Source of the DNA: a virus
Reading direction: 5' to 3' (one strand)
DNA: 64,000 nt
Virus record (IMG/VR): IMGVR_UViG_650716067_000001
Shown here: positions 1 to 64,000 of the stretch, one piece after another
Layout of the letters: every line of letters starts with the position of its first letter
How positions within the stretch are numbered: the stretch's first letter is position 1
Program-made: the position numbers and the translations under genes
Notes under the pieces: model-generated
What the model saw: the letters and a program-made list of their open reading frames with translations, nothing else
What the model was told of the DNA's origin: nothing
Database searches by the model: none

Positions 1-122
1 GGACCTGAAGTCTTGCAGCTGCTGCAGCCAGCAACTACAAGACCAAGTACGCTATTTCTAATATTTAATATCGAAGGTTCATTACCGCATTCGCATTGCA
101 CAAATTCAAACTTATTTGGCAT
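1..122 (-). CDS. Partial small Zn-ribbon protein, possibly Lar-like restriction alleviation family; runs off window edge
   Basis: Own translation MPNKFEFVQCECGNEPSILNIRNSVLGLVVAGCSSCKTSG; two Cys pairs. Confidence 0.4.
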   Translation of the reverse strand, partial: MPNKFEFVQCECGNEPSILNIRNSVLGLVVAGCSSCKTSG

Positions 123-124
123 TC

Positions 125-451
125 CTAAACCTCATTAGCAATCTTCAGCAAAACCGCTGCGTGACATTCATCCTCTTGATACATTTCATGAGGAGTAGGG
201 CACCAACACGCTAAATTCTTCCCGGCAAGTTGCATTCTTGCGGCGATAATCAATTTATCGTTGTGTTGAGCGAACGATCGGTAAAGAACAAAAGCATGTC
301 GTCTATCTTGAACCATAGCGCCAGGTATAAATGGATTCTCTTTCCCGATAACGAATGGATTGCCCCATTTTGTCGTGCGGTCCACCTTCACCGTGTTTTC
401 CGGCATACGCCAGCCTTTGGTACGTTTAAGCTGAACTCGCTGTAGCTTCAT
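125..451 (-). CDS. DUF4326-family phage protein
   Basis: KVDRTTKWGNPF and LAGKNLACWC...CHAAVL motifs; start placed at MKLQRV. Confidence 0.75.
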   Translation of the reverse strand: MKLQRVQLKRTKGWRMPENTVKVDRTTKWGNPFVIGKENPFIPGAMVQDRRHAFVLYRSFAQHNDKLIIAARMQLAGKNLACWCPTPHEMYQEDECHAAVLLKIANEV

Positions 452-663
452 TATTCGATTGCCTTTACCCAACGTGGGCTTTTGTTGTCGCCGGTTATGC
501 GATTCCACTGTTTGTAATACGCGGTCACCTCATGCCGTAGAATCACATCGTTTTCGTTGCTATGAGCGATTGATTCTAGTTCTTTCAGCATTGCCCAGAA
601 TGTTCCTAGTACGCCTTCTTGCTCGTTTTCAGGTATATGCTTTAAGTCAGGCATTTTTATCAT
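451..663 (-). CDS. Hypothetical phage protein
   Basis: 70-aa ORF packed in operon. Confidence 0.55.
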   Translation of the reverse strand: MIKMPDLKHIPENEQEGVLGTFWAMLKELESIAHSNENDVILRHEVTAYYKQWNRITGDNKSPRWVKAIE

Positions 664-874
664 CCTTCGATTCTTCCTGCTTTTCTTCGAACATTAGAAA
701 GTTACTTTCCCCTGTCGGATCTGGATATTTGTACGCTGACTTGCAATCAGCGAAGCTTTCACCGCATGGCTGCAGGTCACTTAATTCACAGCCACATTCC
801 GCATCACCGTTCACAAGTCCATCAAAACCGTTATCAACCAAGTGCTGTTTAATTATTTCAATTACTGATGACAT
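647..874 (-). CDS. Hypothetical phage protein, Cys-rich
   Basis: GFDGLVNGDAECGCELSDLQPC; overlaps neighbours. Confidence 0.6.
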   Translation of the reverse strand: MSSVIEIIKQHLVDNGFDGLVNGDAECGCELSDLQPCGESFADCKSAYKYPDPTGESNFLMFEEKQEESKDDKNA

Positions 875-1046
875 CTTTAACCTCGCCCTTTAATTCTTTC
901 ATTTTTGCCAGGACTTGCTCTATTTCTTCAATCGAATTACCGTTAAAAATAACATCGTCAGGCAGCACGATGATGTATCCAGAAAAGGTTTTTCCTCTGA
1001 AAACCTGGACAACGTCGCTTTTCTTTTCACCGAAATTAATAGCCAT
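858..1046 (-). CDS. Hypothetical phage protein
   Basis: 62-aa ORF in operon. Confidence 0.5.
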   Translation of the reverse strand: MAINFGEKKSDVVQVFRGKTFSGYIIVLPDDVIFNGNSIEEIEQVLAKMKELKGEVKDVISN

Positions 1047-1182
1047 CTTCCAGCCTTAGTTCCTCAGTTTGATAGCAGTTGCACGCAGGGCATTTAGTGA
1101 TTGAAGTTTCCGGTTTCCAGATATAACCGCAGCCCCAACATTTTCTTGGAGTTTTATAATTCGGTATTATTTTAAGAGTCAT
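1036..1182 (-). CDS. Small Zn-ribbon protein, not in ORF track
   Basis: Own translation MTLKIIPNYKTPRKCWGCGYIWKPETSITKCPACNCYQTEELRLEDGY; fills operon gap. Confidence 0.5.
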   Translation of the reverse strand: MTLKIIPNYKTPRKCWGCGYIWKPETSITKCPACNCYQTEELRLEDGY

Positions 1183-1205
1183 TTTGATATCACCTTAAAT
1201 TCCAG

Positions 1206-1580
1206 CTATCTACCCATCATCGAATTAACTATCCTGAAAGTTTCAGCCAACAATTCTTTGTTGCGCTCAACTCGTTCAGCATTCCTTTTTGCTTTTTCCG
1301 TCCTGCGCTTTTCTATATTTTCAGGTTTCCAATATGTGGCTTTGCGCTTGGCATTCGCAGCTTCCCTCTTGATGCGTTTTTGCTCAGACAGATTCCATTC
1401 TCTGTCTGCCTCAATGGATCTTTCCACCTCGTATCCCATGTCGCACGATTTACAAAGCGCATACTCGATCTGGTTGTGAATTGTCGGGACAACGCAGCAA
1501 TCTTCACAAACCGGTTCTTCACAGTCCCGGCACGTCAAATCTGTCTCTGATTCACACGTGTGGCATGGGACGATATTCAT
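1206..1580 (-). CDS. Hypothetical protein, N-terminal Cys-rich Zn-binding region and basic helical tail
   Basis: CxxC repeated four times. Confidence 0.6.
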   Translation of the reverse strand: MNIVPCHTCESETDLTCRDCEEPVCEDCCVVPTIHNQIEYALCKSCDMGYEVERSIEADREWNLSEQKRIKREAANAKRKATYWKPENIEKRRTEKAKRNAERVERNKELLAETFRIVNSMMGR

Positions 1581-1622
1581 ATCATTGGCGAACTAAATAA
1601 TATTGGATGCTCTTTGACCTGA

Positions 1623-2150
1623 TTACCCATATTCAGCTTCCAATTTAGCTAGGTTTGCTTTCGACTCATCAAGCATTTTTATTCTTTCAGATAATTCAAT
1701 TTCTGCCCGTTTTATTGCCTCTCCAATAAATTTTATATCCGTAGCAGCGCTACATTTCGCCTCCGCCACAATAAATTCTCTGTCAGTTGAATATGTGTTC
1801 TCATACATCAAATCGCCGTCATGAGTAACGTTCGGCCATCCAGGAATCTCGCATTGCTTTTCGATAATTTCCCCACCGTCATAGGTATAAACCGTGATCG
1901 ATTTATCGAATTTGTCCTCAGATTTAACTAGACTCTCTAGCATTAAGAGATCGCTATTCATTTCTTTAAGATACCGCCCAAGATTGCCGCTTTCATTGTC
2001 AGAAATAAGTGAACTTTTCTTAATTAACTTCCCGTCCAAACCAATTACAATCAATTCACTGGCGTATTGTGATCCTATGCAGATACCTTCATCAGTCACG
2101 TGCACGATATGCTCAATGCGGTAATGCTCTTTTACGTTTTTCCAGCCCAT
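1623..2150 (-). CDS. Hypothetical phage protein
   Basis: Start at MGWKNVKEHY with GGAG upstream, just after ssb stop. Confidence 0.65.
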   Translation of the reverse strand: MGWKNVKEHYRIEHIVHVTDEGICIGSQYASELIVIGLDGKLIKKSSLISDNESGNLGRYLKEMNSDLLMLESLVKSEDKFDKSITVYTYDGGEIIEKQCEIPGWPNVTHDGDLMYENTYSTDREFIVAEAKCSAATDIKFIGEAIKRAEIELSERIKMLDESKANLAKLEAEYG

Positions 2151-2169
2151 ATAGCTCTCCTGGTACCCG

Positions 2170-2634
2170 CTAGAACGGGATATCATCATCCATGTCATCA
2201 AACCCGGTTCCTGCCGGTGTGCGGCTCTTGGACCCGGCTGGCGCGGATGATCTGCTTTGCTCAAAACCATCATCATTCCCAGAATCACCACGATCTGATC
2301 TACCGCCGCTACCCAACATCTTCATGTCATTTGCAATGATGTCTGTGGTGTAGCGTTCCACACCACTTTTGTCAGTCCATTTCCGGGTTTCAAGCCTGCC
2401 TTCGATGTAAACAGGCTTGCCTTTCTTCAGGTATTCGCCTGCGATTTCAGCCAGTTTTCTGTAGAACGTAACGCGATGCCACTCAGTTTTTTCTTGCTTC
2501 TCGCCGTTTTTGTCTTTCCAGGTGTCTGTCGTTGCTATGGTGATATTAGTAATAGCATCGCCGTTCGACATGTAGCGAGTTTCTGGGTCTTTGCCCAAGT
2601 TACCAATGAGTATTACTTTATTTACTGATGCCAT
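2170..2634 (-). CDS. ssb: Single-stranded DNA-binding protein
   Basis: [34 protein letters not shown]-terminal DDDIPF. Confidence 0.97.
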
Positions 2635-2872
2635 TGCCAGACTCCGATTCGTCATTAATAAACTTGATCATAGTTGGCGGTGGGGTAAGCACAGTCCCAT
2701 CCGGCATTTCTACAATTGCAACGCTGTAATTACTAAATCCTTTCTCATCTTCCTCGATAGCCAGGCCGAATTGGATAAAAACTCCGATTCCATATTCAAT
2801 TTTTTCGTATCGATTTGGAGTTCCGCTATACCGACCCTCATAAACAATTACTTTTCTATGTTGTGCGCTCAT
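2618..2872 (-). CDS. Hypothetical phage protein
   Basis: 84-aa ORF overlapping neighbours. Confidence 0.6.
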
Positions 2873-3141
2873 GATTTATCCTTCGTATACTTACCCCAAC
2901 CATTCCAGCGTTGATTGAAATCGTTAATAGCTTCTGCTGGTGTATCACCAAAGCCGCACACGCCTTCTTGTATATTGTCGCCATATAAAGCGCACCATGC
3001 ATTTCCATCAGGAAAAACCTTTGGCCGATAAATTGCGCTTGGGCTTTGATAGTCGCATATTGCTTGCTGTATGCTGTGCTGCACCATTAATGCAGCGTGA
3101 CTGATTGCATTCATGGCCATACTTGAGTGTTGATCGTTCAT
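2869..3141 (-). CDS. Hypothetical phage protein
   Basis: DGNAWCALYGDNIQEGVCGFGDTPAEA, a motif type common in phage early genes. Confidence 0.65.
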   Translation of the reverse strand: MNDQHSSMAMNAISHAALMVQHSIQQAICDYQSPSAIYRPKVFPDGNAWCALYGDNIQEGVCGFGDTPAEAINDFNQRWNGWGKYTKDKS

Positions 3142-3151
3142 AATTAATCCT

Positions 3152-3532
3152 TTAGGGTCTGTTACCGCAGTCACATTTCTTGCAAGGTGCTGAGTAATAT
3201 TCGATCTCGCTCATAAAAACACCGCAGCCGTGACACCTGTACCGTTCATTCTTTGGTCTCTGAGGTTTTATCAACGCGATCCCGGTATCCTTCAATGCCT
3301 CTTCAACCGAAACATACTGAACATCAACAGCTGGCCGTGTCTTTGCATCGATGTAATCCTTCGGCCAAGGTATATCGGTTTCCCGGCATTGGTGCTGTCT
3401 TACAGCTTCATCTTTCGTGTAAACATGGGCTTCGCGTAAATTGGTTGTGTATCCCTTGCCGTCTTTCTTCCAGAAAAGCATGTCGTTGCCGACAAATGAT
3501 CTGCTGTCTTGCAGGTAATATTCGTTATGCAT
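3152..3532 (-). CDS. Hypothetical phage protein with C-terminal Zn ribbon
   Basis: YYLQDSRSFVGNDMLFWKKDGKGYTT; CHGC...CKKC. Confidence 0.65.
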   Translation of the reverse strand: MHNEYYLQDSRSFVGNDMLFWKKDGKGYTTNLREAHVYTKDEAVRQHQCRETDIPWPKDYIDAKTRPAVDVQYVSVEEALKDTGIALIKPQRPKNERYRCHGCGVFMSEIEYYSAPCKKCDCGNRP

Positions 3533-3713
3533 TCTCAGTAACCTTTTCCCAGATATCCTCAAGCTTCTCGATCTGCCGTTCGCTCAAATTCCGACCTTCA
3601 TCAATCTGATTGCGTATCGAATCAATAAAATCACATTCCCAATCGTTAAGTAGCGATTCATTGAACTCGCACTCTTCAACCATCTTTAAGTGATCATTAT
3701 CAAAATCAGGCAT
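3525..3713 (-). CDS. Hypothetical phage protein
   Basis: LNDWECDFIDSI...LSERQIEKLEDIW. Confidence 0.55.
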   Translation of the reverse strand: MPDFDNDHLKMVEECEFNESLLNDWECDFIDSIRNQIDEGRNLSERQIEKLEDIWEKVTENA

Positions 3714-3903
3714 TCTTATTGTCTCCATTCATTGGCACAAACCCACACTCATCAGTGCGCATATCCGAAAAATCAATAGGCGGCTCACCTTCAGTTCCCC
3801 ACCATGCGCGGGCATGCGCCATCACGACATCGTTAAAATTCCGGCTGCAATCGGCATTCGCACACGGCTGGCTGCAAAATCGTTTGTCTAGGTAGCAGGG
3901 CAT
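3706..3903 (-). CDS. Hypothetical Cys-rich phage protein
   Basis: 65-aa ORF in operon. Confidence 0.55.
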   Translation of the reverse strand: MPCYLDKRFCSQPCANADCSRNFNDVVMAHARAWWGTEGEPPIDFSDMRTDECGFVPMNGDNKNA

Positions 3904-3905
3904 TT

Positions 3906-4520
3906 TTAAATCCGACAGCCCATGATTGCCCCGATTGTGTCAGAGCCTGTCCGAAACACGAGCATTCCGTTTTCTTTTGCGGAAGAGAATTCCAGGCTTT
4001 CCTCGTCGATTATTAGCCGCAAATACTTTGCTTGCACATTGATTCCGAGAATTTCCACACAAGCGTATGGCTCGTATACTTTCCCAGAGCCATTGCAATC
4101 CGGGCATGTTTCATCGGTTTCCAGATTGTTGTCATAACCGGCTCCACCGCATGACGCGCACTGAAGATCATGGTATGTGCTGTAGTCTGTTTCCGCATTA
4201 ACAGTGCCATCGCCTTCGCATTCTTTGCACTTTATTTTCTTTGCCTTGCCTGTGCCACGGCACACCAGGCAAGGCACCATCTCCGGCAAAACCATTTCAT
4301 CTTTATTCGCAGTTACCCATGCGGTCGCTGATTCGATTATATTTATCACCCGCGCAGCGTTGAACCTTTCCGGGCATTGCGGATACTCGTTTTTGCCGTC
4401 GTTTGGCATTACGATAATTACGTGTCCGTTAGTTGCAACAATTCTGTTGTCAACAATGAATGGTGCGTTTAGATGGCTGCGAATATCGTCTTTTCCGCAG
4501 AATTGATTAATGTCAATCAT
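3906..4520 (-). CDS. Protein with DnaJ-type CxxCxGxG zinc finger inside a beta-clamp-like scaffold
   Basis: CLVCRGTG, CKECEGDG, CASCGGAG, CPDCNGSG; N-terminal IVATNGH. Confidence 0.65.
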   Translation of the reverse strand: MIDINQFCGKDDIRSHLNAPFIVDNRIVATNGHVIIVMPNDGKNEYPQCPERFNAARVINIIESATAWVTANKDEMVLPEMVPCLVCRGTGKAKKIKCKECEGDGTVNAETDYSTYHDLQCASCGGAGYDNNLETDETCPDCNGSGKVYEPYACVEILGINVQAKYLRLIIDEESLEFSSAKENGMLVFRTGSDTIGAIMGCRI

Positions 4521-5076
4521 GTTTTGCCTCCAAATCAACTATTGCTGCAAACTTCCCAGGACTCCAACTAACTGGCTCTGATTTGCGTATTACAGCGTTA
4601 AATTCTTCTAATGCGGCTTCAACTTCAGGTGGCAATTCACCATCATCAGGCAAATAATCAGCCCAATAATCGCTTTCAATCTCCCCCAAGTGATTTGGTT
4701 CGCAGATAAACAGCTCTAATTCATCGGGATCTGTCACTTGGGCTTCGCACATCAAATCAAACAGATCATCTTTATCAAAGAGATACTTATCATGAGATTG
4801 CGAAAAGAGCGGCGTTTTTTGATCCCATTCTCGCCTCTCTATAATCAAGTAAAGTTCCGAGTTTTTATTTTTGCAGCATGGCTCGCAATATGAATTCTTC
4901 GGGATAGCCGCTCCGCATCCACAATGCTTGTGCGTTGATCCAGAATATCTTGCTAATTTCTCGTTAGTACCGAAGAACCCGCCATAACGATCAACCCACC
5001 CGCTAATGCCTGTGACAAATTTCGCCGCTTCCTCGGATTCTGGGAATATTGGTTTTTCTGGGCTATTTGCTTGCAT
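4513..5076 (-). CDS. Hypothetical phage protein
   Basis: Long ORF with HCGCG...CEPC. Confidence 0.65.
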   Translation of the reverse strand: MQANSPEKPIFPESEEAAKFVTGISGWVDRYGGFFGTNEKLARYSGSTHKHCGCGAAIPKNSYCEPCCKNKNSELYLIIERREWDQKTPLFSQSHDKYLFDKDDLFDLMCEAQVTDPDELELFICEPNHLGEIESDYWADYLPDDGELPPEVEAALEEFNAVIRKSEPVSWSPGKFAAIVDLEAKHD

Positions 5077-5704
5077 TTTTTGCCTCGTCATATTTCATGA
5101 TTCCCCACACAATCGCGTACAGATTCCAGATATAGTGAAATGTGTATTCCTCGGTGCCGCCACTATCGAAGAAATCAGTAAACCCAATGCCCTCATACTC
5201 AAAACCATGAACCGCGTCATACGCTCTATGCTCATCGTCCTTGTGATAAAGGACATCTTCTTTAATTGCGCTCCAAAGCCTTTCTTTTTCTTCATCTCCA
5301 AGATCATCACACATGACGTCCTCAAAATGATTCTTGACTCTTTCTTCAAAAATATCAGCGTCAAACTCTATATACCCGGCATTTGTTCCAATACTTTTAA
5401 GTTTTTCACCCCAATAATGCGGATTGATATTCAGCAGCACGCCTTTCTTCTTATTGAAGTCGTTATCATCCATCTTGAAGAAATCGAACATATCGTGAAC
5501 TCTCGAGAAAACGTAAGTACCGCAATCACCAGAAATGCACAGATTCCCAGGCCAAGTAATTAAATCGAACCAATAATAACTACCACCTTCAGCACGTCTG
5601 AACCTGACAAATCTATGTACCCCATCATCTTTTTCGATACTGATTTGATGGTCTTTCACATCATTCAAGAATCGTTCTTGAGTACATTCATGTTGGTTAC
5701 TCAT
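5063..5704 (-). CDS. Conserved hypothetical phage protein
   Basis: YWFDLITWPGNLCISGDCGTYVFSR. Confidence 0.7.
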   Translation of the reverse strand: MSNQHECTQERFLNDVKDHQISIEKDDGVHRFVRFRRAEGGSYYWFDLITWPGNLCISGDCGTYVFSRVHDMFDFFKMDDNDFNKKKGVLLNINPHYWGEKLKSIGTNAGYIEFDADIFEERVKNHFEDVMCDDLGDEEKERLWSAIKEDVLYHKDDEHRAYDAVHGFEYEGIGFTDFFDSGGTEEYTFHYIWNLYAIVWGIMKYDEAKNASK

Positions 5705-5867
5705 CGCGCGCCTCTTTCTTTGCTAGTTCTTCAAGAAGTTTTGAGTTTATTGATGAAAAAGTCAGCCACGTTCCTGATCTTTCGTCATATTCAAGTATTT
5801 TTGAATCATCGCAGAGCGCAAGTAATGCGCCGTTATAAACAATAAGCTGGATAATTTTAATCATCGT

Positions 5868-7586
5868 TCAAGCCGCCTCCAGAGCACCAATAACGCCGTT
5901 GCTAATCCAGTGAGTCTCAATGCTTGACGGCAAGCCGGTAGGAGGTGTTTTCAGCGTTCCGAAAACCATTAATGTTTCGATATCGTTTGAGCGAGCGAGA
6001 GAATCGACCCATTTTATAAATGAAATGCGCCCGTTATTGTCGAGTAGATCAAATTCATCGCACATGAAGAATTTAAGCCCGGTCACATAGCTTATTGCTT
6101 CGGCAATCATGACGTTTATGCGCCACTTGGCCGATTGTGAGGATAGGCCGTATGGTTTGCCGCCATAACTGATGGTCATATCTTCAGAGATAACAACCAG
6201 TTTCCAGCCGGTTATCTCGGATGTTTTTGCTAGTCGGTCATTGACCGGCGCTATTGCTGTTTTGAGTATTTCACCGGGTATCCCATCGGGTGCAAGTGCT
6301 GCAGCTATCGCGCCCCATTCTTGAACATCGGTGTGATATCCGGCTGCTTTCTCGGTTTTTTCATCGGCAGTAGCAGCAAGTTTTGTGTTTTCATTCATCA
6401 AATCCAGTGCTTCTTGCGCTACCTTACGTTTTGTTCTCAGAGCCTCAATCTTTTCCTTAAGTTGATTGATTATTTCTTCACTGATTACTTCTTTTTCTGC
6501 CTTCTCAATCTCTGCCAGCTTGTCTTTTGCATATCTCGCCGCCACAAGATCACGCTCGCCGTTTTCCACTGAATTTTTGAGCAATGTAAGTGCGCTTTCT
6601 AATTCCGGAAGCTTCACGGCAGCATCTTCATCGCCTTGCAAATCACCTTCACGCTTAACAAGTTCTTTACCATTCCAAAATAACTCAGAATCGCATGATG
6701 GGCATTTACACGCGATATTGTCAGGCGTTGATCCTTGCGAAAGTCTGCGTGCGTCCTCTACTTTGACCGTCATCAAGGCAAGTCCTTTACGATCTAGCGC
6801 CAACTTGGTTTCAATGCGCTCAATCTTCTCTGATTTTTCACGCAAGCCATTAATTTCCTTGTCTTTCTCACCGGCATTTTTAAACTCTGTTTCAAGTGAT
6901 CCCAGTTTCTTGTTTTCTTCATCAAACTCAGCGCTGATATTTTCGAGCGCTTTTTGTGCAACGGCCACTGCTGATTGATCCACTTCTGGCTTCGCCGCCT
7001 TCCAAGCGACCGCTTTTTTATCGCCATACACTTCACCGGTAGTTGTTTTCCAACTTGATCGAGCATCTTTGGTATTTTCGATTGCTTGCTTTTCAGCATT
7101 GCTAAATCCTGACATTAAAAAAGGTATTATTCCGTCAACCTTTGCTGTATTGCATCCGCGTTCCAGCAATTTCGCACGGATTTTATTAACGTCTCTTTTT
7201 GTGGCCGTTATCTCTGTAATTAGAGAGCGTCTGTTTTCCTCGGTAGCCGCAGAAAAAAGCTTGGGGTCGAGTAAATAGGGTAGGGCTGAGTGCATTTGCT
7301 CTTTTATCTCTCTGGCACCATTTGGCAGCGTTATGCTTGCTTGTTTTCCGCCATCGTACTCAAGGTAGCAGTAGCCAACTGTTGAGCCATCATTTACCAA
7401 GTGCTTGTAATCTTTTTTGTTAGATACGCGGGTACTTTCTCCCGTCAGAGCGTGAATAATTCCTTCGTAAATGCTCGATTTGCCTGCTTCGTTTGATCCG
7501 CAGATCAAGTTAATTGCCGCTTTTAATTTCAGGTCTACTTGTTTTGCTGCTATTAGACTTTGTACTTTCAGTATTTCTAGTTTCAT
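5868..7586 (-). CDS. Rad50/SbcC/SMC-like coiled-coil ABC ATPase
   Basis: Walker A GSNEAGKS, central coiled coil with CPSC, signature-like LSSQS, Walker B FFMCDE. Confidence 0.85.
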   Translation of the reverse strand: MKLEILKVQSLIAAKQVDLKLKAAINLICGSNEAGKSSIYEGIIHALTGESTRVSNKKDYKHLVNDGSTVGYCYLEYDGGKQASITLPNGAREIKEQMHSALPYLLDPKLFSAATEENRRSLITEITATKRDVNKIRAKLLERGCNTAKVDGIIPFLMSGFSNAEKQAIENTKDARSSWKTTTGEVYGDKKAVAWKAAKPEVDQSAVAVAQKALENISAEFDEENKKLGSLETEFKNAGEKDKEINGLREKSEKIERIETKLALDRKGLALMTVKVEDARRLSQGSTPDNIACKCPSCDSELFWNGKELVKREGDLQGDEDAAVKLPELESALTLLKNSVENGERDLVAARYAKDKLAEIEKAEKEVISEEIINQLKEKIEALRTKRKVAQEALDLMNENTKLAATADEKTEKAAGYHTDVQEWGAIAAALAPDGIPGEILKTAIAPVNDRLAKTSEITGWKLVVISEDMTISYGGKPYGLSSQSAKWRINVMIAEAISYVTGLKFFMCDEFDLLDNNGRISFIKWVDSLARSNDIETLMVFGTLKTPPTGLPSSIETHWISNGVIGALEAA

Positions 7587-7588
7587 AA

Positions 7589-7891
7589 TTATTTAACCTC
7601 GATTAATGACATATTTTTATCTATCGATTGGTAGGCATTTGTTTTTTTCTGGTTTAAATCAGTCAAGGTAATATCAGCGCCAATGCTCATTCCCAATCTT
7701 TCAATCATGTCTCTGATTTCAAGCAATTCGCCAGCACAAAAACCCGCTTGGCTTGGGATTCCAGATCCTCTCATGTGTACAACATCTGAACTATTTAATT
7801 GAGCTGCAGCTAGCCGAAGAATCCCTTTCATTGCATCAATTTCCCGGTCTCGTAGATGCATATCTAACCTGTTTGAAGTTCTGATTTCCAT
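7589..7891 (-). CDS. Hypothetical phage protein
   Basis: 100-aa ORF in operon. Confidence 0.55.
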   Translation of the reverse strand: MEIRTSNRLDMHLRDREIDAMKGILRLAAAQLNSSDVVHMRGSGIPSQAGFCAGELLEIRDMIERLGMSIGADITLTDLNQKKTNAYQSIDKNMSLIEVK

Positions 7892-7893
7892 GA

Positions 7894-8781
7894 TTAAGCC
7901 GCCTTATCTTGCTCATTCAATAGCTGCTGCTCTCCCAGAGTGCTGATGAGTTCATTGATTATCTTTAAGCACTGTCCTGACCTGATAGTGAACTCGTTAT
8001 CAAAATAGTCATCATCTGTGTCGAATTCAGAGCGATCCTCAACCAGATCAGGAAGGGTGATTTTGCTAATCATCGATTTGTTATCAATCGTGAAAAAGCA
8101 TTCATCCGTGCCAAGTACAATTTCTAACTTAACCGGGCGCTTACCATGCAGAACGTAACTGGTAACCGCGACCGTATCCAGGTGTTCATTTTTGTACGTG
8201 ATTCTTTTGCTTTTCGCTTCTGCATCTTCAAGAACGCAACTCCTGCCCAAGGAAAGATTATCAATACTTGAATCATCATCAAGAATCAGTCTGCGCATAA
8301 ACATTTCCACTGAATTGGAAAATCTCAGTATTGCGCCTTCATATCCAAGGTGCTTATAAATGCGCGTCAACACATCATCAACAAGGGCGCTCGAAGTTGA
8401 TTCAACACACAGCAAGTCATGTTCGGTATTAATCCAGACATTTATTGATTTGCTTGTCACAAAAGCTTTTGCGTACAGTTCTGCAGTTACCTGATCCTTT
8501 AATTCCGACAACTGTTTCTTTGTAAGTCTGGCTACATCAAGTCTTTTGCACAAATCAGCTGCTCGCAGTTTTAACTCCCGATTAATAACGCTGGCAGGCA
8601 ACAATTTCTCTTGTTTTTCGCAAACCAGCATGATGTTTTGGCCTACTTCAATGAATGGATCGCCGTTGCGTAATTCCTTCCACGCATAACCTACATTGCC
8701 AGGTATTGAAATTTCTTCTCTGAGTTTTTCCAGGTCCGGTACCCAGCCTTTTGGCGATCTGCATACAGCTAAATTTTTCAT
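7894..8781 (-). CDS. rdgC: RdgC-like recombination-associated DNA-binding protein
   Basis: EKLLPASVINREL...KDQVTAELYAKAF, C-terminal F..DNK...SKI; about 300 aa. Confidence 0.75.
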   Translation of the reverse strand: MKNLAVCRSPKGWVPDLEKLREEISIPGNVGYAWKELRNGDPFIEVGQNIMLVCEKQEKLLPASVINRELKLRAADLCKRLDVARLTKKQLSELKDQVTAELYAKAFVTSKSINVWINTEHDLLCVESTSSALVDDVLTRIYKHLGYEGAILRFSNSVEMFMRRLILDDDSSIDNLSLGRSCVLEDAEAKSKRITYKNEHLDTVAVTSYVLHGKRPVKLEIVLGTDECFFTIDNKSMISKITLPDLVEDRSEFDTDDDYFDNEFTIRSGQCLKIINELISTLGEQQLLNEQDKAA

Positions 8782-8796
8782 GATTTATTTCCTATG

Positions 8797-9375
8797 TTAA
8801 TTTTTCGGTGCTGATATGATTCCGCTCTTGCTCCAAGCGGGTGGATTAATTTTTGCTACTTTCTGAGGCAATTTCTCTATCAAGCCAGCCTCTATTAATC
8901 GCAACCTTACAAAAGCCCGGCTTGTAGATAGCTCTTTTGCTATTTGCCCTACATCTTTGCCCTCCTTGTACATCGAAACAAACAGGAAACCTTTTGTTTT
9001 TCTTGGCACTCCCAGTTTCACCATTGCTTGTGACAGATACATGCAAAACTCTAGTTTAGATATTCCGCTACCGCGCTTACCAGGAATTGGCGGCTTGATG
9101 AAACCGCGATAAAAAAGCAGATCGTAAACCTGAACCTGATCATCAATTCCTTTCCGCAGTAGCGCGAATATTCCACGACGCAGTTTTTTACCTGGGCGGC
9201 TTTTGACAAGCATTTTGCTTCTGTCAGCCTCCCTCTTTTTTCTGGGCTTTTTAGTTTCTTCCACAACACAGGCATTTCTTCTCTCATCAGCAGGTGGACG
9301 CAGACATCCCAGTGATACCATCCATGATTGGGATTGAACGCTAATCTCATTAACTTGATTGCTTGTCATGATCAA
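8797..9375 (-). CDS. Hypothetical basic protein with possible C-terminal HTH
   Basis: GKDVGQIAKELSTSRAFVRLRL. Confidence 0.5.
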   Translation of the reverse strand: MIMTSNQVNEISVQSQSWMVSLGCLRPPADERRNACVVEETKKPRKKREADRSKMLVKSRPGKKLRRGIFALLRKGIDDQVQVYDLLFYRGFIKPPIPGKRGSGISKLEFCMYLSQAMVKLGVPRKTKGFLFVSMYKEGKDVGQIAKELSTSRAFVRLRLIEAGLIEKLPQKVAKINPPAWSKSGIISAPKN

Positions 9376-10352
9376 TCGATGCTGAATTCAGCTTGCGATT
9401 CCGCTATTTCGCGCGCACGAATCTTGGCTTGCTCTTCTGCTGATGGCTCGAATGATTCTTTTGATTGAATTTCTTCGGCTTTGATTTCTGGTTTGTCTTG
9501 TTCGATTTGTTGCTGCGTAGCTGGCTCATCTTTCAATATTTCGCCAGCTTCTGCATCAACAATATTTGACTCAATATCGCTGGATTCAGGTTTTGAAGGT
9601 TTCAGAGAATCAATATCAACAGAGTAGCCGCCGTGCCCGTCTGGTGAGGCATCTATTACCCTTGCATCCTGTATTTCTTCAACGGTTTGCAAACCCATTA
9701 GCAATTCGGGCGCGTAGAGTTTCCCGAAGAAACTAGCTGTGCGGTAGCGAAGCATGACTTCATCCATGGTTTTCCATTTGCTGCCGTTCTTGCTATACCA
9801 GCCTTCTTGAACCGCCATTTCAATAGTGACCGGAGGGGACTCTATGCGCTCACCAGTACCTTTCTCAATCGCCCATGCGACACATACTTTGTCTTGAATT
9901 TTTTCGGTTATAGTTTTGGTTTTCTTTTCTCGGTTTTCCCAATAGGTTGAAACATAGTCGACTGATTTTTTACCAATCTGCTTAATATCGAATCGCAGAG
10001 GCGAGAATCTTCCACAGCCATTGATTGCAGCGATAATCCATTGCGATGACCAGCTTGGCCTTCCTTCAACCACATAAAGGTTTTGCATTACCATCAGCGG
10101 ATCAGCATTCATTCGATGCGACATATTGAGCGCTACAACACAATTGGCCAGAGCGTTAGGATTCGGTCCTTTCTTTTCATCATTTGCACGATAGGCAGCA
10201 GGAACTAATGTGCTGGTTATCAGTAGTTTTGCTGTGCGTTGCATCAGCTCGAAAGATTGCAGCGATCCGAATCCTGGTGTTATTTCAGGCATCCTAGATT
10301 CTGCAGGTTGTGGGGTTTTTAAATCCCCAAGTTTTGCCGTTGTTTCATTCAT
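9372..10352 (-). CDS. RecT-like single-strand annealing protein
   Basis: ANCVVALNMSHRMNADPLMVMQNLYVVEGRPSWSSQ; MLRYRTASFFG; acidic C-terminus; adjacent to exonuclease. Confidence 0.7.
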   Translation of the reverse strand: MNETTAKLGDLKTPQPAESRMPEITPGFGSLQSFELMQRTAKLLITSTLVPAAYRANDEKKGPNPNALANCVVALNMSHRMNADPLMVMQNLYVVEGRPSWSSQWIIAAINGCGRFSPLRFDIKQIGKKSVDYVSTYWENREKKTKTITEKIQDKVCVAWAIEKGTGERIESPPVTIEMAVQEGWYSKNGSKWKTMDEVMLRYRTASFFGKLYAPELLMGLQTVEEIQDARVIDASPDGHGGYSVDIDSLKPSKPESSDIESNIVDAEAGEILKDEPATQQQIEQDKPEIKAEEIQSKESFEPSAEEQAKIRAREIAESQAEFSID

Positions 10353-10357
10353 CTAAT

Positions 10358-11173
10358 TTAATCTCCTTTAAAAATGCATTTTTTCCATCGAGGACAATAT
10401 TTCACAGAACAGAGGGTCGATTTCGGATTTGGGTAAAACATGCCGCTCCGAAACATATTTGCAGCAAACTCAATCAACCCCTTATTGTTTTCATCCCCAA
10501 CCATGATCTGTTTCGCATTACCTATTACCCCGGTAGCTATTTCCGCCTTGCCCTTGGTTTTTAGTCCGATAATCTCAGCCTCAGAGGTTATTTGTTGCCC
10601 GGTCGTGTGTTCATACAGCAATTCATACGTGCCTATTTGCGCAGCATGACCCTTAGTTACTGCAACGCCGTTTTGAACAGAATTTCCACCGCTTTTTAAA
10701 TCCGCGATTCCGACACCCATAGAGGTTTTCTTAATCCTTGCTCTATCTAGCGTTCCTTTCAGCCTGATAACAACTCCGTTTCCGCAATCAATATCAAACT
10801 CCTTGGTATCCATTTCGATAGCCACAAAGTTGTATTTTGGTGACCATTTGGCGCAATACTCGGATACAAGAGATATCCCAATAAATTCCGCCTCTTTCAT
10901 AGTGATATCATCCTTGCCATGATCGAATTCATTTTCAGGATCGCGCAATTTATCCACCATTACGCCAGCAGCATCTATGATGCTCACACCAGAATCATCT
11001 AATCTGCTTTGATCAAACACCGCTGTTCCAGCATGAATTGCAGTACCCAGAGCAGCTCGCAGCCCGACTGTGTTGCGCATACCCAGCAAGTGGATTCCCT
11101 CCCATCTATACGCACAGTCAAAAAGACCTGGCCAAGAGGATGCTCGAACGGTTAATGACGGCTCGTTGCTCAT
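10358..11173 (-). CDS. PD-(D/E)XK RecB/Cas4-like exonuclease
   Basis: GTAIH, GTLDR...IADLKSG, QIGTYELL, terminal CSVKYCPRWKKC with N-terminal Cys. Confidence 0.85.
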   Translation of the reverse strand: MSNEPSLTVRASSWPGLFDCAYRWEGIHLLGMRNTVGLRAALGTAIHAGTAVFDQSRLDDSGVSIIDAAGVMVDKLRDPENEFDHGKDDITMKEAEFIGISLVSEYCAKWSPKYNFVAIEMDTKEFDIDCGNGVVIRLKGTLDRARIKKTSMGVGIADLKSGGNSVQNGVAVTKGHAAQIGTYELLYEHTTGQQITSEAEIIGLKTKGKAEIATGVIGNAKQIMVGDENNKGLIEFAANMFRSGMFYPNPKSTLCSVKYCPRWKKCIFKGD

Positions 11174-11266
11174 GTCGCAACCCTTGAGTATTCCCATGCT
11201 TTATTTGGCGAATATCCGCGCTTTAAGAACCAAGCAAAGTTACCAATGCGCCGCCAGAAACTTAAT

Positions 11267-11416
11267 TCACTGTGCAGAACCATGATCTTTATCCTCACAA
11301 AACTCGTATGTCTTACACCACCGTTCGTTTGCCTTATCAAAATCAATAAAGCTAACAACTGCAATCACCACGGCGATCCCGAATATCAGATGTTTGAAAC
11401 CTTTTAGTTCATTCAT
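11267..11416 (-). CDS. Small membrane protein, not in ORF track
   Basis: Own translation MNELKGFKHLIFGIAVVIAVVSFIDFDKANERWCKTYEFCEDKDHGSAQ. Confidence 0.45.
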   Translation of the reverse strand: MNELKGFKHLIFGIAVVIAVVSFIDFDKANERWCKTYEFCEDKDHGSAQ

Positions 11417-11730
11417 GGTTGCGCCCCTGTGTTGGAGATAACAATATTCACCGCGGAGTGATCATCACTATCTTCCATGGTCAGAATCATCACATCCAAA
11501 GCATTCACGTAGCCCTCAAGTGTCTTATGTTCGGTTGACCATGGATCAATCCTCCCCATTCTTTTAGTGAAAGCTGCCTGAACGTGCTTGAAAACAAGGA
11601 TGGCATTAGCTTTATGCTCACGGTCTTGCAGAACATCATCAAGAGCGCGTTCCAGGGCATCCCAAAGAATTTCGTTTTTTCGCTTCTCAATCGCGTCTGG
11701 CGAAAGGTTTGCATTCTCTGATAAGCTCAT
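11413..11730 (-). CDS. Hypothetical phage protein
   Basis: 105-aa ORF in operon. Confidence 0.55.
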   Translation of the reverse strand: MSLSENANLSPDAIEKRKNEILWDALERALDDVLQDREHKANAILVFKHVQAAFTKRMGRIDPWSTEHKTLEGYVNALDVMILTMEDSDDHSAVNIVISNTGAQP

Positions 11731-11873
11731 TTCAGCACCGCTACCTTGATGTATGGAGGCTCGCTGACCATTGCTAATGCATGCATCGTGGCTTCCATTG
11801 TTGATTTGAATAAACCCTCAATTGGGCTATGAATTTTGCTTGCAGTCCTGATTGTTATTACGCACTTGACCAT
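11727..11873 (-). CDS. Small hypothetical, first gene after PL
   Basis: Own translation MVKCVITIRTASKIHSPIEGLFKSTMEATMHALAMVSEPPYIKVAVLK; GGAG upstream; stop overlaps next start. Confidence 0.4.
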   Translation of the reverse strand: MVKCVITIRTASKIHSPIEGLFKSTMEATMHALAMVSEPPYIKVAVLK

Positions 11874-11945
11874 TTTTACTCGCTCCGTATGGTTGCTTGA
11901 TCAACTCACCAGCGCTTACGACTTATGGGGTGTTGATGAGATTAT

Positions 11946-11986
11946 TACACCATACGGTGTACATTAAGTCAACACCAAATGGTGAA
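11946..11986 (-). promoter_or_regulatory. PL promoter with two 16-bp operators (OL)
   Basis: TACACCATACGGTGTA 11946-11961 and AACACCAAATGGTGAA 11971-11986; TTGACT on minus strand between them. Confidence 0.8.
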
Positions 11987-12017
11987 TATTTTTTCTTACG
12001 CCTGAATTTTTGGCAAT

Positions 12018-12039
12018 AAAAAACCCGCCTGAGCGGGTT
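12018..12039 (-). terminator. Intrinsic terminator ending the cI/PEP-CTERM/J-domain transcript
   Basis: AACCCGC-ctga-GCGGGTT hairpin with U-tract on minus strand. Confidence 0.75.
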
Positions 12040-12067
12040 CTGTGGTGCGTGTAGAGCGATTAATTAC

Positions 12068-13153
12068 TTATTCATCGTCACACATATCAAGTAAAAAATC
12101 ACGCGCAGACCTGCATTGGATGAAATCTTTATTACTCCCACCTTTGTCAGGGTGAGTAATGAATGATTTCTTAACAAAAGCTTTTTTAATAACAGAAATA
12201 GTTGTTGGCCACGCATCAATTCCCAATACTTTCATAGCCCAATCAATATCATTGGATGGAAGTTCAATAACGATATTTTCTTCTAAATCATTTAACCTGC
12301 ATTTCCATCGGCGTTTTTTTACAGTTTGCTCTGAGTAGAAAGTAGCGTGTGATGGTCTGTGGTAATACTCTCCATCCCGCTCAAATATTTCTCTATCGAG
12401 AATACGCATGTAAATGATTCTTGCCTGCCACCCTTGACGCAAATAAGCCTTGCCAAAAAATGGATAGGAATCAATAAAAACATACTTATCAGTCACTTTT
12501 ATAATGCGATGACGTTGCCAGTTTTTCTTATTGGTTGAATAATCCTGTTCGTTATGATCTGCGTGAACAAATTCAATCTTTGATACGAAATCATCCGTGT
12601 TGCATGGAATAGCGCCAATTTTTCGCATAGCTTCGCGCTTGCGGATATAGCTGCGAATGAATTCACCGTTTGATTCTGCAGCGAATGGATTGTTATTGCC
12701 GTATTCCAGTATTATTTCAGTGATAGACGATGGATCAATATGGTCCGAATAAAAAGCCGGTTCCGCGCCCATCAGGTAATGGATGCGATTATGCCAAGCT
12801 GCCAGCGCGTAATCGCCAGATTGTCTTTTTAGTTTGGAAACTATCGGTGTGTTACAGGAAATGAACTCTCTTAAAGCCGTATTAGCTTGATTGCGGCTAT
12901 TTGTGTCAACATTTGTGAAGCCGAATTGGGTAGCAAAGTGAATCGCCTCACCTAATGTTCTAGCGGTACCTGATAATAATGGCGGATGATTGATTAGCTG
13001 CGTAACACCAATAGCCCATAAATACAACGTGTGGGATGTTGAAGCAAGTATCTGATGAGGGTTTGCGCCCTCATTGGTCTTGATATGATGCAGGTAAGGG
13101 CATGCTGCTGCATAAAGCGGTGTGACGGCGAAATTAACGAATTCCGGGTTCAC
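12068..13153 (-). CDS. Protein with C-terminal J-domain
   Basis: VLGIDAWPTTISVIKKAFVKKSFITHPDKGGSNKDF; HPD motif. Confidence 0.75.
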   Translation of the reverse strand: MNPEFVNFAVTPLYAAACPYLHHIKTNEGANPHQILASTSHTLYLWAIGVTQLINHPPLLSGTARTLGEAIHFATQFGFTNVDTNSRNQANTALREFISCNTPIVSKLKRQSGDYALAAWHNRIHYLMGAEPAFYSDHIDPSSITEIILEYGNNNPFAAESNGEFIRSYIRKREAMRKIGAIPCNTDDFVSKIEFVHADHNEQDYSTNKKNWQRHRIIKVTDKYVFIDSYPFFGKAYLRQGWQARIIYMRILDREIFERDGEYYHRPSHATFYSEQTVKKRRWKCRLNDLEENIVIELPSNDIDWAMKVLGIDAWPTTISVIKKAFVKKSFITHPDKGGSNKDFIQCRSARDFLLDMCDDE

Positions 13154-13174
13154 TTACCTGCATTTATTGTAAAG

Positions 13175-13951
13175 TTATTCTGTTAATGATCTTCTGCGGC
13201 GTGCCATGAACCCAATCAAACCAAGCCCCGCCAGTAGCATTGCGTATGTTTCCGGCTCTGGAACCTGTGATACTGGATCAGGGTCAGGAATAATAACTGG
13301 TGGCGGCAGTGTTACGTTAATATTATCTATCGCAAGGAAATTAGTGCTGTCTTTGGTGATTGTTACGCTCGCAAGATTGGTGAATCCGGTGAGGTCGTGG
13401 TGGGTGAAGTCATTCCCAATCTGAATGTCGCTATTAAGAGCGGTGGAATCAAGTCCAAAAGATTGGCTAATTGAGCCACCACCAACAAAATTACCTGTAA
13501 TAGTAGTCTCAGTTTCGCCATAACCAGCCTGCCACATAACCAAATCCAAGGAATTTAGTGAAAATGGTTCGTTGCTGGCAAGACTGAATGTCAATGAGGG
13601 TGAAAACATCGCGTAATCCGTCCCGTTCCAAGCTGTTAAGAACGTATCAATCACAGACCCAGACAGCCCCGTATTGCTGCCCCAATTCTGCATATCAACC
13701 ATATACAATGCATTGTCTATACTTATTGATGAATTAAGGTTAGTTCCAATGCTGGTAAACTTAAATCCATCAATATTGGCTACCGAGCTATTGGTGAACA
13801 CGGTTACAAAGCTATCGTGACGGCTTATGTCCTCTCCGAGCATGTGACTTCCTGCCAGTCCGTCAAAAGTGATTAATTCCGCTGAGACATTTGATACCAA
13901 TCCGATTGTTAAAACACCGGCTATTGATGCTGCAATTAGTTTTTTCTTCAT
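13175..13951 (-). CDS. PEP-CTERM sorting-domain surface protein
   Basis: Signal peptide MKKKLIAASIAGVL..VSA; C-terminal VPEPETYAMLLAGLGLIGFMARRRR. Confidence 0.93.
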   Translation of the reverse strand: MKKKLIAASIAGVLTIGLVSNVSAELITFDGLAGSHMLGEDISRHDSFVTVFTNSSVANIDGFKFTSIGTNLNSSISIDNALYMVDMQNWGSNTGLSGSVIDTFLTAWNGTDYAMFSPSLTFSLASNEPFSLNSLDLVMWQAGYGETETTITGNFVGGGSISQSFGLDSTALNSDIQIGNDFTHHDLTGFTNLASVTITKDSTNFLAIDNINVTLPPPVIIPDPDPVSQVPEPETYAMLLAGLGLIGFMARRRRSLTE

Positions 13952-14047
13952 TTTTATTATCCTTTTCTAGCCTTGCATTTGCATTCTTCCATTTCACACC
14001 AGGCATTGATGTAAATAACGTTAATTTTTAACTGATCAATTGTTTCG

Positions 14048-14410
14048 TTATTTATTATTTCCATTAATGGCTGGTTCTTTGTCTTGTTCAACCTCCTCAT
14101 CAAGAAAGTTTCTCAATGATGTTCTCTTTTTTGGAGGCAACTTAACCATCAGTCGCATCAACTGCAAAAGCTCTTTGTCGTCTACATTTAAAGTAATCGT
14201 GTTGTCATCTTGATCGAAAAATCCATTAGGTACTTTGGGTTCAGAGACATCCTCCATTGCCCTTGCGACCTTCTCGCCAAAAGACTTTCTTCCAGCCAGC
14301 ATGTCATTAATTTGCCGATCTGGTTTCTTGAATCTTTTCGCGACAACACTCAGTCCTAGCGCATCAACCATCGCTTGTAGTTTTGCTCTGCGGATATCTT
14401 GTATAGCCAT
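14048..14410 (-). CDS. CI-like repressor, short, no peptidase domain
   Basis: IRRAKLQAMVDALGLSVVAKRFKKPDRQINDMLAGRKSFGEKVARAME; divergent from cro. Confidence 0.8.
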   Translation of the reverse strand: MAIQDIRRAKLQAMVDALGLSVVAKRFKKPDRQINDMLAGRKSFGEKVARAMEDVSEPKVPNGFFDQDDNTITLNVDDKELLQLMRLMVKLPPKKRTSLRNFLDEEVEQDKEPAINGNNK

Positions 14411-14445
14411 ATCTGCATTACAACAAGTAATCATCATTTGGTAAA

Positions 14446-14490
14446 TTCACTATTTGGTGTTGACAAACAGTACACCGTACGGTGTATACT
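14446..14490 (+). promoter_or_regulatory. PR promoter with two 16-bp operators (OR)
   Basis: TTCACTATTTGGTGTT 14446-14461; perfect palindrome TACACCGTACGGTGTA 14471-14486; TTGACA 14460 and TATACT 14485. Confidence 0.85.
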
Positions 14491-14497
14491 GTGCAGC

Positions 14498-14752
14498 ATG
14501 AAATTAAAAATATATATCCAGTCGTTATCAGTAAACGAAAGAGTCGTTTTCGCTGAAAACTGCGAGACAACACTCAAGCATCTCAGGAACGTTGCATACG
14601 GATACAAGATTGCCGGAGAAAATCTATGCATAAATATAGAGCGCGAATCTAAAGGTGCAGTTAGGTGCGAAGAATTGCGAACAGATGTTGATTGGGGGTT
14701 CTTGCGAGGAACAAGCAAGCAAGCCCAAACAAACTCAAAAGATGCGGCATGA
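14498..14752 (+). CDS. Cro/YdaS-like repressor
   Basis: FAENCETTLKHLRNVAYGYK...CINIERESKGAVRCEELRTDVDWGFLRG. Confidence 0.85.
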   Translation: MKLKIYIQSLSVNERVVFAENCETTLKHLRNVAYGYKIAGENLCINIERESKGAVRCEELRTDVDWGFLRGTSKQAQTNSKDAA

Positions 14753-14793
14753 TTTTTCATCATCCTAGTTTAGAAAAAATATTGAGGTAAGTC

Positions 14794-15393
14794 ATGCAAC
14801 ATAAATCACATAAAAGATCGTGGATTTCAGTTGTTTCTGACCATGTTGAAGGGTGGAAATCGGCAAATAAGTGGAGTCGTGAAACTACTGCAGAAGCGAT
14901 AGTGAACAAATACCATGAGATTTATCCAAATGGATTGCCTGGGGTAGAAGAGTTCTCAAATCACCCTGACATGTTCACGCGCAACCGGGTAAATGCAACG
15001 CGCATATTCCGCTGGCTTGATGACCGCACAAAAGATAAGAATTTCCTTGATTCAAACTTTCTATCAGTGATCCTGCAAGCATTGCCGGATGGCATTCGAT
15101 TGCACTGTTTGAATGAAATGTTGCGACCAATGGATATCGTTGCAGGCTCAGTAGAGCAACAAGGAATAATTTCTCAAGATAAACCAATTTCACACCTTAA
15201 ATCATTGATAAAAGAAAGCGCGGAAGCTTGCCACGCAATTACTGATCTCATTGACGGAGAAACTTACGATGAGTTGGTTAAAGCGCAGCAAGAGCTAATA
15301 GATTTGGAAAGAAGCGTCAAGGATGCCAGAGCATTAGTTGATTCAAAACTTTCTGCCTTGAATGTTAAATCAATCAATGCAGCAAAAAATTAA
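14794..15393 (+). CDS. CII/YdaT-like regulator
   Basis: Immediately after cro; RVNATRIFRWLDD...ILQALP; helical C-terminus. Confidence 0.55.
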   Translation: MQHKSHKRSWISVVSDHVEGWKSANKWSRETTAEAIVNKYHEIYPNGLPGVEEFSNHPDMFTRNRVNATRIFRWLDDRTKDKNFLDSNFLSVILQALPDGIRLHCLNEMLRPMDIVAGSVEQQGIISQDKPISHLKSLIKESAEACHAITDLIDGETYDELVKAQQELIDLERSVKDARALVDSKLSALNVKSINAAKN

Positions 15394-15504
15394 CAGAATT
15401 CATGAACTCACTAGACCATGAATAAACCTCTTAACCCAAGTGCTGGAAACAGCATCAAGACGATACGAGATATCGGTGGAGTGTTGAATTGGGTTTCATA
15501 CACA

Positions 15505-15570
15505 AGGGCTGCAAAAAGATTGGCACATTATCCTTTATGTGCGCAGGTTCGATTCCTGCCAGCTCTTCCC
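15505..15570 (+). ncRNA. D-arm-less tRNA-like structure
   Basis: Acceptor AGGGCTG/CAGCTCT, T-arm GCAGG-TTCGATT-CCTGC, stem GCACAT/ATGTGC. Confidence 0.55.
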
Positions 15571-15583
15571 GGTTTTACAGCAG

Positions 15584-15629
15584 CCCAGTGCGCTTTGTTC
15601 CCTCCCTTGTTTGGCGCACTGGGTTTTTT
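15584..15629 (+). terminator. Intrinsic terminator upstream of replication gene
   Basis: CCCAGTGCGC...GCGCACTGGG followed by TTTTTT. Confidence 0.7.
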
Positions 15630-15641
15630 ATTGTGGTTTAG

Positions 15642-16478
15642 ATGAGCATAAAAGTCATGTCATTAGTTTGGGATAACTTCAATCGCGGAGGAAGCGAGAA
15701 GTTAGCAATGCTCGCACTGGCTGATTGGTGTAATGATCAAGGCGGAAGCTTGCATCCATCTATTTCAGGTGTGGCAAAGAAAATCAATGTTAGCGAGTCT
15801 CAAGCACGAAGAATACTTCACAAATTTATTGAAGAGGGATTCTTAACTGTTGTTGCTAATCATCAAGGTGGCAATCCTGGTCAATCTCGGCATTACAGAA
15901 TTAATCTTGAAATGCTTTCAACCCCTTGCATGGATGCTACCCCTAGCACTGACGCTACCCCTTGCATGGATGCTACCCCTCGCGCCGATGCTACCCCTTG
16001 CATGGATGCGCGAGACCCCTTGCATGGATGCGCACTACCCCTAGCACCCATGCGCGAGACCCCTAGCACCCATGACACCCGAACCACCATTAACCATCAT
16101 ATAACCACCATAGAACCATCAGTACAGAAAATCACAAATTTTGATTTATTTTGGAATGCATACCCAAACAAAACTGGGAAGCAAGATGCTTTTAAAAAAT
16201 GGCAAAAAATTAAACCTCCATTGCAAAAAATACTTGCTGCATTGGAGTGGCAAAGAAATTCGCAGCAATGGCAGCAAGGATTCATACCAAACCCAGCAAC
16301 TTACTTAAATCAACACCGATGGGAAGATGAGCCAAAGCCGGATGCGTTAACGCAGATGACAGTAAAGCAGCAACAAGCATCAATCGCAGCAAGATCGATT
16401 TTTAGTAACGAAGTACAAGAAAAAGTTATTCATGGGGAGGTAATAGAGCGTGGAACCATTGCCAAGCAATTGGGTTGA
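15642..16478 (+). CDS. Replication initiator, lambda O-type with N-terminal wHTH
   Basis: MSIKVMSLVWD..EKLAMLALADWCNDQG; FDLFWNAYPNKTGKQDAFKKW; PNPATYLNQHRWEDE; internal iterons. Confidence 0.88.
   Translation: MSIKVMSLVWDNFNRGGSEKLAMLALADWCNDQGGSLHPSISGVAKKINVSESQARRILHKFIEEGFLTVVANHQGGNPGQSRHYRINLEMLSTPCMDATPSTDATPCMDATPRADATPCMDARDPLHGCALPLAPMRETPSTHDTRTTINHHITTIEPSVQKITNFDLFWNAYPNKTGKQDAFKKWQKIKPPLQKILAALEWQRNSQQWQQGFIPNPATYLNQHRWEDEPKPDALTQMTVKQQQASIAARSIFSNEVQEKVIHGEVIERGTIAKQLG
15921..16080 (+). repeat. Iteron array, probable replication origin
   Basis: ACCCCTTGCATGGATGC x4 interleaved with ACCCCTAGCAC variants at about 18-bp period; AT-rich tract follows. Confidence 0.85.
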
Positions 16479-17040
16479 TCAAATATTCAAACGTTTCCAC
16501 GGAAGGTTTGGTAATAGATTTCTTGCTGAATACTGCACCGGAATAATTTGTGCAGATGGTCAAGATATGGGTATTTCTAATGCGAAAAATGTATGGGGTG
16601 AAGAGCTTGCAGGATTTACTCCGGAAGAAATAAAGCGCGGCCTGTCAGCACAGTATCCATTCATGCCTGACTGCGATAAGTTCAAGCTGGCGTGCAGACC
16701 AACAATCGATTACGAGCAAGCTTTTGTTGAGGCCGTCGAGCAAATGCACCGGCGTAAAACCGGTAATGATGAATGGTCGAATCCGGCGATTTACTGGGCT
16801 GCTGCTGATATTGGCAACGATTTGAATAATCATCCATATCAATCGATCCGCGCCCGTTGGAAGTCAGCTTTCGATAAAGCAAGAGAGAAAATTTCTGATG
16901 GAAGGTTGCCTAGCACAGTGCCGGAAAGACTGGTCGCATTACCAGCGCCAGGGAAAGTAACTGTGTCGAGAGAAGAGTCAGCAAGAAGATTTGCCGAAGC
17001 CCACGCAATTCTCGACAAGAAAATAATTAACAAATCATAA
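16450..17040 (+). CDS. Replication protein P-like helicase loader
   Basis: Directly after O; WVDQIFKRFHGRFG..F...WGEELAGFTPEEIKRGL; WSNPAIYWAA. Confidence 0.7.
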   Translation: MEPLPSNWVDQIFKRFHGRFGNRFLAEYCTGIICADGQDMGISNAKNVWGEELAGFTPEEIKRGLSAQYPFMPDCDKFKLACRPTIDYEQAFVEAVEQMHRRKTGNDEWSNPAIYWAAADIGNDLNNHPYQSIRARWKSAFDKAREKISDGRLPSTVPERLVALPAPGKVTVSREESARRFAEAHAILDKKIINKS

Positions 17041-17059
17041 GTACATAAGAATGTGATTC

Positions 17060-17278
17060 GTGGATAAGCCTGCAGAAGATAAAACTAAGTACAGAAAACC
17101 GACAGTAAAAGAAGGTGCTGACTTTATCGAAATGTGTTTCACCAGAGAGTACAAATTTAGCTGCATAGCTTTTTGGCGAAGATTGTACGGTGATCAACTT
17201 GCAGATCAAATTCTGAATGAATTGAGAGCAAGGAAAAAGAAAAACAAAAAGGAGGACTTGATCATGCGACAGAGTTAA
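17060..17278 (+). CDS. Hypothetical phage protein
   Basis: 72-aa ORF. Confidence 0.55.
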   Translation: MDKPAEDKTKYRKPTVKEGADFIEMCFTREYKFSCIAFWRRLYGDQLADQILNELRARKKKNKKEDLIMRQS

Positions 17279-17352
17279 CAGACCAAAAGGCATAAACCAG
17301 AAAAGAGAACGCCGCTTTTAACCTGGCGGCGTAATTTGAATAGGATAAGAAA

Positions 17353-17703
17353 ATGATTCTCGAAAAAGAAGAAAAGGTAATTGTCACAGAAATCAAACCA
17401 ATGAGCGACTGCCCGGTTAGAAAGAAAGTGATGATCGAACATAATTTCAGCAAATACATGGAAGCTGGAATCTTGAGTCAAGATCGTGACCGTGTTTTTA
17501 TGCTTCATGGAGGCTTGTCAATCAATGTTGATGATTGTAATGGTTGGTTGCCATGTTTCTCTTATATTCCAGAATCAAAAGAGCCTGACAGAAGCCAGCC
17601 GCCGTGTGTTGAGTGTGGTGCTATGACAGTAAAAGAAGCTGAAGAAAAATGCACTTGTAATGCAGAGAAAGATTGCTGTCACGGCAATGAGTTGTGGGGA
17701 TGA
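17353..17703 (+). CDS. Hypothetical phage protein
   Basis: 116-aa ORF with Cys-rich C-terminus. Confidence 0.55.
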   Translation: MILEKEEKVIVTEIKPMSDCPVRKKVMIEHNFSKYMEAGILSQDRDRVFMLHGGLSINVDDCNGWLPCFSYIPESKEPDRSQPPCVECGAMTVKEAEEKCTCNAEKDCCHGNELWG

Positions 17704-17707
17704 TTGT

Positions 17708-18040
17708 ATGTACGAATGGCTAAAAAACCTAAAACCAGGTGATGAAGTTTGCATTTGCCGGTACGAAGGGAAGTGTATTGCTAAGGTGGATCGCGTCACC
17801 AAGACCATGATTATTACAGATGACGGCTATAGATTTAATAAGAGCCGTGGCTACGTGGTTGGCGCTCCTGATTGGTCGAGACTGCATATTGACGAGCCAA
17901 CAAGTCAACTAAGAGAAGAGATAGAAAAAAAAGCTATATGCAGCATGGTTCGTCATTCTCTCGAATCTTTGGGTATAGAAAATCTGAGAGAAATTAAAAA
18001 GATAATTGATTTAGATAAGCAACAGAATAATAAGCAATAA
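17708..18040 (+). CDS. Hypothetical phage protein, SH3-like beta barrel
   Basis: WLKNLKPGDEV...AKVDRVTKTMI. Confidence 0.6.
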   Translation: MYEWLKNLKPGDEVCICRYEGKCIAKVDRVTKTMIITDDGYRFNKSRGYVVGAPDWSRLHIDEPTSQLREEIEKKAICSMVRHSLESLGIENLREIKKIIDLDKQQNNKQ

Positions 18041-18054
18041 CAAGGAGATTTAAA

Positions 18055-18264
18055 GTGCAAGTTAAAGCAAATGTAATGATAACTAAACGTAAATTAGAAG
18101 GCGTTTTTAAAGATTGGAACGCTACCGCAAAAGCGTCTGAGAATGCCCCAGGTTGGCTATATTTCTTGGCCAAGCATTTTGGTGAAAAGCAGGAGTTCAA
18201 TACTTGCCACAGCATTCTTGAAGTGCGTCAATTTTTCGGTGTTCAGTACCTGATTTATAAGTAA
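18055..18264 (+). CDS. Hypothetical phage protein
   Basis: 69-aa ORF with GGAG RBS. Confidence 0.5.
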   Translation: MQVKANVMITKRKLEGVFKDWNATAKASENAPGWLYFLAKHFGEKQEFNTCHSILEVRQFFGVQYLIYK

Positions 18265-18267
18265 TCA

Positions 18268-18960
18268 ATGAGCCAGAAAACCATCAAAAATGCCACGATC
18301 ATCAACATTCACTGCATGGAATACATGCGGACGGTGAGTGACAAGCATTTTGATTTGGCTATTGTCGATCCTCCGTATTTTGATGGTCCTAACAAATCTG
18401 GATATTACGGCAAAGGATATTCAAGCCTTGGTGTGCAACGTGCCAAGCACTATGGTGAGTGCAAATCTTGGGAAGTGCCGGATAGAGAATATTTTATTGA
18501 GCTGCAGCGTGTGAGCAAAAATCAGATTATCTGGGGTGCAAATCATTTTGCCGGTCTATTTGATTCTAGTTCGCCATGCTGGATTGTGTGGGACAAAGTA
18601 AATGGAGCAAGCACATTTGCTGATGCTGAATTGGCTTACGCATCATTCGATACCGCTGTCCGAGTATTTAAATATATGTGGAATGGCATGCACCAAGGAA
18701 GTTTTGGCGGAGACGTTCGAAAGAATGATAAGCGCATTCATCCAACACAGAAACCGGTACCGCTTTATGAATGGCTACTGCTTAAGTATTCAAAACCTGG
18801 CCAGAAAATACTTGATACGCACCTTGGTTCAGGATCGAGCGCAATAGCCTGTAACAACATGAATTATGAAATGGTTGGGTGTGAATTGGATATTGATTAC
18901 TACCATGCAGCATGCGAGCGAGTAGCTGAATACGCAAAACAAGAGAGGCTATTTGCATGA
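18268..18960 (+). CDS. Orphan beta-class amino DNA methyltransferase (N6A or N4C)
   Basis: IVDPPY, HPTQKP, ILDTHLGSGS, GCELD. Confidence 0.92.
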   Translation: MSQKTIKNATIINIHCMEYMRTVSDKHFDLAIVDPPYFDGPNKSGYYGKGYSSLGVQRAKHYGECKSWEVPDREYFIELQRVSKNQIIWGANHFAGLFDSSSPCWIVWDKVNGASTFADAELAYASFDTAVRVFKYMWNGMHQGSFGGDVRKNDKRIHPTQKPVPLYEWLLLKYSKPGQKILDTHLGSGSSAIACNNMNYEMVGCELDIDYYHAACERVAEYAKQERLFA

Positions 18961-19664
18961 GTCAAAACGAAGCCATAGCAGTATCAGGCACAAGACGAAG
19001 CATGAAAGAGCTTGTGGATGGAACCATTCGTGTTCAGATCGATATTGATCCAATGTACCGCGAATTGTTCTTTAAATTGTTTGGGCAAATTGATATGCCG
19101 GTGGCAATCGCTCCGATGGTAATTAATTCGCCAATTCAAGCGCCGGTACAGGAAGAGCAGCGGAAACCTGAAAGAAAAGAGGCTAATTATCTGGCTCAAA
19201 GCATGCACCGTGATGGCTATTTTCGCAATCCCAAGCTTTGGGATGCGATGGAAGAGAAGGGCATTTATACCCAGGAAATGCACAAAGAGTACGTTCAATC
19301 GCTTCCGTGCTGCGGATTCAAGTTTGCACCACATATTAAACCGTGCGATGGCGATGTTGTTATGCATCACGTAAAAACATCGGCGAATTCCGGAGTGAGA
19401 ATTAAACCACTGCACTGGTACGGCGTGCCTTTATGCCACAAGCACCATATGACTTGGGCGCACGGTTCTCACAAAGGATCTGCCAGCCATGAAGATCGTC
19501 ATGATGTCATGTTGCCGCACGCTGTAGGACTCACAGCAGAGCGCATTAAGGCAGCATTTAAGGACTCACTTGGACTTGAAAGCCTGTCAGAGATTACGCA
19601 AGAAATGCTTGATGATTTTGAAAGATATTTGTTTGGTCAGGTTATTAATAATTACGCGGCATAA
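18957..19664 (+). CDS. DUF968-like Zn-binding protein
   Basis: YVQSLPCCG...HHVKT...VPLCHKHH. Confidence 0.55.
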   Translation: MSQNEAIAVSGTRRSMKELVDGTIRVQIDIDPMYRELFFKLFGQIDMPVAIAPMVINSPIQAPVQEEQRKPERKEANYLAQSMHRDGYFRNPKLWDAMEEKGIYTQEMHKEYVQSLPCCGFKFAPHIKPCDGDVVMHHVKTSANSGVRIKPLHWYGVPLCHKHHMTWAHGSHKGSASHEDRHDVMLPHAVGLTAERIKAAFKDSLGLESLSEITQEMLDDFERYLFGQVINNYAA

Positions 19665-19674
19665 GGGATCATAA

Positions 19675-20085
19675 ATGACAGACTTCGTTACTGAGAACAC
19701 GACACCGGTTAACAATGCCGCAGCAGGATCTGTAGACCATAAAGACCCGACAAAAGAATACAGGACAAAGCTGGTTCAAAAGTTAGTTGAGAACGTAAAG
19801 CGCGAGAGCGAATTCATGAAGAAATTCCATGAATTATTCGGTGACTATCCGGGGCTTAATAGCGATACCTGCTTATACCAATTCGTGAATGATCGGCTTT
19901 CTGACTATATCAGTATTGTTGCCACCTTGATCGGTGATACCAAGGCCGGGCTTGATTGGTTTCTTTTTGAAAATGAATGCGGTGACAAGGGGTACGAGGC
20001 CGGTATTGATGAAGGTGAAACAAGGCCAATTAAAACAGTTGAAGATTACCTTTGGCTGGTGGATTTGGATAAGGAAGAGGTCTGA
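19675..20085 (+). CDS. Hypothetical phage protein
   Basis: GLDWFLFENECG. Confidence 0.6.
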   Translation: MTDFVTENTTPVNNAAAGSVDHKDPTKEYRTKLVQKLVENVKRESEFMKKFHELFGDYPGLNSDTCLYQFVNDRLSDYISIVATLIGDTKAGLDWFLFENECGDKGYEAGIDEGETRPIKTVEDYLWLVDLDKEEV

Positions 20086-20087
20086 CC

Positions 20088-20816
20088 ATGAGTGAGATAG
20101 CAATCCACAACGGCAAAACCGTGACTATGACCAGTATTGAGCTGGTTGAATTCATCAATTCTCAGCGTGGAGATGGTGAAGCGATTCTTGCCCACTCAGA
20201 TTTTTTAAAAAAAGTGCTACAGGTATTGGGTGAGAAAGATGCGGGAAATTTTTCCGGCATCTACAAGGACTCAATGAATCGCAAGAAACCTTGTTACGTT
20301 TTCCCAAAACGGGAGGCATGCCTGATGGCTATGAGTTATAGCTACGAATTGCAGGCTAAGGTTTATGACCGGATGACGGGGCTAGAAACACAACCAACTA
20401 TCGACTACGCCAAGCTATCGAAGTTACAAATTCTTCAATTAGCTATGGAGTCTGAGCAAGAGCGGCTAGCCCTTGAACACAAAGTCGTAGAGCTTGCACC
20501 AAAAGCCAAGGCACTTGATCGCATAGCAACGCACAGCGAAGGATCATTTTGTATAAGGGACGCGGCCAAAACTCTGCAAGTTAAGGAAAAGGTATTGAAG
20601 CAAACGCTTGTTGAGCGCAGCTGGATATATCGTAGACCGATGGGGTCTGGATATCTAGCTTATTCGGAAAAGCTGAAAAGAGGGCTGATGGAACATAAGA
20701 TCATCCGTGGTGAAAGGCCGGACGGTTCTGAGTGGGTGGAAACACAGGCGCGAATCACGGCGAGAGGCATGGCTTTGCTGTCAGAGATATTTTCGAGTGA
20801 ATTGGCTTTTGGTTAA
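20088..20816 (+). CDS. Phage antirepressor, Rha-like N-terminus and ANT/KilAC C-terminus
   Basis: TMTSIELVEFIN...CYVFPKREACLMAMSYS; LAPKAKALDRI...IRDAAKTL...RITARG. Confidence 0.88.
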   Translation: MSEIAIHNGKTVTMTSIELVEFINSQRGDGEAILAHSDFLKKVLQVLGEKDAGNFSGIYKDSMNRKKPCYVFPKREACLMAMSYSYELQAKVYDRMTGLETQPTIDYAKLSKLQILQLAMESEQERLALEHKVVELAPKAKALDRIATHSEGSFCIRDAAKTLQVKEKVLKQTLVERSWIYRRPMGSGYLAYSEKLKRGLMEHKIIRGERPDGSEWVETQARITARGMALLSEIFSSELAFG

Positions 20817-20986
20817 TGGGCAAAGATAGGATATAGCAAGAATGGTTAACAACGAAACTAAATGGCTGGTACGTGCGCTGATTACTTTAGCAATCCAATC
20901 GCACCAAGAATTAGCGGCATTGATTTCCGGGACACAAGCAAGGTTCTGCAGATCAGTAAAAAGATTTGGATTTCAGTGCTGCTAGT

Positions 20987-21274
20987 TGTTGGTGAGTGTA
21001 AATCCCTTGTGGAAGGCTAAGGAACCCATTAACTGCGCAATGCGACAAGTTATAAAGAATCTATCCAGTAGCCAACAGAACGGCGGTACTCCGATGCCTA
21101 TTCGGAGTGGCAACAACCATGGGCACTTTAATATTTTTAATATTGAATGAATACAAGGTTAAGGGGCTTTATTAGAGTGTTCATGGTTGTTGGTGTAATG
21201 ACCGGATGACGGAACGTGCAACGGCAATCTGAAAAGAGGTTGCTACGTGGGCTTCATAACCCACCACCAACAGA
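20987..21274 (+). ncRNA. Two tandem structured elements bounded by TGTTGGTG...CCAACAGA; second is cloverleaf-like
   Basis: Unit 2: 8-bp closing stem 21188-21195/21265-21272, TCT-GAAA-AGA hairpin, GTGGG-CTTCATAA-CCCAC arm. Confidence 0.45.
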
Positions 21275-21292
21275 TTTTAAATGGAGTGAAAT

Positions 21293-21619
21293 ATGAGGTT
21301 AATAAGAAACACCACGGCTGACGGCACATGCAAATACGCACTTATTCGTTTGGATAAGTTAAGAAGCGCCGGATATTTCAAGTCATTCGAAAGGTTTGAC
21401 AGAGCATTGGCATGGATAGCGGAATTCGTTGAGTACGGATTCCCAAAAAGCCAAGACGAATTCTTCGTAATAAAACTGCAAGACCGGAATGCGAGAGCGG
21501 CATTGCTGGCATACGCTGAAGAGGCAAAAAAGAACGGTGATGATCAATTGGCTAGTGAAGTTAATGAATTGGCTGATAGGGCAGGCGAACTATCAGAATT
21601 TGTTAAGAATCCAGATTAA
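21293..21619 (+). CDS. Hypothetical phage protein
   Basis: KYALIRLDK...EFFVIKLQDRNARAALLAYA. Confidence 0.7.
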   Translation: MRLIRNTTADGTCKYALIRLDKLRSAGYFKSFERFDRALAWIAEFVEYGFPKSQDEFFVIKLQDRNARAALLAYAEEAKKNGDDQLASEVNELADRAGELSEFVKNPD

Positions 21620-21636
21620 TAGGTTGGGGGATTGAT

Positions 21637-22008
21637 ATGCAACTAAGATTCATAGAGGACAGCGATGGAGACATCAAAATAAAAGACGAATTAGGCTATT
21701 TCATTGGTAATTTGTATAAGTATAACGGGCGATATTGCCTTGCTCTGCAATACCTTTATGACAAAGTTGATGGATTGCGCCAGATAGCCGCAAAACTTCT
21801 TGAATTAAATGGCGGCAACACCCTGCAATTCATAGAGCAAGATGATGGTGTTATCAATGTAATGGATGCGTGCGGCGATGCTGTTGGTGATCTAGTAAAA
21901 CATAATGGCAGATTCCATATAAGCTTTTTACATACTAATGACAATGCTGATTATCTGTACCAGATCGCAGATAAGCTGAAGCAGTTGAATGGTGATACGG
22001 ATGCTTAG
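21637..22008 (+). CDS. Hypothetical protein made of two ~60-aa repeats
   Basis: L.FIE..DG.I...D..G..G.L.K.NGR...L.QIA.KL..LNG twice. Confidence 0.7.
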   Translation: MQLRFIEDSDGDIKIKDELGYFIGNLYKYNGRYCLALQYLYDKVDGLRQIAAKLLELNGGNTLQFIEQDDGVINVMDACGDAVGDLVKHNGRFHISFLHTNDNADYLYQIADKLKQLNGDTDA

Positions 22009-22183
22009 ATTTATTAAGTCATTTAGCAGAATACAAGTAAGAAGAGAATTTTCCGGTGACTGCATTTGTTTGCTTACTGAGAATTTTGAAGGCGAATATG
22101 AGCCTCATTTTCAAACATCTACAGTTACACCAGAAGAATTGCATCAGGTGGCCGACAAATTGGAAGAGCTGAACAAAGAATGA
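21998..22183 (+). CDS. Hypothetical protein, single diverged copy of same repeat
   Basis: MLRFIK...ELHQVADKLEELN. Confidence 0.55.
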   Translation, partial: RMLRFIKSFSRIQVRREFSGDCICLLTENFEGEYEPHFQTSTVTPEELHQVADKLEELNKE

Positions 22184-22674
22184 GCGCGTTTTCTCCAGCA
22201 TTCAAGAAAGAAATCGAGAATCGCATAAAAAACGGCACGCTGAAGGTTGCCGGTCAAAGCCCTGTGTTAGTGCCGGGTATTAAATCAGTTCCAGCAGTAA
22301 TCAAAAATGGAAGCGCAGGCAGCGAATCAATGCGCAACCTGCAGGCACTTGGTCGCATGAAAACCGGCAAGATGAATAAGACAGAGATCGCCTATTCACA
22401 GCATCTTGAAGCGTTGAAGTCGTGCGGCGAGATTGTTTGGTGGAAGTTTGAGGCGATAAAGCTGCGATTGGCTGATAGCACTTTTTACACGGTAGATTTC
22501 TTTGTAATGAAAGCATCGGGAGAACTCGAAGCGCATGAAGTAAAAGGATATTGGATGGATGACGCGAGAGTGAAGATCAAGGTGGCAGCAGGGTTGTACC
22601 CATTCAGATTTATAGCTGTTCAGAAGAAATCAAATAAACAGGGTGGTGGTTGGAAAATTGAGGTTTTTGAATAA
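22180..22674 (+). CDS. PD-(D/E)XK endonuclease, DUF1064-like
   Basis: MNKTEIAY, FYTVDFFV, HEVKGYW. Confidence 0.8.
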   Translation: MSAFSPAFKKEIENRIKNGTLKVAGQSPVLVPGIKSVPAVIKNGSAGSESMRNLQALGRMKTGKMNKTEIAYSQHLEALKSCGEIVWWKFEAIKLRLADSTFYTVDFFVMKASGELEAHEVKGYWMDDARVKIKVAAGLYPFRFIAVQKKSNKQGGGWKIEVFE

Positions 22675-22731
22675 TAGCAGGCGCGGTACCACAGAATGAA
22701 TATCGACAAATACACGAGGTAAATAGTTTAT

Positions 22732-23385
22732 ATGGTCGAAGAAAAGCCAGTCTTAGAAGTTCCTAAAGCAAATTCACGCGCAGCATTGGCAAAGAACATG
22801 GGTCTCAGGCTGCGCGCATCAAGAGAATCGATAGGTATGGCGCAGGGTGAAGCTGCCCGGCGTTTAGGTTATGCCAATCAAACGAAACTGGCAAAGATCG
22901 AGGGTGGTACTGATACGAATTCAGTGCCGCATTGGGTCGTTTTGAGGGCGGCCAGGCTCTATGATGTATCAATCGACTACATTTACGGCGAATCAGATGA
23001 CTGGGAACTAAGTGCCAGAGCATTACAAGAGCGCGATATGGCCAAATGGATGATGGAAGCATGGGAAGCCGGTCGACAGAAAGATTTGGAAGTTTTGAGG
23101 AAGCTTAAAATAAGGATGAATGCTATCAGCGAAACGGTAACCGGACTATTTTCTGCATCGCAGGATGTGCAAGATGCGTTTAGAAGATTCATTGAGCTTA
23201 ATTCAGAAACATTCGATGACATGCGCGGCGGGGCGAAATTGCTTGCATCAGTTGACCGATTATTTAATTTAACGGGTACATGTAAGAGAAAATTAACCAG
23301 ATTCAGCAATCAGTGCGCGGTATCAGGGATAGGCGCTGTTATTGTGTCCCAGGTCGATAAGCCGGTACAGCGGCAATTGTTGTAA
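22732..23385 (+). CDS. XRE-family HTH regulator; candidate late-promoter activator
   Basis: LRLRASRESIGMAQGEAARRLGYANQTKLAKIEG...VSIDYIYG; directly upstream of terminase. Confidence 0.75.
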   Translation: MVEEKPVLEVPKANSRAALAKNMGLRLRASRESIGMAQGEAARRLGYANQTKLAKIEGGTDTNSVPHWVVLRAARLYDVSIDYIYGESDDWELSARALQERDMAKWMMEAWEAGRQKDLEVLRKLKIRMNAISETVTGLFSASQDVQDAFRRFIELNSETFDDMRGGAKLLASVDRLFNLTGTCKRKLTRFSNQCAVSGIGAVIVSQVDKPVQRQLL

Positions 23386-23391
23386 TCAATC

Positions 23392-24255
23392 ATGGCGGCA
23401 AAACCAAAATTAACCCCGGAAGAGTGGAAAAAGGTACGCAACACATGGGAGTCAGATCCGCGTGAGGGTTATGCGTGGTTAGTTGAATCCATGGCATTGC
23501 CGGTATCAGCTCCAGGTGTGCGCAAGGTTTCTCTTCGTGATAAGTGGAAGAAGAGTGAGAAACCATCAAAATCCACAAAAACACCCAAAGAAACAATAAA
23601 TTCAGAGTCAAAAAGCAAGGTTTCCAAGGTTTCGCAGAGAAACCATGCCAAGGTTTCGGAAACCATCGATATAGAAACCATCAATGATGATTCGGAAGAT
23701 GACGATGAGTCAGATAATGGATCTGTTGGCAGACCGACAGGCTATAGAGAAAAGTATAATAAACAAGCATATAGATTGTGCCTATTAGGTGCTATTGATG
23801 ATGAGTTAGCAGAGTTCTTTGAGGTTGACGTTAGTACGATTAAGCGATGGAAGAAAAATCACGCAGGATTTCGAGCTGCCATAAAAAAGGGAAAGATAGC
23901 CGCGGATTCAAAAGTTGCCGAGAGACTGTATGAACGAGCAATGGGTTATTCGCACCCCGAAACTCATGTGAGCAACTATAAAGGTGAAATTACCAAGACT
24001 GAATTAATCAAACATTACCCACCCGATACCGCTGCGGCCTTTATTTTGTTAAAGAATCGTCATCCTGACAAATGGAAAGATAAGATTGAGCTGAAAGAAG
24101 ATATCAACCTCAATGTATTCCCACCAAAGGAAGAGCTGGATGCAATATACGACAGGGCGCTTGAAGAGGCCAGAAAACGCAATGAAATGCTTATTGGCAG
24201 GCGCGAACGGATTGGGATTGTTATAGATCACGATAGCGGATTGATTGATGACTAA
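23392..24255 (+). CDS. Terminase small subunit
   Basis: GRPTGY...ELAEFFEVDVSTIKRWKK...ADSKVAERLYERAMGY; overlaps TerL start. Confidence 0.88.
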   Translation: MAAKPKLTPEEWKKVRNTWESDPREGYAWLVESMALPVSAPGVRKVSLRDKWKKSEKPSKSTKTPKETINSESKSKVSKVSQRNHAKVSETIDIETINDDSEDDDESDNGSVGRPTGYREKYNKQAYRLCLLGAIDDELAEFFEVDVSTIKRWKKNHAGFRAAIKKGKIAADSKVAERLYERAMGYSHPETHVSNYKGEITKTELIKHYPPDTAAAFILLKNRHPDKWKDKIELKEDINLNVFPPKEELDAIYDRALEEARKRNEMLIGRRERIGIVIDHDSGLIDD

Positions 24256-25768
24256 ACGAGTTCTACTGCCAGAAGATCCGCGATGGAAGCCGTTTTGTGC
24301 GCGTTACGCCGGGAATATTGAGCGTTTTGCCATCGAAGTGGTTGGCGTTATTCCGTCAGATCAGCAAATGGAACTATTTGCCAGCGTATCGCCGTCGAGA
24401 TCGCGCACTTCTGTTGCGTCAGGACACGGTACCGGCAAGACAGCCGGTATAGCAATTATCGTATTGTGGCATCAGTTGTGCTACCCAATGTCAATTACCT
24501 TGCTTACAGCGAACGACATGGACCAGCTCAAGGCCACGGTATGGAAAGAAATCGGCATTTCTCATGAGCGCATCAGGCGCGGCAGGCACGGATGGATTGC
24601 AGAACATCTTGAAATATTGGCTGATGCGTCTTGTCGGATAAAGGGATTTGAGCCGATCTGGTTTACTGAGAGCAAAACAGCCAATGAAAAAACCGCGAAC
24701 AAAATGGCCGGTCGACATGGTGAATGGCTGCTGGTGATTGGTGATGAAGCATCAACACTGCCAGATGCGGTTTTGACCACATTATCCGGGGCGCTGACAG
24801 AGCAGCACAATCGAATGCTTTTAACTAGCCAGTTCACGCGCAATGCCGGTTTTTTCTATAGAACTCAGAATGAGCTATCAATCGGCAATGGTGGTGAATG
24901 GAATAATCTGCGTTTCAGTTCATTTGATTCACCATTTGTTAGCGATTCCTCACTCAAAGAGCTGTGGGACCAGTACGACGATGATGAGAGGAATGTTCGC
25001 CTGCTAGGAATTTCACCGCAGGATTCCTCGAAGCACATGATGAATCGGAAAGTGGCCGAGGCCATGTACCGGCGCGGAAGAATAATTGATGACAATGAGA
25101 ATTTTGGCTGGATTGTGAGCGGTGATATCGCATCTGGTGAAGGATTGCGGGATAAATCGTCGTGCGTTATCGGGCGCGTCATTGGTTATGGTGACATGGG
25201 ACCGGATGCGCGGCGAGTGGAATTGGTCAAAATTCCATTACTGACAAACAAGATCCGCTCGAACGTGTTTTCAGGTTATCTGGCTGATGAGGGTGCTGAG
25301 TACAGCAATGTAACCCATGTTGTCGATTCAGGTGGCCTGGGTATCAACGTATGCCAGGACCTGGAAGATTTGAATAAGGTTGTTCACCGGGTTAACTGGG
25401 GCAATCCGTGCTTTAAAAACAAGAATAAGGACAGATACCTCAATCTGCGCGCGCAAGCCATGCATCAAGCGGCCAGAGCAGCTAAGGAAGGCCGGTTATC
25501 AGTGCTGACACTGGATTATAAAAACGTGATGCTGGATCAATCATCGCGGATACCCAAGACATTCACTGATAAAGGGCGCATCCGCGTGCCACCAAAAGGG
25601 TCTACTGAGTGGGATGGTATGGGTTCACCGGATTTGTGGGATGCGGTGTGCTTTTTCTTTCTTGAGGATGTGAATTACATTGTTGCGGAAGGTGGTGTAG
25701 GAAGTTCTGGTGGCTCAATAGCAGCAACCGCTCAGGAAAAGGTTGATGATATGTTTGCTGGTGTTTAA
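24245..25768 (+). CDS. Terminase large subunit, P1 PacB-like
   Basis: DPRW, SVASGHGTGKT, AGRHGEWLLVIGDEAS, DIASG..RDKS, SPDLWDAVCF. Confidence 0.93.
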   Translation: MMTKRVLLPEDPRWKPFCARYAGNIERFAIEVVGVIPSDQQMELFASVSPSRSRTSVASGHGTGKTAGIAIIVLWHQLCYPMSITLLTANDMDQLKATVWKEIGISHERIRRGRHGWIAEHLEILADASCRIKGFEPIWFTESKTANEKTANKMAGRHGEWLLVIGDEASTLPDAVLTTLSGALTEQHNRMLLTSQFTRNAGFFYRTQNELSIGNGGEWNNLRFSSFDSPFVSDSSLKELWDQYDDDERNVRLLGISPQDSSKHMMNRKVAEAMYRRGRIIDDNENFGWIVSGDIASGEGLRDKSSCVIGRVIGYGDMGPDARRVELVKIPLLTNKIRSNVFSGYLADEGAEYSNVTHVVDSGGLGINVCQDLEDLNKVVHRVNWGNPCFKNKNKDRYLNLRAQAMHQAARAAKEGRLSVLTLDYKNVMLDQSSRIPKTFTDKGRIRVPPKGSTEWDGMGSPDLWDAVCFFFLEDVNYIVAEGGVGSSGGSIAATAQEKVDDMFAGV

Positions 25769-25784
25769 AAGGAGTGGTTTTGGA

Positions 25785-26114
25785 TTGAGTAATAAAAAAA
25801 CGACAGCATTAGTCAAAGAAATCATTTCAAAGGCGCTGAAGTGTGACAAACGAAGGATTTTCGTTAAAACGGGTCTTGTTAATGATCTGGGTGCGGATTC
25901 AATGAAGATCCTGGAAATAATCATCGCAATCGAGCGGGAATTGAATATTGAGATCGATGATGAGCGTATTGGTGATGTTTTTGGCGAATTGAAGGCTAGG
26001 GATTTGATTGATGCTGCCAATAGTGTGATGAAGGTAAAGAATCGACGGGATTATTCTAGGATAAAACCAACTGCATCAAATAATCTGGTAGCTTTGAATC
26101 ATGAGAATTTTTGA
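25785..26114 (+). CDS. Acyl carrier protein-like
   Basis: LVNDLGADSMKILEIIIAIERELNIEIDDE with phosphopantetheine-site Ser; TTG start after GGAG assumed. Confidence 0.8.
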   Translation: MSNKKTTALVKEIISKALKCDKRRIFVKTGLVNDLGADSMKILEIIIAIERELNIEIDDERIGDVFGELKARDLIDAANSVMKVKNRRDYSRIKPTASNNLVALNHENF

Positions 26115-26129
26115 TTAAAGGAGAGAAGT

Positions 26130-26396
26130 ATGAAATTTGAATTGCGTATATTGAATGGCATGGTTACTGAGGATCATCTGAAACCAAAGACATCTGGGAG
26201 CGCCGGTATCGATCTGATGGCGGTGTCATTTCCTTCGATTTCAGCTAACAATGACGGTTTTGTTGATATCAATCCTGGTGAGGTGATATTAATTGGTACT
26301 GGAATCGCTATTCATATCGAAAGCCCAGGATACGCCGGGATGATATTGCCGCGCTCAGGATTGGGGCATAAAGGGCTTGTGCTTGGTAACCTGGTG
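26130..26396 (+). pseudogene. dut: dUTPase, 5' part only
   Basis: [24 protein letters not shown]; similarity lost where GLIDSDY is expected. Confidence 0.85.
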
Positions 26397-26485
26397 CCAT
26401 TGATCGTTTCCTGCACGTTATGCCAGCACCCATTTAGCGTGGCCGCGCACTGGATGATGATGCCGTTGATTGGTCGAGTATTCAT
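26390..26485 (-). pseudogene. N-terminal fragment of an N-acetylmuramoyl-L-alanine amidase-type lysin
   Basis: [26 protein letters not shown], then with one base restored IDQWHQ; resembles I..IIIHCxAT...IDxWH. Confidence 0.6.
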
Positions 26486-26640
26486 GCCGCCATGATGGCA
26501 GCGGATGAGGGGAATATTAAGGCGGACGCGCATCCTCCCGGATGATCTGGAAGGAAGGTTTTACAGATTATTACTGATTCATAGTAGTGTCAATTAGATC
26601 TACCTACTGCACTAACAACCCTTGCTCTTTTAATATGTCC

Positions 26641-27912
26641 CTAAAAATAAAATCTTGTTTGCCTATGAGCAATAATTTGATCAGTATCGTGGATATTTTT
26701 AGCTGAACGACGCTTACTGCCATCTTGTCCAATAACTTCCAACTCGCCCAACTGAATTAACTCTCCCACAGCATCGCGATATACTTGAGCGGACGCAGGC
26801 GACATATTGCATGTGGTTGCAAACATTTCCCCAAACGGCATACCATCAGGATCTGGATAGATTATGTATGGAATCTGTTCCATCAGAGTTTTAATACTTT
26901 GATCTCTCGCATAATCATCAAAAAGAAAGCCTGGTTGCCCTGTATATGACCCATCATATGATGGAATATAGCCAAGAGCAGAAAACATTTCCATTCCTGG
27001 GCCGCCATAATGAATGAAATTAGTATTTTTCTCCCAATGTATACGAGTCATAACATCTCTAGCGCGAGCCTTCTGTGAAAAATGTATTAACCAATAATCA
27101 CCATGCCCTTTTTCTGATCTTATAAAGAATAAAGTGAAGTATTTAGCACCACAGCCATCTACCAAATCTTTGTATAAACAGGATTGAATATACAAACGCC
27201 AGTCGGGCTCTTTATCTTTTATATCTTCGATAGTACGCCCACGCAAAATTTCAGGAATGCCTATCTTATCAAGCAATTCGCGAGTCACGTCAGTTTTATC
27301 AGTTATATAATTAAGCATGGAGTCCACAGCGAAAGTTAGTATGATTTCACTCCCATGCAACTCCTGCATTATTTTCCTAATAGTAAGCTTAGGCACTTTA
27401 GAATAACCGTATTGATCTAATAAAAAAATTGCCCTAGCCGCACGAGGACTGCGTTTCTTCACATATTCTATAATTGAGTCGGCTTGTTGTTCGAACAAAG
27501 AAGTATGCAGAAAAATATCTTTATCGATTCTAGAACCATATCCACGTTTAATTAATTCATATTTCAGATGTTCTGAAGCTTGGCGATTTTCCTCGATAAA
27601 GAAAAAATCTAGGTTAAGCACGATCGGTTTATGCCTGTCTTTATTGACTATGAGCTCAGCTTCTTTTGCCGATTCCAGCATTATGAAAGGAGAACCAAGA
27701 AGCTCTTTGCTATCAAGTGCATGTTGATAAGCTCCGCCTCCAGCAAAACCATCAATTAGAGCAAGCCTGAACTCTTCTCTCCTGGGATTCGAAATGAGCG
27801 TTTTAATGTAAGCTATAAGATATGAGCGCAATATCTCATGCTTTACTACGCTATGTTGCTGAATTAGTGGATATGGTTGTCCCGGTTTCCATTCATAGTG
27901 AACTTCTGTCAT
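26641..27912 (-). CDS. Three-Cys-motif partner protein (TcmP-like; SAM-binding fold, C-terminal wHTH)
   Basis: HSVVKHEILRSY, LIDGFAGGG, GSP, FFIEE, FLLDQYGY; adjacent to DUF5131. Confidence 0.8.
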   Translation of the reverse strand: MTEVHYEWKPGQPYPLIQQHSVVKHEILRSYLIAYIKTLISNPRREEFRLALIDGFAGGGAYQHALDSKELLGSPFIMLESAKEAELIVNKDRHKPIVLNLDFFFIEENRQASEHLKYELIKRGYGSRIDKDIFLHTSLFEQQADSIIEYVKKRSPRAARAIFLLDQYGYSKVPKLTIRKIMQELHGSEIILTFAVDSMLNYITDKTDVTRELLDKIGIPEILRGRTIEDIKDKEPDWRLYIQSCLYKDLVDGCGAKYFTLFFIRSEKGHGDYWLIHFSQKARARDVMTRIHWEKNTNFIHYGGPGMEMFSALGYIPSYDGSYTGQPGFLFDDYARDQSIKTLMEQIPYIIYPDPDGMPFGEMFATTCNMSPASAQVYRDAVGELIQLGELEVIGQDGSKRRSAKNIHDTDQIIAHRQTRFYF

Positions 27913-27946
27913 TATCTATTTCATTTAAGATTTATTCAGTGTCTGA

Positions 27947-28687
27947 CTACATAAATGAAATTGGCATTTCATTCCACACTCTGCCATTCAAAATACGTCC
28001 ATTTTGTTTTTTTGCGCGCTTTTTGCCATCAGCTCCCCAGCCTCCCCATTGCTTAAAGAAAAAGGCAACTTTGGCTTCTTTGCATTGTTCTTGAATCGCA
28101 TCAACCCAATCCTGTTTCATTGGTCGTGCTTTTGGCCCAGATTCACCACCTACAATAACCCAATGAATATTGGTCAGATTAATTTTACCGATATCTTCCA
28201 GCAAAGGCTCGACTGAAAGAAAACGAATTCCAGCATTAATTTGACGTAATTGATCTATTCGAGGAATACCGTATTGTTTATCCTCAACAGAAACTCCTAG
28301 CCAAGCGTTGGATGGTGCTTGTTTTCCAGAAAAATATTCAGCCATGCGTTCAGCACGTTTGGTCAATATTTGAAAAGTATGGTGGCTAGCACTGTAAATA
28401 GTTTCAAATACCCGATCTATGTATTCAAATGGTACCTCTTCATGGAAAAGATCAGACATAGAATTAACAAAGTAAATTGTTGGTATTCTACGTTTTAGAG
28501 GATCATTCAAACGCTGCGGTACTAGAGATAACTTAAATCCATTTTCATATCCTGGCGTTCCCATAGCTTTCAGACGTTGTGCCATAGATTCTGCATAACA
28601 ATTTTTGCAGCCTGGAGATACTTTTGTACATCCCACAACTGGATTCCAGGTTTGCTCCGTCCATTCAATACTACTTGTTGTGGTCAT
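27947..28687 (-). CDS. DUF5131 family (Gp37/Gp68-like, radical-SAM-like three-Cys motif)
   Basis: SIEWTEQTWNPVVGCTKVSPGCKNCYA, FVNSMSDLFH, LTKR, WVIVGGESG, FFFKQWG. Confidence 0.92.
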   Translation of the reverse strand: MTTTSSIEWTEQTWNPVVGCTKVSPGCKNCYAESMAQRLKAMGTPGYENGFKLSLVPQRLNDPLKRRIPTIYFVNSMSDLFHEEVPFEYIDRVFETIYSASHHTFQILTKRAERMAEYFSGKQAPSNAWLGVSVEDKQYGIPRIDQLRQINAGIRFLSVEPLLEDIGKINLTNIHWVIVGGESGPKARPMKQDWVDAIQEQCKEAKVAFFFKQWGGWGADGKKRAKKQNGRILNGRVWNEMPISFM

Positions 28688-28738
28688 AATTTATTTCCTT
28701 TTACTATCTAAAGTATATTATAAGTAAGTCATTCTTGC

Positions 28739-29212
28739 TTACCTCAACACACTATACCCACGTCCGGCCATGCAGCGCGCGATCATTTGATTGTGGGTGA
28801 GCGCTTCGTTTCCTAGTCCTCCGATTGCTCCACCAGCTGCGCCTGCTGCCGCCATCATTCCGGCATCTACGCCAACGATTGCGCCAATTAATGCCGCCGT
28901 TCCGGCTCCTACCGCAGCGCCACCTAACGTGTTGCCAGCATAGTTTGTGTTATCTGCGGCGATGGCGCGGCATTGGATGAGATCGCCTTCGTAATTACAG
29001 CCTTTGCATGATGCAGGATCAACTACCGGGCGGTAACCACTAGAATTTTGTTTCGATTTCATGCTTTGGCGCACGAGTTCGGCTTTCTGCTCGTAAGTTA
29101 ATGATGGGTCAGCTAGAGCACGGTCAAGTTGCTGTCTTTCAATTTCCCGACGTTCGTGCGGCAATTGGCAGCCTGCGATTATTACAGCAATCAAAATAAT
29201 CAGTAGTTTCAC
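28739..29212 (-). CDS. Glycine-zipper lipoprotein
   Basis: Lipobox IIAGC; GGAAVGAGTAALIGAIVG...AGAAGGAIGG. Confidence 0.8.
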   Translation of the reverse strand: MKLLIILIAVIIAGCQLPHERREIERQQLDRALADPSLTYEQKAELVRQSMKSKQNSSGYRPVVDPASCKGCNYEGDLIQCRAIAADNTNYAGNTLGGAAVGAGTAALIGAIVGVDAGMMAAAGAAGGAIGGLGNEALTHNQMIARCMAGRGYSVLR

Positions 29213-29427
29213 AGAGTTTTTCCTTGTTTAATTTTCTTTGCCAAATCCAGATCTTTGATTTTTCCACATGCCACATCCCCATCGTCACCCTCTATGCATA
29301 GATAATGCACAACATGTAATGTTTCCTCCGGCCATATGGTTTGCCCAAATCTCATTCCCACAACTTGCAATATGCCAAGCAACACACCAAGCAAGCATAA
29401 AACAATAAGCGTTTTAAATGTTTTCAC
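29209..29427 (-). CDS. Small membrane protein
   Basis: N-terminal hydrophobic helix. Confidence 0.5.
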   Translation of the reverse strand: MKTFKTLIVLCLLGVLLGILQVVGMRFGQTIWPEETLHVVHYLCIEGDDGDVACGKIKDLDLAKKIKQGKTL

Positions 29428-29537
29428 AAGTTTAACCTTTTAATTAAAGTTTTCAGAATCCTTGCCGACAATGCTATTGCACATAGAAGCCGCTTTACTA
29501 GGTCCGGTGATTGACTCCGTCTTTCATCGGGCTTTTT

Positions 29538-29867
29538 TTATAGACGTATGTCCGTAAACTTCCCGCAGTGCTTGCATTTGCATTTGCTTTTCTTCTTGAA
29601 CTCTCGGAGTAATGTAATATACCGCTTCTTCTCGCGCATGAAGCGCGTTTCCTCATTACATAGATGCTCCAGCACCCACATTGGATTTAGCAGCGTTTTA
29701 CAATCTTTGCATTCAACCTGCGCACTTTTGGAATCTATGAGAAATTTTCTGTGCTCGCAGAAATTAGGATCACTAAATAATTTCCTGCCATCAATTAGCT
29801 CGACTTCTGCCTTGTATTTTTGATACCTGACAACTGAGAGATCGGTTATTTTTTTATCGTCCGTCAT
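29538..29867 (-). CDS. Zn-finger phage protein
   Basis: CEH...CKDC...NPMWVL...CKHC. Confidence 0.7.
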   Translation of the reverse strand: MTDDKKITDLSVVRYQKYKAEVELIDGRKLFSDPNFCEHRKFLIDSKSAQVECKDCKTLLNPMWVLEHLCNEETRFMREKKRYITLLREFKKKSKCKCKHCGKFTDIRL

Positions 29868-30277
29868 TCTATAAACTCAATGGATTGGCAAGTTTTCTGG
29901 ATATGCCGACAGAACGCCTTGGGGCTTGTCCAGTATGGAGTCCACCAAAAAAAATGGTCCTCCAAATGACTTTTACACATAGCTCTATAGTCTTTGCCAA
30001 GCCGCTTGTTATTTGACGCTGCTATCAAATTTTTCCGAGCTGCTCCTCTGGCAGAGAACCTCTTCTTACATTGATAAAACTTGATGCAGCGCTCATCTTT
30101 CCCATCCAACCATTTCCCTTCGAATCGGCCATCGATATAAATCATTACGTGCAGCTTCATCTTACAGGTCTCGACCGCCGCTGTAATGTCATAGCCATCA
30201 CACTTGAGTTTTACCATGCCAAATGAATGGTGGAGCGTTCTTTCAATTTCTTCCCAACGTTGTTTTGATAGAGTCAT
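29864..30277 (-). CDS. Hypothetical phage protein
   Basis: VKLKCDGYDI...IYIDG...W. Confidence 0.65.
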   Translation of the reverse strand: MTLSKQRWEEIERTLHHSFGMVKLKCDGYDITAAVETCKMKLHVMIYIDGRFEGKWLDGKDERCIKFYQCKKRFSARGAARKNLIAASNNKRLGKDYRAMCKSHLEDHFFWWTPYWTSPKAFCRHIQKTCQSIEFIE

Positions 30278-30288
30278 TTGCTCACCAT

Positions 30289-30675
30289 TTAAAACAAATC
30301 CATTTGATTATCATTCTGATCGCAACCCGACAGAATCCGCCTGATGTGGCGTTCAGTGGTTTGGTATTTCAGTGCGAGTTGTCTTTGGCTTAAGAATGAA
30401 TATTCTTGCCTAATCGAGATATTTCTAAGCGCCGTGTTGGCCAAGGTGGCTTTTGGGATTTCAAGCACTTCGCCGCCAAAACGATCAGTCATGTATTCCG
30501 CTGATTCGCGTCCTATGATTTCAACCAGGTCATGATCTGGTCTAAGTGTTTTAGGCACGTACAACCGCACTCCGCCGTATTTGGCTACCAGCTTGAGCGT
30601 GGCTTTTATTCCGATCAGCTCGCTGATTTCAAGCAGGATGCCGGGGAGTAGGGATTGGTCTATTTCATGCGTCAT
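30289..30675 (-). CDS. Mor/C-family transcription activator, Mu-like
   Basis: LPGILLEISELIG...YGGVRLYVP...FGGEVLEIP...RNISI...LALKYQTTERHIRRIL. Confidence 0.88.
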   Translation of the reverse strand: MTHEIDQSLLPGILLEISELIGIKATLKLVAKYGGVRLYVPKTLRPDHDLVEIIGRESAEYMTDRFGGEVLEIPKATLANTALRNISIRQEYSFLSQRQLALKYQTTERHIRRILSGCDQNDNQMDLF

Positions 30676-31162
30676 GTTCTTTGCTCAAGCATTCTGTTCA
30701 GTTTGCGATTTTGTGAAAGTTGCATGGTTTGTTGATTTTTCAGCCCTCATTTGTGGTCGATAAAATCAACATCGCTATTTAATTCGGTGAGAATTTTTCT
30801 TTTGAAGGATTGCATTTCAGCATATTCCTCAGCATCAACGCCTGATTCAATCAGGCATTTTTTTCCTTCAAAACATATCGATAATATTTGCGTTTAACAG
30901 ATTTATTGCGCGTGTAGCGCATATGCCAGCAGAGATTATTCAGCCTAGAAAACATATTTGCAGGATAAAAACAGAATTTAGCGACAGGAAAAACAAAATA
31001 TAAACCTGTTTAGCAATAAGGGAAAAACAGTAGGATTAAACTCCATGCTACTATTGTGGATCTTAATCTGCCCTGTTATTTAAATGGGGAAAATAAATGA
31101 AAATCCATTCAAGATTATGAGACTTTTATTGTTGGATATACAACTTGTGAATCAAATTTGTA

Positions 31163-31816
31163 ATGTACATTCCTAATTACATCGGAAAGAGTCCCGACGA
31201 AATTATTGGCATTGATTTGTTTGACTCAGCTAGCTATCTCTACCGCAGCATGGCATGGCTTGACTACCACAAAAGAACAAAGAAATTTTCTTCATTGCTA
31301 TACGCTTGCGCTGAAGGCCGTAACGGTATCGAGTATTTACTTTTCGAGGAATTAGTCATTAGTACTGGTGCCAACCTATCGGTTGAAAAATACAAGAAGT
31401 GCGTAAATGAAAAGAATCTCTTTAAGAGGACAATTGCTCAATTAAGCCCGGATTATGAGCTCCTTCAAATTTTTTCCCAGATTATTTTATCGCTTGAACC
31501 TTCAGCACCGAAACTTATTTATTGGGATCATTCGTCGTTGATGAAAGCATGGGGTGTTCTATCAAGATATCTGCATTGGTCTGGTGCGCGGAACCTCACT
31601 TCAGAAAATGCCGTTTGGTTAGATTCTGCTCGGCTAGCTGTCCATGATGTACTGGAACCGATTTGGCTAAAAATCACCTCTGGACAAAGCGGTCTGATGC
31701 ATCCTAATAACATGGTGCCGATAGTTCACGAAATATGGGAGCGTTTCCGGTCGGGTGAAATTGACGCCTCTGCGGCAAAATTTCAGCTTAAATTCCTGGA
31801 ACCAGTTGTTCCATAA
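31163..31816 (+). CDS. Hypothetical cargo protein, possibly HEPN-like
   Basis: LLYACAEGRNGIEYLLFE and WGVLSRYLHW. Confidence 0.55.
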   Translation: MYIPNYIGKSPDEIIGIDLFDSASYLYRSMAWLDYHKRTKKFSSLLYACAEGRNGIEYLLFEELVISTGANLSVEKYKKCVNEKNLFKRTIAQLSPDYELLQIFSQIILSLEPSAPKLIYWDHSSLMKAWGVLSRYLHWSGARNLTSENAVWLDSARLAVHDVLEPIWLKITSGQSGLMHPNNMVPIVHEIWERFRSGEIDASAAKFQLKFLEPVVP

Positions 31817-31832
31817 AAGAGGTCAGCAGACT

Positions 31833-32210
31833 ATGGTAAGGTTATTTGCGTTAGCACTCGTAGTAATATCAAACATTGCATATGCTGCTGAGACATATAT
31901 ATGTATCGCTGAAGCGGGAGCCGGTGTAGAGCATGGCGATAAAGGAATCCACGCAGCGATATACGACGTTAGTAATAAAAAATATATTCAAAGCAATGAA
32001 CAAGGCGAGTGGGTAGTAAAAGAGTTAGGCAACGAAATTCCAATATTTGACAAGTGTATTAGTTCGTCATTTTGCGAACGTAAGGAAATGTATGGCGGTA
32101 CATTTATAAGGGGGCCAGACGGCGTTTTTACTATAGTGTGGCTTACCGGAAACAAAGAGGCGTTAACAATGCTTGTAGCAAAGGGTCGATGCTCAAAAGT
32201 CAGTCATTAA
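31833..32210 (+). CDS. Hypothetical secreted protein
   Basis: Signal peptide MVRLFALALVVISNIAYA; four Cys. Confidence 0.6.
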   Translation: MVRLFALALVVISNIAYAAETYICIAEAGAGVEHGDKGIHAAIYDVSNKKYIQSNEQGEWVVKELGNEIPIFDKCISSSFCERKEMYGGTFIRGPDGVFTIVWLTGNKEALTMLVAKGRCSKVSH

Positions 32211-32339
32211 AGGCAAGAACTATTAAACTCTGTTTGGCAATAAGAGGAAGTCAGGATAAAGATAATCCGCGTCAGGGATCGGGCAGCATGCCCCATTTTT
32301 GGGTAATACCATGATGTGTTAGTTGATGCCGTATGCTTA

Positions 32340-34361
32340 TCAATTACTTAACCCACCAGTAACAATATGAGCAATACGCCGGTCTTTGACATCCTGACCC
32401 ACTTCCGGTTGCGCTGAAGCGATAACGTTCTGGTTCCTGCTGCCAGTGCTTGCCAATGGCTCTACAATTGATGGCTCATCCGCTGGCAATTGAGGTGAAG
32501 GCATTCTGGGTGATTCTGGTACTTGCGCGTGAGCGGTTTGGACATTACCCACGGTTGCGGCATAACGCTTATCCAGTGCAACCCGGTTAGTATCAATATA
32601 CTCTGCTGCCGTTCGGCTATTTGCTCCGTAGTTAAGATTCATCGATCTCTGGGTATTGGCTGATAAATCAGCCTTCGATTTTCCACCCACAGATCCGCGT
32701 ATGATCTCTTGTGCGGCACTTGGTCCAAGCTGGTGCATCATGTAAATATTTTCTGCTGTGACCGGCAATCCTGCTTTTTTAAGCATAGCCATGTTCTGGC
32801 TTGTTAATTTCATGCCGCCTTCAATGTTCTGATCGACATCAAACCGATTCTTTATGCCCACGCCTGATGCTGTTTGGCCGGTGAATTGAAATAACCCAAG
32901 AGCGCCTGTTTTGCTTATAGCATTAGGATTGCCGCCGCTTTCCATGGCTGCTATTTTCTGCATCATTACCGGGTCAAGACCATGTTTCTTGGCCTGGGCT
33001 GATATCTTATCCTGTATTTCTTGGGACATACCGCCTGGAATATTGGCTGATGTGTTGGCCGCGCTTGTCTTTAACGCGCGTATACGTTGCGCTTCAGCAT
33101 CGGTATAGGTTCCATATTTCGCCAGATCATCGCCGCCTTTGATACCGTCAAACATCGCTTTGTGACGATATCCTTTAAGCGTTACATTCTCTAATACTGA
33201 TCCGGTTTTAGCTTTTGCGACATCATAAGCACGTTTTACAGAGTCCGTTACGCCAGATACTTTCTCGGAGATTTTTTCAGCTACCGGCTTTATTGCTTTT
33301 GGGATATCAATGCCAAGCTTATCTTTTACAAATCCCGTGAAAGCGTTCCAGAATGAGTCTATTTTGCTTCCGATGCTGCTGAGTACATTGTTGAATTTCT
33401 CTGTTGTGGAATCCCATGCGCTAAGAATCTTGGTTGCTACTGTTTTAAAATCAGTTACAGTAGACTCCCATGCTTTGCCAATTGCCCCGCCGGTTATGGA
33501 AGCCCCGGAAGCAATGAATGGCAATGCCATAGCAAGTATCGGGAGAATGTATCTCCTTAGCCAGCTGCTATCGCCGCCTGATGCATCGCCACCGGCTGGA
33601 TTTTCTTCAATATTCTTGAGGCTTTTATTGGCAGCTTTATTGAAAACCGTTTCATCCCTGCGGAATAGCTTTATTTCACCGAATATTTTCCTAAACCATC
33701 TGAAAGTATCTTTTTGTTCCCGCCCGGTACCGGCTGTCAGGATCTCATAACCGCGCGCCATGGGCTGCGCTACTTCGCTGAATGCTTTGATTGCCGGATC
33801 AGTCTCTTCCATCCCGCTGCTGGCAGAACTCACAGCATTGGCAATCTTTTCCGCTGCCATGCTCACCGTGCTATCTTCGTAGGGTGGCGGGCTATCAACA
33901 TACCTATCGTTGCTGCCAGCACTTTCATTGCCGAATAACGGGCTGCTGCTGCCATTCTTTGTAAATCGCCCGGTTTTCGTGTCTCTTTCAGCGCTTGCGC
34001 TCGGTTTTGCCCGTGATCTGATATTGCCCGGTGTTACTGCGGGCTTCAATGGTTCTAGTAAAGCCTTGCGGGTGACGGTGGCCGGTGCTGCTGAGACAGG
34101 CGAATTATTATTGGATTGGCGTGCGACATCATCCCTTCGCTGCGGTACGGCTACGGGTTGCTGCGGTATGCGTTCGTTGTCACTCTTGCGATTGGTTGAT
34201 ACTTGCCTGTCAGATGGTAATCCGGACACAACCTTTCCACTGAGCGCCAGTCTAACGGCTCTCATGTCATTCCTGATATCGCTCCATAGATCGAACGTTC
34301 TATTTAGGTCGAGCGGTTCGCCTATCAGGAATCCTTGATTGTCGCTTTTAATATTTGCCAT
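32340..34361 (-). CDS. Tape-measure-like protein with lytic transglycosylase domain, P1 Sit-like
   Basis: KIAAMESGGNPNAISKTGALGLFQF; helical central region. Confidence 0.8.
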   Translation of the reverse strand: MANIKSDNQGFLIGEPLDLNRTFDLWSDIRNDMRAVRLALSGKVVSGLPSDRQVSTNRKSDNERIPQQPVAVPQRRDDVARQSNNNSPVSAAPATVTRKALLEPLKPAVTPGNIRSRAKPSASAERDTKTGRFTKNGSSSPLFGNESAGSNDRYVDSPPPYEDSTVSMAAEKIANAVSSASSGMEETDPAIKAFSEVAQPMARGYEILTAGTGREQKDTFRWFRKIFGEIKLFRRDETVFNKAANKSLKNIEENPAGGDASGGDSSWLRRYILPILAMALPFIASGASITGGAIGKAWESTVTDFKTVATKILSAWDSTTEKFNNVLSSIGSKIDSFWNAFTGFVKDKLGIDIPKAIKPVAEKISEKVSGVTDSVKRAYDVAKAKTGSVLENVTLKGYRHKAMFDGIKGGDDLAKYGTYTDAEAQRIRALKTSAANTSANIPGGMSQEIQDKISAQAKKHGLDPVMMQKIAAMESGGNPNAISKTGALGLFQFTGQTASGVGIKNRFDVDQNIEGGMKLTSQNMAMLKKAGLPVTAENIYMMHQLGPSAAQEIIRGSVGGKSKADLSANTQRSMNLNYGANSRTAAEYIDTNRVALDKRYAATVGNVQTAHAQVPESPRMPSPQLPADEPSIVEPLASTGSRNQNVIASAQPEVGQDVKDRRIAHIVTGGLSN

Positions 34362-34369
34362 GTGGTTAT

Positions 34370-35281
34370 CTACAATTTAATAAAAGTGTCTAGTTGGGAA
34401 AAAACCATTTGGATTTCCTGCATCGCATCATCGCGCCGGGATAGGCTTATTTCCAGATTCGATGGCCTGAACCATCCAATGCTCTCGTAAGCTTCCGCTG
34501 GTGTGCTTTGTCTAGTGATAAAGGAATGCACGATCTTGAACTGTATGGCGTACTGGCTAGGAGTGCCGGTGGTGCCATCCTGGGATATGGTTGCCGCATG
34601 ATGTTGCTCATACCAGCGTTTTATCGTGCCGTACTGATCATCCATTGTGGTTACGCGCAACTCAACAGGTTCGCTGCTTTGAGGGAAATCAAGAACAGCA
34701 CCGCCTACCTTGCGTTTATCTGCGGATATGGTCAGTGGTGTGTAATCAAGCTCCGTGGCGAACAGATTGAACCACTGCGATATCCAATCACCCATAAGCG
34801 CGCTTGATACCTCAATCAGAAACAGATTCTTTTTCGATAGCCGGGCATTTCGCATCGTTTGGTAGATTTGCCGGGCTTCAGTAGGCGTGATGCCGCCAAA
34901 TAGTGGCGTTGGTCTGCCCCAATATTTGATTTGTGAAGCGATGCCGCTCATTCCCGGTAGAAAATCATTCAGCAATCCGGAATCGAGTACGCGCAGACCG
35001 GCAGCATTAACATCGCCGCGCATTAAATCGCCCACGACACCGCCGCCCACGTTCAATGCTCTATGGGCTTCGATAGGGATATGCTGGTTAATCGCATTCC
35101 TGACCACATTGGTTGCCATGGCTCCGCCAATGTTCGTTACGGCCTGAGCTAACTCACCGCCACCCATCATGCTTGCTGCTTTGCTGCTTATTGCGCCTGT
35201 GATTGACGTGGTGCCAGAAATGGTCGCTCCAATCGTTCCTTGCCTGGATAGCGATTCTGATACGTTATTGTATAAGGACAT
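34370..35281 (-). CDS. Virion structural protein, tube-like or baseplate
   Basis: Between portal and tape measure; C-terminal beta-rich domain. Confidence 0.5.
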   Translation of the reverse strand: MSLYNNVSESLSRQGTIGATISGTTSITGAISSKAASMMGGGELAQAVTNIGGAMATNVVRNAINQHIPIEAHRALNVGGGVVGDLMRGDVNAAGLRVLDSGLLNDFLPGMSGIASQIKYWGRPTPLFGGITPTEARQIYQTMRNARLSKKNLFLIEVSSALMGDWISQWFNLFATELDYTPLTISADKRKVGGAVLDFPQSSEPVELRVTTMDDQYGTIKRWYEQHHAATISQDGTTGTPSQYAIQFKIVHSFITRQSTPAEAYESIGWFRPSNLEISLSRRDDAMQEIQMVFSQLDTFIKL

Positions 35282-35284
35282 GGG

Positions 35285-36940
35285 TTATCTGCCTTTTCTG
35301 CGGCGTTGTTTGCGGTTTTGGATGATTGGAGGCTCGACTTCTATTGCGCTATCCATTTTTCCTTGACCGAATCCCTGACCAAACCCTGGACCGCCGCCTG
35401 GTCCGTCATCCGGGTTTTCGTCCTTCATTTTTACAATTGGCGCGTACATTTTTGCCTGATCTTCGTCGAGCATCATGGTCTTGGATAAGAATTCTTTCAT
35501 CATTTCTTCCGTTGCGCCCAAGTCCTTCATCTGCTGCATGGCTTGCACCAGCATCATGCCGGAATTCATCGAATCGGCTTTAGTTCGCTGCTTCTCTGCT
35601 TCCAACGCTGATATTGAGCCATAGAAATTAACGGTAAATGGCCGCTTATCAGGATCAAACACCGTTCCATACTTATGCATCGTATGGATATCAATAACAT
35701 GATAAATAAACTCTGCCAGTGAATTACGAATAATCCTTGAGTTTTCTGCTGCTTGTGCCGACATCCTAAAGAAACCGCCTTCACCAAGCCCGCCAGCTAA
35801 CTGGTCGGCAAAGCCAAGCATAGCCAGATCGACGCCAATAGCGCCCGCATACATGCGCGCGTGAAGCATGATATCTTCAATACTGATGTTGTTGGTTCGA
35901 CCGGTTTGCCCGCCATTGGAATTACTCACAGTGGTGAGTTGTTTCTCATTGAATGTGGGGATAATGTGTCTGATCCGCTCCAACACCGGCTGACCATTCT
36001 TAACAGCATCTTCAGCGCGTTGTTTTGAAGAGGTCAGCATGGCTTTTATGGAAGCCAGGAATCTGTTTTGTTGCTCAATCGTCATAGACGTTAGATTTAC
36101 TTGCAGCATTTGCTCATCAATCGAATCAAGCCAGCGTTGGCCAACAATGCCGACAAGCGATGAATACAGATTATCGTAAGGTCCTTCCGCGTTATAAAAC
36201 AGCGACCCACCGGCCATGCTAGGCATGATTGGCAGGTTATCAATATTATCTTCGGTGATGGCTATCTTAGCGGCCTTCTCTACAACACCGAACTGCGCCA
36301 CCCATTGCGTGCGCGGCATTTTGAGTCTGGCCATTTGGGTGATGTCAAGCCGGTCAAAGTTACGGGGTCCCGTGTATACGGCGTAACCTACTGTTCTATT
36401 CCCCCTCTCGAACGGCTGCACCAATTGCGGCCTGATCATTTCTCCGGTGTAAAGATCCACAACGCCGCGCGATCCTTGTGTGTAAATACGCGCGTAAGAG
36501 TCCCCAAAAGCAGTCCCGGTGTAGGCTATTGAACGCGCTTCGCGGTTGATAATCGGTGACAAAGAAGCTGATATTTCATCAACAACCGCTTCCAATCTTT
36601 TATTCTTTTTAGCTTCCACCGTTTTCTCGATGAAAACCAGATCCCCGCTTGTCTCATGCCCACCAAGCGCACAGGTAACCAATAATCCTATTGCAGTCGA
36701 TCCAATAGGGTCCGATTCCATCATTGACCACTTGTTGTAAATCTGCTGCCGCGATCTTGCTACGTGCCTTGTGCTGCCAAGCAATGATGCGACCGTGGTC
36801 TGGCCAGAGCCATACAGATATGCGTCAGATTCCTTGATTTCGCTTACTGGAACCACATTAGACGCGGAAAATTTGCGTGCTGTCATGCCGATGCTGGCAA
36901 GGAAGCTATTGGCTTTTACTTTCTCTTTAGGTTGCGGCAT
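35285..36940 (-). CDS. Portal protein, P1 Prt-like
   Basis: About 550 aa; WSMMESDP, LGFADQLAGGLGEGGFFRMS; divergent from prohead protease. Confidence 0.75.
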   Translation of the reverse strand: MPQPKEKVKANSFLASIGMTARKFSASNVVPVSEIKESDAYLYGSGQTTVASLLGSTRHVARSRQQIYNKWSMMESDPIGSTAIGLLVTCALGGHETSGDLVFIEKTVEAKKNKRLEAVVDEISASLSPIINREARSIAYTGTAFGDSYARIYTQGSRGVVDLYTGEMIRPQLVQPFERGNRTVGYAVYTGPRNFDRLDITQMARLKMPRTQWVAQFGVVEKAAKIAITEDNIDNLPIMPSMAGGSLFYNAEGPYDNLYSSLVGIVGQRWLDSIDEQMLQVNLTSMTIEQQNRFLASIKAMLTSSKQRAEDAVKNGQPVLERIRHIIPTFNEKQLTTVSNSNGGQTGRTNNISIEDIMLHARMYAGAIGVDLAMLGFADQLAGGLGEGGFFRMSAQAAENSRIIRNSLAEFIYHVIDIHTMHKYGTVFDPDKRPFTVNFYGSISALEAEKQRTKADSMNSGMMLVQAMQQMKDLGATEEMMKEFLSKTMMLDEDQAKMYAPIVKMKDENPDDGPGGGPGFGQGFGQGKMDSAIEVEPPIIQNRKQRRRKGR

Positions 36941-36974
36941 AAGGTGATTGCACCATGAACATGATAATTCCATG

Positions 36975-37015
36975 ATGTTATGGTTTTGCAACCCCAGAAA
37001 TGCCTTGATTTTCCG
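36975..37015 (-). promoter_or_regulatory. Late promoter motif CGGAAAA-N28-TAACAT (portal operon)
   Basis: Direct count on minus strand. Confidence 0.75.
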
Positions 37016-37032
37016 CAACAGATACGCGTTAC

Positions 37033-37073
37033 CGGAAAACTGCGGGTAAGCGCGTTTTTTCAGAAGGCATTAT
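37033..37073 (+). promoter_or_regulatory. Late promoter motif CGGAAAA-N28-CATTAT (protease operon)
   Basis: Direct count; back-to-back with portal promoter. Confidence 0.75.
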
Positions 37074-37103
37074 TGACTCAATTAGACAAAACAAGGAGTC
37101 AAT

Positions 37104-37952
37104 ATGCCTATATCTACACCAATGATTCAGTATTCCCTCAAAGACAGGGGGCGAAAGCATACCGGGCAGGCGCGTAATTTCAATACTAAATTGATATGCG
37201 ACGCTATTAATAGCCCAGCTTGTCAGGAAATGGTTTCATCCCGTGGGATGGTGGGATATTACGGCCATTTCCCGCGCGTGCGCTTTGGCATGATGCCATC
37301 GGAGGGCGGTATGGATGGCGGCAAGTATGTGCCGGTCGATCCCGCATTCGTTACCACACACCTGAGCGCAACACCAGAGGGAATCATCCGGCATCAGGCT
37401 GAATTCCTGGATACCGCAGCGGGAATAATTGCGGCTAAGGCATGGAATGGCAGGGTTGGCGGGTTTTCTTCCGCGATTGATGAGAAAAAGCCAGCGTTCT
37501 ACGGTTTTGACTACGTGATGCAGCCGAATTACCTGGGCAATTCTTTCCGTGGCGTGGTTTTGGATGATGTCATGGGCGGCAATTTAGGTGAGCTGACTTA
37601 CGACGACATCTACGCGGCTGAGCAAGACGAGCAGAAACAAGCAATGGTTATGCTGCTGGATAGCTTGGATCGTGAGCGCAACGTTTCCAGCGAAACAATA
37701 GAGCGGTTGCAGCAAGAAAACGAGCAATTGCTATCGATGCTGGCAAAGAAAGGTATCGACCCTTCCATGGTGCTTGATGCGTCTTATATTGCGCCCATCA
37801 TGGTATCCGGTGGAACGCTTGATTCAATCCAGCGGGATATGGAAAGTTTCAAAAACATGGATTCGTTACCAGGTTTTGTTTCCCCCGTGAAAGAGGTAAA
37901 GGAAGAAGCCGGTTCTGTTGTCAGTCGCATGCTTAATAGATTTGCACGGTAG
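37104..37952 (+). CDS. Prohead protease / head-processing protein, P1 Pro-like
   Basis: GYYGH, HQAEFLDT..G, GGFSS, GFDYV..PNY. Confidence 0.75.
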   Translation: MPISTPMIQYSLKDRGRKHTGQARNFNTKLICDAINSPACQEMVSSRGMVGYYGHFPRVRFGMMPSEGGMDGGKYVPVDPAFVTTHLSATPEGIIRHQAEFLDTAAGIIAAKAWNGRVGGFSSAIDEKKPAFYGFDYVMQPNYLGNSFRGVVLDDVMGGNLGELTYDDIYAAEQDEQKQAMVMLLDSLDRERNVSSETIERLQQENEQLLSMLAKKGIDPSMVLDASYIAPIMVSGGTLDSIQRDMESFKNMDSLPGFVSPVKEVKEEAGSVVSRMLNRFAR

Positions 37953-37960
37953 GGCGGGGA

Positions 37961-38686
37961 ATGCTTGAGCCAGTCAAAGTAGCTTTTGGTGAATATATGG
38001 GCGCGTTCTACGCGGGAATAGCGCCTACCACCAGCGGGCTGCATGAATATGTTGCGCGCGGTCTCGCAAAAAGCATTGCGTGGGCACCTTCGAGAATGGT
38101 TGATGCTATAGAAGATATGCTTTCAGCATGGCAGCGCAACGATACCGATGGCGCACCCACCCAACCGGCAAAGATGCCCATTATCTTTGTGGCCATAGCA
38201 AAAGATTACACGCCCTCCGGACGTGATTACACGCGGCAAATATCCGAACAAGTGGAAGTCATATTGCCGGGCGATACCAAAGAGCGTGATTTCAAGGTGC
38301 GGGTTATTTCTGGCGATGTTCGCGCGCAGGTTGTGTTTTGTGCATTCGATGAACCAACCGCCAGATCATTGGCAGCCCAGTTCCTTTTATATCTGGACAA
38401 CATGGAGAATAGGCGTTTTTTCGCCACCTACACGTTTGCCGGTCAGGATCTCACTTGGCCGGTGCAAATTGAATCCCCAGACAATCCCGCCATGTCCATT
38501 CAAACGGACTCGAAGAATTTAACAATACTGGCATGCGATGTCACATTAAGAGCATCGATACCATTATTCAGCGCGCCTGCAGATAGCGACCCGAATGATG
38601 GTAAGGGCACCGATGGAGATCCAAGCGACCCGTCTGGATATCAAGTGGTTGTGCAAGTTAACTACGATAAGGAGGATGTGCTTTGA
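37961..38686 (+). CDS. Virion morphogenesis protein
   Basis: 241-aa ORF in late operon. Confidence 0.55.
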   Translation: MLEPVKVAFGEYMGAFYAGIAPTTSGLHEYVARGLAKSIAWAPSRMVDAIEDMLSAWQRNDTDGAPTQPAKMPIIFVAIAKDYTPSGRDYTRQISEQVEVILPGDTKERDFKVRVISGDVRAQVVFCAFDEPTARSLAAQFLLYLDNMENRRFFATYTFAGQDLTWPVQIESPDNPAMSIQTDSKNLTILACDVTLRASIPLFSAPADSDPNDGKGTDGDPSDPSGYQVVVQVNYDKEDVL

Positions 38687-39018
38687 TGGAAATCTACATT
38701 GATGCTGATGTTGATCTGCTAAATAACCTTGCCCTGGGTTGGCTATTAATCGGATTGGTCTGGGCGCTAATCGTGCTGCGGATGTGCGCGAGGAATCAGG
38801 ATGATTATGAGTTTATCAATCAGAAGCTTGGGATTGTCATTCTGGCCGCTGTTATCGGATGGCCGTACAACTTGTTCTGCTGGATATTCTCATGGCCCGG
38901 GTGGTTAATGCCTGCTAAAGATGTGTTATGGGGTGAGAGCACTCCCACATTTATGGTTGTAGTGGTTTACCCCTTAATTGCTTCTGTCATTATCGCCTTT
39001 CTTGTCGGAGCGCTATGA
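38686..39018 (+). CDS. Multi-pass membrane protein
   Basis: Three hydrophobic helices. Confidence 0.5.
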   Translation: MEIYIDADVDLLNNLALGWLLIGLVWALIVLRMCARNQDDYEFINQKLGIVILAAVIGWPYNLFCWIFSWPGWLMPAKDVLWGESTPTFMVVVVYPLIASVIIAFLVGAL

Positions 39019-39503
39019 TCAAAATCCAAGCCACATTCATTGGCTATGGCGGGCGCGCCTGCACCCTGTTTTCGGCTATTGATCCTGATTCTAATGTTCT
39101 GGTTGTCAGCGTTGAATCTGACTACAGAACTGACCGCATGGATGGCTGTATCGTCATAACCAACAACCCAGAAATACCCTACGACAGCTTATTTACTGAT
39201 GACGATATCAAGGCTGCGATATCCGCTTTCTTTGCGTTCAAGACCGGCTTTGCCAATGACAACAAAAGCCAAAGATTGGTGTTTTCGGAGCGGGCTACTA
39301 GATCAAACCCAGAACAAACGATTGAAAAGGATGGAATGGATTCATCCGGACCGCGTTTTCGCATATCTGAAGGCATTACCTGCGGGCAGATGGCGGCATT
39401 AGCAACCTGCTTGCACGCTTCGCGTTCCGGCACGATTGAGCAAGCGCTGGATATGTTTGATGCGCTTAACGCACTTACACGCGGCGAAATTATCACTATT
39501 TGA
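39015..39503 (+). CDS. Virion morphogenesis protein
   Basis: 162-aa ORF, overlapping starts and stops. Confidence 0.55.
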   Translation: MIKIQATFIGYGGRACTLFSAIDPDSNVLVVSVESDYRTDRMDGCIVITNNPEIPYDSLFTDDDIKAAISAFFAFKTGFANDNKSQRLVFSERATRSNPEQTIEKDGMDSSGPRFRISEGITCGQMAALATCLHASRSGTIEQALDMFDALNALTRGEIITI

Positions 39504-39847
39504 GGATTCCGCTGATGATAGATAAGAACTCCACTGCGGCCAAAAATTTCTATAAAGAAATACGCCTATTCTCTGAAAGAACCAAATCCTGGGAAACGCA
39601 GATATCGTATGAAACCAAACCAGATGAGGCGCATGATCTGACGCTGGTTTCGCAACGTGTCTATGGCCGCCGTGATGAATTTCTGGTGATTATGGCAGCT
39701 GCAGGTCTGGATATGGTCGATCAAGCTTTGCCGCAAAAGCGCCTGACATTGCCTACTGAGGCGCAGCTATACGCCATTAAACGCAGAACAGGGTTTGAAT
39801 CAAAGGCAGATAGCCGGTTTAATTTCTCCCCCACCTGGGCGGCCTAG
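39500..39847 (+). CDS. Baseplate protein with LysM-like fold, P1 gp26-like
   Basis: YETKPDEAHDLTLVSQRVYGRRDE...LTLP. Confidence 0.55.
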   Translation: MRIPLMIDKNSTAAKNFYKEIRLFSERTKSWETQISYETKPDEAHDLTLVSQRVYGRRDEFLVIMAAAGLDMVDQALPQKRLTLPTEAQLYAIKRRTGFESKADSRFNFSPTWAA

Positions 39848-39856
39848 CGTCAAATC

Positions 39857-40942
39857 ATGGTCAATGTATTCTTAGGCAAGATCAAGGGACATATCAGCGA
39901 GGCCAAAGATCGCGCCAAAGCCGACAGGCTTGAGCGGGAGGCTGCGGAAAAGTCACCCAATTCTATAATACTTACTAAGCGCGAAGTTCAAGGCGAATGG
40001 GATGCCAGCCGGGTGCTTTTTACAACCTTAGGTGGTGCCGTGCGCCCGATCACAACCAATGATCTGGCGCAATTCCGTCACAATATGCGGATGGCGCAAA
40101 AGAACTTTAACGGCGATGGTATTACCGCCCGTCAGGTTATAGACCTTGCGTCATCCAAACCGCTTAAGGTTCCTGGATCAGATAGCGACATCGATAGAGC
40201 TAGAAACGAGATCAAAATGGCGGTTCCGGTTTCGGCATTTAACAATGAGGTACGCTTCATTACCAATGCTGGCCCGAACTCCGATGTTACCAGGCATCAT
40301 GTTCTTGTGCGCTTCAATGCGTTTGCTGAAGCCGCCAATAAGCTGATGGCATCGACCGCCAAAGAGCGTAAAGATCCCAAACAAACCGCCAATTGGCTCA
40401 GAAAACAAAAGCTGGCATTCGATTGTGATTGCGGGCGGCATCGGTACTGGTTTCGTTATATCAGCACTATCGGGAATTTCAACGCCGGTCGAAAAGAACT
40501 TGGGTTTCCAAAAATACGCAATCCAAACCTGAAGGGCGTGGCGTGCAAGCACGTTCTGCGCGTCATGTCTGAGGTCGAGTCATCCACGTCTATGCTGAAT
40601 TTCCTATCGAAACACATGGAAAAGCTGCGTGATTCCCAAGACAACACAGCCAAGCATCGAATAAAGCAGAAAGAGCATGACGATGAGATCAAAAAGAAAG
40701 CGAAGGCGCGTGTAAACGCCATCAAAACCAGTGATCAGCGTGCAGCAGAGAGAAAAAGAGCCAAAGAGCGCGAATCCCTGCATAAAAAAGCAAAGCAGGC
40801 AACACGCATGACCAAGAAACCAGCCGCCACGCGCAGGATAGAAGCCGCGCTTGCAGCGGGAAAATTGTCTGCATCGGATCTTGAAGTATTACGCAGGCTG
40901 GGATTCACCGATAAGCAGGTTGCTGCAAAATTAAAAGAATAG
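39857..40942 (+). CDS. SWIM-type Zn-finger tail protein, P1 gp25-like
   Basis: FDCDCGRHRYWFRY...FPKIRNPNLKGVACKHV. Confidence 0.7.
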   Translation: MVNVFLGKIKGHISEAKDRAKADRLEREAAEKSPNSIILTKREVQGEWDASRVLFTTLGGAVRPITTNDLAQFRHNMRMAQKNFNGDGITARQVIDLASSKPLKVPGSDSDIDRARNEIKMAVPVSAFNNEVRFITNAGPNSDVTRHHVLVRFNAFAEAANKLMASTAKERKDPKQTANWLRKQKLAFDCDCGRHRYWFRYISTIGNFNAGRKELGFPKIRNPNLKGVACKHVLRVMSEVESSTSMLNFLSKHMEKLRDSQDNTAKHRIKQKEHDDEIKKKAKARVNAIKTSDQRAAERKRAKERESLHKKAKQATRMTKKPAATRRIEAALAAGKLSASDLEVLRRLGFTDKQVAAKLKE

Positions 40943-40949
40943 GAGCGAT

Positions 40950-41438
40950 ATGTTAACGAATGTACCGAAAGGAATTAATCGCATGGCGCGCAATATCGTC
41001 ATCAATCACCCTAATTCATTTGAGTGCCAGATCTACAGGAAGTATGTTAATAGAAACAATGAATCGATGATTTCTGGTATGCCAACGATTGGCGGGATTG
41101 GTGTCATGAGCGCGGAAGATGAGGAGGATATTTCCTACGATTTCCTTGGCAGCGGCTATGCGCTTCAGGCTGAGCCATTCTCGCCATCGCCGATGATGGA
41201 GCGGCAGGATGCGAATAATGGATTTGCCAATGAATTTCGTTTCCTGATTGAGCCAGAACAGCCTACCGGGGCAGATGGCAGCTTCATGATAAAGAAAGGC
41301 GATGTGATGCTTATCGTGATATCAGATGAGGTTAGATTGGCATACGAGATAGTAGAACCTGAGACGGTTATGAATATCAGTCCGTTCGCAATGCGCTATG
41401 TAACAAACCGCCGTGGTGATTTAGACCTGCTCGGTTGA
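40950..41438 (+). CDS. Virion structural protein, head-closure-like
   Basis: 162-aa ORF with RBS before capsid. Confidence 0.45.
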   Translation: MLTNVPKGINRMARNIVINHPNSFECQIYRKYVNRNNESMISGMPTIGGIGVMSAEDEEDISYDFLGSGYALQAEPFSPSPMMERQDANNGFANEFRFLIEPEQPTGADGSFMIKKGDVMLIVISDEVRLAYEIVEPETVMNISPFAMRYVTNRRGDLDLLG

Positions 41439-41444
41439 TAAAAC

Positions 41445-41485
41445 CGGAAAAACCCCCGTTTCAGCAAATTTCCAGATTCCAGAAT
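41445..41485 (+). promoter_or_regulatory. Late promoter motif CGGAAAA-N28-CAGAAT (capsid operon)
   Basis: Direct count. Confidence 0.75.
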
Positions 41486-41568
41486 AGGCACTTACCAATG
41501 TTTTAAAACGTTGGAGGTGCCCGGTCATCCGTCCGGGTGAGAAATGTTAACCATAGGACAGAAGAATT

Positions 41569-43263
41569 ATGACCAAGCGAACGGTTCACCAAGAATATCT
41601 CAAGAAACAAACCGCCGAAGTAGCAGTATTTGCGGCTGGGTTGCGAGATCAAGGCACAAACAAAGACGGCACCTTCGATTCTGCGGCTGCTAATGATTTT
41701 ATGGCAGCGGCGATCAACCAGAATAATACTGGCGTAAAAGTTCCGGAAAACCTGCAAATAGTCCTGGATGAAATGCCATCTGGAGAAAAAGGCGATGCTG
41801 CGCGGAATGCTGTTACACGGGCGATTCTTGACGGTATTGATATCTACGAATCGCAGCACGGTTGCAATGCCCCCGCAGACATTATTGAGCTTGGCTTGCA
41901 TTTAGCATACTCAACGAGCGATACCGCGAAAAGAAAGTACAAGTTTGATTCTGCCACTTCAGACCATCAAGACAATCTTGGATTGCAGCCGAATCGCGCC
42001 GTGCTTGCCATATTGTCTACCATGGGTGATGCAATTCCTTTTGCACATTATCTGCCAGCGGATATTGGTTCTAACAAAGGCGTTCTGGCTGTTATGGCGC
42101 ATCAGGCAGGCAACACCTACGGTCAGTACGCTGCAGGCGGATCAATGGATGGTGCTAACTCAGGCAATTCATACATCTCAGCATCGCGCGTTCACGTATC
42201 TTTGCCAGCGGTATCTACCGGTGCCGTTACGGGCGCGCTAACAGCGGTTCAGGCAACCGATGAAACTTGTGATTCAGCAGCGGCAACAATCAAACTGTTG
42301 CGTGGCAGAACATTGGTTTATGTCAATGGCGTGGTTGCTGCAAAAGAGGTGGATCAAACAGGTTCTGGCAGTTCCACAATTAGCGGGACGATCAATGTTG
42401 CTGGAACTGATTATGTCATCGGCGGATCGATCAATACCGATACCGGCGTTTATTCACTGACCACAACCCCGGCATTAGGCACAACCGTTCCTGTGGCGGT
42501 GGAAGGTTTTGTTGATTACGAGCGCGCACCAGAATTCACGCCATCCATCATAGCCGCCGCCACCATGTACGAATTGTACGCTTCACCATGGAGAGCGATC
42601 ACTCAAATAACCATTGATTCAGCCACGCAAATGTCAAATGAGCTTGGTCTTGATCCCTATGGCGAGAGCATTCTTTCTATCCAAAATCAATTCTCCAATG
42701 AGCGGCATTACCAGGTTCTGCTCAAGGCGCGTCGTTTGGCCAAAAACAACAGCATTGATTATGACTTCGACTGGCCTAACCAAAAAGGACAGAAAACCCG
42801 TGCGCAAATTTGGCTCGACTTCGCCACTCCACTGGGCGCGGTATCGCAACAAATGGCTGTTGATACGATGGATCACGGCATTACGCACATGTATGTCGGC
42901 AAATACATTGCCTCTGCTTGGATGTCATTGCCGCGCGAAATATTTGAGCCTTCTGGAATCGCTGAAAGACCCGGCATATACCGTATCGGTCGTTTGTTCG
43001 GTCGTATTGACGTGTATTACACACCAAAAGGTTTGACTGACACAGCGGCTGCTGGGCAAATTCTTTGCATCGGTAAAGCTACTAACGTTGCGCTCAATCC
43101 GTTTGTCTTGGGTGATGCGACAGCGCCAATCGTTCAACCATTAGCCGTTAATGCTGACATGAAGCGTGGGGCTGCGTTCTATGCGCGCAATTTCACCGCA
43201 GTTAACCCATACAAGCAAGCTTCTCTTGGGTGCGCGATTATCAACGTTACAAACATGATCTAA
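41569..43263 (+). CDS. Major capsid protein, P1 gp23-like
   Basis: 564 aa; RGRTLVYVN, GRLFGRIDVY, GDATAP recall P1 gp23; followed by sheath. Confidence 0.85.
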   Translation: MTKRTVHQEYLKKQTAEVAVFAAGLRDQGTNKDGTFDSAAANDFMAAAINQNNTGVKVPENLQIVLDEMPSGEKGDAARNAVTRAILDGIDIYESQHGCNAPADIIELGLHLAYSTSDTAKRKYKFDSATSDHQDNLGLQPNRAVLAILSTMGDAIPFAHYLPADIGSNKGVLAVMAHQAGNTYGQYAAGGSMDGANSGNSYISASRVHVSLPAVSTGAVTGALTAVQATDETCDSAAATIKLLRGRTLVYVNGVVAAKEVDQTGSGSSTISGTINVAGTDYVIGGSINTDTGVYSLTTTPALGTTVPVAVEGFVDYERAPEFTPSIIAAATMYELYASPWRAITQITIDSATQMSNELGLDPYGESILSIQNQFSNERHYQVLLKARRLAKNNSIDYDFDWPNQKGQKTRAQIWLDFATPLGAVSQQMAVDTMDHGITHMYVGKYIASAWMSLPREIFEPSGIAERPGIYRIGRLFGRIDVYYTPKGLTDTAAAGQILCIGKATNVALNPFVLGDATAPIVQPLAVNADMKRGAAFYARNFTAVNPYKQASLGCAIINVTNMI

Positions 43264-43320
43264 GCGTCAGATTAATAACTGAAGCAAATTCAAAGTAACG
43301 TTAATAAGGAGTTAGCAATT

Positions 43321-43827
43321 ATGGCAAGAAAAATAGAACTGGGATCACCTTCATTCGTGAAGGTGGCCATTGCCAGCTTAATCGGGGCATTCGCTGACGC
43401 GACCTACCCGGTTAAGGTGGTTATCACAAACAACATGCCACGGGATATTTCCTTGCCTGACATTGGATTATTCCTGCGGCATGTATGCAATCCGGAAGGC
43501 GAGAACAGGCGCGAAGTTGAGTTACAAGGCTTCGATCAATTGCAGCGCCTGGCCTCGAATATCGGGCAAATATCCATGCTGAATGATTACCAGTATGCGG
43601 CCATGACCGTTGAGGAAGTGGTTGATGAGCCTGTGCAAGATGATTCTGAAGCGGAAGCCAAGGCCAGCGCTGAGGCTGAAGCGGATGCTGCAAGAGTTCA
43701 AGCTGAACTTGAAGCTGCCGCTGAAAAGGCTAAGGCTGATGCTGAGAAGGAAGCGGCTGAAGCAGAGGCAAAGGCCAAAGCTGATGCAAAAAAAGCGTCT
43801 AGTTCCCACAAAACTAAAGGGGGGTAA
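43321..43827 (+). CDS. Hypothetical virion protein with Ala/Glu/Lys-rich tail
   Basis: EAEAKA-type repeats. Confidence 0.55.
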   Translation: MARKIELGSPSFVKVAIASLIGAFADATYPVKVVITNNMPRDISLPDIGLFLRHVCNPEGENRREVELQGFDQLQRLASNIGQISMLNDYQYAAMTVEEVVDEPVQDDSEAEAKASAEAEADAARVQAELEAAAEKAKADAEKEAAEAEAKAKADAKKASSSHKTKGG

Positions 43828-43833
43828 TAAACC

Positions 43834-45699
43834 ATGTCCGTTAATTTTGTGAGACAGCTTGGCTCTGAAGTGGGCGTGCAGCTTAACCCGCTGCGCGACA
43901 ATTCAGAAATACCAGCCTCTGTAAATGGAGATCAGGTATTTGCAATCATGATGCGTTCTCTACGCGGTCGAATCGACAAACCTTTCAAGGTGGATCGTGG
44001 AAACGTCAAGAGAAAGCTGGGTAATGGTGAGCAAATCCGGGTATCGGCATTGAATGAAGCCTGGGTGCATGTGGTGGAGGCATTGAATAATGGCGCGTAT
44101 GAAGCCGTCGTTCAGCGCCTCGTTACCAGTGCGGCGGTGCTGAAGTGGGCTGTTGTAACAGCGACAACCGATACACCAGCGTTCGCAACTTCACATACAC
44201 CCGCTGTTTTAACGGCCACGGTCAATGCCGGGGCCGTTGCTTCGGTAACTGTTGTGAGTGGCGGCAAGGATTACGCCGGTACTGAGACAATCACCGTGGG
44301 CGGTCCTGGTACTGGCGCGGTGCTAACGCCGGTATTCAGTAACGGGGTTATCACTTCGGTTACGGTAACAACCCCTGGAACCGGATATTCAACTGCGCCA
44401 GCATTATCGTGCTTGCCAGCAGCAACGGAGCCGGTGGGAACGTATCTGATTGCAATTAAACACCTGGAATGCTTTAACGACGGCATTAAAGTAGAAATTC
44501 GCGCGGATGAAAAGAAATCTGGTGGATCTGCGGTAGCAAACGCTACGCTTACTCTGCGCATCAAGGATAAAGACGGTCTGCTGCTGTATGAATTCACTGG
44601 CTCTTTAGATCCGCTTGCGAAGGATGATTTTGGCGCATCTGCTTATCTGCCTGATGTTGTGGCGGCAATCACCGATTCTGTTGTGGTGACTGTCGGTGTA
44701 ACCGGTGCTGCGGCTGATATTGAGCCTACTTCGGATGCTTATGGTTATGACTCAAACGGCAAGGAGAAATGGGCTAAATCAAGCGTTTTGACGTGTTTTG
44801 TTGAGGGCAGTACGACCTATTCAAACGATGATTACGCAGCTGCGCGAATCAAGCTGAACGATACGGTTCACGACTACGCTTATATTGCTTCGGGCGGGTC
44901 TCAGGCCGTGGCATTGTTAAGTGAATTGGCGCAATTGGCGTTTGATACTAACCGTCAACTGCGTTTCGATGTGCCGGGAAGTCTTGATGTGGATGCAGCT
45001 ATCGCATTTGTAGAGCAACTGAATATGGGCGCGAGCCAAACATCGCATTTGATGCAGGCTTTCTGGACCCCGATTAAATCAATCGACCCTACCGGCATCA
45101 ATCCCAAGGGCTTCTTTGGCACAGCCACGCTGAACATTGCTTATGCGTGCCTGCGTAACGCACAGAAAAATGCCAGGGGTTTTGCTCCAAAGAATTACCC
45201 GATAGCTGGTAAAGAATGGCCTGTTCGCAGATCCGGCATGGTTCAGACGTATTTCCCAAGTAACCAGGAATTGAATGCGCTTGCAAAAGCCAAGATAAAT
45301 CCTGTGTTATGGGAAGTATTCTCAGGCGGCGGAAGTTACGTGTTCAGAGATGAGATTACCTGCGCTTTGGTGGATAACAGCTTGAAGAAATTAATCTCGG
45401 TAGCTGATATGTCAACCAGTATTGATGATGCGGTTACCCGCTATGGCAAAGATGTTCTGCTATTGCCAATGCAGGTAGCGGTAAATCGAATGAGTAGTTA
45501 TCTCACCTTGTTGTTTGAGGGCGCGGAAGCTTCGGGTTGGCTGGTTCCAAGCGATTCGCCGGATATGGGCGGCAAGGCGTGGAAATTCGACGTTCGGCCT
45601 AATGCGATACGGCCTTATGACAACATGGATGTTTCGTATTGGCTGCGTTACGACGGTGTTGCAAGACAGATTTTTGTCACGCAAACATTGTCCCGGTAA
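43834..45699 (+). CDS. Contractile tail sheath protein, P1 gp22-like
   Basis: 621 aa; LAKAKINPV, KAWKFDVRPN...VSYWLRYDGVARQI. Confidence 0.8.
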   Translation: MSVNFVRQLGSEVGVQLNPLRDNSEIPASVNGDQVFAIMMRSLRGRIDKPFKVDRGNVKRKLGNGEQIRVSALNEAWVHVVEALNNGAYEAVVQRLVTSAAVLKWAVVTATTDTPAFATSHTPAVLTATVNAGAVASVTVVSGGKDYAGTETITVGGPGTGAVLTPVFSNGVITSVTVTTPGTGYSTAPALSCLPAATEPVGTYLIAIKHLECFNDGIKVEIRADEKKSGGSAVANATLTLRIKDKDGLLLYEFTGSLDPLAKDDFGASAYLPDVVAAITDSVVVTVGVTGAAADIEPTSDAYGYDSNGKEKWAKSSVLTCFVEGSTTYSNDDYAAARIKLNDTVHDYAYIASGGSQAVALLSELAQLAFDTNRQLRFDVPGSLDVDAAIAFVEQLNMGASQTSHLMQAFWTPIKSIDPTGINPKGFFGTATLNIAYACLRNAQKNARGFAPKNYPIAGKEWPVRRSGMVQTYFPSNQELNALAKAKINPVLWEVFSGGGSYVFRDEITCALVDNSLKKLISVADMSTSIDDAVTRYGKDVLLLPMQVAVNRMSSYLTLLFEGAEASGWLVPSDSPDMGGKAWKFDVRPNAIRPYDNMDVSYWLRYDGVARQIFVTQTLSR

Positions 45700-45732
45700 T
45701 TTCTTGGGTATTTATTAAAAGAGGATTAGAAC

Positions 45733-46431
45733 ATGAAATTAGCAAATAGAGCAGTGACTGACGTATTGCGAGACGCAATGAAGAGCGGAGCTTCAACTAA
45801 GCCTGTTCTGGATTCGGTTGAAGATACCGGATCTGAATTGATGGGCGCTGATGACTTCACGTTGAAAGATATTAAATTATCTGTTGCCGCAGTCATACAA
45901 CAATGGGTGGAAACGGATGATCTTGATGATGGCGAAACGTATGCGGATCGCTTGCTGGCATTAATGGTTGGAATCGCTGATGAAAATCATGACGGCGATA
46001 TCACTGATGATGAGCAAGGCGTTCTGGATATGGCGCTCAATGCAGCATGGGACTATTTATCCAGTAAAGGTGCCTCAGACGAGGATCTTGACGTGCTGCT
46101 AAATGACTGGGATGGCGACGTTGCTGACCGCGTGCGCGACCTAGTAGCGTCCGTATTGCCAGAAGGCGAGGATGAATCTGATTCTGATATTGATAACTTC
46201 GCCTTTAGTGCCAGCGATCAGGAACCGGCTTTGGATGCGGCATACAAGATGAAAATGGCGATTCGCAAGGGCAAGAAAATGCGCATCAGAAAGCGCGTAT
46301 CTGGAACCGTTCGATTGAGTGCCGCCCAGAAGGTTGGGCTTCGTAAGGCGCGCATGAAAAGCCACTCAGCCACAGCAAGAATGCGCCGGGCAAAATCGAT
46401 GAAGATTCGCAGAAAAGCTGGATTGAAGTAA
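45733..46431 (+). CDS. Prohead core/scaffold-like protein
   Basis: Acidic body with very basic tail RLSAAQKVGLRKARMKSHSATARMRRAKSMKIRRKAGLK. Confidence 0.55.
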   Translation: MKLANRAVTDVLRDAMKSGASTKPVLDSVEDTGSELMGADDFTLKDIKLSVAAVIQQWVETDDLDDGETYADRLLALMVGIADENHDGDITDDEQGVLDMALNAAWDYLSSKGASDEDLDVLLNDWDGDVADRVRDLVASVLPEGEDESDSDIDNFAFSASDQEPALDAAYKMKMAIRKGKKMRIRKRVSGTVRLSAAQKVGLRKARMKSHSATARMRRAKSMKIRRKAGLK

Positions 46432-46458
46432 TAACATTAGATTAACTGCAGCCCTTGA

Positions 46459-46498
46459 GCGCTACCGTATCGAGAAAAACGTCCGGTAGCGCTTTTTT
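46459..46498 (+). terminator. Intrinsic terminator
   Basis: GCGCTACCG...CGGTAGCGC TTTTT. Confidence 0.7.
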
Positions 46499-46509
46499 AC
46501 ATCTAAATT

Positions 46510-47316
46510 ATGAATAGAACATCATCGCAACCGCCAAGCCTGGAAGGGCAATCACTCTCATCACTTTGGGATGGCCTATCGCCACATTTGATAGCCAGTT
46601 TCTATGAAATCAAGAAAAATGATGACGGTGTTTGGTCGAGAGCCAAAGCAGATCCAGTGACCGTACTTGCTCCGTTGTCTGAAGCCAGCATGGAAATATC
46701 TTTGAGCTGGCAGAGTCCATTTGAGCATGCCGGACCGGAATCGCGCGCGCCCACGCTGCTTGCTATGTTGCAATCGGGTGCATTGATGCCATTAATTGAT
46801 GCCTTTCTGAAAGGCGATGATGCTTCAAGCATGGCCACGCAAGCGCAGCAAAGATCAAATGACTTTATTCGACAATTCGAGGGCAGAACCGGCATTACCA
46901 AACTGAATTCAACGCAAGTATTCAATGGCATGCCGCCTGTTAAGTTTCAGGTTACCGCTTTATTCCGGGCATGGAGTGATCCATTTGCTGAAGTAGAGGC
47001 ACCATTTAACAAGTTAATGGAGTGGGCATTGCCAGTAAAACTTTCTCCCGATGGTTCTGTGCTAGCAAGATCCGCTCAGGCCGTCAAAGGCAACACCGGA
47101 TTTATTGATGCCTTGGTGCCATCCATCGCGCCCACCACAGTAGCTATGAAGTACAAGAATCGCATCTATTCCCCATTGGTTATTGAGGCCATAAATGACC
47201 CGATAGCATCGCCCATTGATAGAAATGGCCGGTATGTTGAGAAGGCGGTAACGATGACACTTGCAACACTGACGGCTATAGATCGGGATGATTGGGTTAA
47301 GTACGGCAGTTTGTAA
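46510..47316 (+). CDS. Baseplate or tail-tube-initiator-like protein
   Basis: WQSPFE, TKLNSTQVFNG; late operon. Confidence 0.5.
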   Translation: MNRTSSQPPSLEGQSLSSLWDGLSPHLIASFYEIKKNDDGVWSRAKADPVTVLAPLSEASMEISLSWQSPFEHAGPESRAPTLLAMLQSGALMPLIDAFLKGDDASSMATQAQQRSNDFIRQFEGRTGITKLNSTQVFNGMPPVKFQVTALFRAWSDPFAEVEAPFNKLMEWALPVKLSPDGSVLARSAQAVKGNTGFIDALVPSIAPTTVAMKYKNRIYSPLVIEAINDPIASPIDRNGRYVEKAVTMTLATLTAIDRDDWVKYGSL

Positions 47317-47565
47317 CTTTTAGCCGCGAAATATTCCATGAATTAAATACAGATGAATCCAGTGCCCCGAGAGAGAGTCCGAAAAAGGGCACTGGGATAT
47401 GGCTTAAACCTACTTCCTTGACGAATCCGGCTATGCTCAGAAAGCACTTCGTCATGCGGTATTCATATTAACTGGGAGTTAGTATGAAATTTAATTATGA
47501 ATATAATTCTCAAATACATCTGTGCGGTAGGTAACAAAACGTACTTCTTGATAGAAATTCAATAG

Positions 47566-47606
47566 CGGAAAATCCACCAAATTCCATCAACACAATTTAG
47601 CACAAT
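47566..47606 (+). promoter_or_regulatory. Late promoter motif CGGAAAA-N28-CACAAT
   Basis: Direct count. Confidence 0.75.
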
Positions 47607-47635
47607 CATGGCATGTAGTTTCATGACCATAAGAG

Positions 47636-48424
47636 GTGTTGCTGGTGATTTATTTTCCCGTTCTCAGAATGCGGCGATTAACAGTGCAGTTGCGAGAACT
47701 ATCAATTGGCGAATCGATAAAGATTGCATCCATGCCGGTGCATTTAGAAGAGGCGACCAACACCGCCATGCTTCGGTATGCCGTCGAAAGTGTGAAGGGC
47801 AAGGATATTATCGAAGATCCCGCGCATTGGACAGTTCAAGAAAGAATCATGACTGTCTGTCACTACTTGGCATCCACTTCAGATGGCGAACCGGATTTCA
47901 CGATTGGCAAAGGCCGGTATACAGACTATTTAGATGGTAGCAACGATTCCGGTTTAATCGAAACCCATATCAAGATCGGTGAAGTTGGTGGGGATATCTG
48001 GCATATAAGGCACCTAACCGGCGCGATGGCAGAATCAATTGAGCGTGTAAGCGGTGAAATTCCAGACATATCTGGAAAATTACACTGGTTACTAGGTGGA
48101 ATGGCCGCTCAAATGACAATTGAAGGCGATAACAGCCCAAGTCCTATAGATGGTGAGGGCAATTTTGATCAGTTCCTTGTTAGCCGGATGAAAGTCATAG
48201 CCGGTTATCCAGAGAGCGATTTTGAAGCATTACTTGATCTGTATCTTGCCGGTCGCAGAAAACTACATCATCTATTCCAAATAGAGTTCGACGAAAACGG
48301 AATTGTTTCATTACCAAAAGGAGGGGCGGCAAGCGATTTGCCACCCGCCCGATTTCCGGTTAGTACCTGCCTCTCGCTCATCACTCTTAACCTGGTCAGA
48401 GTCGCTCATGAGCCTGGCATCTAA
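47636..48424 (+). CDS. Tail/baseplate assembly chaperone-like protein
   Basis: GTG start after AAGAGG; LRELSIGESIKI. Confidence 0.5.
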   Translation: MLLVIYFPVLRMRRLTVQLRELSIGESIKIASMPVHLEEATNTAMLRYAVESVKGKDIIEDPAHWTVQERIMTVCHYLASTSDGEPDFTIGKGRYTDYLDGSNDSGLIETHIKIGEVGGDIWHIRHLTGAMAESIERVSGEIPDISGKLHWLLGGMAAQMTIEGDNSPSPIDGEGNFDQFLVSRMKVIAGYPESDFEALLDLYLAGRRKLHHLFQIEFDENGIVSLPKGGAASDLPPARFPVSTCLSLITLNLVRVAHEPGI

Positions 48425-48632
48425 TATCAGCCTTTATTCCCATACCTCTTTGGTTGACGCATTGAATCTGCCTGCAAGTGTGGCGAAAGATTTCTTTGAA
48501 AGCAAGCCGTTTGGAGACTGGAAGAAAGTGCGTGAAGCGGAAGCCAAAACACAATCGGCAATTGTCGGTCGCTTGAATTCAGTAATACGAGCGATTGGCA
48601 TCCTTGCCAAGACAACAGCAGGGAGAAGATAG
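48408..48632 (+). CDS. Small tail-assembly protein
   Basis: MSLASNISLY...FFESKPFGDWKK; overlaps previous gene. Confidence 0.5.
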   Translation: MSLASNISLYSHTSLVDALNLPASVAKDFFESKPFGDWKKVREAEAKTQSAIVGRLNSVIRAIGILAKTTAGRR

Positions 48633-48634
48633 AC

Positions 48635-48946
48635 ATGGAAAATCAACATTGCCCACACACAATGCAAATGGGGTCGCACGAAGCAAGAATAGTCGCTCTT
48701 GAGAAGGGAATGGTAGACCTTGAAAGCTCTCTTGAAGCCAAGATCAGTTCAGTGACTCTGCTGGCGCAGAACAACGCTTTAAAGCTCATTGAAGATAAAG
48801 CAAATCAGTCTGGGTTTATCAAGGGCATGCACATGACAGCAACGCTCATTGGCTACTCAATAATCATTGTCTCGCTGATTCTGGCTGGCAAGTTCACGGG
48901 CGCTATAGAGTCTGTCCTAAAGCTATTAAGTGGCAAGGGGTTATAA
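48635..48946 (+). CDS. Coiled-coil protein with C-terminal TM helix, lysis-cassette membrane protein
   Basis: RIVALEKG...; LIGYSIIIVSLILAG; precedes endolysin. Confidence 0.55.
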   Translation: MENQHCPHTMQMGSHEARIVALEKGMVDLESSLEAKISSVTLLAQNNALKLIEDKANQSGFIKGMHMTATLIGYSIIIVSLILAGKFTGAIESVLKLLSGKGL

Positions 48947-48949
48947 AAC

Positions 48950-49414
48950 ATGGATCTGAATACCAAATTATCGCCACATTTCACGCTAAAAGAATTAATA
49001 CGTTCCGATAAAGCAGCGCAGCTTGGCATAGACAATACGCCGCCCGAAGAGGTGATTAATCCGTTAATCATTGTGTGTTGCCGGATCTTAGAGCCAGTGC
49101 GCAATCACTTTCAAAAACCATTTTCTCCCAATAGCGGGTATCGGTGTTCTGAACTTAATCAGGCGTTGCGTGGAAGCAAAACATCACAGCACATGTTCGG
49201 GCAGGCGGTGGATTTCGAGATACCTGGGGTATCGAATTATGAGGTGGCAAAGTGGATATCAGCAAATCTTACTTACGATCAATTGATCCTTGAGAACTAC
49301 GAATCCGGCAAGCCAAATTCAGGATGGGTGCATTGCTCACTTATTAGCGGCCAGAACAGGATGCAGCTATTAACTATCAATGGAAGCAATAGGCGAGAAG
49401 GATTAATCGCTTAA
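48950..49414 (+). CDS. Endolysin, peptidase M15A family
   Basis: LSPHFTLKEL, SGYRC, SQHMFGQAVDF, WVH. Confidence 0.9.
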   Translation: MDLNTKLSPHFTLKELIRSDKAAQLGIDNTPPEEVINPLIIVCCRILEPVRNHFQKPFSPNSGYRCSELNQALRGSKTSQHMFGQAVDFEIPGVSNYEVAKWISANLTYDQLILENYESGKPNSGWVHCSLISGQNRMQLLTINGSNRREGLIA

Positions 49415-49429
49415 TTTATTGGAGATATT

Positions 49430-49960
49430 ATGAAAAATCTTATTTTGGTTATAAAGAAATCAGTTTTAGCGTTGTGTTTATTGGTTTTTGCTCTTCTTGG
49501 CGGGTGCCAGACTGTTTTGAATAAATCCGATGATCTGGCAAATATTGCATCAGTAAACGATGCAATTATGACCGGCAAAGTGCTGGCAACGGTCAAAACA
49601 ATCGAGTTGAGCGGTGTTGAAGAGTCTCAGTTAACGCATGCCGTGAATCAGTACGCATTCTTCGTTGAGAAGTGGAAGCATTCCATTGCTCATCTGGACT
49701 CAACAACAACGGCATTCCAGGAATTCATGAATGATTACTCAGTTCTGATCTCGCAATATGCGGTGGTTGAAAAGATTGTTTCGATTCACTGGGGCAGCTA
49801 TTCGGGCGCGGAACAGGAGGCTTTAAAAAATTACCAGATCATGGCAAAGCAGCTCAATTCGTCAGTCAACAAGCTAGTTACTGCGAATCGTGTGCGCGAA
49901 GCTGTAATGGATGCCGTGGCTTTTGGCAAGGTCGCAATTAAATTGGCTGCGGCATTATGA
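49430..49960 (+). CDS. Lipoprotein in lysis cassette
   Basis: Lipobox LLGGC. Confidence 0.65.
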   Translation: MKNLILVIKKSVLALCLLVFALLGGCQTVLNKSDDLANIASVNDAIMTGKVLATVKTIELSGVEESQLTHAVNQYAFFVEKWKHSIAHLDSTTTAFQEFMNDYSVLISQYAVVEKIVSIHWGSYSGAEQEALKNYQIMAKQLNSSVNKLVTANRVREAVMDAVAFGKVAIKLAAAL

Positions 49961-50274
49961 CATTCATAGAAAACTATATCGACGTGGCAGAGGCAGTCAA
50001 GATCATTCTGTTTGTTGCATCGGGGCTGTTCGGAATGTTCTTTGCCTATTGCCGCAAGTGGGCGCATGCAGACATGGGCGTGGGATTGTTTATGTATATG
50101 TTTGGTGATGAGCGCGCCACGATGAGAGCAATCACCACATTCATCGCTCTGTGCGTCGGTGCCGGGGGCTTGTCCTATTTGGATACATTAACCATGAATC
50201 AAATCATTATTGCCGGTGCCGGGATAGGTTTGCTGGTACCGCAAACAGTTGAACAAAATGAGGAAGAAAAATAA
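49957..50274 (+). CDS. Holin-like membrane protein
   Basis: Three TM helices, charged C-terminus NEEEK. Confidence 0.55.
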   Translation: MTFIENYIDVAEAVKIILFVASGLFGMFFAYCRKWAHADMGVGLFMYMFGDERATMRAITTFIALCVGAGGLSYLDTLTMNQIIIAGAGIGLLVPQTVEQNEEEK

Positions 50275-50855
50275 TGCCGACGACAACACACTCAATAGCA
50301 GCGCGTAATGCTGCCACGGATGCAGTAACGGGGCAAATTGGCGCATCGGGGAATTTAAAATTTAGATTATCCGGGTCATTGGGATCTCCCGGTGCCGTGG
50401 TTGCCACATTGCCATTGTCTGCTACGGCATTTGGCGCGTCATCAGGAGGAACGGCAACAGCCAATGCCATAACGCCGGATACTAACGCAGTAGGTAATGC
50501 GTCACCGGTGGCAGCCGCAACGTTAGAGAAATCTGACGGCACGATTGTGATTCATTTGACTGCCGGGGCATCAGTTACGACAACGGTAACTGGCAACCCT
50601 GGTGAAGATACCGTTACGGTTGGATCTGCTGCTGGCCTTGTAATTGGCATGCACGCATCTGGTACGGGAATTGCTGCTGGCGCGGATATCGTTGATATCC
50701 AGGGCACAACGGTACATTTGTCCGTGGAGAATTCTGGCGCGGTTTCAGGAAATGGAATCTTTAGTTATGACGTTGCTATTTCGAATGGCACCACTATAGC
50801 TGCCGGTGATACTGTTTCTTGCAGCTCTTTGACATACACGGCTTTGCGTTCATAA
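50274..50855 (+). CDS. Virion accessory or fibre-associated protein
   Basis: ARNAATDAV...VVATLPLSATAFGASSGG; Gly/Ala/Thr-rich. Confidence 0.55.
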   Translation: MPTTTHSIAARNAATDAVTGQIGASGNLKFRLSGSLGSPGAVVATLPLSATAFGASSGGTATANAITPDTNAVGNASPVAAATLEKSDGTIVIHLTAGASVTTTVTGNPGEDTVTVGSAAGLVIGMHASGTGIAAGADIVDIQGTTVHLSVENSGAVSGNGIFSYDVAISNGTTIAAGDTVSCSSLTYTALRS

Positions 50856-50868
50856 GTAGAGCGGTAAA

Positions 50869-51900
50869 GTGACAGCAAAAATATTCTATTTTAAGGATGC
50901 GGTACCATCCGGGGCGACACTTCATCGGTCGCTACAAGATGGTGGAACTGCGCCTACTGCTGCCACAACTAGCACCGGATGGACTGCGGGTACTAATGCT
51001 GCTGGCCAGTCATGTGTTCAGAATGGCGGGTCTAAAGTAGCAAGGACCAGTGGGCAATGGGGATCTGCGTTACAGCCATCTGCTGCGCCATCCGATGCAA
51101 TTGGAGATTGCTGGCGATCAGAAAATCTGATTAACGGTAAATTTGCCAATGCCGATTGGACTCTAACATTCAGGATCTTGTCAGCAGCCTCCGCATATAC
51201 AGGACGATTCAAGCTTGGAGTCAGAATCTGGCGGTCAGCAGATCCAACCGGCGCTGGCGCGGTAGAGATTACATCCGGGCGCATCACTTCCGCTGCGACA
51301 ACTGCGGATTTGAGTACGTCAATGGTTTTGTCATTGCCGGTTACGTTTACTCCGGGCACAGAAATAACGCTTAATAATGAGTATCTGTTTGTAAGCGTAG
51401 GTTTAGAAATTACTTCTGCTGGCAGCGGAAATCTGCAGGACATGCTGTTTAGAGTAAGTTCTTCTGCGTTAATAACAACCTCAAGCTTTTCCAATATATT
51501 CAATACAAGTGGTGCATTACCTGGACAGGGATCTGCTGTTAATGGTTCTGCAACGCGCTTCAGAACGCATTCGGCCAGCGTAGCGCTGGCGGGTATAGGT
51601 TCAAGACTTTCTGGTAATTCGGCTAAGTATAGAGCGCACGCTGCAAATGGAGTGTTGATCGGTAAAAATTCAGCTCTTTCAGGATTGTCCGTTCGTTATC
51701 GGCAACACAATTCCACTGGCGCATTATCCGGGAATGGGTCTGCCGTTGCGGGATCGTCCAATATTAGTCTGCCAGCTATCCCTTCCGGGTATTTCGTTAT
51801 TGCACTCTATCGCTTCACGCCGGTGATTGAATTATCCAGAAATAAACCAACGATTCTGATGACCAAGAGCAATCCAACTATAAGGCTGAAAGCGGCATGA
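50869..51900 (+). CDS. Fibre- or spike-like protein with 22-aa repeats
   Basis: GTG start; G.L.G.GS.L.G...R.R.H repeats. Confidence 0.5.
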   Translation: MTAKIFYFKDAVPSGATLHRSLQDGGTAPTAATTSTGWTAGTNAAGQSCVQNGGSKVARTSGQWGSALQPSAAPSDAIGDCWRSENLINGKFANADWTLTFRILSAASAYTGRFKLGVRIWRSADPTGAGAVEITSGRITSAATTADLSTSMVLSLPVTFTPGTEITLNNEYLFVSVGLEITSAGSGNLQDMLFRVSSSALITTSSFSNIFNTSGALPGQGSAVNGSATRFRTHSASVALAGIGSRLSGNSAKYRAHAANGVLIGKNSALSGLSVRYRQHNSTGALSGNGSAVAGSSNISLPAIPSGYFVIALYRFTPVIELSRNKPTILMTKSNPTIRLKAA

Positions 51901-52199
51901 TAAAAGAGAAAATATACGCCGCAACCGATGTTGATGTGATTATGGCTGTGGCTTCCGGGTTTGTTATTGCTGACATTGCCGACATAGCGGTGACTTTGAC
52001 TAATGGCTCATTTTCTATCACTTATGCGATGACAGACAATGAGATAGAGATAGTTGGTGGTAGTTATTTGGTTATGCACATTGCCAAAGATGACATTGCA
52101 GATTCAGGCATATACACGATAGCAGCCATACGAATTACAGATGCTAATGGAAAGGTGTGGGGAATCATGCCATCACCGGAAACCATAGCTTTTCACTAA
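51897..52199 (+). CDS. Hypothetical Ig-like small protein
   Basis: 100-aa beta-rich ORF. Confidence 0.5.
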   Translation: MIKEKIYAATDVDVIMAVASGFVIADIADIAVTLTNGSFSITYAMTDNEIEIVGGSYLVMHIAKDDIADSGIYTIAAIRITDANGKVWGIMPSPETIAFH

Positions 52200-52221
52200 T
52201 AAAAACAAACAGGAGGATGCG

Positions 52222-52794
52222 ATGATACAGCGATCAAGCGCTTTAAGATGGATTACCGGGTTCAAATACCGAACCATCGAGCCATATTGGTTAATGACCA
52301 ATTTCAGGCCAAGAAAGGCAATCCAGTTAAACCGGATACACCTTACCAGAGAAGGTCTTTTGTTTATCGAAGCCGGGTATTCGTCTGACGGTCCGAGCGG
52401 TCCCACAATCGATACCAATGACATTATGCCGGGCGCAACAGGTGCGCACGATCCTGGTTATGAATTGCTGCGCAACGAAATGATGGGCGTGCCGGTAGAT
52501 ATCGTGCAGCCAGAGCAGCGGGCTGGTGAGGGGCTGATTTACAACACACCGGACGAAGAAAAGGTGATCAAAAACGCCAGTCATGAGCAAATCAGACACG
52601 AATTTGACAAATTGCTTGCTGATTTGATGCTTTTAGATGGCCAGATCGTGTGCGAGAAATTCAATAAATATCCACGCTTCAAGAAGCTGCTGGGGAAAGT
52701 TTTGGTATTCAGGGCGCAGTATTTCTATGATGGTCTGAGACTGGGCGGCGTATCTTCAGCAATCGTGTGCCGTAAAGAATACGCAGCGCCTTAA
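52222..52794 (+). CDS. DUF1353-like protein
   Basis: IEAGYSSDGPS...AHDPGY. Confidence 0.55.
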   Translation: MIQRSSALRWITGFKYRTIEPYWLMTNFRPRKAIQLNRIHLTREGLLFIEAGYSSDGPSGPTIDTNDIMPGATGAHDPGYELLRNEMMGVPVDIVQPEQRAGEGLIYNTPDEEKVIKNASHEQIRHEFDKLLADLMLLDGQIVCEKFNKYPRFKKLLGKVLVFRAQYFYDGLRLGGVSSAIVCRKEYAAP

Positions 52795-52846
52795 CGCCTG
52801 CAATCAATTCACAAATCCAATTCCCTCGAATCCGGGGGAATTAAAC

Positions 52847-52887
52847 CGGAAAAACAGCCAGTTCATGGCGATTCAGTAAGGCAAAGT
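52847..52887 (+). promoter_or_regulatory. Late promoter motif CGGAAAA-N28-CAAAGT (tail tube operon)
   Basis: Direct count. Confidence 0.7.
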
Positions 52888-52929
52888 TCTGTTCATCAGA
52901 TTCACTTATGAACTATAGGACAGCCAATC

Positions 52930-53430
52930 ATGACAGTTTCTAATACCGCATATCTTCACGGCTTCTACAACGTTTCAAAAGCGCTTGGTGCAAAGGTTAT
53001 TAATAGCGACTTTACTATGGAAATAGAAGGCTTTGAGCAAAATTACTTGCTAATCAAACAAGCCCCTCATCCTCAAGTATCGGTCGGTGGCGAGATAGAA
53101 ATCCCTGGGATTCTGGGAACTACCATGTGGCAGCCACAGCAAGCCAAGGTTGCGCATCAAGGGCAGGTTGCTTTAGAGGAAACCGTGGCCGGTTCCATCG
53201 ATAACATGCTGGTGAATCTCATTTCAAGAGGCGGCTTGTTCAACGCAAAGATTTACGAAGGCACGCCTCAGAGATTCTTGAGAGCAAAACCCATTGTCGA
53301 TTGTTTTATGCAGATTGATAACCCGGACAGAGATTGGGAAAACAGGTCACAGATATTGCTATTCACTGGAACGATGTTTTACCACTACTTTGGAGAGGTA
53401 ATTCCTGGAAATTCAGGAGATTACACATAA
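52930..53430 (+). CDS. Tail tube protein, P1 Tub-like
   Basis: 166 aa; KVINSDFTMEIEGFEQNYLLIKQAPHP. Confidence 0.7.
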   Translation: MTVSNTAYLHGFYNVSKALGAKVINSDFTMEIEGFEQNYLLIKQAPHPQVSVGGEIEIPGILGTTMWQPQQAKVAHQGQVALEETVAGSIDNMLVNLISRGGLFNAKIYEGTPQRFLRAKPIVDCFMQIDNPDRDWENRSQILLFTGTMFYHYFGEVIPGNSGDYT

Positions 53431-53464
53431 TTTTTTTCATTAACTATGACAGGAGTAAATTGAT

Positions 53465-53821
53465 ATGCCAAGCCCATCATTTTTAGGCGGCAAGCTTCAA
53501 ACCAAAAAAGGATCTGCTAACAGCGAGGTAATCAGCGCTGAAGATGTCGATAAGTATTACGTGAGCAAAGCATCGCCAAAGGTCGTTGAAGGCTCTAACG
53601 CGGCAATGGGAGTTGTAACGCTTGTTGCTGGCTCTAAAGTTGTTACAAATACTCGTGTAACAGCAAATAGCCGGATTTTCTTGACATCCCAAGCAGACGG
53701 CGGCACGCCTGGATCACTGCGGGTTTCTGCCCGTACCGCAGGTACCAGCTTCACCATTACGTCAAGCAGCGGTTCTGATACCAGCGTTGTGGCCTACATG
53801 ATTGTTGAACCAGACGCATAA
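53465..53821 (+). CDS. Hypothetical virion protein
   Basis: GVVTLVAGSKVVTNTRVTANSRIFLT. Confidence 0.6.
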   Translation: MPSPSFLGGKLQTKKGSANSEVISAEDVDKYYVSKASPKVVEGSNAAMGVVTLVAGSKVVTNTRVTANSRIFLTSQADGGTPGSLRVSARTAGTSFTITSSSGSDTSVVAYMIVEPDA

Positions 53822-53830
53822 GGCTGACAA

Positions 53831-54217
53831 ATGGCTACTATAGAAGCGCTCGTTGATAATTTTCTCATGAATGAGCGTCCTGATAGTATCGTGCTAGACC
53901 CCGCAACCGTGCTTGCCAAGGCGGTTGCGGCAACAGAATTCTATGCCGGATATGCGAATCTTGAGGCAAATGACGGTGTTGATCCGCCATTGCCTGCGAT
54001 TGCTGCAAATACAGTCATCAGTTATTCAGAATGGGCTTTGATTAAGCCATTGTTCATGCTTATGACGGAGCTTGAAACATCTACGCAGCTTGAAGCTTCG
54101 CGCGCCCTGGGAGTCGATGTTTTTGGCCGTTCATCCAGTGAAGTTCAGCAGGAAATTAACCAATATCAAATGGAATTGCCTCAAAAGGCATTTCTGCAAA
54201 CAATCATAACAGTGTGA
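53831..54217 (+). CDS. Virion morphogenesis protein
   Basis: EASRALGVDVFGRSSSE. Confidence 0.55.
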   Translation: MATIEALVDNFLMNERPDSIVLDPATVLAKAVAATEFYAGYANLEANDGVDPPLPAIAANTVISYSEWALIKPLFMLMTELETSTQLEASRALGVDVFGRSSSEVQQEINQYQMELPQKAFLQTIITV

Positions 54218-54227
54218 TAACTGCCCT

Positions 54228-55136
54228 GTGATTCTATACCTCAATAGCGGCGAACAGATACGTGGCGATTTAATAAAATCCGCCATAATCCGCTCAGATA
54301 TGTCCCCAATTCCAGTCACGCTCGAAGCAGAAATACGCGCTGACGAAGATATGGCCAAGAAATTGAGTGAGGGGGAAGTCATAACGGCGGGCGGTAGTTC
54401 TGTATCGTCAGGCGATACGCTGCGCATTATCAAATCCACATTGATCGAGAACCGACTTGTGCAGGGAAATCGTGAAATGGATGTGATTCAGATCACGGCC
54501 ATGCTTGATGCCTGCCATGGCATAGCTTTTGTGCGCAGCCGGGCGATTATTAAAGAAAATGCTGTTTTGTCGGCAATCTACCGCGCATCTGGCGCGACTA
54601 TCAAAGCAGTTGATGCAGATTTTCCGGTGCCGCGCTTCTATTGCCCGGTAGGGGATACCCCAAGCTTTCATATTGCCAGGGCATTACAGGAAGAGGGCGG
54701 CATCGTTCGGTGGAAGGATGGCCGGTTAAAATTCTTTCGCCTGCCCGATCTGTTTAAGCAAGATCCGATCATGGAATTGCCTGAGAACGCATCGGATTAT
54801 ATTAACAGCGGATTCCTTGAGCGGCATGAAATTCCTTGGTTTTACTCGCTAGATGATGCCGGTGGCTTTGTCTTGGGCGATCAAAGAAAGCCAAGGAGCG
54901 TGCGTTACGCGCCGTTCATGAATGCGCAGCGCCTGCGTAATATGTCACGCTGCCTGGTGCAGCGCAAGATATCGAACATCAACTTATCAACCGGCATAGC
55001 AGCCGGTGATTTAATCAATTTTACCGGGCGCGATCCGCTTGTTGTTATTACCGCCGCACACGTATTCCAGAGCGGTACCGATGGCAGCGGAAGTAACCAG
55101 TACACGCGGCTTTGGCTTGGCTCTTTAGAGGGATGA
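54228..55136 (+). CDS. Baseplate hub protein
   Basis: 302 aa directly upstream of spike. Confidence 0.6.
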   Translation: MILYLNSGEQIRGDLIKSAIIRSDMSPIPVTLEAEIRADEDMAKKLSEGEVITAGGSSVSSGDTLRIIKSTLIENRLVQGNREMDVIQITAMLDACHGIAFVRSRAIIKENAVLSAIYRASGATIKAVDADFPVPRFYCPVGDTPSFHIARALQEEGGIVRWKDGRLKFFRLPDLFKQDPIMELPENASDYINSGFLERHEIPWFYSLDDAGGFVLGDQRKPRSVRYAPFMNAQRLRNMSRCLVQRKISNINLSTGIAAGDLINFTGRDPLVVITAAHVFQSGTDGSGSNQYTRLWLGSLEG

Positions 55137-55140
55137 CAGG

Positions 55141-55647
55141 ATGAATGATTACGGGCAAATGATTGGCCGTTACCCGGCGATTGTTAAATCATATGACAAG
55201 AATAAACGAACATGCCGTGTCGAGATACCTGCTCTTACTAATGGTGGAGATGTATTCCCAGAAGCTGAGATTGATTATCCGATAGGAGATAAATCAATAT
55301 CAGGAGCGCACTCTACCGAAATAGAAATCAATCCTGGTGATACTGTTTGGGTTGAATTTATTGGTGCTGATGCTCGGTACCCGATCATTATTAGTTATCG
55401 AAATCCACGGGTTGGAAACTCAGTTGATTATCGTCGCTTTCACCACGCAAACATAGAAATGACAGCCGATGGGACATTGAAGCTTAATGCAGCCACGCTT
55501 GAGATTAACGCTGCCACCGTGACTATTAATGGAACCAACACAACCATCAATGGCAGTTCACTGAAACATAACAGCAAAAATATCGGTGATACGCATACGC
55601 ATGGGGGCGTTACGCCGGGATCAAGCAGTACAGATGTGCCAAGTTGA
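55141..55647 (+). CDS. Baseplate central spike, GpV-like
   Basis: OB-fold RCRVEIP, beta-helix repeats, apex THTHGGV. Confidence 0.85.
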   Translation: MNDYGQMIGRYPAIVKSYDKNKRTCRVEIPALTNGGDVFPEAEIDYPIGDKSISGAHSTEIEINPGDTVWVEFIGADARYPIIISYRNPRVGNSVDYRRFHHANIEMTADGTLKLNAATLEINAATVTINGTNTTINGSSLKHNSKNIGDTHTHGGVTPGSSSTDVPS

Positions 55648-55650
55648 TAT

Positions 55651-55691
55651 CGTAAAAGCATCGATTTTGGGTGTTTTTGCTGGTGTATTCT
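55651..55691 (+). promoter_or_regulatory. Late promoter variant CGTAAAA-N28-TATTCT
   Basis: Direct count; one mismatch in box. Confidence 0.6.
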
Positions 55692-55728
55692 GGATATCAC
55701 TTACTTGCATAAATATGAGTTAACAAAC

Positions 55729-56214
55729 ATGAAATCTTTACTATTCAGTTTCGCTGATCTTTCAGTCAAGGACAAGGCCGCAAAAGAAGCCATGAAATAC
55801 TTCTCTCGCGCTGGTGCGAATGTCGTTCAGCAAGACGTATCGACAGCAGTTAAGCGTAATTCCGGGGTAAGTTACCGGGAAATGCTGCTGACTTTTGCAG
55901 ACTCTCAGAAAGTTGTGCTGCGAATCAAACAGACCGGCGATATCTTCCAAGTTCTACTGAATAACAAATTACTACCAATTAGAAACCAGGATGATCACGT
56001 TGCCGCAATCGCTGAGATTGTGAAGGCGATGGACTCCGGGCGTTCAAAGTTCCAGAAACTACTTGCTGCAGCAAAGGTTCGGCCACCCGCAGGAATACGC
56101 ACGGCGGCACCCAAGATGGAGCAAGTATTGATTGGGAAAAGGGATGCTTTGAAAGCGGCGATTGCCGAAGTCAGAGCGGAAATAGCAACATACACAGGAG
56201 CGTTAACAGCATGA
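55729..56214 (+). CDS. Hdf/DarA N-terminal-domain-like protein
   Basis: LTFADSQKVVLRIKQTGDIFQVLLNNK aligns by eye to ELSDGQTVSIYFH...WLLNKK of next large gene. Confidence 0.6.
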   Translation: MKSLLFSFADLSVKDKAAKEAMKYFSRAGANVVQQDVSTAVKRNSGVSYREMLLTFADSQKVVLRIKQTGDIFQVLLNNKLLPIRNQDDHVAAIAEIVKAMDSGRSKFQKLLAAAKVRPPAGIRTAAPKMEQVLIGKRDALKAAIAEVRAEIATYTGALTA

Positions 56215-56681
56215 AGAATTTTTTTAGTGGGTCTCTTTTATTGGTTTTTTGTATGATGACATTACTATCCGCTTGCGATTCGGTATATGCCGATACTGTG
56301 ATCAAGCCGGATTCGGTGATTAAGGTTCACGATGGTGATACGTTCACCGTCAATATTGCTGGTTGCCCAGATGTTTTGTGCAAGAGCATGCCGGTACGAA
56401 TAAGCGGAATCGATGCTCCGGAAATGAAGGGGAAATGCCCTCAAGAAATTGCCGGGGCGATTGCTGCTAAAAATTATCTTGCTGGCCAGGTAATGAATGC
56501 CCAGGATGTTGCGTTACACGATCCAACCAGAGATAAGTATTTCCGGATAAGCGCTCATGTTATGGTGAATGGCGTTAATGTCGGTGATGAAATGATCAAG
56601 CAAGGATTGGCGCGAACGTACAGCGGGGGCAAGCGAGCCGGGTGGTGTGGCAGTACCGTAGTACAAACAAACTCAGTCTGA
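56211..56681 (+). CDS. Thermonuclease (SNase-like) lipoprotein
   Basis: Lipobox LLSAC; VHDGDT, VRISGIDAPE, DKYFR, GLARTY. Confidence 0.9.
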   Translation: MKNFFSGSLLLVFCMMTLLSACDSVYADTVIKPDSVIKVHDGDTFTVNIAGCPDVLCKSMPVRISGIDAPEMKGKCPQEIAGAIAAKNYLAGQVMNAQDVALHDPTRDKYFRISAHVMVNGVNVGDEMIKQGLARTYSGGKRAGWCGSTVVQTNSV

Positions 56682-56712
56682 ATATCTGGTTAACACAGCC
56701 AGAAAGAAATAG

Positions 56713-56744
56713 ACAAGCCCGGTTATGCCGGGCTTTGTTTTTTT
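56713..56744 (+). terminator. Intrinsic terminator
   Basis: AAGCCCGG-ttatg-CCGGGCTT then T-tract. Confidence 0.75.
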
Positions 56745-56756
56745 ACCATCGCTTCA

Positions 56757-56797
56757 CGGAAAACCCACCAAATACAGTGCTGTGAGCGGCTTAACAT
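56757..56797 (+). promoter_or_regulatory. Late promoter motif CGGAAAA-N28-TAACAT (darA-like operon)
   Basis: Direct count. Confidence 0.75.
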
Positions 56798-56804
56798 GCT
56801 GCTT

Positions 56805-58661
56805 ATGACACACTCAACTGATACCACATTTCTAAACATCGAAAACGCTGCCCATGGTGGCGCTTTTGGTAAGAATCCTATTCCCGAACCCACGGAAGCG
56901 CAGTGCAAGGCCGGTAACTACAAAATGGGAAGAGTCTCTTTCCAGGGTCTCTCGATAGCCATAGAGCAGCCGCGCGGCACCTATCGAAACGGTATTGATT
57001 CAAAGACCGGCAAGCGCTGGACTTCTCGCATGGCAGCGCATTATGGCTATATCAGCGGCACCAAGGGCGCAGATGGTGACGGTATTGATTGTTTTGTGGG
57101 GCCGTATCCGCAGTCTGAGATTGCATACGCTATCAATCAGTATATCGATGGCCGCTTCGATGAACACAAAATCATGCTGGCTTTCCCGGATGAAGAAACA
57201 GCGAGAAATGCTTATCTGCATAGCTATGAGCGCGGCTGGAAGGGTCTTAAAAGCATAATTCCACTATCGATTAATCAACTCAAATGGTGGCTCAAGCACG
57301 GCAATAAGAGCCAGCCTATCAAATTAGAAAATTTACCACCGGAAGGATTAGAAGCCATGACAAGAAAAGTGCATTGGGATGAAAACGCGCAGCCATATAA
57401 CGCCACTATCGATCAGGTTCTGTATGAGATACGGCAATCAGATTCGGGCGAAAACCTGCTATTGGATGCTGTTAGCATCGCTGAAATTATTGCTGATTCT
57501 GACGGTGTTCTGGCGCTTGATGCGCTGGTTACGCCTTACATCAAACTGCAACGCAAAATGGAAGTATTGCAGGGCGTTATGGAGCGTATGGGCACGGGAA
57601 TTAAACCTGTAGCTATGCAAATAACCGAGCCATTCAAGCAATTTGGCGTGGCGAATGTGGCTGTGGTTTATGAGCTATCAGACGGGCAAACCGTATCGAT
57701 CTATTTTCACAACCCTGATGCAACACCAGCAAAGCTGTCACCGAATGATGATGTTATTTCTTACAAATGGCTGTTAAACAAGAAAGATATCACGATTGTT
57801 GTGGCACCTGAGCGCGGCCAGGATCTGAATATCCGTGAAGTGGCGCGCCGCATCCTGAAACTGGCTGAAAAGAACAGCCCGGCTTTTGCTCGTGCAAATG
57901 CAAAGCGTGTGGATCGTATGCAGAACATTCAATCGTTGAAGGATGAAATTGTAGTTTTGGAGGGCGAATTGAAAAGCGCGCAGAATGAATTGGAAATTGC
58001 CAAGGTTGCTGCTGAAGATCGAAAACCAGAGGATACAAAACCGCCAATCCTTCCAGAAACCGATTTCAACGTGGACATAGCATCGTTGATCGAAGCGTTG
58101 CCGGGGCTTGATGGCTATGGCATAACCAGTCTGATTATTCGCACAAATGGCGAAATAAATGCAGTTAGCGGCCATGACATCAAGGCATCTGGCGTAACTG
58201 ATGCAGATATTCTAGCTGCTTATGGTAAGGGATTGTTGCGTGAGGCTGCGGCGGATCAATCAACGGGTGGCACAGATAACCAAACTGTAGCTGAAGAATC
58301 GCAAAACCCATCACCCCAAGAAGATGATCTGACAAAGACCGCAGAACAACCTGATGCAGGGACTGATACGGACGTTCCAACTACGTCGAATTCGACAGAA
58401 TTAAACCCTGTCGCTTCGGAAATCGAAGTCCCACCAGCTTCTGAAATAGAAGCCGAATCCGAAGATATGAAGGCGGCCAGAGAATTCCTTAAATCGGTCG
58501 TGGATGGTGACAAAGACACGGATGATCTAATAGCCTTGTTGGATAAGATCGAAGCATCTGCCAATGCGATTATTGAAGCCGGTAAGGGTGAAGAATTTGA
58601 TGCTCTTATAGGTTCCGCCGCTGAAAAATGGGCGGAACTTGACAAGCAAGCGAACGGGTAG
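56805..58661 (+). CDS. darA: DarA-like internal head protein with N-terminal inorganic-pyrophosphatase-like domain
   Basis: GNYKMGR..IAIEQPRG...YGYISGTKGADGDGIDCFVGP; DarA-N-like middle; acidic linker; helical C-terminus. Confidence 0.7.
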   Translation: MTHSTDTTFLNIENAAHGGAFGKNPIPEPTEAQCKAGNYKMGRVSFQGLSIAIEQPRGTYRNGIDSKTGKRWTSRMAAHYGYISGTKGADGDGIDCFVGPYPQSEIAYAINQYIDGRFDEHKIMLAFPDEETARNAYLHSYERGWKGLKSIIPLSINQLKWWLKHGNKSQPIKLENLPPEGLEAMTRKVHWDENAQPYNATIDQVLYEIRQSDSGENLLLDAVSIAEIIADSDGVLALDALVTPYIKLQRKMEVLQGVMERMGTGIKPVAMQITEPFKQFGVANVAVVYELSDGQTVSIYFHNPDATPAKLSPNDDVISYKWLLNKKDITIVVAPERGQDLNIREVARRILKLAEKNSPAFARANAKRVDRMQNIQSLKDEIVVLEGELKSAQNELEIAKVAAEDRKPEDTKPPILPETDFNVDIASLIEALPGLDGYGITSLIIRTNGEINAVSGHDIKASGVTDADILAAYGKGLLREAAADQSTGGTDNQTVAEESQNPSPQEDDLTKTAEQPDAGTDTDVPTTSNSTELNPVASEIEVPPASEIEAESEDMKAAREFLKSVVDGDKDTDDLIALLDKIEASANAIIEAGKGEEFDALIGSAAEKWAELDKQANG

Positions 58662-58667
58662 CCCGCC

Positions 58668-59039
58668 ATGCGTACCTTATCCAAGATTCTGCGGGCTGAT
58701 GATCAAAATAGCCAGCTTTCTTTTATGTGCCCTGGGTGCAAACAAGTTCATATCATTAAGCATGGTGATGGTTCCGGTCCAAGATGGGCATGGAACGGTG
58801 ATGTTGAAAAGCCAACATTCGCGCCGTCAATTCTAGTACGGGGCAAAACACTTACAGATAAGGGTAATCGTGATATTGAAGATTGGCGCGAAGCTGGTTG
58901 CCCAAAGGGAGATCAACCGTTCGAGTCGGTAGCAAGAGTCTGCCATTCATTCGTTACCCACGGACAGATTCAATTCCTGGCTGATTCAACCCATGAGTTG
59001 GCCGGTCAAACTGTCGATTTACCGGAGTTCACAGAATGA
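58668..59039 (+). CDS. DUF6527-like Zn-binding protein
   Basis: CPGC...H; WNGDVEKPTFAPSIL; CHSFVTHGQIQFLADSTHELAGQTVDLP. Confidence 0.75.
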   Translation: MRTLSKILRADDQNSQLSFMCPGCKQVHIIKHGDGSGPRWAWNGDVEKPTFAPSILVRGKTLTDKGNRDIEDWREAGCPKGDQPFESVARVCHSFVTHGQIQFLADSTHELAGQTVDLPEFTE

Positions 59040-60919
59040 TTGCCGGTGCAGAAAAACTCAAACTGATACGCGAGCTTGGGGTTATCCGCAAAAACCTGCC
59101 AGATGTTGCCGGGGTAAATAAACTTACTCTGGTCAAGCGCGTGCGCGAGATACGGAAATTGCTGTCAGTATCAAACATTGAGCCTGCTGTTAGCCTGCTA
59201 ATAGATCCATCTAAACCTATTGAATCAATCGATTCGCTGACCAATTACCTGCGTAATGGCCTTTCTGCGATTCATGAAGCATTGCGTGGCGCTGAAGCCG
59301 ATACCTTGATAAAAATATACAACTTACTGCCAAAAGATCGAAGTGACGAACATGCAGATGTCAGAAATGATCTTTTGGCGGCTGTTACAGAAGTTGTAGG
59401 TAGCGATAAAGATAAATGGGCGTTTGCATCATTCGATCACTTCAAATCATCTGGTAATGTGTTTGATGTTGATTCTCAGGCGATTATTTCGGTTTTAGAG
59501 TCAGTGGATGCGCTCACCAAAACCGCGCCAGAAGATACGCCGGAAATTGCTGCGCAAAGAAAAGCGGCTGATGAGGAATACGACAGACTGCAAGATGCTT
59601 TAGCAAAGTTGCTAGGAATAAATGCAGCCAATGGATACAGCAAGGAAGAGATAGACAAGGCTGCTGACGAGTATGAAGCAACCAGGGCAAAGAAAAACGA
59701 AGTGTGGGGGCAGATTAGAGGTTTAAGTGAAAAGAAATACGATGATCATAAAAAGCGCATTGCCGAATTAAAGGACAGTATTGCCCCTGTCGGTCAAAAG
59801 ATCATAGATACCCTGCTGAATAGCTCAAAAGTGACTCAGGAGCAGGCGGATTCATGGGCGAGTAGTCAAATAATCGAAAAATCGGCTATTACCCGGCTAA
59901 AGAAAATGGGATATCCAGAAGCTGATATACGCCGCGATATGTCTGAATTCTACCGCATCACTGGGGGCAAACTCAGGCAAGTTAGATTAGAGACCAATGG
60001 AAGCAAGCGCGCCAATGCGAGCGGCATAGGTCATTTCGAGGATAGCGTTATCCGTCCAGGAAGCGAATTCAATAAAAAAATATTGTGGCATGAAATGGCT
60101 CATCATCTTGAGGCTGATTCAGCGGCTAAAGCGGCATCCAATGGATATCTGCTGAAAAGAAGAAAGAGCGAGAAAGTGTATTCCCTTAAATCGTTGACTC
60201 GCAACCCAGGCTATAAAAGCAACGAGGGCGCATATGATGATAATTTTATCGATCATTACATCGGCAAGGTGTATCCAGATAAAACTACTGAAGTATGGTC
60301 TATGGGAATCCAATATCTTGCAACCCCACAGGATGCCGCGATGATGGCTGCCAAAGATCCGGAAATGGCGGCATTGATGGCTGGATATCTTCAGGCCGAT
60401 CTAACCCCTGCCATGAAAGCGCTTCAAACTATTCAGGATAGCGCTAAGGATAAAGCCCAAGAAAAACGTGATCAATTCAAAAGCGAATATGAGCAGGCAT
60501 TGGATAAGTTGTCAGCAGGTATTGAGATTGTTGATGACGGCTGGTTTGATGCGCTAGATCCTGTTGACCAAGGAAATTTACTTAGCAGCTGGGGGATGAG
60601 AGACCCAAATGCAAAATTCATTGGATCTTGGGAAAATTATCGAGTGTTCGCCGGGAAGTTTCGAGGCAAAACAAAGCGGGTTAGTAAGGGATATGCGGTT
60701 GTTTATACCAGACAGTCCGGCACATTCCTAATTCCTGGCAGTACATCAAGAGAAATTCCTTCCGCTTTTTCTGTGCATGGTGATATGCGGGAAGTGAGAG
60801 CTTTTATCAAGCTAGCACAAATGTTCGGTGATGATCCTCGCTTCGTTCGCTGGAATGTCTATGGTGATGAAGGCAGGATAATTCGGGAAGCAAATAAATT
60901 ATCGGGTGAACAATCATGA
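59036..60919 (+). CDS. Putative injected polyvalent protein with zincin HExxH metallopeptidase domain
   Basis: ILWHEMAHHLE; TEVWSMGIQ. Confidence 0.7.
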   Translation: MIAGAEKLKLIRELGVIRKNLPDVAGVNKLTLVKRVREIRKLLSVSNIEPAVSLLIDPSKPIESIDSLTNYLRNGLSAIHEALRGAEADTLIKIYNLLPKDRSDEHADVRNDLLAAVTEVVGSDKDKWAFASFDHFKSSGNVFDVDSQAIISVLESVDALTKTAPEDTPEIAAQRKAADEEYDRLQDALAKLLGINAANGYSKEEIDKAADEYEATRAKKNEVWGQIRGLSEKKYDDHKKRIAELKDSIAPVGQKIIDTLLNSSKVTQEQADSWASSQIIEKSAITRLKKMGYPEADIRRDMSEFYRITGGKLRQVRLETNGSKRANASGIGHFEDSVIRPGSEFNKKILWHEMAHHLEADSAAKAASNGYLLKRRKSEKVYSLKSLTRNPGYKSNEGAYDDNFIDHYIGKVYPDKTTEVWSMGIQYLATPQDAAMMAAKDPEMAALMAGYLQADLTPAMKALQTIQDSAKDKAQEKRDQFKSEYEQALDKLSAGIEIVDDGWFDALDPVDQGNLLSSWGMRDPNAKFIGSWENYRVFAGKFRGKTKRVSKGYAVVYTRQSGTFLIPGSTSREIPSAFSVHGDMREVRAFIKLAQMFGDDPRFVRWNVYGDEGRIIREANKLSGEQS

Positions 60920-62373
60920 TGAATAGCGTTTATAAAGTTTTTACGCCTGCCGGTCAATTCGATGCGATCTTCGCTGAAGATGAGGATATTCCACTCGAAT
61001 ACAGTGGTGATGAACCGGCTATTAGTTTTTTTAAAGACTGGTTATTCATCAATCAGGTAAGCGGCGAACACGGCCACTTGCTGGATAGCGAAAACCTTAC
61101 ACCCAGAGATCTATACGGATTCTGCCAGCCACGCGGTGGCGTAATTGAAGTGATGCCGCCATTCGAGGATCTACTGGCATACATCCAGGAAGATGCCGCG
61201 AACCAAGCTGAAGATAACTTTGAACAACTACAGGAAGAAAATACTATGCATACCCTCATTACCAATGATTCTGCAATCCTTGACGATGTGGTGAAAATTA
61301 TTGGTGATGCAACACTAGATGGCATATCCGGTATTGAAAAAATAAAGCTGATTAAGGAGGCCGGAAGCATCCGCGCAAATCTGCAAACCGTTCAATCCGG
61401 AATCGAGAAGCATAAGATGGTTAAACGTATCAAGGAAATTCGTGATGCTTTGGGTGTTGGTGATGGATTAGGCAAAGACGGACTTGACGCTGATGGAATG
61501 TGGCCAATGACCAGAGCGGAGTATGACAAGATTCACAGCGACTACAAGGGAGCCTTCCCGGATGGCACGCCTACAGCGCTCAAACTGATTAACGGCGGAA
61601 CTTCTATTGTGCCCGTGCGAATCACTGATGAGCAGCCGAAAGCTCAAGAGCCAGAGGTAAAGCCGCAAGTCACCATAGAAGATGTTAACAAAGTCATGCC
61701 GCTGTTAAAACAGTTCATCGGCAAGGCTCAGTTATCTGCAATCGGAATGGGTATTCGTGGCGAGGAAGGTCAATTTTTCAAGGATAAGTTGATCGAGATT
61801 GCCAACGTAATCCAAACCATGCCAAAAACATACGGTCAGGATGGTATGGGCGATAAGGCGATTGCCTATCTGCACTATTTCAAAGGCGCAGGCGACTGGC
61901 ATATTACCGAAAAGGATATGGAAGATGAGCAATTGCAGGCGTTCGGGCTTGCAAATATTGGTTACGGCGGCGAACTTGGTTATATCAGCATTCAGGAATT
62001 GATTGATGCCGGTGTTGAGCTTGATTTGTATTGGACTCCCAAAACTATTGGGGAGATTAAGGGTGGAAGTAGTGAGGATGAAAACCAGGGCACTGAAACT
62101 GGTGGTGATGAAACCGGTGGTGAATCAACAGAAATCCCGCAATCCACCGAAGAGCCTCAGACTATAACGCCAGCTGATACCATAAAAGCCGGATTCGTGG
62201 CCGAACTTGAAGCCCTAAAATCCGAAACCGATATCAACCGATTCAACGAACGACTTGATGAAATTGCGGCGAGGATCGAGCAAGCCGGTTTGATGGAATC
62301 GCTTGATAAAGAATTGAATGATGCGGCGGATGTGCTAACGCGCCTGCTATACGAGGCTGAGAAAGGCGTTTAA
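60916..62373 (+). CDS. Putative injected polyvalent protein with DUF2958-like domain
   Basis: YLHYF...WHITE...AFGLANIGYGGELGYISIQEL...ELDLYWTPKTIGEI; acidic linker; helical C-terminus. Confidence 0.65.
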   Translation: MMNSVYKVFTPAGQFDAIFAEDEDIPLEYSGDEPAISFFKDWLFINQVSGEHGHLLDSENLTPRDLYGFCQPRGGVIEVMPPFEDLLAYIQEDAANQAEDNFEQLQEENTMHTLITNDSAILDDVVKIIGDATLDGISGIEKIKLIKEAGSIRANLQTVQSGIEKHKMVKRIKEIRDALGVGDGLGKDGLDADGMWPMTRAEYDKIHSDYKGAFPDGTPTALKLINGGTSIVPVRITDEQPKAQEPEVKPQVTIEDVNKVMPLLKQFIGKAQLSAIGMGIRGEEGQFFKDKLIEIANVIQTMPKTYGQDGMGDKAIAYLHYFKGAGDWHITEKDMEDEQLQAFGLANIGYGGELGYISIQELIDAGVELDLYWTPKTIGEIKGGSSEDENQGTETGGDETGGESTEIPQSTEEPQTITPADTIKAGFVAELEALKSETDINRFNERLDEIAARIEQAGLMESLDKELNDAADVLTRLLYEAEKGV

Positions 62374-62404
62374 ATTGTGACTGGCATAGACATCACACAA
62401 AATC

Positions 62405-63115
62405 TTAAGCGGGGCTTGGCTTTAGCGTACATGCTTCTACTAAGCTTCTCCCCAAGACAGCTGGATAAATGTGGCCAAATAATTGGCCTCCTCCCCATGT
62501 GGTTGGTAGTGAGATGCAACCTAAGCGTGCGAGGTTTGCTAAGGCAAGTATAACTTCTGCATTTGGTGGTATAGGTTGCGCTCTATTATCTTCATCATGG
62601 ATTACTATTTCAGATGGTAAATTTGTTGTTATAAGTAACTTATTACTAATGTCGCCCTCTGGTAGTGCATAGATAACCGATAATATCTTTGCTTCTAAAT
62701 TGGAGAGCCTCTCCAAGATGTCAATGTGTGTGCGATTAAGATCAATAGGACCGTTCTCAATAGTGGAATTAACAAGCAATTTTGCCCATAAATCCTGCAA
62801 ATAATCGTCATCTTCAAGCGAAGCAGCCTCAAATAAAGGAATGGCAAGTTTTAAAGGTATTGGTTTAATTGGAGTATCAATGCCGATACTATTCATAAGG
62901 GTTCTTGTTTTCTGTATAAAACTCACCTGCCTTTCCAAACGCATATATTTTAATTTGTCCTCATATATTCCAATGGCTTGTTCTAATGGACCAGATATGA
63001 AACGCGAAATGAAGCCACCCACTTCCTTACTTGCTTCGATAGCTTGCCCGGTTGTTTTTGCTACTTCTTGAACTGCTTTAGCAGTTTCTTTCACAGCTTC
63101 AATTTCTTCTGTCAT
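62405..63115 (-). CDS. Abi-alpha / DUF4393-like protein
   Basis: IPLKLAIPLFEAASLEDDDYLQDLWAKLLVNS...IDILERLSNLEAKIL. Confidence 0.7.
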   Translation of the reverse strand: MTEEIEAVKETAKAVQEVAKTTGQAIEASKEVGGFISRFISGPLEQAIGIYEDKLKYMRLERQVSFIQKTRTLMNSIGIDTPIKPIPLKLAIPLFEAASLEDDDYLQDLWAKLLVNSTIENGPIDLNRTHIDILERLSNLEAKILSVIYALPEGDISNKLLITTNLPSEIVIHDEDNRAQPIPPNAEVILALANLARLGCISLPTTWGGGQLFGHIYPAVLGRSLVEACTLKPSPA

Positions 63116-63208
63116 ATTTATATCCTGAGATCCAATAAGTAATCCTTACCATATTCAGCGAAGGTGCATGCTTAGCGATATGTAATAGATTGCTGATGTT
63201 GCAATTTT

Positions 63209-63598
63209 CTAACCATGTAACGCCAATTTAGCAATAAATCCTGAGCGAGATTCCCCAGCCTCTTTCGCCGCCGCATCGATACGACGAAGTACGCGCGATG
63301 GAAGCGTGATATTTATGCGCTCAACCTTATCCGATAATTCGGCCAGATCAATTGTGACGACTGCCCAGACCCAGCCTTTGTATTCAGGATTGGCTTGATG
63401 CTCACTGATGCTTTTAGGGTGAGGCACAGAGCCGCCATCATCAATTACGGTTTCTAACCACAATTCAATTGCTTCTTTTGCTTTATCGATTGCTTCATCA
63501 ATCGTATCGCCCGCAGAAAAACAGCCTGGAAGATCAGGAACGACCACGCCGAAAGCGTGCTTGTCATCACCAGGTTCAATTGCTATTGGATATCTCAT
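63209..63598 (-). CDS. hicB: HicB antitoxin
   Basis: YPIAIE...FGVVVPDLPGCFSAGDTIDEA; C-terminal RHH RINITLP. Confidence 0.93.
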   Translation of the reverse strand: MRYPIAIEPGDDKHAFGVVVPDLPGCFSAGDTIDEAIDKAKEAIELWLETVIDDGGSVPHPKSISEHQANPEYKGWVWAVVTIDLAELSDKVERINITLPSRVLRRIDAAAKEAGESRSGFIAKLALHG

Positions 63599-63608
63599 GT
63601 AATTCCTC

Positions 63609-63791
63609 TTATTTAAGCCCCGCTTGTTTTAACAACTTGTTTGAGAGACCAATGCCAAGGTCTTTTTTAGGATGCGGAACGCTGATATGACCGCTTTTCT
63701 CAGGATGAGTATAAACGTGGTGCGATCCCTTGGTTCCCCGTAGTGACCATCCATCCTTTTCAAGTTGTTTGATAATTTCTTTGCTGTTCAT
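63609..63791 (-). CDS. hicA: HicA toxin
   Basis: MNSKEIIKQLEKDGW...KGSHHVYTHP...VPHPKKDL. Confidence 0.93.
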   Translation of the reverse strand: MNSKEIIKQLEKDGWSLRGTKGSHHVYTHPEKSGHISVPHPKKDLGIGLSNKLLKQAGLK

Positions 63792-63846
63792 GTTGTGTAT
63801 TGTACACACCATTTTAAAAAGATCAATAGTGTGTTCAGTTATCCAC

Positions 63847-63887
63847 CGGAAAACCAAGCAAATTGAGGGCTGTAGCGTCTCTATGAT
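63847..63887 (+). promoter_or_regulatory. Late promoter motif CGGAAAA-N28-TATGAT for a gene continuing beyond the window
   Basis: Direct count. Confidence 0.7.
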
Positions 63888-64000
63888 GATGGTCATAAAT
63901 TGCCATCATCAGGACGTTAACAATGATTTCTTTCGCAGAAAAAAGAAAAATACAAAGCACAATATTAGAACAAAACAAGATTCTTTCCAGCAATCCATCG

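Follow-up and report, generated by a model that had tools for sequence, protein, structure and literature searches.

A PEP-CTERM protein gene in the immunity region of a lambdoid Nitrosomonas prophage, probably expressed in lysogens and sorted to the cell surface by the host

The 64,000-nucleotide stretch of viral DNA that we analyzed (the window) carries a gene for a PEP-CTERM protein. This gene is probably an accessory to the lysogeny module in a lambdoid prophage of the ammonia-oxidizing Nitrosomonas; it is probably expressed in the lysogen, and its product would be sorted by the host exosortase XrtB and alter the cell surface. Prophages are known to convert cell surfaces, and PEP-CTERM sorting is likewise known; what is new is that the two are combined and that a phage group conserves this combination at the slot next to the repressor. 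A preliminary description of this DNA had already regarded a phage PEP-CTERM gene beside the repressor as an undescribed function, and our literature search agrees with it, as we found no paper linking PEP-CTERM to a phage-encoded gene. The features on which the analysis is built are listed in Table 1.

Table 1 Features of the immunity region, of the PEP-CTERM protein and of the neighboring regulatory genes. Nucleotide positions refer to the window
Feature	Position	Strand	Details
OL/pL	11944..11987	-	TTGACT, 17-nt spacer, TGTAAT; 16-bp palindromic operator TACACCATACGGTGTA between the hexamers; hexamers read from sequence
Intrinsic terminator	12017..12040	-	G+C-rich stem AACCCGC/GCGGGTT, loop TCAG, T run; from sequence and fold
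J-domain gene	12068..13153	-	361 aa; HPD motif, C-terminal J domain; GTG start uncertain
PEP-CTERM protein gene	13175..13951	-	258 aa; Pfam, NCBIfam, AlphaFold, dN/dS
Signal peptide of the PEP-CTERM protein	residues 1-24		read from sequence
Beta-jelly-roll body of the PEP-CTERM protein	about residues 25-216		
Pro-rich linker of the PEP-CTERM protein	residues 217-228		
PEP-CTERM tail	residues 229-253; nt 13193-13267	-	Pfam PEP-CTERM match
Conserved 35-codon micro-ORF	13957..14064	-	in the gap between repressor and PEP-CTERM genes; ends in WCEMEECKCKARKG
cI-like repressor	14048..14410	-	120 aa; N-terminal XRE/cI-type helix-turn-helix and helical tail, no S24 peptidase domain
OR/pR	14445..14490	+	TTGACA, 17-nt spacer holding operator TACACCGTACGGTGTA
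Cro-like gene (YdaS/P22 Cro-type HTH)	14498..14752	+	Pfam YdaS_toxin E 7.2e-7; phrog_35 E 6.4e-10
CII-like activator gene	14794..15393	+	phrog_163 E 1.8e-16
Antirepressor (ANT/KilAC)	20088..20816	+	Pfam ANT 76.9 bits, E 1.8e-21

Both sorting signals that had first been noticed in the protein, a signal peptide and a canonical PEP-CTERM tail, were borne out. Read directly, the N-terminus consists of MKKK, a 15-residue hydrophobic core (LIAASIAGVLTIGLV) and SNVSA followed by E, and the last residue before this E, A24, does not vary among 23 aligned homologues; it thus reads as a standard Sec signal peptide with predicted cleavage after A24. The C-terminal motif VPEPETYAMLLAGLGLIGFMARRRR, comprising the PEP motif, a hydrophobic helix and a basic cluster, occupies residues 229-255 of 258 within the C-terminal sequence VPEPETYAMLLAGLGLIGFMARRRRSLTE, and P231 and E232 of the tail are invariant in the homologue alignment. 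The Pfam PEP-CTERM model matched residues 229-253 with 41.3 bits (cut-off 20.7, E 1.4e-10), and two NCBIfam tail models, TIGR02595 (24.6, cut-off 16) and NF035944 (36.5, cut-off 35), were also above their cut-offs. Models of curated body families stayed below theirs: NF038120 (QFxxD) scored 46 against a cut-off of 80, NF033554 (floc PepA) gave 37.8 bits against 80 with a weak match spanning residues 4-255, and NF038126 (FxDxF) reached 47.4 against 50, its score coming from the tail alone. Since the tail models lie above and the body models below cut-off, we regard the predicted product as a real PEP-CTERM protein outside every curated body family. The protein had no match in PHROG or PADLOC, and its Pfam match was confined to the PEP-CTERM motif.

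In its signals the phage protein is like the cellular PEP-CTERM/exosortase substrates (TIGR02595, PF07589; Haft et al. 2006, cited in PMC4886054), which have a Sec signal peptide and, at the extreme C-terminus, a PEP motif, a TM helix and an Arg cluster. As with these cellular substrates, the present genome encodes many paralogues, and its one exosortase (XrtB) is located in an EPS cluster. Unlike the cellular genes, the phage gene is prophage-borne and lies inside an immunity region, on an element without an exosortase of its own.

Between the two signals, the AlphaFold model of the protein (pLDDT 81, pTM 0.71) shows a beta sandwich, followed by the Pro-rich linker and the tail helix. The solved structures closest to the body in a Foldseek search of the PDB were BtuJ1 and BtuJ2, two DUF4465 proteins of Bacteroides (E 1.8e-8, TM 0.44-0.49), and the next fold matches were carbohydrate-binding modules. 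In the ESM Atlas, the body matched DUF4465 and concanavalin-like (ConA-like) clusters with TM 0.53-0.58; some of the Atlas clusters with this jelly-roll fold bear PEP-CTERM or T9SS (type IX secretion) tails, and the AlphaFold DB clusters that matched the model were other PEP-CTERM proteins. Among viral structures there were weak matches only, to tail-fibre tips. The Pfam domain DUF4465 (PF14717) was not detected in the sequence, the fold TM being 0.44-0.58. The modeled body is of the same jelly-roll beta-sandwich class as the DUF4465/BtuJ surface proteins of Bacteroides and the CBMs (PDB 9qpm, 9fct, 4jqr; CBM11, CBM29), but its identity to them is 12-17%, and neither B12 nor a sugar can be deduced as its ligand. 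The likeness to lectin-like modules is moderate (PDB TM about 0.45), and the modeled body is probably a surface-displayed ligand-binding module, with a glycan as the probable ligand.

The surroundings of the gene have the lambdoid immunity layout: a repressor gene divergent from cro, operators at OR and OL, and then cII and replication genes. A 42-nt inverted duplication (11946-11987 and 14445-14486, 86% complementary) has in each copy TTGAC(T/A) and the 16-bp palindrome TACACCGTA(C/T)GGTGTA, which occurs at two sites in the 64 kb, at OL and OR only, against an expectation of 0.09. A second OL operator, CACCAAATGGTG, overlaps the -35 hexamer, a second CACC-N4-GGTG site lying beside the OL palindrome, and OR has a second, weaker operator, CACTATTTGGTG. 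As judged by these sequence elements, OL and OR are clear. The promoter of the OL copy, pL, is directed leftward, away from the PEP-CTERM gene. On the strand opposite pR, a reading of the sequence gives a candidate maintenance promoter (TTTACC, 17 nt, TGTAAT) that ends 6 nt before the repressor ATG; it has a G at the key second position of the -10 hexamer and was absent from the listing of the consensus promoter scan.

On the minus strand the order is repressor, micro-ORF, PEP-CTERM gene, J-domain gene, terminator and then pL. The PEP-CTERM gene is co-oriented with the repressor gene and starts 96 nt downstream of it, the J-domain gene follows 21 nt past the PEP-CTERM stop as the third gene of the immunity operon, and the spacing throughout the unit is tight, with overlapping starts and stops. 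Folding and the consensus scan found no terminator or significant hairpin in the 96-nt gap after the repressor gene or in the 21-nt gap after the PEP-CTERM gene; within the PEP-CTERM gene, the scan listed one weak terminator-like hairpin (13464-13478), the number of its hits being equal to the chance expectation. The strong hairpin with a T run comes 28 nt after the J-domain gene ends and directly precedes pL. Because the gaps hold no terminator and this hairpin follows the third gene, the stretch from the repressor through the PEP-CTERM and J-domain genes to the terminator and pL can be read as one unit. The paired operators, the co-orientation and the terminator before pL place the gene within the OL-OR interval at the position of lambda rexAB, as the preliminary description had proposed; the layout is refined by the J-domain gene and the terminator, both of which lie between the PEP-CTERM gene and pL. 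Of the further claim that the gene lies directly downstream of and co-oriented with cI, order and orientation were confirmed, with the refinement that the conserved micro-ORF occupies the 96-nt gap.

This micro-ORF opens with an ATG within the repressor gene, with which it shares the final 17 nt, and its stop codon precedes the ATG of the PEP-CTERM gene by 6 nt. Its C-terminal motif, V-x-x-[IL]-[NS]-[DEA]-W-C-[ED]-x-E-[EP]-C-[KM]-C-K, recurs in the corresponding position of six further phage loci (L032, L041, L064, L069, L070 and L072), where it adjoins the 3' end of non-homologous repressor genes, and the micro-ORF is also present in L042, a viral contig with a 31% relative of the PEP-CTERM protein. 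Its codons switch between families, both for Ser (AGC/TCA) and for Leu (TTA/CTG/CTC), which points to coding constraint. We also considered an RNA leader upstream of the PEP-CTERM gene and rejected it, as the intergenic stretch folds no better than its shuffles (z -0.5) and the micro-ORF reading fits better. In L069, the micro-ORF motif is present and no PEP-CTERM gene follows it.

In lambda, rexA and rexB are co-transcribed with cI between OR and OL and form a cytoplasmic and inner-membrane abortive-infection pair. The present unit has the same position and orientation as cI-rexA-rexB, downstream of the repressor, inside OL-OR and with a terminator before pL. The likeness is one of position only: RexA and RexB have no sequence or fold relation to the PEP-CTERM protein, and neither this protein nor the J-domain protein had a Rex-family match in Pfam, PHROG or PADLOC. 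In contrast to the Rex pair, a predicted exported, surface-sorted protein is followed here by a J-domain protein. For the latter, the Pfam DnaJ match is weak and below cut-off (E 0.0063), and the nearest Atlas clusters are DnaJ (score 0.91). Membership of a defence system was rejected for both proteins, as neither matches PADLOC.

The neighbor that had been taken for cI keeps its role as a repressor, in the form of a short HTH protein without a peptidase domain. By sequence it had no Pfam match, a weak match to phrog_5736 (transcriptional regulator, E 9.8e-6) and, in the PDB, a match to a phage CI at only E 0.043. Every one of the best PDB fold matches of its AlphaFold model (pLDDT 80.6) is an HTH repressor; Rep of Salmonella phage SPC32H (Rep-Ant complex) ranks first, and DdrO, HigA, P22 C2 and lambda cI are among them, with weak E-values of 0.013 or higher. 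The gene is divergent from the Cro-like, CII-like, O-like and P-like genes on the plus strand, and its relatives in other phage contigs are likewise divergent from Cro/CII-like genes. The identity of the repressor is therefore weak by sequence and is argued mainly from position, operators and the modeled HTH fold. Because the repressor is without a peptidase domain, the ANT antirepressor encoded further to the right would fit induction by antirepression of an uncleavable repressor.

Homologues of the whole protein are few, and all those with a usable context lie in phage DNA, where a repressor-like gene, itself divergent from a Cro/YdaS-like gene, is located a short way upstream of them. The named homologues come from Nitrosomonas, and among 185,579 species genomes the full-length form occurs in Nitrosomonas only. 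Homologues occupy the corresponding slot of eight further phage or prophage sequences, whose repressors are unrelated, with 31-81% identity where measured. The closest are in a Nitrosomonas MAG (L032, 81% identity to the protein of the window), in L035 (80%), where two extra genes lie between the repressor and the PEP-CTERM gene, and in an IMG/VR viral contig (L041, 79%); they are followed by the P0008 contig (57%), L038 (56%) and L036 (36%). Two Nitrosomonas genomes have homologues with about 40% identity over part of the protein, L065 with two tandem copies and L064 with a copy in two pieces, which could reflect a frameshift or an assembly error.

Compared with the window, the carrier phages have late-early genes that are 85-98% identical, whereas identity between the Cro proteins drops to 34-41% and no homology links the repressors or the replication modules. 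For the PEP-CTERM gene, protein identity stays near 80%, the dN/dS is 0.10-0.19 at a dS of about 1, and the GC content is like that of the neighboring phage genes. This purifying selection, together with the recurrence of the same slot beside non-homologous repressors, indicates that selection has preserved the PEP-CTERM gene as part of the lysogeny module. The body is present in only four of the 190 genomes of the family, which argues that the gene travels with mobile DNA. More distant members (P0021 and P0015) have ordinary chromosomal settings. Behind the relatives of the repressor in L066 and L067 come other genes, so that phages with this repressor family do not always carry the PEP-CTERM gene. 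HAF-repeat PEP-CTERM proteins are encoded in the same slot, or by the next gene, in L041, L043 and L056/L072. The genes after the PEP-CTERM gene in the relatives are varied and defence-like or stress-related; they encode a nuclease that has a type I restriction domain at its N-terminus, UmuC, HicAB and, in another case, a product with weak, below-cut-off matches to histidine-kinase-like ATPase domains. Furthermore, a survey with a Cro HMM covered 19 IMG/VR loci with this type of tail and found a Cro of this family nearby in three clear cases (L041, L043 and L056); the remaining loci may hold other Cro families or host flanks, and we therefore claim no general frequency of Cro-linked tails.

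No exosortase is encoded in the 64-kb window, and the expected reliance on the host is consistent with the genome of the host, which corresponds to Nitrosomonas sp. Is79 (a single contig of 3,783,444 bases). Its sole exosortase, about 197 kb from the window, was typed as XrtB (423 bits, cut-off 275) and is flanked by EpsG and a B-type EpsI (EpsI-B) in an EPS gene cluster. The same genome has 44 PEP-CTERM matches, among which the prophage copy scores best, and many host tails share 82-89% identity with that of the phage protein. The comparison with these host paralogues uncovered no close relative of the body: the best host match has 36% identity over 149 residues, is encoded next to valS and falls in the family's chromosomal branch, for which reasons a recent capture of the gene from the host was rejected. 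Across the genus, an exosortase is present in 77 of the 91 good genomes. One genome with two phage copies (G065, 83% complete) gave 12 PEP-CTERM hits and no exosortase with two queries.

Taken as a mechanism, these elements would act as follows. In the lysogen, the 120-aa repressor would bind the paired operators at OR and OL, and its transcript would continue through the micro-ORF, the PEP-CTERM gene and the J-domain gene to stop at the terminator before pL. The pre-protein would be exported by Sec, cut after A24 and anchored in the inner membrane through the C-terminal helix and an RRRR stop-transfer signal. XrtB of the host would then recognize VPEP, cut the tail and pass the ~200-residue lectin-like jelly-roll domain to the envelope or the exopolysaccharide layer, where the domain would modify the lysogen surface. 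Expression in the lysogen is predicted from the lack of a terminator after the repressor gene and from the tight coupling of the genes, and it is from this layout that we infer co-transcription with the repressor. A search for expression data on strain Is79 yielded none mappable to the gene. Sorting by XrtB is suggested by the layout, by analogy with sortases and by the proposed action of exosortases, for which sortase-like cleavage and transfer have been put forward (PMC4886054). As a secreted lectin-like protein kept at the same place in related phages, the product probably changes the surface of lysogens.

What this change would do to the cell can be ordered by likelihood. Surface proteins encoded next to phage repressors are usually exclusion factors, Ltp being an example, and we therefore favor, as a reasonable though far from secure proposal, a block of adsorption or entry of related phages, that is, superinfection exclusion at the level of the surface. 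Cor, Llp and SieA are comparable to the Ltp-type exclusion proteins. Ltp itself is a superinfection-exclusion lipoprotein of temperate Streptococcus thermophilus phages (TP-J34; PMC3952083). As in the present case, Ltp-type lipoproteins are products of a prophage lysogeny-module gene and surface proteins anchored (here by prediction) via a sorting pathway of the host; the anchor of Ltp, however, is made by the lipoprotein pathway and the one predicted here by exosortase/PEP-CTERM, and the proteins have no homology. A changed aggregation or floc matrix is placed next, as a more tentative suggestion, because PEP-CTERM proteins are needed for Zoogloea flocs, and the remaining likelihood goes to some other effect of the protein.

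Three other accounts of the gene were weighed against a role in phage exclusion or against lysogen expression as such. The protein may, although we doubt it, serve aggregation alone, joining the host exopolysaccharide so that lysogens clump or stick, which would benefit the host and hence the prophage without any action on other phages. Zoogloea resiniphila cannot form flocs unless it has both PEP-CTERM proteins and exopolysaccharide (PMC9012009). The location of XrtB in an EPS gene cluster with EpsG, the lectin- or CBM-like fold of the body and the weak full-length match to floc_PepA (residues 4-255) agree with such a role, but the PepA match is far under its 80-bit cut-off. The aggregation account is further weakened by the general experience that phage surface proteins adjacent to repressors, Ltp among them, usually act in exclusion. 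Much the least probable account is that of a neutral passenger, a host PEP-CTERM gene acquired by chance and without a role for phage or lysogen. Chromosomal members of the wider family, the distant host paralogue beside valS and the relatives that have no copy or a broken one would suit a passenger, yet eight further phage or prophage sequences, with differing immunity and replication modules, have the gene in this slot, the dN/dS is low at saturating dS, the best host paralogue is just a distant one and the GC content is like that of the flanking phage genes. Frequent pseudogenes with a dN/dS near 1, which would favor a passenger, were not observed.

The third account, which we consider improbable, concerns timing: transcription would come solely from an establishment promoter that depends on CII, or would follow induction, and the product would act early in infection, for example by modifying the infected cell's surface. 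In favor of this account are the CII-like activator, the failure of the consensus scan to list any maintenance promoter and the fact that in lambda the establishment promoter also reads through cI-rex. Nevertheless, the gene is directed away from pR, and the terminator and pL separate it from the leftward early operon; moreover, as no terminator intervenes, any promoter that sustains the repressor in a lysogen would read into the PEP-CTERM gene. We retain lysogen expression followed by sorting to the surface as the preferred reading.

The exosortase/PEP-CTERM system is widespread in environmental bacteria and tied to exopolysaccharide and flocs, and its mechanism and the roles of its substrates are poorly known. 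A phage family that keeps an exosortase substrate in its lysogeny module offers a compact, testable case, with one gene, one host enzyme and a natural lysogen in pure culture. If adsorption is blocked, the protein would represent a new anchoring route for superinfection exclusion; if aggregation is changed, prophages would influence the flocs and biofilms of ammonia oxidizers, which is relevant to wastewater nitrification. The finding would also imply that a PEP-CTERM gene in a prophage-like region ought not to be taken for host DNA. More speculatively, temperate phages of Nitrosomonas, and probably of other betaproteobacteria, may routinely hold exosortase-sorted proteins in their immunity operons (the jelly-roll family or HAF-repeat proteins, sometimes in tandem), so that prophages would set the coats of ammonia oxidizers, the adsorption of phages and aggregation in flocs and biofilms; the Cys-rich micro-ORF would then be a new small partner or regulator.

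Regarding the prophage as a whole, no att sites were recognized, with no direct repeat of at least 14 bp and no tRNA between the integrase side and the right flank. Among cultured phages (50,697 records), there was no match by megablast with the 20 kb around the gene or by tblastn with the protein, although masking of low-complexity sequence may conceal hits to the tail alone. All of the window is prophage DNA: genes for SSB, an SMC-like ATPase, an exonuclease, a RecT-like protein and a PD-(D/E)XK protein lie on its left side, genes for terminase, portal, tail sheath and a lytic transglycosylase on its right side, and an integrase gene is located about 400 bp left of it.

The repressor-proximal region of related phages also encodes PEP-CTERM proteins, and these have HAF-repeat bodies, which differ from the jelly roll of the prophage protein (Table). 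Exosortase substrates encoded in this region thus come in at least two body types. In one case, the start of the gene lies in L072 and its PEP-CTERM end in L056. Another phage or prophage locus, L065, contains a tandem pair of paralogues; no exosortase was found in G065, the one-contig Nitrosomonas MAG (83% complete) carrying this locus. A further related phage, L035, encodes a protein with a weak DUF4114 match that shares a 31-residue match with the prophage PEP-CTERM protein, and is possibly another phage gene with an exosortase tag.

PEP-CTERM and other cargo features; coordinates without a locus handle are positions in the window of Nitrosomonas prophage DNA
Feature	Locus and coordinates	Strand	Context
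HAF-repeat PEP-CTERM protein	L041 7924-9078		repressor-proximal region
HAF-repeat PEP-CTERM protein	L043 4963-6147		repressor-proximal region
HAF-repeat PEP-CTERM protein, one gene	L072 from 1056; L056 5728-6117		repressor-proximal region
Tandem PEP-CTERM paralogues	L065 (G065:C1, about 1286600-1288050)		downstream of prophage repressor
171- to 184-aa protein, weak DUF4114 match	L035 5494-6048	-	early-right operon
Cys-rich micro-ORF	13957-14064	-	conserved motif WC-E-x-E-[EP]-C-K-C-K
361-aa protein, C-terminal J domain with HPD motif	12068-13153	-	final gene of immunity operon, rexB-like place
Two-gene candidate defence system	26641-28687	-	within prophage; PADLOC PDC-M30A and PDC-M30B matches
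157-aa ORF	28739-29212	-	weak TraT match (E 9.8e-6, under cut-off)
Abi_alpha/PDC-S47-like gene and HicB-HicA toxin-antitoxin pair	62405-63896	-	right-hand cargo

In the prophage, the PEP-CTERM gene immediately follows the Cys-rich micro-ORF, which has counterparts in L032, L041/L068, L064, L069, L070 and L072. The micro-ORF overlaps the 3' end of repressor genes in a different frame, and these repressors are mutually non-homologous. Codon-family switches suggest that the micro-ORF is translated, and its product could be either a separate small protein or an extension of the repressor generated by frameshifting. The J-domain gene that ends the operon has an unusual GTG start and runs for ~135 codons without an ATG; its product matched no defence family and is absent from the related phages examined.

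Elsewhere in the prophage, the candidate defence system comprises a PDC-M30A match with a GMT-like wHTH domain (E 4.5e-19) and a PDC-M30B match (E 1.3e-114). The Abi_alpha/PDC-S47-like gene and HicB-HicA sit beyond the final structural gene. TraT is a surface-exclusion lipoprotein family. The 157-aa ORF with the weak TraT match may be a second prophage gene acting at the surface.

What the first reader, a model, noticed from the sequence alone, without database searches (positions are those of the whole stretch)
36975..63887. Phage-specific late promoter CG(G/T)AAAA-N28-YANNNT at eight operon starts
Seen: the box lies exactly 28 nt before a -10-like hexamer at 37015 on the minus strand (TAACAT, portal), 37033 (CATTAT, protease), 41445 (CAGAAT, capsid), 47566 (CACAAT), 52847 (CAAAGT, tube), 55651 (CGTAAAA variant, TATTCT), 56757 (TAACAT, darA-like) and 63847 (TATGAT). 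All are intergenic, oriented toward late genes and lack a canonical -35. Two form a divergent TTTTCCG-N17-CGGAAAA inverted repeat. Known: P1 late genes use an activator-bound box plus -10, with lpa directly upstream of pacA. Inference: a distinct activator-dependent late regulon with a box near -45, most likely read by the HTH protein at 22732-23385, which occupies the lpa position but is XRE-type.
Basis: partly seen in the sequence, partly recalled or inferred. Interest (0 to 1): 0.8.

Follow-up and report, generated by a model that had tools for sequence, protein, structure and literature searches.

The report
New late-promoter class, P1-like prophage
A Nitrosomonas prophage with a P1-type virion starts its late operons from promoters of an undescribed type: an invariant CGGAAAA box 28 nt upstream of a weak -10, with no -35. 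The box is conserved in related phages and satellites of many Proteobacteria and is most likely read by a conserved phage helix-turn-helix protein rather than a P1 Lpa-type activator.

Summary
CGKAAAA-N28-YANNNT occurs 8 times in the window against about 1 expected, and about 0.8 per 64 kb across the host genome. All eight sites are non-coding and point into late genes. The 13 other CGGAAAA heptamers in the window are intragenic and lack the hexamer.

The element is an integrated temperate phage of Nitrosomonas with lambdoid early genes and a P1-like virion. It has no Lpa homologue and no P1-type -22 boxes.

Relatives with 58-90% portal identity keep the box, the hexamer and the spacing while the spacer sequence diverges. 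Two 64-66% GC relatives, including Xanthomonas phage Rb1, use N29. At two promoters the start codon lies 6-7 nt after the hexamer in four phages. This indicates leaderless mRNAs and supports reading the hexamer as a -10.

The only regulator conserved in all box-bearing phages is the 217-aa XRE-HTH protein at 22732-23385. It follows the RusA-like resolvase and precedes terS. A Mor-family gene at 30289-30675 is a tempting rival but is absent from the relatives. Satellite-like elements carry an HTH homologue plus the same promoter. Acinetobacter phage ABMM1 has the same architecture with a TGGAAC box.

No transcription data exist, so promoter activity and the activator assignment are inferred.

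The parts
36975..37015 (-). Late promoter of the portal operon: CGGAAAA box at 37009-37015, N28, hexamer TAACAT at 36975-36980.
   Evidence: The box, spacing and hexamer are kept in relatives with 58-90% portal identity while the spacer diverges.
37033..37073 (+). Late promoter of the Pro-like head-processing operon: box at 37033-37039, hexamer CATTAT. It is divergent from the portal promoter, with the two boxes 17 nt apart.
   Evidence: The gap between the two boxes varies from 13 to 19 nt in relatives, so they are two independent sites.
41445..41485 (+). Late promoter upstream of the major capsid gene (41569-43263); hexamer CAGAAT.
   Evidence: Orthologous promoters occur in G190, G191, G193, G192, Rb1 and many genome loci.
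47566..47606 (+). Late promoter upstream of the PmgB-like gene (47636-48424); hexamer CACAAT.
52847..52887 (+). Late promoter upstream of the tail tube gene (52930-53430); hexamer CAAAGT.
   Evidence: The orthologues in G190 and G192 have the same hexamer CAAAGT.
55651..55691 (+). Variant late promoter (CGTAAAA box, hexamer TATTCT) upstream of the Hdf-like gene.
   Evidence: The orthologous site reads CGTAAAA in G190, CGGAAAA-N29-CACAAT in G192 and CGGAAAT-N29-CACAAT in Rb1.
56757..56797 (+). Late promoter of the DarA_N/InPase-domain gene; hexamer TAACAT. A conserved ATG at 56805 lies 7 nt after the hexamer, which suggests a leaderless mRNA.
   Evidence: An intrinsic terminator lies just upstream.
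63847..63887 (+). Late promoter of the DarB-like gene, which starts at 63923 and runs past the window end; hexamer TATGAT.
56715..56735 (+). Intrinsic terminator (9-bp stem, 6 GC pairs, T-run) that closes the preceding operon 22 nt before the 56757 box.
22732..23385 (+). Candidate late activator, 217 aa: an N-terminal XRE-type HTH (PF13560) followed by a long helical hairpin. It is the last gene of the early rightward operon, after the RusA-like resolvase and directly before terS.
22180..22674 (+). RusA-like Holliday-junction resolvase. It is a positional marker: the gene after it is the HTH protein in this phage, in Rb1 and in ABMM1.
23392..25768 (+). terS (23392-24255) and terL (24245-25768). 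No box promoter precedes them and terS starts 6 nt after the HTH stop codon, so they are probably co-transcribed with the HTH gene.

Best explanation
The eight sites are the late promoters of an integrated temperate phage of Nitrosomonas that has lambdoid early genes and a P1-like virion. Each promoter has an invariant, asymmetric 7-bp box (CGGAAAA, one CGTAAAA variant) at about -47 to -41. The spacer is a fixed 28 bp of free sequence, and 29 bp also occurs in relatives. The -10 is weak and keeps only the sigma-70-critical A at position 2 and T at position 6. There is no -35. Host sigma-70 RNA polymerase cannot use such promoters alone. A phage activator bound to the box recruits it, and this switches on the head, tail, Dar and lysis-region operons. 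The activator is most likely the 217-aa XRE-HTH protein encoded at 22732-23385. That gene is the last of the early rightward operon, so it takes the place that Q holds in lambdoid phages and Lpa holds in P1. Shown here: the motif, its statistics, its placement and its conservation. Inferred: transcription start sites, activator dependence, the HTH-box pairing and the contact with polymerase.
For: Phylogenetic footprint: the box, hexamer and spacing are kept in relatives with 58-90% portal identity although the spacer diverges. They are also kept, with N29, in the two 64-66% GC relatives G192 and Xanthomonas phage Rb1. Support for the hexamer as a -10: the ATG lies 6-7 nt after it at the darA-like and baseplate promoters in four phages each. 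The same holds at a third promoter in three genome loci. A terminator lies just upstream of one box, and no site has a -35. For the activator, the HTH protein is the only non-structural protein besides terminase that is conserved in G190, G191, G193 and Rb1 at 41-74% identity. It is also present in all 7 related genomes. Its HTH region is nearly invariant across 30 homologues, which matches an invariant box. The RusA-like gene is followed by the HTH gene in this phage, in Rb1 and in ABMM1. Across 49 genome loci of Beta- and Gammaproteobacteria that encode full-length homologues, there are 64 box+hexamer sites against 16 for control heptamers. Loci of Firmicutes that match only the HTH domain show no enrichment, 8 against 8.9. 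Satellite-like 13-kb elements with no P1-like virion genes detected in the ORFs scanned carry an HTH homologue together with the same promoter. ABMM1 has a positional and remote homologue, with the same best PHROG (phrog_7396), and the same architecture with a different box: TGGAAC-N30-ANNNT occurs 19 times against 3 expected. No Lpa, sigma-70-family, Ogr/Delta or Q gene is found in the prophage.
Against: There are no transcription data, and no RNA run was listed. XRE-type proteins usually bind palindromes as dimers, but only one asymmetric 7-bp element is conserved and no second half-site survives across relatives. The link between the HTH gene and the box is confounded by shared ancestry of whole phages, and only the satellites and ABMM1 break that confounding. 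About 8 of the longer loci with an HTH homologue show no box within 10 kb. The similarity to the ABMM1 protein is weak outside the HTH domain (hhalign probability 68%). A small or fast-evolving activator would escape the tblastn conservation screen, which used ORFs of at least 60 aa.
Confidence: 0.6

Rival explanations
1. The promoters are real, but the activator is the Mor/C-family protein at 30289-30675 (minus strand). It would act as in phage Mu, where Mor and C bind near -43.5 of promoters that lack a good -35.
For: The protein matches PF08765 (Mor) at E 5.6e-16 and PHROG 'late transcriptional activator' families at E 9e-34. The box centre near -44 matches the position I recall for Mor/C sites.
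Against: No homologue and no PF08765 match exists in the close relative G190 or in the complete genome of Rb1. Both keep the box, and the search does find the gene in G000, which serves as the positive control. The whole 26.6-32.2 kb block that contains the gene is missing from all relatives. No dyad symmetry is conserved at the box.
Confidence: 0.06
2. The promoters are real but are read by something else. This could be a host factor, the RNA polymerase alpha-CTD using the A-tract as an UP-like element, or an unrecognised small or fast-evolving phage protein such as a sigma appropriator.
For: The box lies where the proximal UP subsite lies and ends in AAAA. The conservation screen used only tblastn on ORFs of at least 60 aa. 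P1 late transcription needs a host factor, SspA (my own knowledge).
Against: The invariant CGG and the strict restriction to phage late operons argue against a generic UP element. The host genome shows no comparable clustering. The box is the same in phages of hosts with 44-66% GC in Beta- and Gammaproteobacteria. A constitutive host-read promoter would express late genes in the lysogen. No sigma-70-family gene lies in the prophage.
Confidence: 0.24
3. The repeated motif is not a promoter. It could be some other phage cis element, such as a site for packaging, replication, partition, repression or termination control.
For: No transcript mapping exists. One site (63847) is followed by a 9-bp inverted repeat that could be an operator (sequence).
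Against: The distance to a hexamer keeping A2 and T6 is fixed. Every site points into the downstream operon. Start codons lie 6-7 nt after the hexamer in several phages. One box follows a terminator. There is no Rfam match. Sites are absent from the early and replication regions.
Confidence: 0.04

Closest known systems
Phage P1 late promoters and their activator Lpa (gp10)
   Same: The virion gene set is related, and the late operons start at -10-only promoters that carry one conserved upstream box. The P1 record annotates 11 such LP promoters, and its activator gene lies directly upstream of the packaging genes.
   Different: The P1 box is AAGTGACTT, 4 nt upstream of the -10 (the '-22 region'). 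Here the box is CGGAAAA, 28 nt upstream. No Lpa homologue exists here. The window has 1 weak P1-type match against 14 in P1, and P1 has 0 CGGAAAA-type sites. The candidate activator is an XRE-HTH protein unrelated to Lpa.
Phage Mu Mor and C activators (middle and late promoters)
   Same: These are also -10-only promoters that depend on a small phage activator bound around -44 (my own knowledge for Mu). A Mor-family gene is present in this prophage.
   Different: The Mor-family gene does not travel with the box. The box is asymmetric, without the dyad expected for Mor/C.
P2 Ogr / P4 delta: a helper and its satellite sharing one late-promoter type
   Same: Satellite-like elements encode their own homologue of the candidate activator and carry the same promoter in front of terS-like and PmgG-like genes. 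This resembles P4 delta and Psid relative to P2.
   Different: No Ogr/Delta zinc-finger protein is present. The box sequence and its position differ. The helper-satellite relation is inferred from gene content only.
T4 MotA/AsiA middle promoters and other class II-type activation of sigma-70 polymerase
   Same: The -35 contact is replaced by an activator bound at a fixed distance upstream of a sigma-70 -10.
   Different: The MotA box is centred at -30 and needs the co-activator AsiA. Here the box is near -44 and no AsiA-like partner was identified.
Restriction-modification controller (C) proteins and Cro/CI-type repressors
   Same: They are the nearest folds to the N-terminal domain of the candidate activator (TM by target 0.77-0.85). 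Some are also transcription activators.
   Different: They are small dimers that bind palindromic operators. This protein carries an extra helical hairpin of about 100 residues, and its presumed site is a single asymmetric heptamer.

Membership tests
P1-type (Punavirus) Lpa-dependent late promoters | A conserved 9-bp '-22' box (AAGTGACTT-like) 4 nt upstream of a TANNNT hexamer. | tested here: not met
   With up to 2 mismatches, the window has 1 match (intragenic) against 14 in P1. The P1 promoter sequences were read.
P1-type (Punavirus) Lpa-dependent late promoters | An Lpa-family activator (phrog_1704) encoded by the phage. | tested here: not met
   tblastn with P1 Lpa gives a best E of 1.3 in the window and 6.8 in the genome. 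The phrog_1704 profile gives a best E of 0.11, outside the prophage.
P1-type (Punavirus) Lpa-dependent late promoters | Requirement for the host protein SspA. | not testable with these tools
   This needs genetics or in vitro transcription.
Mu Mor/C-dependent promoters | A Mor/C-family (PF08765) activator that co-occurs with the promoters. | tested here: not met
   The gene is present at 30289-30675. It is absent from G190, G191 and Rb1, which keep the box, with G000 as the positive control.
Mu Mor/C-dependent promoters | A dyad-symmetric binding site centred near -43.5. | tested here: not met
   The box centre is near -44. However, only the asymmetric heptamer is conserved across 27 sites from five phages, with no second half-site.
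P2 Ogr / P4 delta late activation | An Ogr/Delta zinc-finger activator (PF04606). | tested here: not met
   No match in the genome at E <= 0.1.
Lambdoid Q antitermination | A Q-family antiterminator (PF06530 or PF03589) after the nin/rusA region. | tested here: not met
   No match in the genome. The XRE-HTH gene occupies that position.
Phage-encoded sigma factor promoters | A sigma-70-family protein (regions 2 and 4) encoded in the phage. | tested here: not met
   All PF04542 and PF08281 matches lie outside the prophage interval, about 1.503-1.597 Mb.
Activator-dependent sigma-70 promoters without a -35 (general kind) | A -10 hexamer keeping A at position 2 and T at position 6, no -35, and an upstream site at a fixed distance. 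| tested here: met
   The spacing is N28 here, and N28 or N29 in relatives.
Activator-dependent sigma-70 promoters without a -35 (general kind) | Transcription depends on the activator and starts about 7 nt after the hexamer. | not testable with these tools
   No RNA run was listed. The only indirect support is the conserved ATG 6-7 nt after the hexamer.
XRE/Cro-CI helix-turn-helix proteins (PF13560), for the candidate activator | An N-terminal five-helix HTH domain. | tested here: met
   PF13560 at E 1.2e-7, above its cut-off. The AlphaFold model has pLDDT around 90 over residues 20-90. The nearest folds are C.BclI, C.AhdI and the 434 and P22 repressors.
phrog_7396 (function unknown), the family of the ABMM1 RusA-adjacent HTH protein | A full-length match to the family profile. 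| tested here: inconclusive
   ABMM1 matches at E 2e-105 over its full length. The window protein (E 1.8e-7) and the Rb1 protein (E 6e-10) have it as their best PHROG but match only the first ~88 positions. hhalign gives probability 68%.

The most novel reading that the evidence does not exclude
An undescribed family of phage late-gene activators (an XRE-type HTH fused to a long helical hairpin) recognises a single asymmetric heptamer near -44. It drives the whole late regulon, including leaderless mRNAs, in a widespread group of temperate phages of Beta- and Gammaproteobacteria that combine lambdoid early genes with P1-like virions. The specificity has diverged between lineages: CGGAAAA in this clade and TGGAAC in Acinetobacter phage ABMM1. 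Satellite elements have captured both the activator and its promoter to exploit these phages.
Probability: 0.5. Interest if true: 0.65.

Novelty: new variant of a known kind. Interest (0 to 1): 0.55.

Why it matters
Late-gene switches are known in detail for only a few model phages: lambda Q, P2 Ogr, Mu C, P1 Lpa and T4. This finding gives a defined, testable promoter-activator pair for a large and almost unstudied group of temperate phages. Their hosts include ammonia oxidisers (Nitrosomonas), wastewater Rhodocyclaceae, Burkholderiales, methanotrophs, Xanthomonas and, in a variant form, Acinetobacter baumannii.

It shows that the P1-type virion module has been coupled to at least two unrelated late-control systems. 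The motif offers a simple way to annotate late operons and satellites in these genomes. A monomer-like heptamer read by an XRE-type protein would be an unusual mode of activation. The promoter and activator could also serve as an orthogonal expression switch.

Tried and rejected
- **Near-identity searches:** megablast of the late region against the phage and plasmid collections found nothing.
- **P1 Lpa:** not found by tblastn or by the phrog_1704 profile.
- **Mor-family protein as activator:** rejected because the gene is absent from box-bearing relatives.
- **Other late-control systems:** a phage sigma factor, Ogr/Delta and Q antiterminators were not found.
- **Second half-site or dyad:** a weak 'C..CCA..T' after the box appears in the low-GC phages but vanishes when the high-GC relatives are added.
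- **ECF-like reading:** I tested CGGAAAA as a -35 with a -10 about 17 nt downstream. No conserved element is present there.
- **RNA evidence:** no RNA run was listed for the region, so no reads were laid.
- **Function of the C-terminal half of the HTH protein:** Foldseek against the PDB and Swiss-Prot models and the ESM Atlas gave nothing beyond the XRE domain.
- **Rfam:** no match in 36-64 kb.
- **Loci with an HTH homologue but no CGGAAAA site:** a crude de novo search for an alternative box gave nothing convincing.
- **Orphan promoter copy at genome 2468556:** I examined it as a possible satellite. It lies among host genes and IS elements with no downstream gene, so it is treated as a relic.
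- **Literature:** no paper was found on this motif, on phage Rb1, or on promoters of ABMM1.

Full report
**1.

The pattern CGKAAAA-N28-YANNNT occurs 8 times in the window, at exactly the coordinates, strands and hexamers reported. The expectation is 0.99, and none of 100 shuffles reaches 8. The 3.78-Mb genome that contains the window has 48 matches in all, about 0.8 per 64 kb. None lies within 60 kb on either side of the window.

The window holds 20 CGGAAAA heptamers. The 13 inside coding sequence never have the hexamer. The 7 in non-coding DNA all have it, with a binomial P of 1.3e-6. Non-coding DNA is only 5.9% of 35285-64000. In the late region, six of the eight plus-strand intergenic gaps of at least 45 nt carry a box. 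The box of the eighth site (63847) falls inside a doubtful minus-strand ORF. No site has a sigma-70-like -35. The two boxes between portal and protease are 17 nt apart, back to back.

**2. What the element is**

The window is part of an integrated prophage. The prophage runs from an integrase-like ORF just left of the window to at least 78 kb in window coordinates, so past the right end of the window.

- Its virion genes are distant P1 relatives: portal, Pro, gp23 capsid, sheath, tube, PmgB, Hdf, DarA_N, DdrB and DarB, at 23-39% identity.
- Its early region is lambdoid: CII-like, O- and P-like replication genes, Ant and a RusA-like resolvase.
- The host is a Nitrosomonas. Near-identical loci come from Nitrosomonas genomes, and a SMBP-family gene lies elsewhere in the chromosome.
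- The closest sequenced phage is Xanthomonas phage Rb1, with 62% portal identity. Next are Acinetobacter phage ABMM1 (31%) and the P1/D6 group (about 25-29%).

**3. The motif is conserved in relatives**

Seven genomes of the same genus and several IMG/VR contigs encode portals 58-90% identical to this one. Between portal and protease most of them keep the divergent CGGAAAA-N28-YANNNT pair. The 28-nt spacers differ at most positions, and the gap between the two boxes varies from 13 to 19 nt.

The close relative G190 has orthologues of seven sites. It also has the CGTAAAA variant at the hdf-like promoter. Two relatives with 64-66% GC (G192 and Rb1) keep the heptamer unchanged in front of the capsid, tube, hdf-like, darA-like and baseplate genes, but with a 29-nt spacer.

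I aligned 27 sites from five phages. Only the heptamer, a weak C two positions after it, and positions 2, 5 and 6 of the hexamer are conserved. No second half-site is present.

A ninth site, AGGAAAA-N29-TACGAT, lies beyond the window end at about 73036, in front of the baseplate operon.

**4. Evidence that the hexamer is a -10**

- The conserved hexamer positions are the A and T that sigma-70 region 2 needs (my own knowledge).
- At the darA-like promoter the ATG lies 7, 7, 7 and 6 nt after the hexamer in G000, G190, G192 and Rb1. At the baseplate promoter the distances are 6, 6, 7 and 6 nt. A third promoter in three genome loci shows hexamer-6 nt-ATG.
- Such conserved spacing, across genomes from 44% to 66% GC, is best explained by leaderless mRNAs that start at the predicted +1.
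- A strong intrinsic terminator ends 22 nt before the 56757 box.
- If +1 lies 7-8 nt after the hexamer, the box spans about -47/-48 to -41/-42.

**5. It is not the P1 system**

The P1 record annotates late promoters as a 9-bp '-22 region' (AAGTGACTT-like), 4 nt, then TANNNT, with lpa directly upstream of pacA. With two mismatches allowed, the window has one intragenic match to that pattern against 14 in P1. P1 has no CGGAAAA-type site. No Lpa homologue is found by tblastn or by the phrog_1704 profile.

**6. Who reads the box**

A Mor-family gene at 30289-30675 is labelled 'late transcriptional activator' by PHROGs. The box centre near -44 recalls Mu Mor/C sites. However, the gene and the whole 26.6-32.2 kb block around it are absent from G190, G191, G193 and the complete Rb1 genome, all of which keep the box. 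The same profile search does find the gene in G000.

No sigma-70-family, Ogr/Delta or Q gene lies in the prophage.

Two reciprocal screens were run, one of all window ORFs against the relatives and one of all non-structural Rb1 genes against the others. They leave one conserved regulator: the 217-aa protein at 22732-23385. It is 74, 45, 47 and 41% identical in G190, G191, G193 and Rb1, and it is present in all seven related genomes.

The protein has these properties:

- It has a PF13560 HTH domain.
- The HTH region is nearly invariant across 30 homologues, while the C-terminal half varies.
- The AlphaFold model (mean pLDDT 81) shows a Cro/CI-type domain at residues 16-85 and a long helical hairpin at 93-196.
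- Only the HTH domain finds structural relatives, with R-M controller proteins first.
- The gene follows the RusA-like resolvase at the end of the early rightward operon, where lambdoid phages place Q. terS starts 6 nt after its stop codon and has no box promoter of its own.
- Among 50,697 phage records, only Rb1 has a full-length homologue.

**7. Tests that partly break the confounding with shared ancestry**

(a) Homologues with 35-37% identity lie in integrated elements of about 13 kb. These encode an integrase, a replication initiator and helicase, AlpA, a PmgG-like protein and two terS-like proteins. PHROG scans of ten of their ORFs found no portal, capsid or tail genes, which is a satellite-like gene set. 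They carry CGGAAAA-N28-GAnAAT in intergenic DNA just downstream of the HTH gene.

(b) In 49 genome loci that encode full-length homologues, the box plus a hexamer at N28/29 occurs 64 times, against 16 for control heptamers. The hosts include Nitrosomonas, Rhodocyclaceae, Burkholderiales, Ectothiorhodospira, Halomonas, Lysobacter and Methylobacter. Most sites are on the same strand as the HTH gene and downstream of it. Loci of Firmicutes that match only the HTH domain show no enrichment, 8 against 8.9.

(c) ABMM1 also has the RusA-like gene followed by an HTH protein of 228 aa. That protein shares the best PHROG, phrog_7396, and gives an hhalign E of 5e-5 over the HTH domain. Its late operons carry TGGAAC in the same register: TGGAAC-N30-ANNNT occurs 11 and 8 times against 1.6 and 1.5 expected. 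In ABMM1 the gene is 15 kb from the terminase genes, which argues against a packaging role. The ABMM1 paper does not mention promoters.

**8. Proposed mechanism and its limits**

The early operon ends with the HTH protein. The protein binds the heptamer at about -44 and recruits host sigma-70 polymerase to weak -10 elements that lack a -35. This switches on at least nine late transcription units, and at least two of them give leaderless mRNAs. Tolerance of N28 or N29 suggests a somewhat flexible contact.

The following remain unknown: whether the protein binds as a monomer or a dimer, which polymerase subunit it touches, and whether a host factor is needed as in P1. Nothing here measures transcription. 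The HTH-box pairing rests on co-occurrence, gene position and the lack of alternatives.

I put the promoter reading at about 0.9 and the full statement, including the activator, at about 0.6.

**9. Novelty**

I found no paper on this motif, on Rb1, or on late promoters of ABMM1. The general kind, a phage activator acting on -10-only late promoters, is classical. The box, its position, the candidate activator family and its spread to satellites are new. Hence 'new variant of a known kind'.

Noticed in passing
window 26641-32210: A 5.6-kb block is absent from all relatives examined. It holds a Mor-family gene (30289-30675, minus strand), a DUF5131 gene, a GMT-wHTH protein, a weak sub-threshold TraT-like match and two plus-strand ORFs. 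It looks like an inserted accessory or decayed element between the terminase region and the tail/portal operon.
   Followed up: partly
genome G000:C1:2468556-2468605 (outside the window; L118:8556-8605): This is an orphan 50-nt copy, 84% identical, of the capsid late promoter, with box and hexamer intact. It lies among host genes (CsbD-like, SMBP, hemerythrin) and IS transposases, with no gene downstream on that strand. It is probably a relic. If active, it would give induction-dependent antisense transcription.
   Followed up: partly
loci L047-L050 (metagenome contigs): These are integrated elements of about 13 kb. They encode an integrase, AlpA, a replication initiator, a DnaB-like helicase, a homologue of the HTH protein, a PmgG-like head protein and two terS-like proteins, and they carry a CGGAAAA-N28 promoter. 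They are candidate satellites of this phage group.
   Followed up: partly
beyond the window end: about 73036-73083 in window numbering (G000:C1:1577760 onward): A ninth late promoter, AGGAAAA-N29-TACGAT, has the ATG of the baseplate operon 6 nt after the hexamer. It is conserved in G190. G192 and Rb1 have the canonical box at the same place.
   Followed up: yes
window 56796-56807 and 36940-37018: The start codons given by the longest ORFs are probably wrong. The DarA_N gene most likely starts at the conserved ATG at 56805, giving a leaderless mRNA, not at 56796. The portal gene cannot start at TTG 37018, which lies upstream of its own promoter. ATG 36940 is the first in-frame start downstream of the predicted +1.
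   Followed up: partly
window 62405-63896, minus strand: Three minus-strand ORFs of 236, 129 and 95 aa lie between the dar operon and the darB promoter. They have no counterpart in G190, G192 or Rb1, where the promoter follows the preceding gene directly. This is a likely moron insertion. The 95-aa ORF overlaps the 63847 promoter.
   Followed up: no
window 63884-63911: A perfect 9-bp inverted repeat (TGATGATGG, 10 nt, CCATCATCA) overlaps the -10 and +1 of the darB-like promoter. It is a possible operator for extra control of this one late promoter.
   Followed up: no
Acinetobacter phage vB_AbaM_ABMM1 (L053, L054): ABMM1 has about 15 intergenic TGGAAC-N29-NANNNT sites in front of its late operons, including a divergent pair before the portal gene. 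Two more lie upstream of its RusA-HTH operon, which suggests autoregulation. None of this is described in the ABMM1 paper.
   Followed up: partly
window 23385-23392: terS starts 6 nt after the stop codon of the HTH gene and has no late promoter. The terminase genes therefore appear to be expressed with the activator from the early/middle transcript. This differs from P1, where a late promoter (LPpac) lies between lpa and pacA.
   Followed up: partly

Follow-up and report, generated by a model that had tools for sequence, protein, structure and literature searches.

A complete yet re-tooled relative of the P1 defence-against-restriction kit in an Rb1-like prophage

Do the late-strand genes at one end of a 64,000-nucleotide stretch of viral DNA (IMG/VR record IMGVR_UViG_650716067_000001; hereafter the window) encode proteins that travel in the phage head and counter host defences, as the Dar proteins of phage P1 do? 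A first-pass annotation had described six genes here as a Dar-like operon of injected proteins. All six are present on the + strand with significant family matches (Table 1), and the Dar assignment is borne out: Hdf, the DarA core, the C-terminal zincin of DdrB, DarB and Ulx are direct P1 homologues, the P1 order hdf-darA-(small gene)-zincin is kept, and the module is embedded in the baseplate/tail-fibre section of a P1-lineage structural cluster. The module is a complete yet re-tooled relative of the P1 "defence against restriction" kit, and we consider it likely that the locus is a P1-type Dar system, whose head-borne proteins are released with the DNA into the next host.

The carrier is an Rb1-like temperate myovirus with a P1-lineage capsid, present as an integrated prophage of ~90 kb related to Xanthomonas phage Rb1; the host chromosome is very probably that of Nitrosomonas. 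The capsid, portal and protease are distantly related to those of P1, and a comparison of the major capsid protein with 50,697 phage records gave matches to Rb1 and gp23 of the P1 group only. The prophage also encodes a portal, a Pro-like protease, and PmgG-like, sheath, tube and baseplate genes. We regard the Dar system as a full one of P1 type because a DarB-like gene and a Ulx homologue begin at the edge of the window. The sequence to the right of 63900 had been singled out as the place to look for a DarB-like methylase/helicase, and one of 2133 aa does start there; in the sequence that continues the window (L003), darB and ulx are the ORFs 1923-8324 and 8339-8755. The DarB-like protein combines an N6-adenine methylase with an SNF2/ResIII helicase (domains Eco57I, SNF2, ResIII and Helicase_C), matches phrog_11801 and the DarB-like phrog_10089, and is 27-37 % identical to P1 DarB (1e-60, 1.5e-68). 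The Ulx-like protein is 33 % identical to P1 Ulx (1.7e-11) and is followed by a HEPN_Swt1 candidate defence gene.

Table 1. Features of the Dar locus, numbered from the first letter of the window
Feature	Coordinates	Strand	Details
17-nt box, copy at PmgB-like gene	47566-47582		upstream of PmgB-like morphogenesis gene
Conserved element upstream of hdf-SNase	55682..55714	+	GGTGTATTCTGG-N16-TAAATA
Hdf-like protein, 161 aa	55729..56214	+	DarA_N 1.2e-19; phrog_1620 'Hdf-like antirestriction' 3.6e-38
SNase-family nuclease, lipoprotein	56211..56681	+	PF00565 7.8e-11
Intrinsic terminator	56715..56744	+	9-bp GC-rich stem, loop of 3, T-run; hairpin 56715-56735
17-nt box CGGAAAACCCACCAAAT	56757..56773	+	39 nt before darA ATG
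DarA-like protein, 621 aa	56796..58661	+	InPase 5e-52; DarA_N 5.8e-46
BubE-type DUF6527 protein, 123 aa	58668..59039	+	PF20137 44.7 bits vs cut-off 23.6, 1.2e-11; phrog_3362 1.7e-36
Zincin metallopeptidase protein, 627 aa	59036..60919	+	P1 DdrB homology, HEMAH, fold match
Modular DUF2958-like protein, 485 aa	60916..62373	+	DUF2958 22.7 vs 21 bits; phrog_5203 3e-23
Abi_alpha-family gene	62405..63115	-	PF14337 9.6e-19; PADLOC PDC-S47 1.4e-8
HicB antitoxin	63209-63598	-	HicB_lk_antitox 5e-57
HicA toxin	63609 to ~63800	-	HicA_toxin 3e-20, residues 39-94 of listed ORF
17-nt box CGGAAAACCAAGCAAAT, second copy	63847..63863	+	76 nt before darB ATG
DarB-like gene start	63923..64000	+	runs to 70324 (window-continued coordinates), 2133 aa
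Ulx-like gene	70339-70755 (window-continued coordinates)		after darB; phrog_1629 1.5e-23

The Hdf-like protein, whose true start is the ATG at 55729 according to ortholog alignment, consists of a DarA_N domain and a C-terminal helical region. It is 29 % identical to P1 Hdf (2.7e-8) and 73 % identical to its Rb1 homologue, and its gene is the most constrained of the module (dN/dS 0.01-0.11). [quoted passage not shown] The DarA-like protein, for which an alternative ATG at 56805 is equally possible, comprises an InPase domain (residues 34-167), a conserved linker (168-239), DarA_N (240-361), a coiled coil to ~410, an acidic low-complexity region and C-terminal helices. Residues 284-407 are 36 % identical to residues 128-262 of P1 DarA (1.5e-20), and a domain search detected no DarA_C domain in this protein. 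The InPase matches the PPase signature at D93xD95xxD98, D122/E123 and K125, all of them invariant; because the metal-binding Asp triad is intact, the domain is probably an active phosphohydrolase acting on PPi or a nucleotide. [quoted passage not shown] The P1 propeptide and cut region align to ~185-243 of the prophage protein, between InPase and DarA_N, and the InPase occupies the place of the propeptide that P1 cuts off. The residue aligned with the cut-site Glu of P1 is Asp in the prophage lineage, so that cleavage of the DarA-like protein may differ or be absent.

Judged by its sequence, the zincin protein corresponds to the C-terminal portion of P1 DdrB, with residues 248-435 matching DdrB 771-971 at 26 % identity (1e-12); it is also 36 % identical to the 'M12B-like' protein of Rb1. 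It is composed of a helical tag (2-47), a long helical region, the zincin domain (~267-457) and a C-terminal alpha/beta domain (500-627), and no ParB domain was detected in it by domain search. There is a single HEMAH at residues 352-356, and H352, E353, H356 and E359 are invariant among 46 homologues. The predicted model (pLDDT 89) superposes over residues 267-457 on the zincin PPEP-3 with a middling Z of 9.3 (rmsd 3.4, 150 aligned residues), and a Foldseek search with the model returned no significant match. The 485-aa protein has an alpha/beta domain (1-95), a linker, a helical tag (139-181), a small beta domain (196-237), the DUF2958-like domain (254-382), an acidic linker and a 3-helix bundle. 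Its DUF2958 score is barely above the cut-off, and phrog_5203 and 97 of 100 Atlas neighbours support the assignment. In Rb1 and L016/L017 the DUF2958-like domain lies covalently within the DarA-like protein; that of Rb1, with 1221 aa, matches the prophage domain over residues 902-1025 at 56 % identity. In further relatives, parts of the 485-aa protein are fused to ClpP, DarA_N, DdrB-ParB, SNF2 and methylase domains.

The zincin and 485-aa proteins have in common a helical tag of 45 aa (51 % identical, 3e-14), which in both families belongs to the most strongly conserved regions and recurs at the N-terminus of DarB-like giants in eight related loci (E ~1e-5). According to the P1 literature, the N-terminal 30 residues of P1 DarB suffice for targeting to the capsid. 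A comparison with the N-terminus of the prophage's own DarB did not detect the tag (hhalign probability 0.3 %), which counts against taking a targeting role as universal.

The gene for the DUF6527 protein lies between darA and the zincin gene, with translational coupling on either side. On the evidence of its conserved residues, the protein is a BubE-type Ser/His (iso)peptidase with an intact catalytic dyad. In an alignment with genuine BubE from Bub operons, C21, G23, C24, W40, P53, S54, H93 and G99 are invariant. Like these proteins (for their biochemistry, see PMC11601596), it belongs to the same Pfam family and has a zinc knuckle and the invariant catalytic Ser ('TPS') and His; unlike them, it is phage-borne and solo, with no E1, E2 or Ubl neighbours, lacks the hydrophobic extension, and has a variable insertion of ~30 aa and an extra invariant C-terminal motif, D-C/S-T-H-x-L-A-G-Q-T. 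The gene (dN/dS 0.19) is accessory, being found among the compared loci only in the prophage and L027. Solo BubE-like genes also occur in Mu-like head modules, beside MuF and prohead-protease genes.

The two late promoters proposed in the first-pass annotation could not be upheld as promoters of P1 type: the -22 box shows no enrichment (18 matches against an expectation of 10.3), and its only good look-alike, at 55698, is not conserved in orthologues. Upstream of hdf, the 12-mer GGTGTATTCTGG is identical in five orthologous loci while its flanks vary; it has one site in the window at 0 mismatches and is not enriched at up to 3. Together with its 16-nt spacer and a TAAATA-like -10, it is a candidate promoter of an hdf-SNase unit, which is parted from darA by a strong terminator whose hairpin is kept in L010, L024 and L027. 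With up to 3 mismatches allowed, the 17-nt box CGGAAAAYCCACCAAAT occurs 5 times where 0.41 matches are expected, and none of 100 shuffles reaches 5. It is conserved at all three orthologous sites (darA, darB and the PmgB-like gene) in L008, L009, L010, L024 and L027. The darB copy is identical in L008, L009, L010 and L027, which include loci without hicAB. The box is a candidate promoter or operator common to the three genes.

From identities of 26-37 % to P1 proteins we infer that the module proteins are packaged in the virion; their cleavage, ejection and anti-defence activity, with all enzymatic targets, are put forward as predictions. As in P1, Hdf would pair on the inner capsid face with the DarA_N region of the 621-aa protein, and the pair would dock the other components. 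Since the InPase has the position of the DarA propeptide and a Pro-like protease homologue is present, it would enter the procapsid attached to DarA and would probably be freed there by this T4-gp21-like prohead protease. The zincin and 485-aa proteins would be recruited via their common helical-hairpin tag, and the zincin would most likely process cargo, as proposed for DdrB. DarB and Ulx, again by the P1 precedent, would guard incoming DNA in cis against type I restriction. The BubE-like peptidase would be co-expressed late and may remove ubiquitin-like conjugates from virion proteins. In P1, the ordered loading of DarB requires DdrA and DdrB; homology and domain searches found no DdrA homologue, DdrB-ParB or DarA_C in the module, which counts against a P1-like scheme.

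It could be argued that the module is mainly morphogenetic, with Hdf and DarA as accessory scaffold, head-size determinants and capsid stabilisers that have no counter-defence role after ejection, and with the enzymes acting in assembly or in the head: the zincin as a maturation protease, the BubE-like protein as a processing enzyme, and the InPase as a structural or DNA-contacting domain. In the P1 literature, normal heads fall from ~80 % to ~15 % upon loss of DarA or Hdf, and the DarA-Hdf pair binds both capsid and DNA. The strong constraint on Hdf, the 17-nt box that ties darA and darB to a PmgB-like morphogenesis gene, the Mu-like head modules with solo BubE-like genes, and the InPases fused to portals point in the same direction. 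However, the same proteins demonstrably protect P1 against type I restriction (P1 literature), there is no plausible assembly role for a 2133-aa methylase-helicase, and the cargo part is highly variable, swapping polyvalent-protein domains between close relatives in the pattern of conflict genes rather than that of assembly genes. Morphogenetic and anti-defence roles can coexist. A function in morphogenesis without counter-defence appears unlikely.

Two of the six genes are poor candidates for cargo: the BubE-like gene, whose product is untagged and which is rarely present, and the SNase gene. The first-pass annotation had counted the nuclease among the ejected proteins, but its signal peptide and lipobox (LSAC, Cys22) are kept with the N-terminus in all full-length orthologues (L008, L009, L010, L027) and mark it as an exported lipoprotein, which hence falls outside the Dar cargo. 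The gene is confined to Nitrosomonas-clade loci (dN/dS 0.17-0.27), and its first 4 nt overlap the end of hdf. Also outside the Dar system is a 3-gene islet of Abi_alpha and hicAB, an opposite-strand insertion that separates the darA unit from the darB unit. Abi_alpha, a candidate defence gene, is absent from all related loci compared; hicAB is found in L008, partly in L009, and in neither L010 nor L027. Even these last two loci conserve the sequence at 63847-63922, and the end of the listed hicA ORF at 63896 is probably an over-extension.

A related possibility is that several genes, namely those for the SNase, zincin, BubE-like and 485-aa proteins, are prophage 'morons' that serve the host in the lysogen through superinfection exclusion or defence. 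In favour are the export of the SNase as a lipoprotein, its own terminator and its weak match to a PADLOC SNc model; the locus is also flanked by the lysogen-type opposite-strand genes Abi_alpha and HicAB, with the HEPN_Swt1 candidate beyond ulx. Against this, all six genes lie on the late structural strand, and their starts and stops overlap those of the Dar genes or lie almost directly beside them. The SNase showed no conserved promoter of its own, and the zincin and the DUF2958-like domain have homologues in, or are fused to, proteins known or presumed to be in the virion (P1 DdrB; the Rb1 DarA-like protein). The idea is quite improbable for the group and probably applies to the SNase alone. 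That the prophage is defective and the module a non-functional remnant is hardly credible: islet insertions do indicate a plastic region, but none of the Dar ORFs is truncated compared with its orthologues, all six + strand genes are under purifying selection (dN/dS 0.01-0.30 vs four orthologous loci), the whole structural cluster is syntenic with viable phage Rb1, and the regulatory boxes are conserved.

As a P1-type Dar system, then, the module can be set beside known relatives. In addition to the homologues and gene order given above, it is like P1 in having ulx after darB and a P1-lineage capsid, portal and Pro-like protease. The prophage differs in being chromosomally integrated and of a distant lineage (major capsid protein 27 % identical), and its darA and darB units are adjacent in the baseplate/tail-fibre cluster, whereas they are 7 kb apart in P1. 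The earlier description of a domain set unlike that of P1 is correct in part. An InPase (at the N-terminus of DarA), the SNase lipoprotein, the BubE-like and the DUF2958-like proteins are added, while DarA_C, DdrB-ParB and DdrA are missing, with the BubE-type peptidase in the DdrA slot; the metallopeptidase, however, is common to both, and the InPase-DarA_N fusion occurs in every clade of the Rb1-like group and is its standard architecture. Lpa-type late promoters are undetectable in the prophage, and a common cargo tag is visible there, whereas none was found in P1.

The closest sequenced phage is Xanthomonas phage Rb1 (PQ569993, genes 49-59), with structural synteny at 45-67 % amino-acid identity and Hdf-like, InPase-DarA_N, zincin, DarB-like and Ulx-like genes at the same place. 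Rb1 differs in fusing the DUF2958-like domain into its DarA-like 'internal head protein', in having other small genes and no SNase between hdf and darA, and in lacking the BubE-like gene and the Abi/HicAB islet.

The proposals that such an InPase acts on nucleotide signals or PPi, and that the zincin acts in processing or proteolysis, are already published. Entries in the catalogue of Iyer, Burroughs, Anand, de Souza & Aravind 2017 (PMC5512222) include InPase, DarA-N, the zincin MPTase and the methylase-SNF2 dyad, and virion packaging, MPTase autoprocessing and InPase hydrolysis of nucleotides or PPi are among its predictions. Neither SNase nor DUF2958 occurs in its main text, and the parts of it drawn on here describe no docking tag common to separate cargo proteins. 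Unlike the phage-type polyvalent proteins of that catalogue, the prophage splits the content into separate tag-sharing genes instead of one giant polypeptide. Some Pbunavirus portal proteins, such as Pa193 gp19 (PDB 9b41), carry an InPase of the same subfamily (about 50 % identity) on the capsid-interior side of a virion protein; there it is joined to the portal C-terminus, rather than to the DarA N-terminus, and is not resolved in the map. Finally, the T4 internal proteins (IPI*, IPIII) are alike in concept, with a short N-terminal signal, prohead loading, gp21-type trimming and ejection against restriction. They have no sequence relationship to the prophage proteins, and are docked on the T4 scaffolding core, whereas the dock in the prophage is presumed to be a DarA-Hdf lattice.

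The locus encodes a predicted anti-restriction cargo system of the Dar type, an already known category. All six genes that the first-pass annotation had read as a Dar-like operon were found, each with significant family matches. The DarA_N domain (Pfam) occurs in both Hdf and DarA, a paralogous pair encoded together, and BLAST comparison with P1 gives 2.7e-8 for Hdf and 1.5e-20 (36% identity) for the DarA core, while the HExxH region of the 627-aa protein is 26% identical to the C-terminal part of P1 DdrB (1e-12). The DarB-like methylase/helicase that was to be sought to the right of 63900 is present as a 2133-aa ORF with Eco57I-type N6-adenine methylase, SNF2, ResIII and Helicase_C domains; it matches phrog_11801 and the DarB-like phrog_10089, and is 27-37% identical to P1 DarB (1e-60, 1.5e-68). 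Directly 3′ of darB lies a Ulx homologue (phrog_1629, 1.5e-23; 33% identity to P1 Ulx). There is little space between the genes: the last 4 nt of hdf, with its stop, are shared with the start of the SNase gene, which is followed by a strong terminator, and the darA, DUF6527, zincin and 485-aa genes are joined by 6-nt gaps or 4-nt overlaps. Purifying selection acts on six of six genes (dN/dS 0.01-0.30 against four orthologous loci), and the module is therefore no decaying remnant. By analogy with P1, its proteins would be present in virions and ejected, and would protect incoming DNA from type I restriction. The new parts are an InPase domain in the propeptide slot of DarA, a tag shared among predicted cargo proteins and a phage peptidase of predicted BubE type.

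Features of the prophage and of the related records discussed (positions beyond 64,000 are window-continued)
Feature	Coordinates	Strand	Remarks
Pro-like protease	37104-37952		
LPdar look-alike	55698-55719		upstream of hdf
hdf	55729-56214	+	
SNase gene	56211-56681	+	
darA	56796-58661	+	621 aa
DUF6527 gene	58668-59039	+	
zincin gene	59036-60919	+	627 aa
DUF2958-like gene	60916-62373	+	485 aa
Abi_alpha-HicB-HicA islet	62405-63896	-	between darA unit and darB
hicA, as listed	63609-63896	-	95 aa
Box upstream of darB	63847		
darB	from 63923	+	2133 aa; in adjoining DNA, L003
Islet after ulx	71134-72734		L003 9134-10734
Insertion in closest viral contig	~9400-9950		L027 positions
Tag-bearing frame in Rb1	55467-55940		Rb1 record positions; 158 codons

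The window maps to 1,504,725-1,568,724 in a complete 3.78-Mb chromosome, and the element is therefore an integrated prophage. The closest DarA-like homologues are in Nitrosomonas MAGs (94, 84 and 72% identity), and for this reason the host is very probably Nitrosomonas; more distant homologues occur in Pseudothauera, Burkholderia, Pigmentiphaga, Comamonas, Collimonas and Propionivibrio. The nearest sequenced phage is Xanthomonas phage Rb1 (temperate, 91 kb), with which the structural cluster is syntenic from ~2,170 to >75,500 (window-continued) at 45-67% amino acid identity. The major capsid protein has matches in just 24 of 50,697 phage records, the best being Rb1 (53%) and the remainder nearly all gp23 of the P1/P7 group (27%, E 1e-16), plus weaker Cronobacter and Acinetobacter phages. 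Homologues of the portal and Pro prohead protease of P1 are also encoded (~25% identity), and P1-type PmgG-like, sheath, tube and baseplate genes are likewise present in the cluster. Judged from these capsid, portal, protease, PmgG-like and tail gene matches, the prophage belongs to the P1 structural lineage as a distant member that integrates into the chromosome. A megablast search of the 6.7-kb locus against phages and plasmids returned zero matches.

The two late promoters initially assigned to the operon were not borne out, in that the Lpa -22 box of P1-type late promoters, AAGTNACTT (plus a -10), is not enriched (18 against 10.3 expected). A sequence upstream of hdf, CACTTACTT-GCA-TAAATA, resembles P1 LPdar, AAGTTACTT-TGCA-TACCAT. 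It is the only look-alike found, its -22-like part is not conserved in the orthologous locus L024 or in the closest viral contig (L027), and the resemblance is probably fortuitous. Another candidate for a recurrent late box, GGTGTATTCTGG, is unique in the window, so that it defines no family of sites. A different control element is suggested by the 17-nt box CGGAAAAYCCACCAAAT. Copies lie ~40 nt 5′ of both darA and a PmgB-like morphogenesis gene, and another copy, which carries two mismatches, lies 76 nt 5′ of darB. There are five matches to this box against 0.41 expected, five being reached in 0 of 100 shuffles, and it is conserved at three of three sites in five loci of the Nitrosomonas clade. 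Its presence at the three genes links the control of the darA and darB units with that of structural genes, and from this association with a structural gene we infer that both units are expressed late.

One gene of the module appears to have a separate destination. The N-terminus of the SNase (PF00565) is composed of a basic n-region, then a hydrophobic core and a lipobox, L-S-A-C, whose position is kept in four orthologues with varying residues. Because of this conserved predicted lipoprotein signal, the SNase is expected to be exported and lipid-anchored and as such cannot be capsid cargo, and the earlier proposal of an ejected nuclease falls. In the closest viral contig, an insertion of several hundred bp lies between the SNase terminator and the darA box; it is absent in the window.

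The InPase domain of DarA (PF18823, 5e-52) covers profile positions 1-135 of 135. The acidic metal-binding residues E57, D68, D93-x-D95-x-x-D98 and D122/E123 are invariant in 11 orthologues, as is K125. In the InPase profile search, a YGY...DGDxxD segment was matched to the signature of family I pyrophosphatases of known structure, each match being weak (E 0.07-1), and PPases make up 12 of the 15 weak matches. The active site thus looks intact by its residues. The best solved relative is the C-terminal domain of the Pa193 portal (E 1e-37), of which the InPase part faces into the capsid and is without density in the map. In P1, the prohead protease removes DarA residues 1-69, and residues 70-382 bind hexon, penton and Hdf (PMC9024508, PMC12810830). 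In our alignment, the P1 propeptide and cut region correspond to residues ~185-243, between InPase and DarA_N. It is therefore possible that InPase is carried into the procapsid as an enlarged DarA propeptide, and that the Pro-like protease releases it there, with the caveat that the cut-site residue of P1, Glu68, is aligned to Asp in this lineage. As to what such enzymes might do, the hypotheses offered in the first-pass annotation, namely destruction of nucleotide signals or pyrophosphate and proteolysis of defence proteins, are already published (PMC5512222).

The 627-aa protein belongs to a family of 46 members that is conserved over its full length and is without a Pfam model, in which H352, E353, H356 and E359, and also E397, E419 and D441, are invariant. 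Its AlphaFold model is confident (pLDDT 89), and VIA-align of the full-protein model matches residues 267-457 to the M34-type Pro-Pro endopeptidase PPEP-3 (9g0j_A; Z 9.3, rmsd 3.4 over 150 residues). PPEP-3 is the sole non-hairpin match among the matches listed, the wide VIA search otherwise giving generic helical hairpins. Foldseek against the PDB gave no match at E ≤ 0.001 for the models of the 627-aa and 485-aa proteins, and a PDB sequence search gave no meaningful match for these two or for the DUF6527 protein. Since Foldseek alone gave nothing, the evidence for a zincin fold is of moderate strength. The PPEP-3 match agrees with passages of PMC5512222 that link the MPTases of polyvalent proteins to anthrax lethal factor. 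The model of the 485-aa protein has a beads-on-a-string layout. Its DUF2958 match is partial (profile 27-79 of 111; 22.7 bits against a cut-off of 21), phrog_5203 is matched at 3e-23 and Atlas neighbours agree. The DUF2958-like domain is 56% identical to part of a 1221-aa DarA-like ‘internal head protein’ of Rb1, and relatives of the 485-aa protein recombine its parts with ClpP, DarA_N, DdrB-ParB, SNF2 and methylase domains, which is the behaviour of polyvalent cargo.

These two proteins share a short tag, which spans residues 2-47 in the zincin protein and 137-183 in the 485-aa protein (51% identity, 3e-14). It forms a helical hairpin, contains an internal EKLKL...IR repeat, is among the best-conserved stretches of both families, and as a profile of 79 copies matches the extreme N-terminus of DarB-like giants at eight related loci (E ~1e-5) as well as further proteins downstream of DarA. 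In P1, the first 30 residues of DarB suffice as a capsid-targeting signal, and a common targeting signal was suspected by the authors, for which their BLAST searches found none (PMC9024508, PMC12810830). The N-terminus of DarB in this prophage gives E 1.6 in hmmsearch and a probability of 0.3% in hhalign for the tag, and a visual likeness there is unsupported by both programs. Because the tag is undetectable in the prophage's own DarB, we suggest only tentatively that it may act in docking. If it does, it would explain why the parts of a ‘polyvalent’ protein are still packaged once they are encoded by separate genes, and a tag that served as a targeting signal could be used generally to load foreign proteins into capsids.

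Two observations on Rb1 may be noted here. Just upstream of its ‘M12B-like’ gene, the Rb1 record has an unannotated open frame that carries the tag (E 1.5e-5) in a different frame from that gene, which may reflect a mis-called start, a frameshift or a sequencing error. By eye, the N-terminal ~100 aa of Rb1 DarB resemble the N-terminal alpha/beta domain (4-95) of the 485-aa protein; if true, this would be another module moving among cargo proteins.

The DUF6527 protein (PF20137, 44.7 bits against a gathering score of 23.6) raises a further possibility. DUF6527 is BubE, a zinc-knuckle Ser/His protease of Bub operons that cleaves ubiquitin-like peptide and isopeptide bonds, with S92/H102 as catalytic dyad in the Citrobacter protein (PMC11601596). 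In 33 phage-type members, S54 and H93 are invariant, and in the alignment they correspond to the Ser of ‘TPS’ and the His in genuine BubE proteins of two Bub operons, Type I in a genome of the same genus (G017, L048) and Type II in one of the same order (G023, L049). The zinc knuckle is also invariant in the alignment with both. Of the C4 zinc site, C21, C24 and C92 are invariant, and the fourth Cys (position 107 in most) is Ser here, for which C78 may substitute. The phage-type solo DUF6527 family comprises at least 1404 clusters and occurs in Mu-like head modules, in a T4-like replication module and beside an endolysin; no Ubl, E2-like or E1-like neighbours were found here or in four other phage contexts. 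By these sequence criteria, the phage protein is a member of the BubE family outside a Bub system. We found no mention of phage-borne BubE in the literature searched.

An attractive reading is that the co-expressed BubE-like peptidase acts late as a de-conjugase protecting virion proteins, in that it would strip ubiquitin-like tags attached to them by Bub/Bil-type immunity. Bub operons do occur in the host genus. The rival explanation is that the peptidase is instead a processing protease. If the de-conjugase reading is true, the protein would be the counterpart, in a bacterial virus, of the deISGylases and deubiquitinases that eukaryotic viruses encode, and it is in any case a lead to a possible, undescribed viral answer to bacterial ubiquitin-like immunity. 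The joint reading, that the 45-aa tag is a common targeting or docking signal of Dar cargo and that the BubE-type peptidase is a viral de-conjugase, we regard as rather unlikely.

With respect to the Bub operons themselves, a large Peptidase_M78-UvrD helicase-PD-(D/E)XK nuclease gene lies directly upstream of each of the two and, as a recurring neighbour, may be part of the Bub system. A DUF6527 match was present in just 1 of 18 other same-genus genomes searched. Two DUF6527 homologues (P0238, P0259) bear the UniRef label ‘Ammonia monooxygenase’, evidently an annotation error, which is propagating in nitrifier genomes.

The darA unit and darB are separated by a three-gene islet encoding Abi_alpha (PADLOC candidate PDC-S47), HicB and HicA. 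Abi_alpha is unique to this prophage; HicAB occurs also in the orthologous locus L008 and partly in L009, and is absent from L010 and the closest viral contig (L027). This junction resembles an insertion hot spot for defence or toxin-antitoxin genes that are expressed in the lysogen. In the listed hicA ORF, the HicA domain occupies residues 39-94 only, and the 5′ extension covers the conserved darB upstream region, including the box. As loci that lack hicA keep this region too, the gene probably starts further downstream than listed. A second, variable islet, directly after ulx, comprises a gene for a 336-aa HEPN_Swt1 protein (PADLOC candidate PDC-M34B, 7e-15) and an oppositely oriented 142-aa ORF; Rb1 lacks both genes at that position.

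Finally, we consider how far the module departs from that of P1, whose record has the order lydA-lydB-hdf-darA-ddrA-ddrB, with darB-ulx located elsewhere. The metallopeptidase is a feature of P1 and no departure, because the C-terminal part of DdrB is homologous; P1 DdrB is annotated as ‘possible metallopeptidase’, and a passage of Iyer et al. (PMC5512222) terms the same region MPTase. The DdrB-ParB domain at the N-terminus of DdrB is, however, missing from the 627-aa protein and from the entire module. No module protein has BLAST similarity to DdrA, whose slot is occupied by the DUF6527 protein of a separate PHROG family; the two are not homologues by any similarity found, P1 DdrA being without a Pfam family. 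Unlike in P1, DarA has gained an N-terminal InPase and lacks DarA_C, and the SNase, DUF6527 and DUF2958-like genes are extra. The first-pass annotation was thus correct as to a capsid-cargo system of the Dar, anti-restriction kind, and erred as to the ejected nuclease and the extent of the difference: of its ‘domain set unlike P1’, the InPase, SNase, DUF6527 and DUF2958-like additions are real and the metallopeptidase is not.

Across 33 related loci, the conserved core is baseplate-spike-Hdf-InPase/DarA_N...DarB-Ulx. InPase-DarA_N is the standard architecture in all clades of the Rb1-like group, with C-terminal extensions from none up to 1,200 additional residues (LPD3, DUF2958-like domain), and a P1-style DarA without InPase is found at one locus only. 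Among the 33, only those of the Nitrosomonas clade have the SNase, the 485-aa protein and a separate zincin; a DUF6527 gene is found at one other locus alone, and Abi_alpha at none. To our knowledge, the Dar system has been studied in P1 and close kin only. This locus and roughly 30 relatives extend it to a distant integrating lineage infecting Betaproteobacteria and Xanthomonas, of which the cultivable relative Rb1 could become an experimental model. The lineage also provides three natural experiments: an InPase enzyme is placed exactly at the position of the cleaved DarA propeptide of P1, a shared tag can be seen, and cargo domains are fused to DarA in some phages whereas in others they are separate and tagged.
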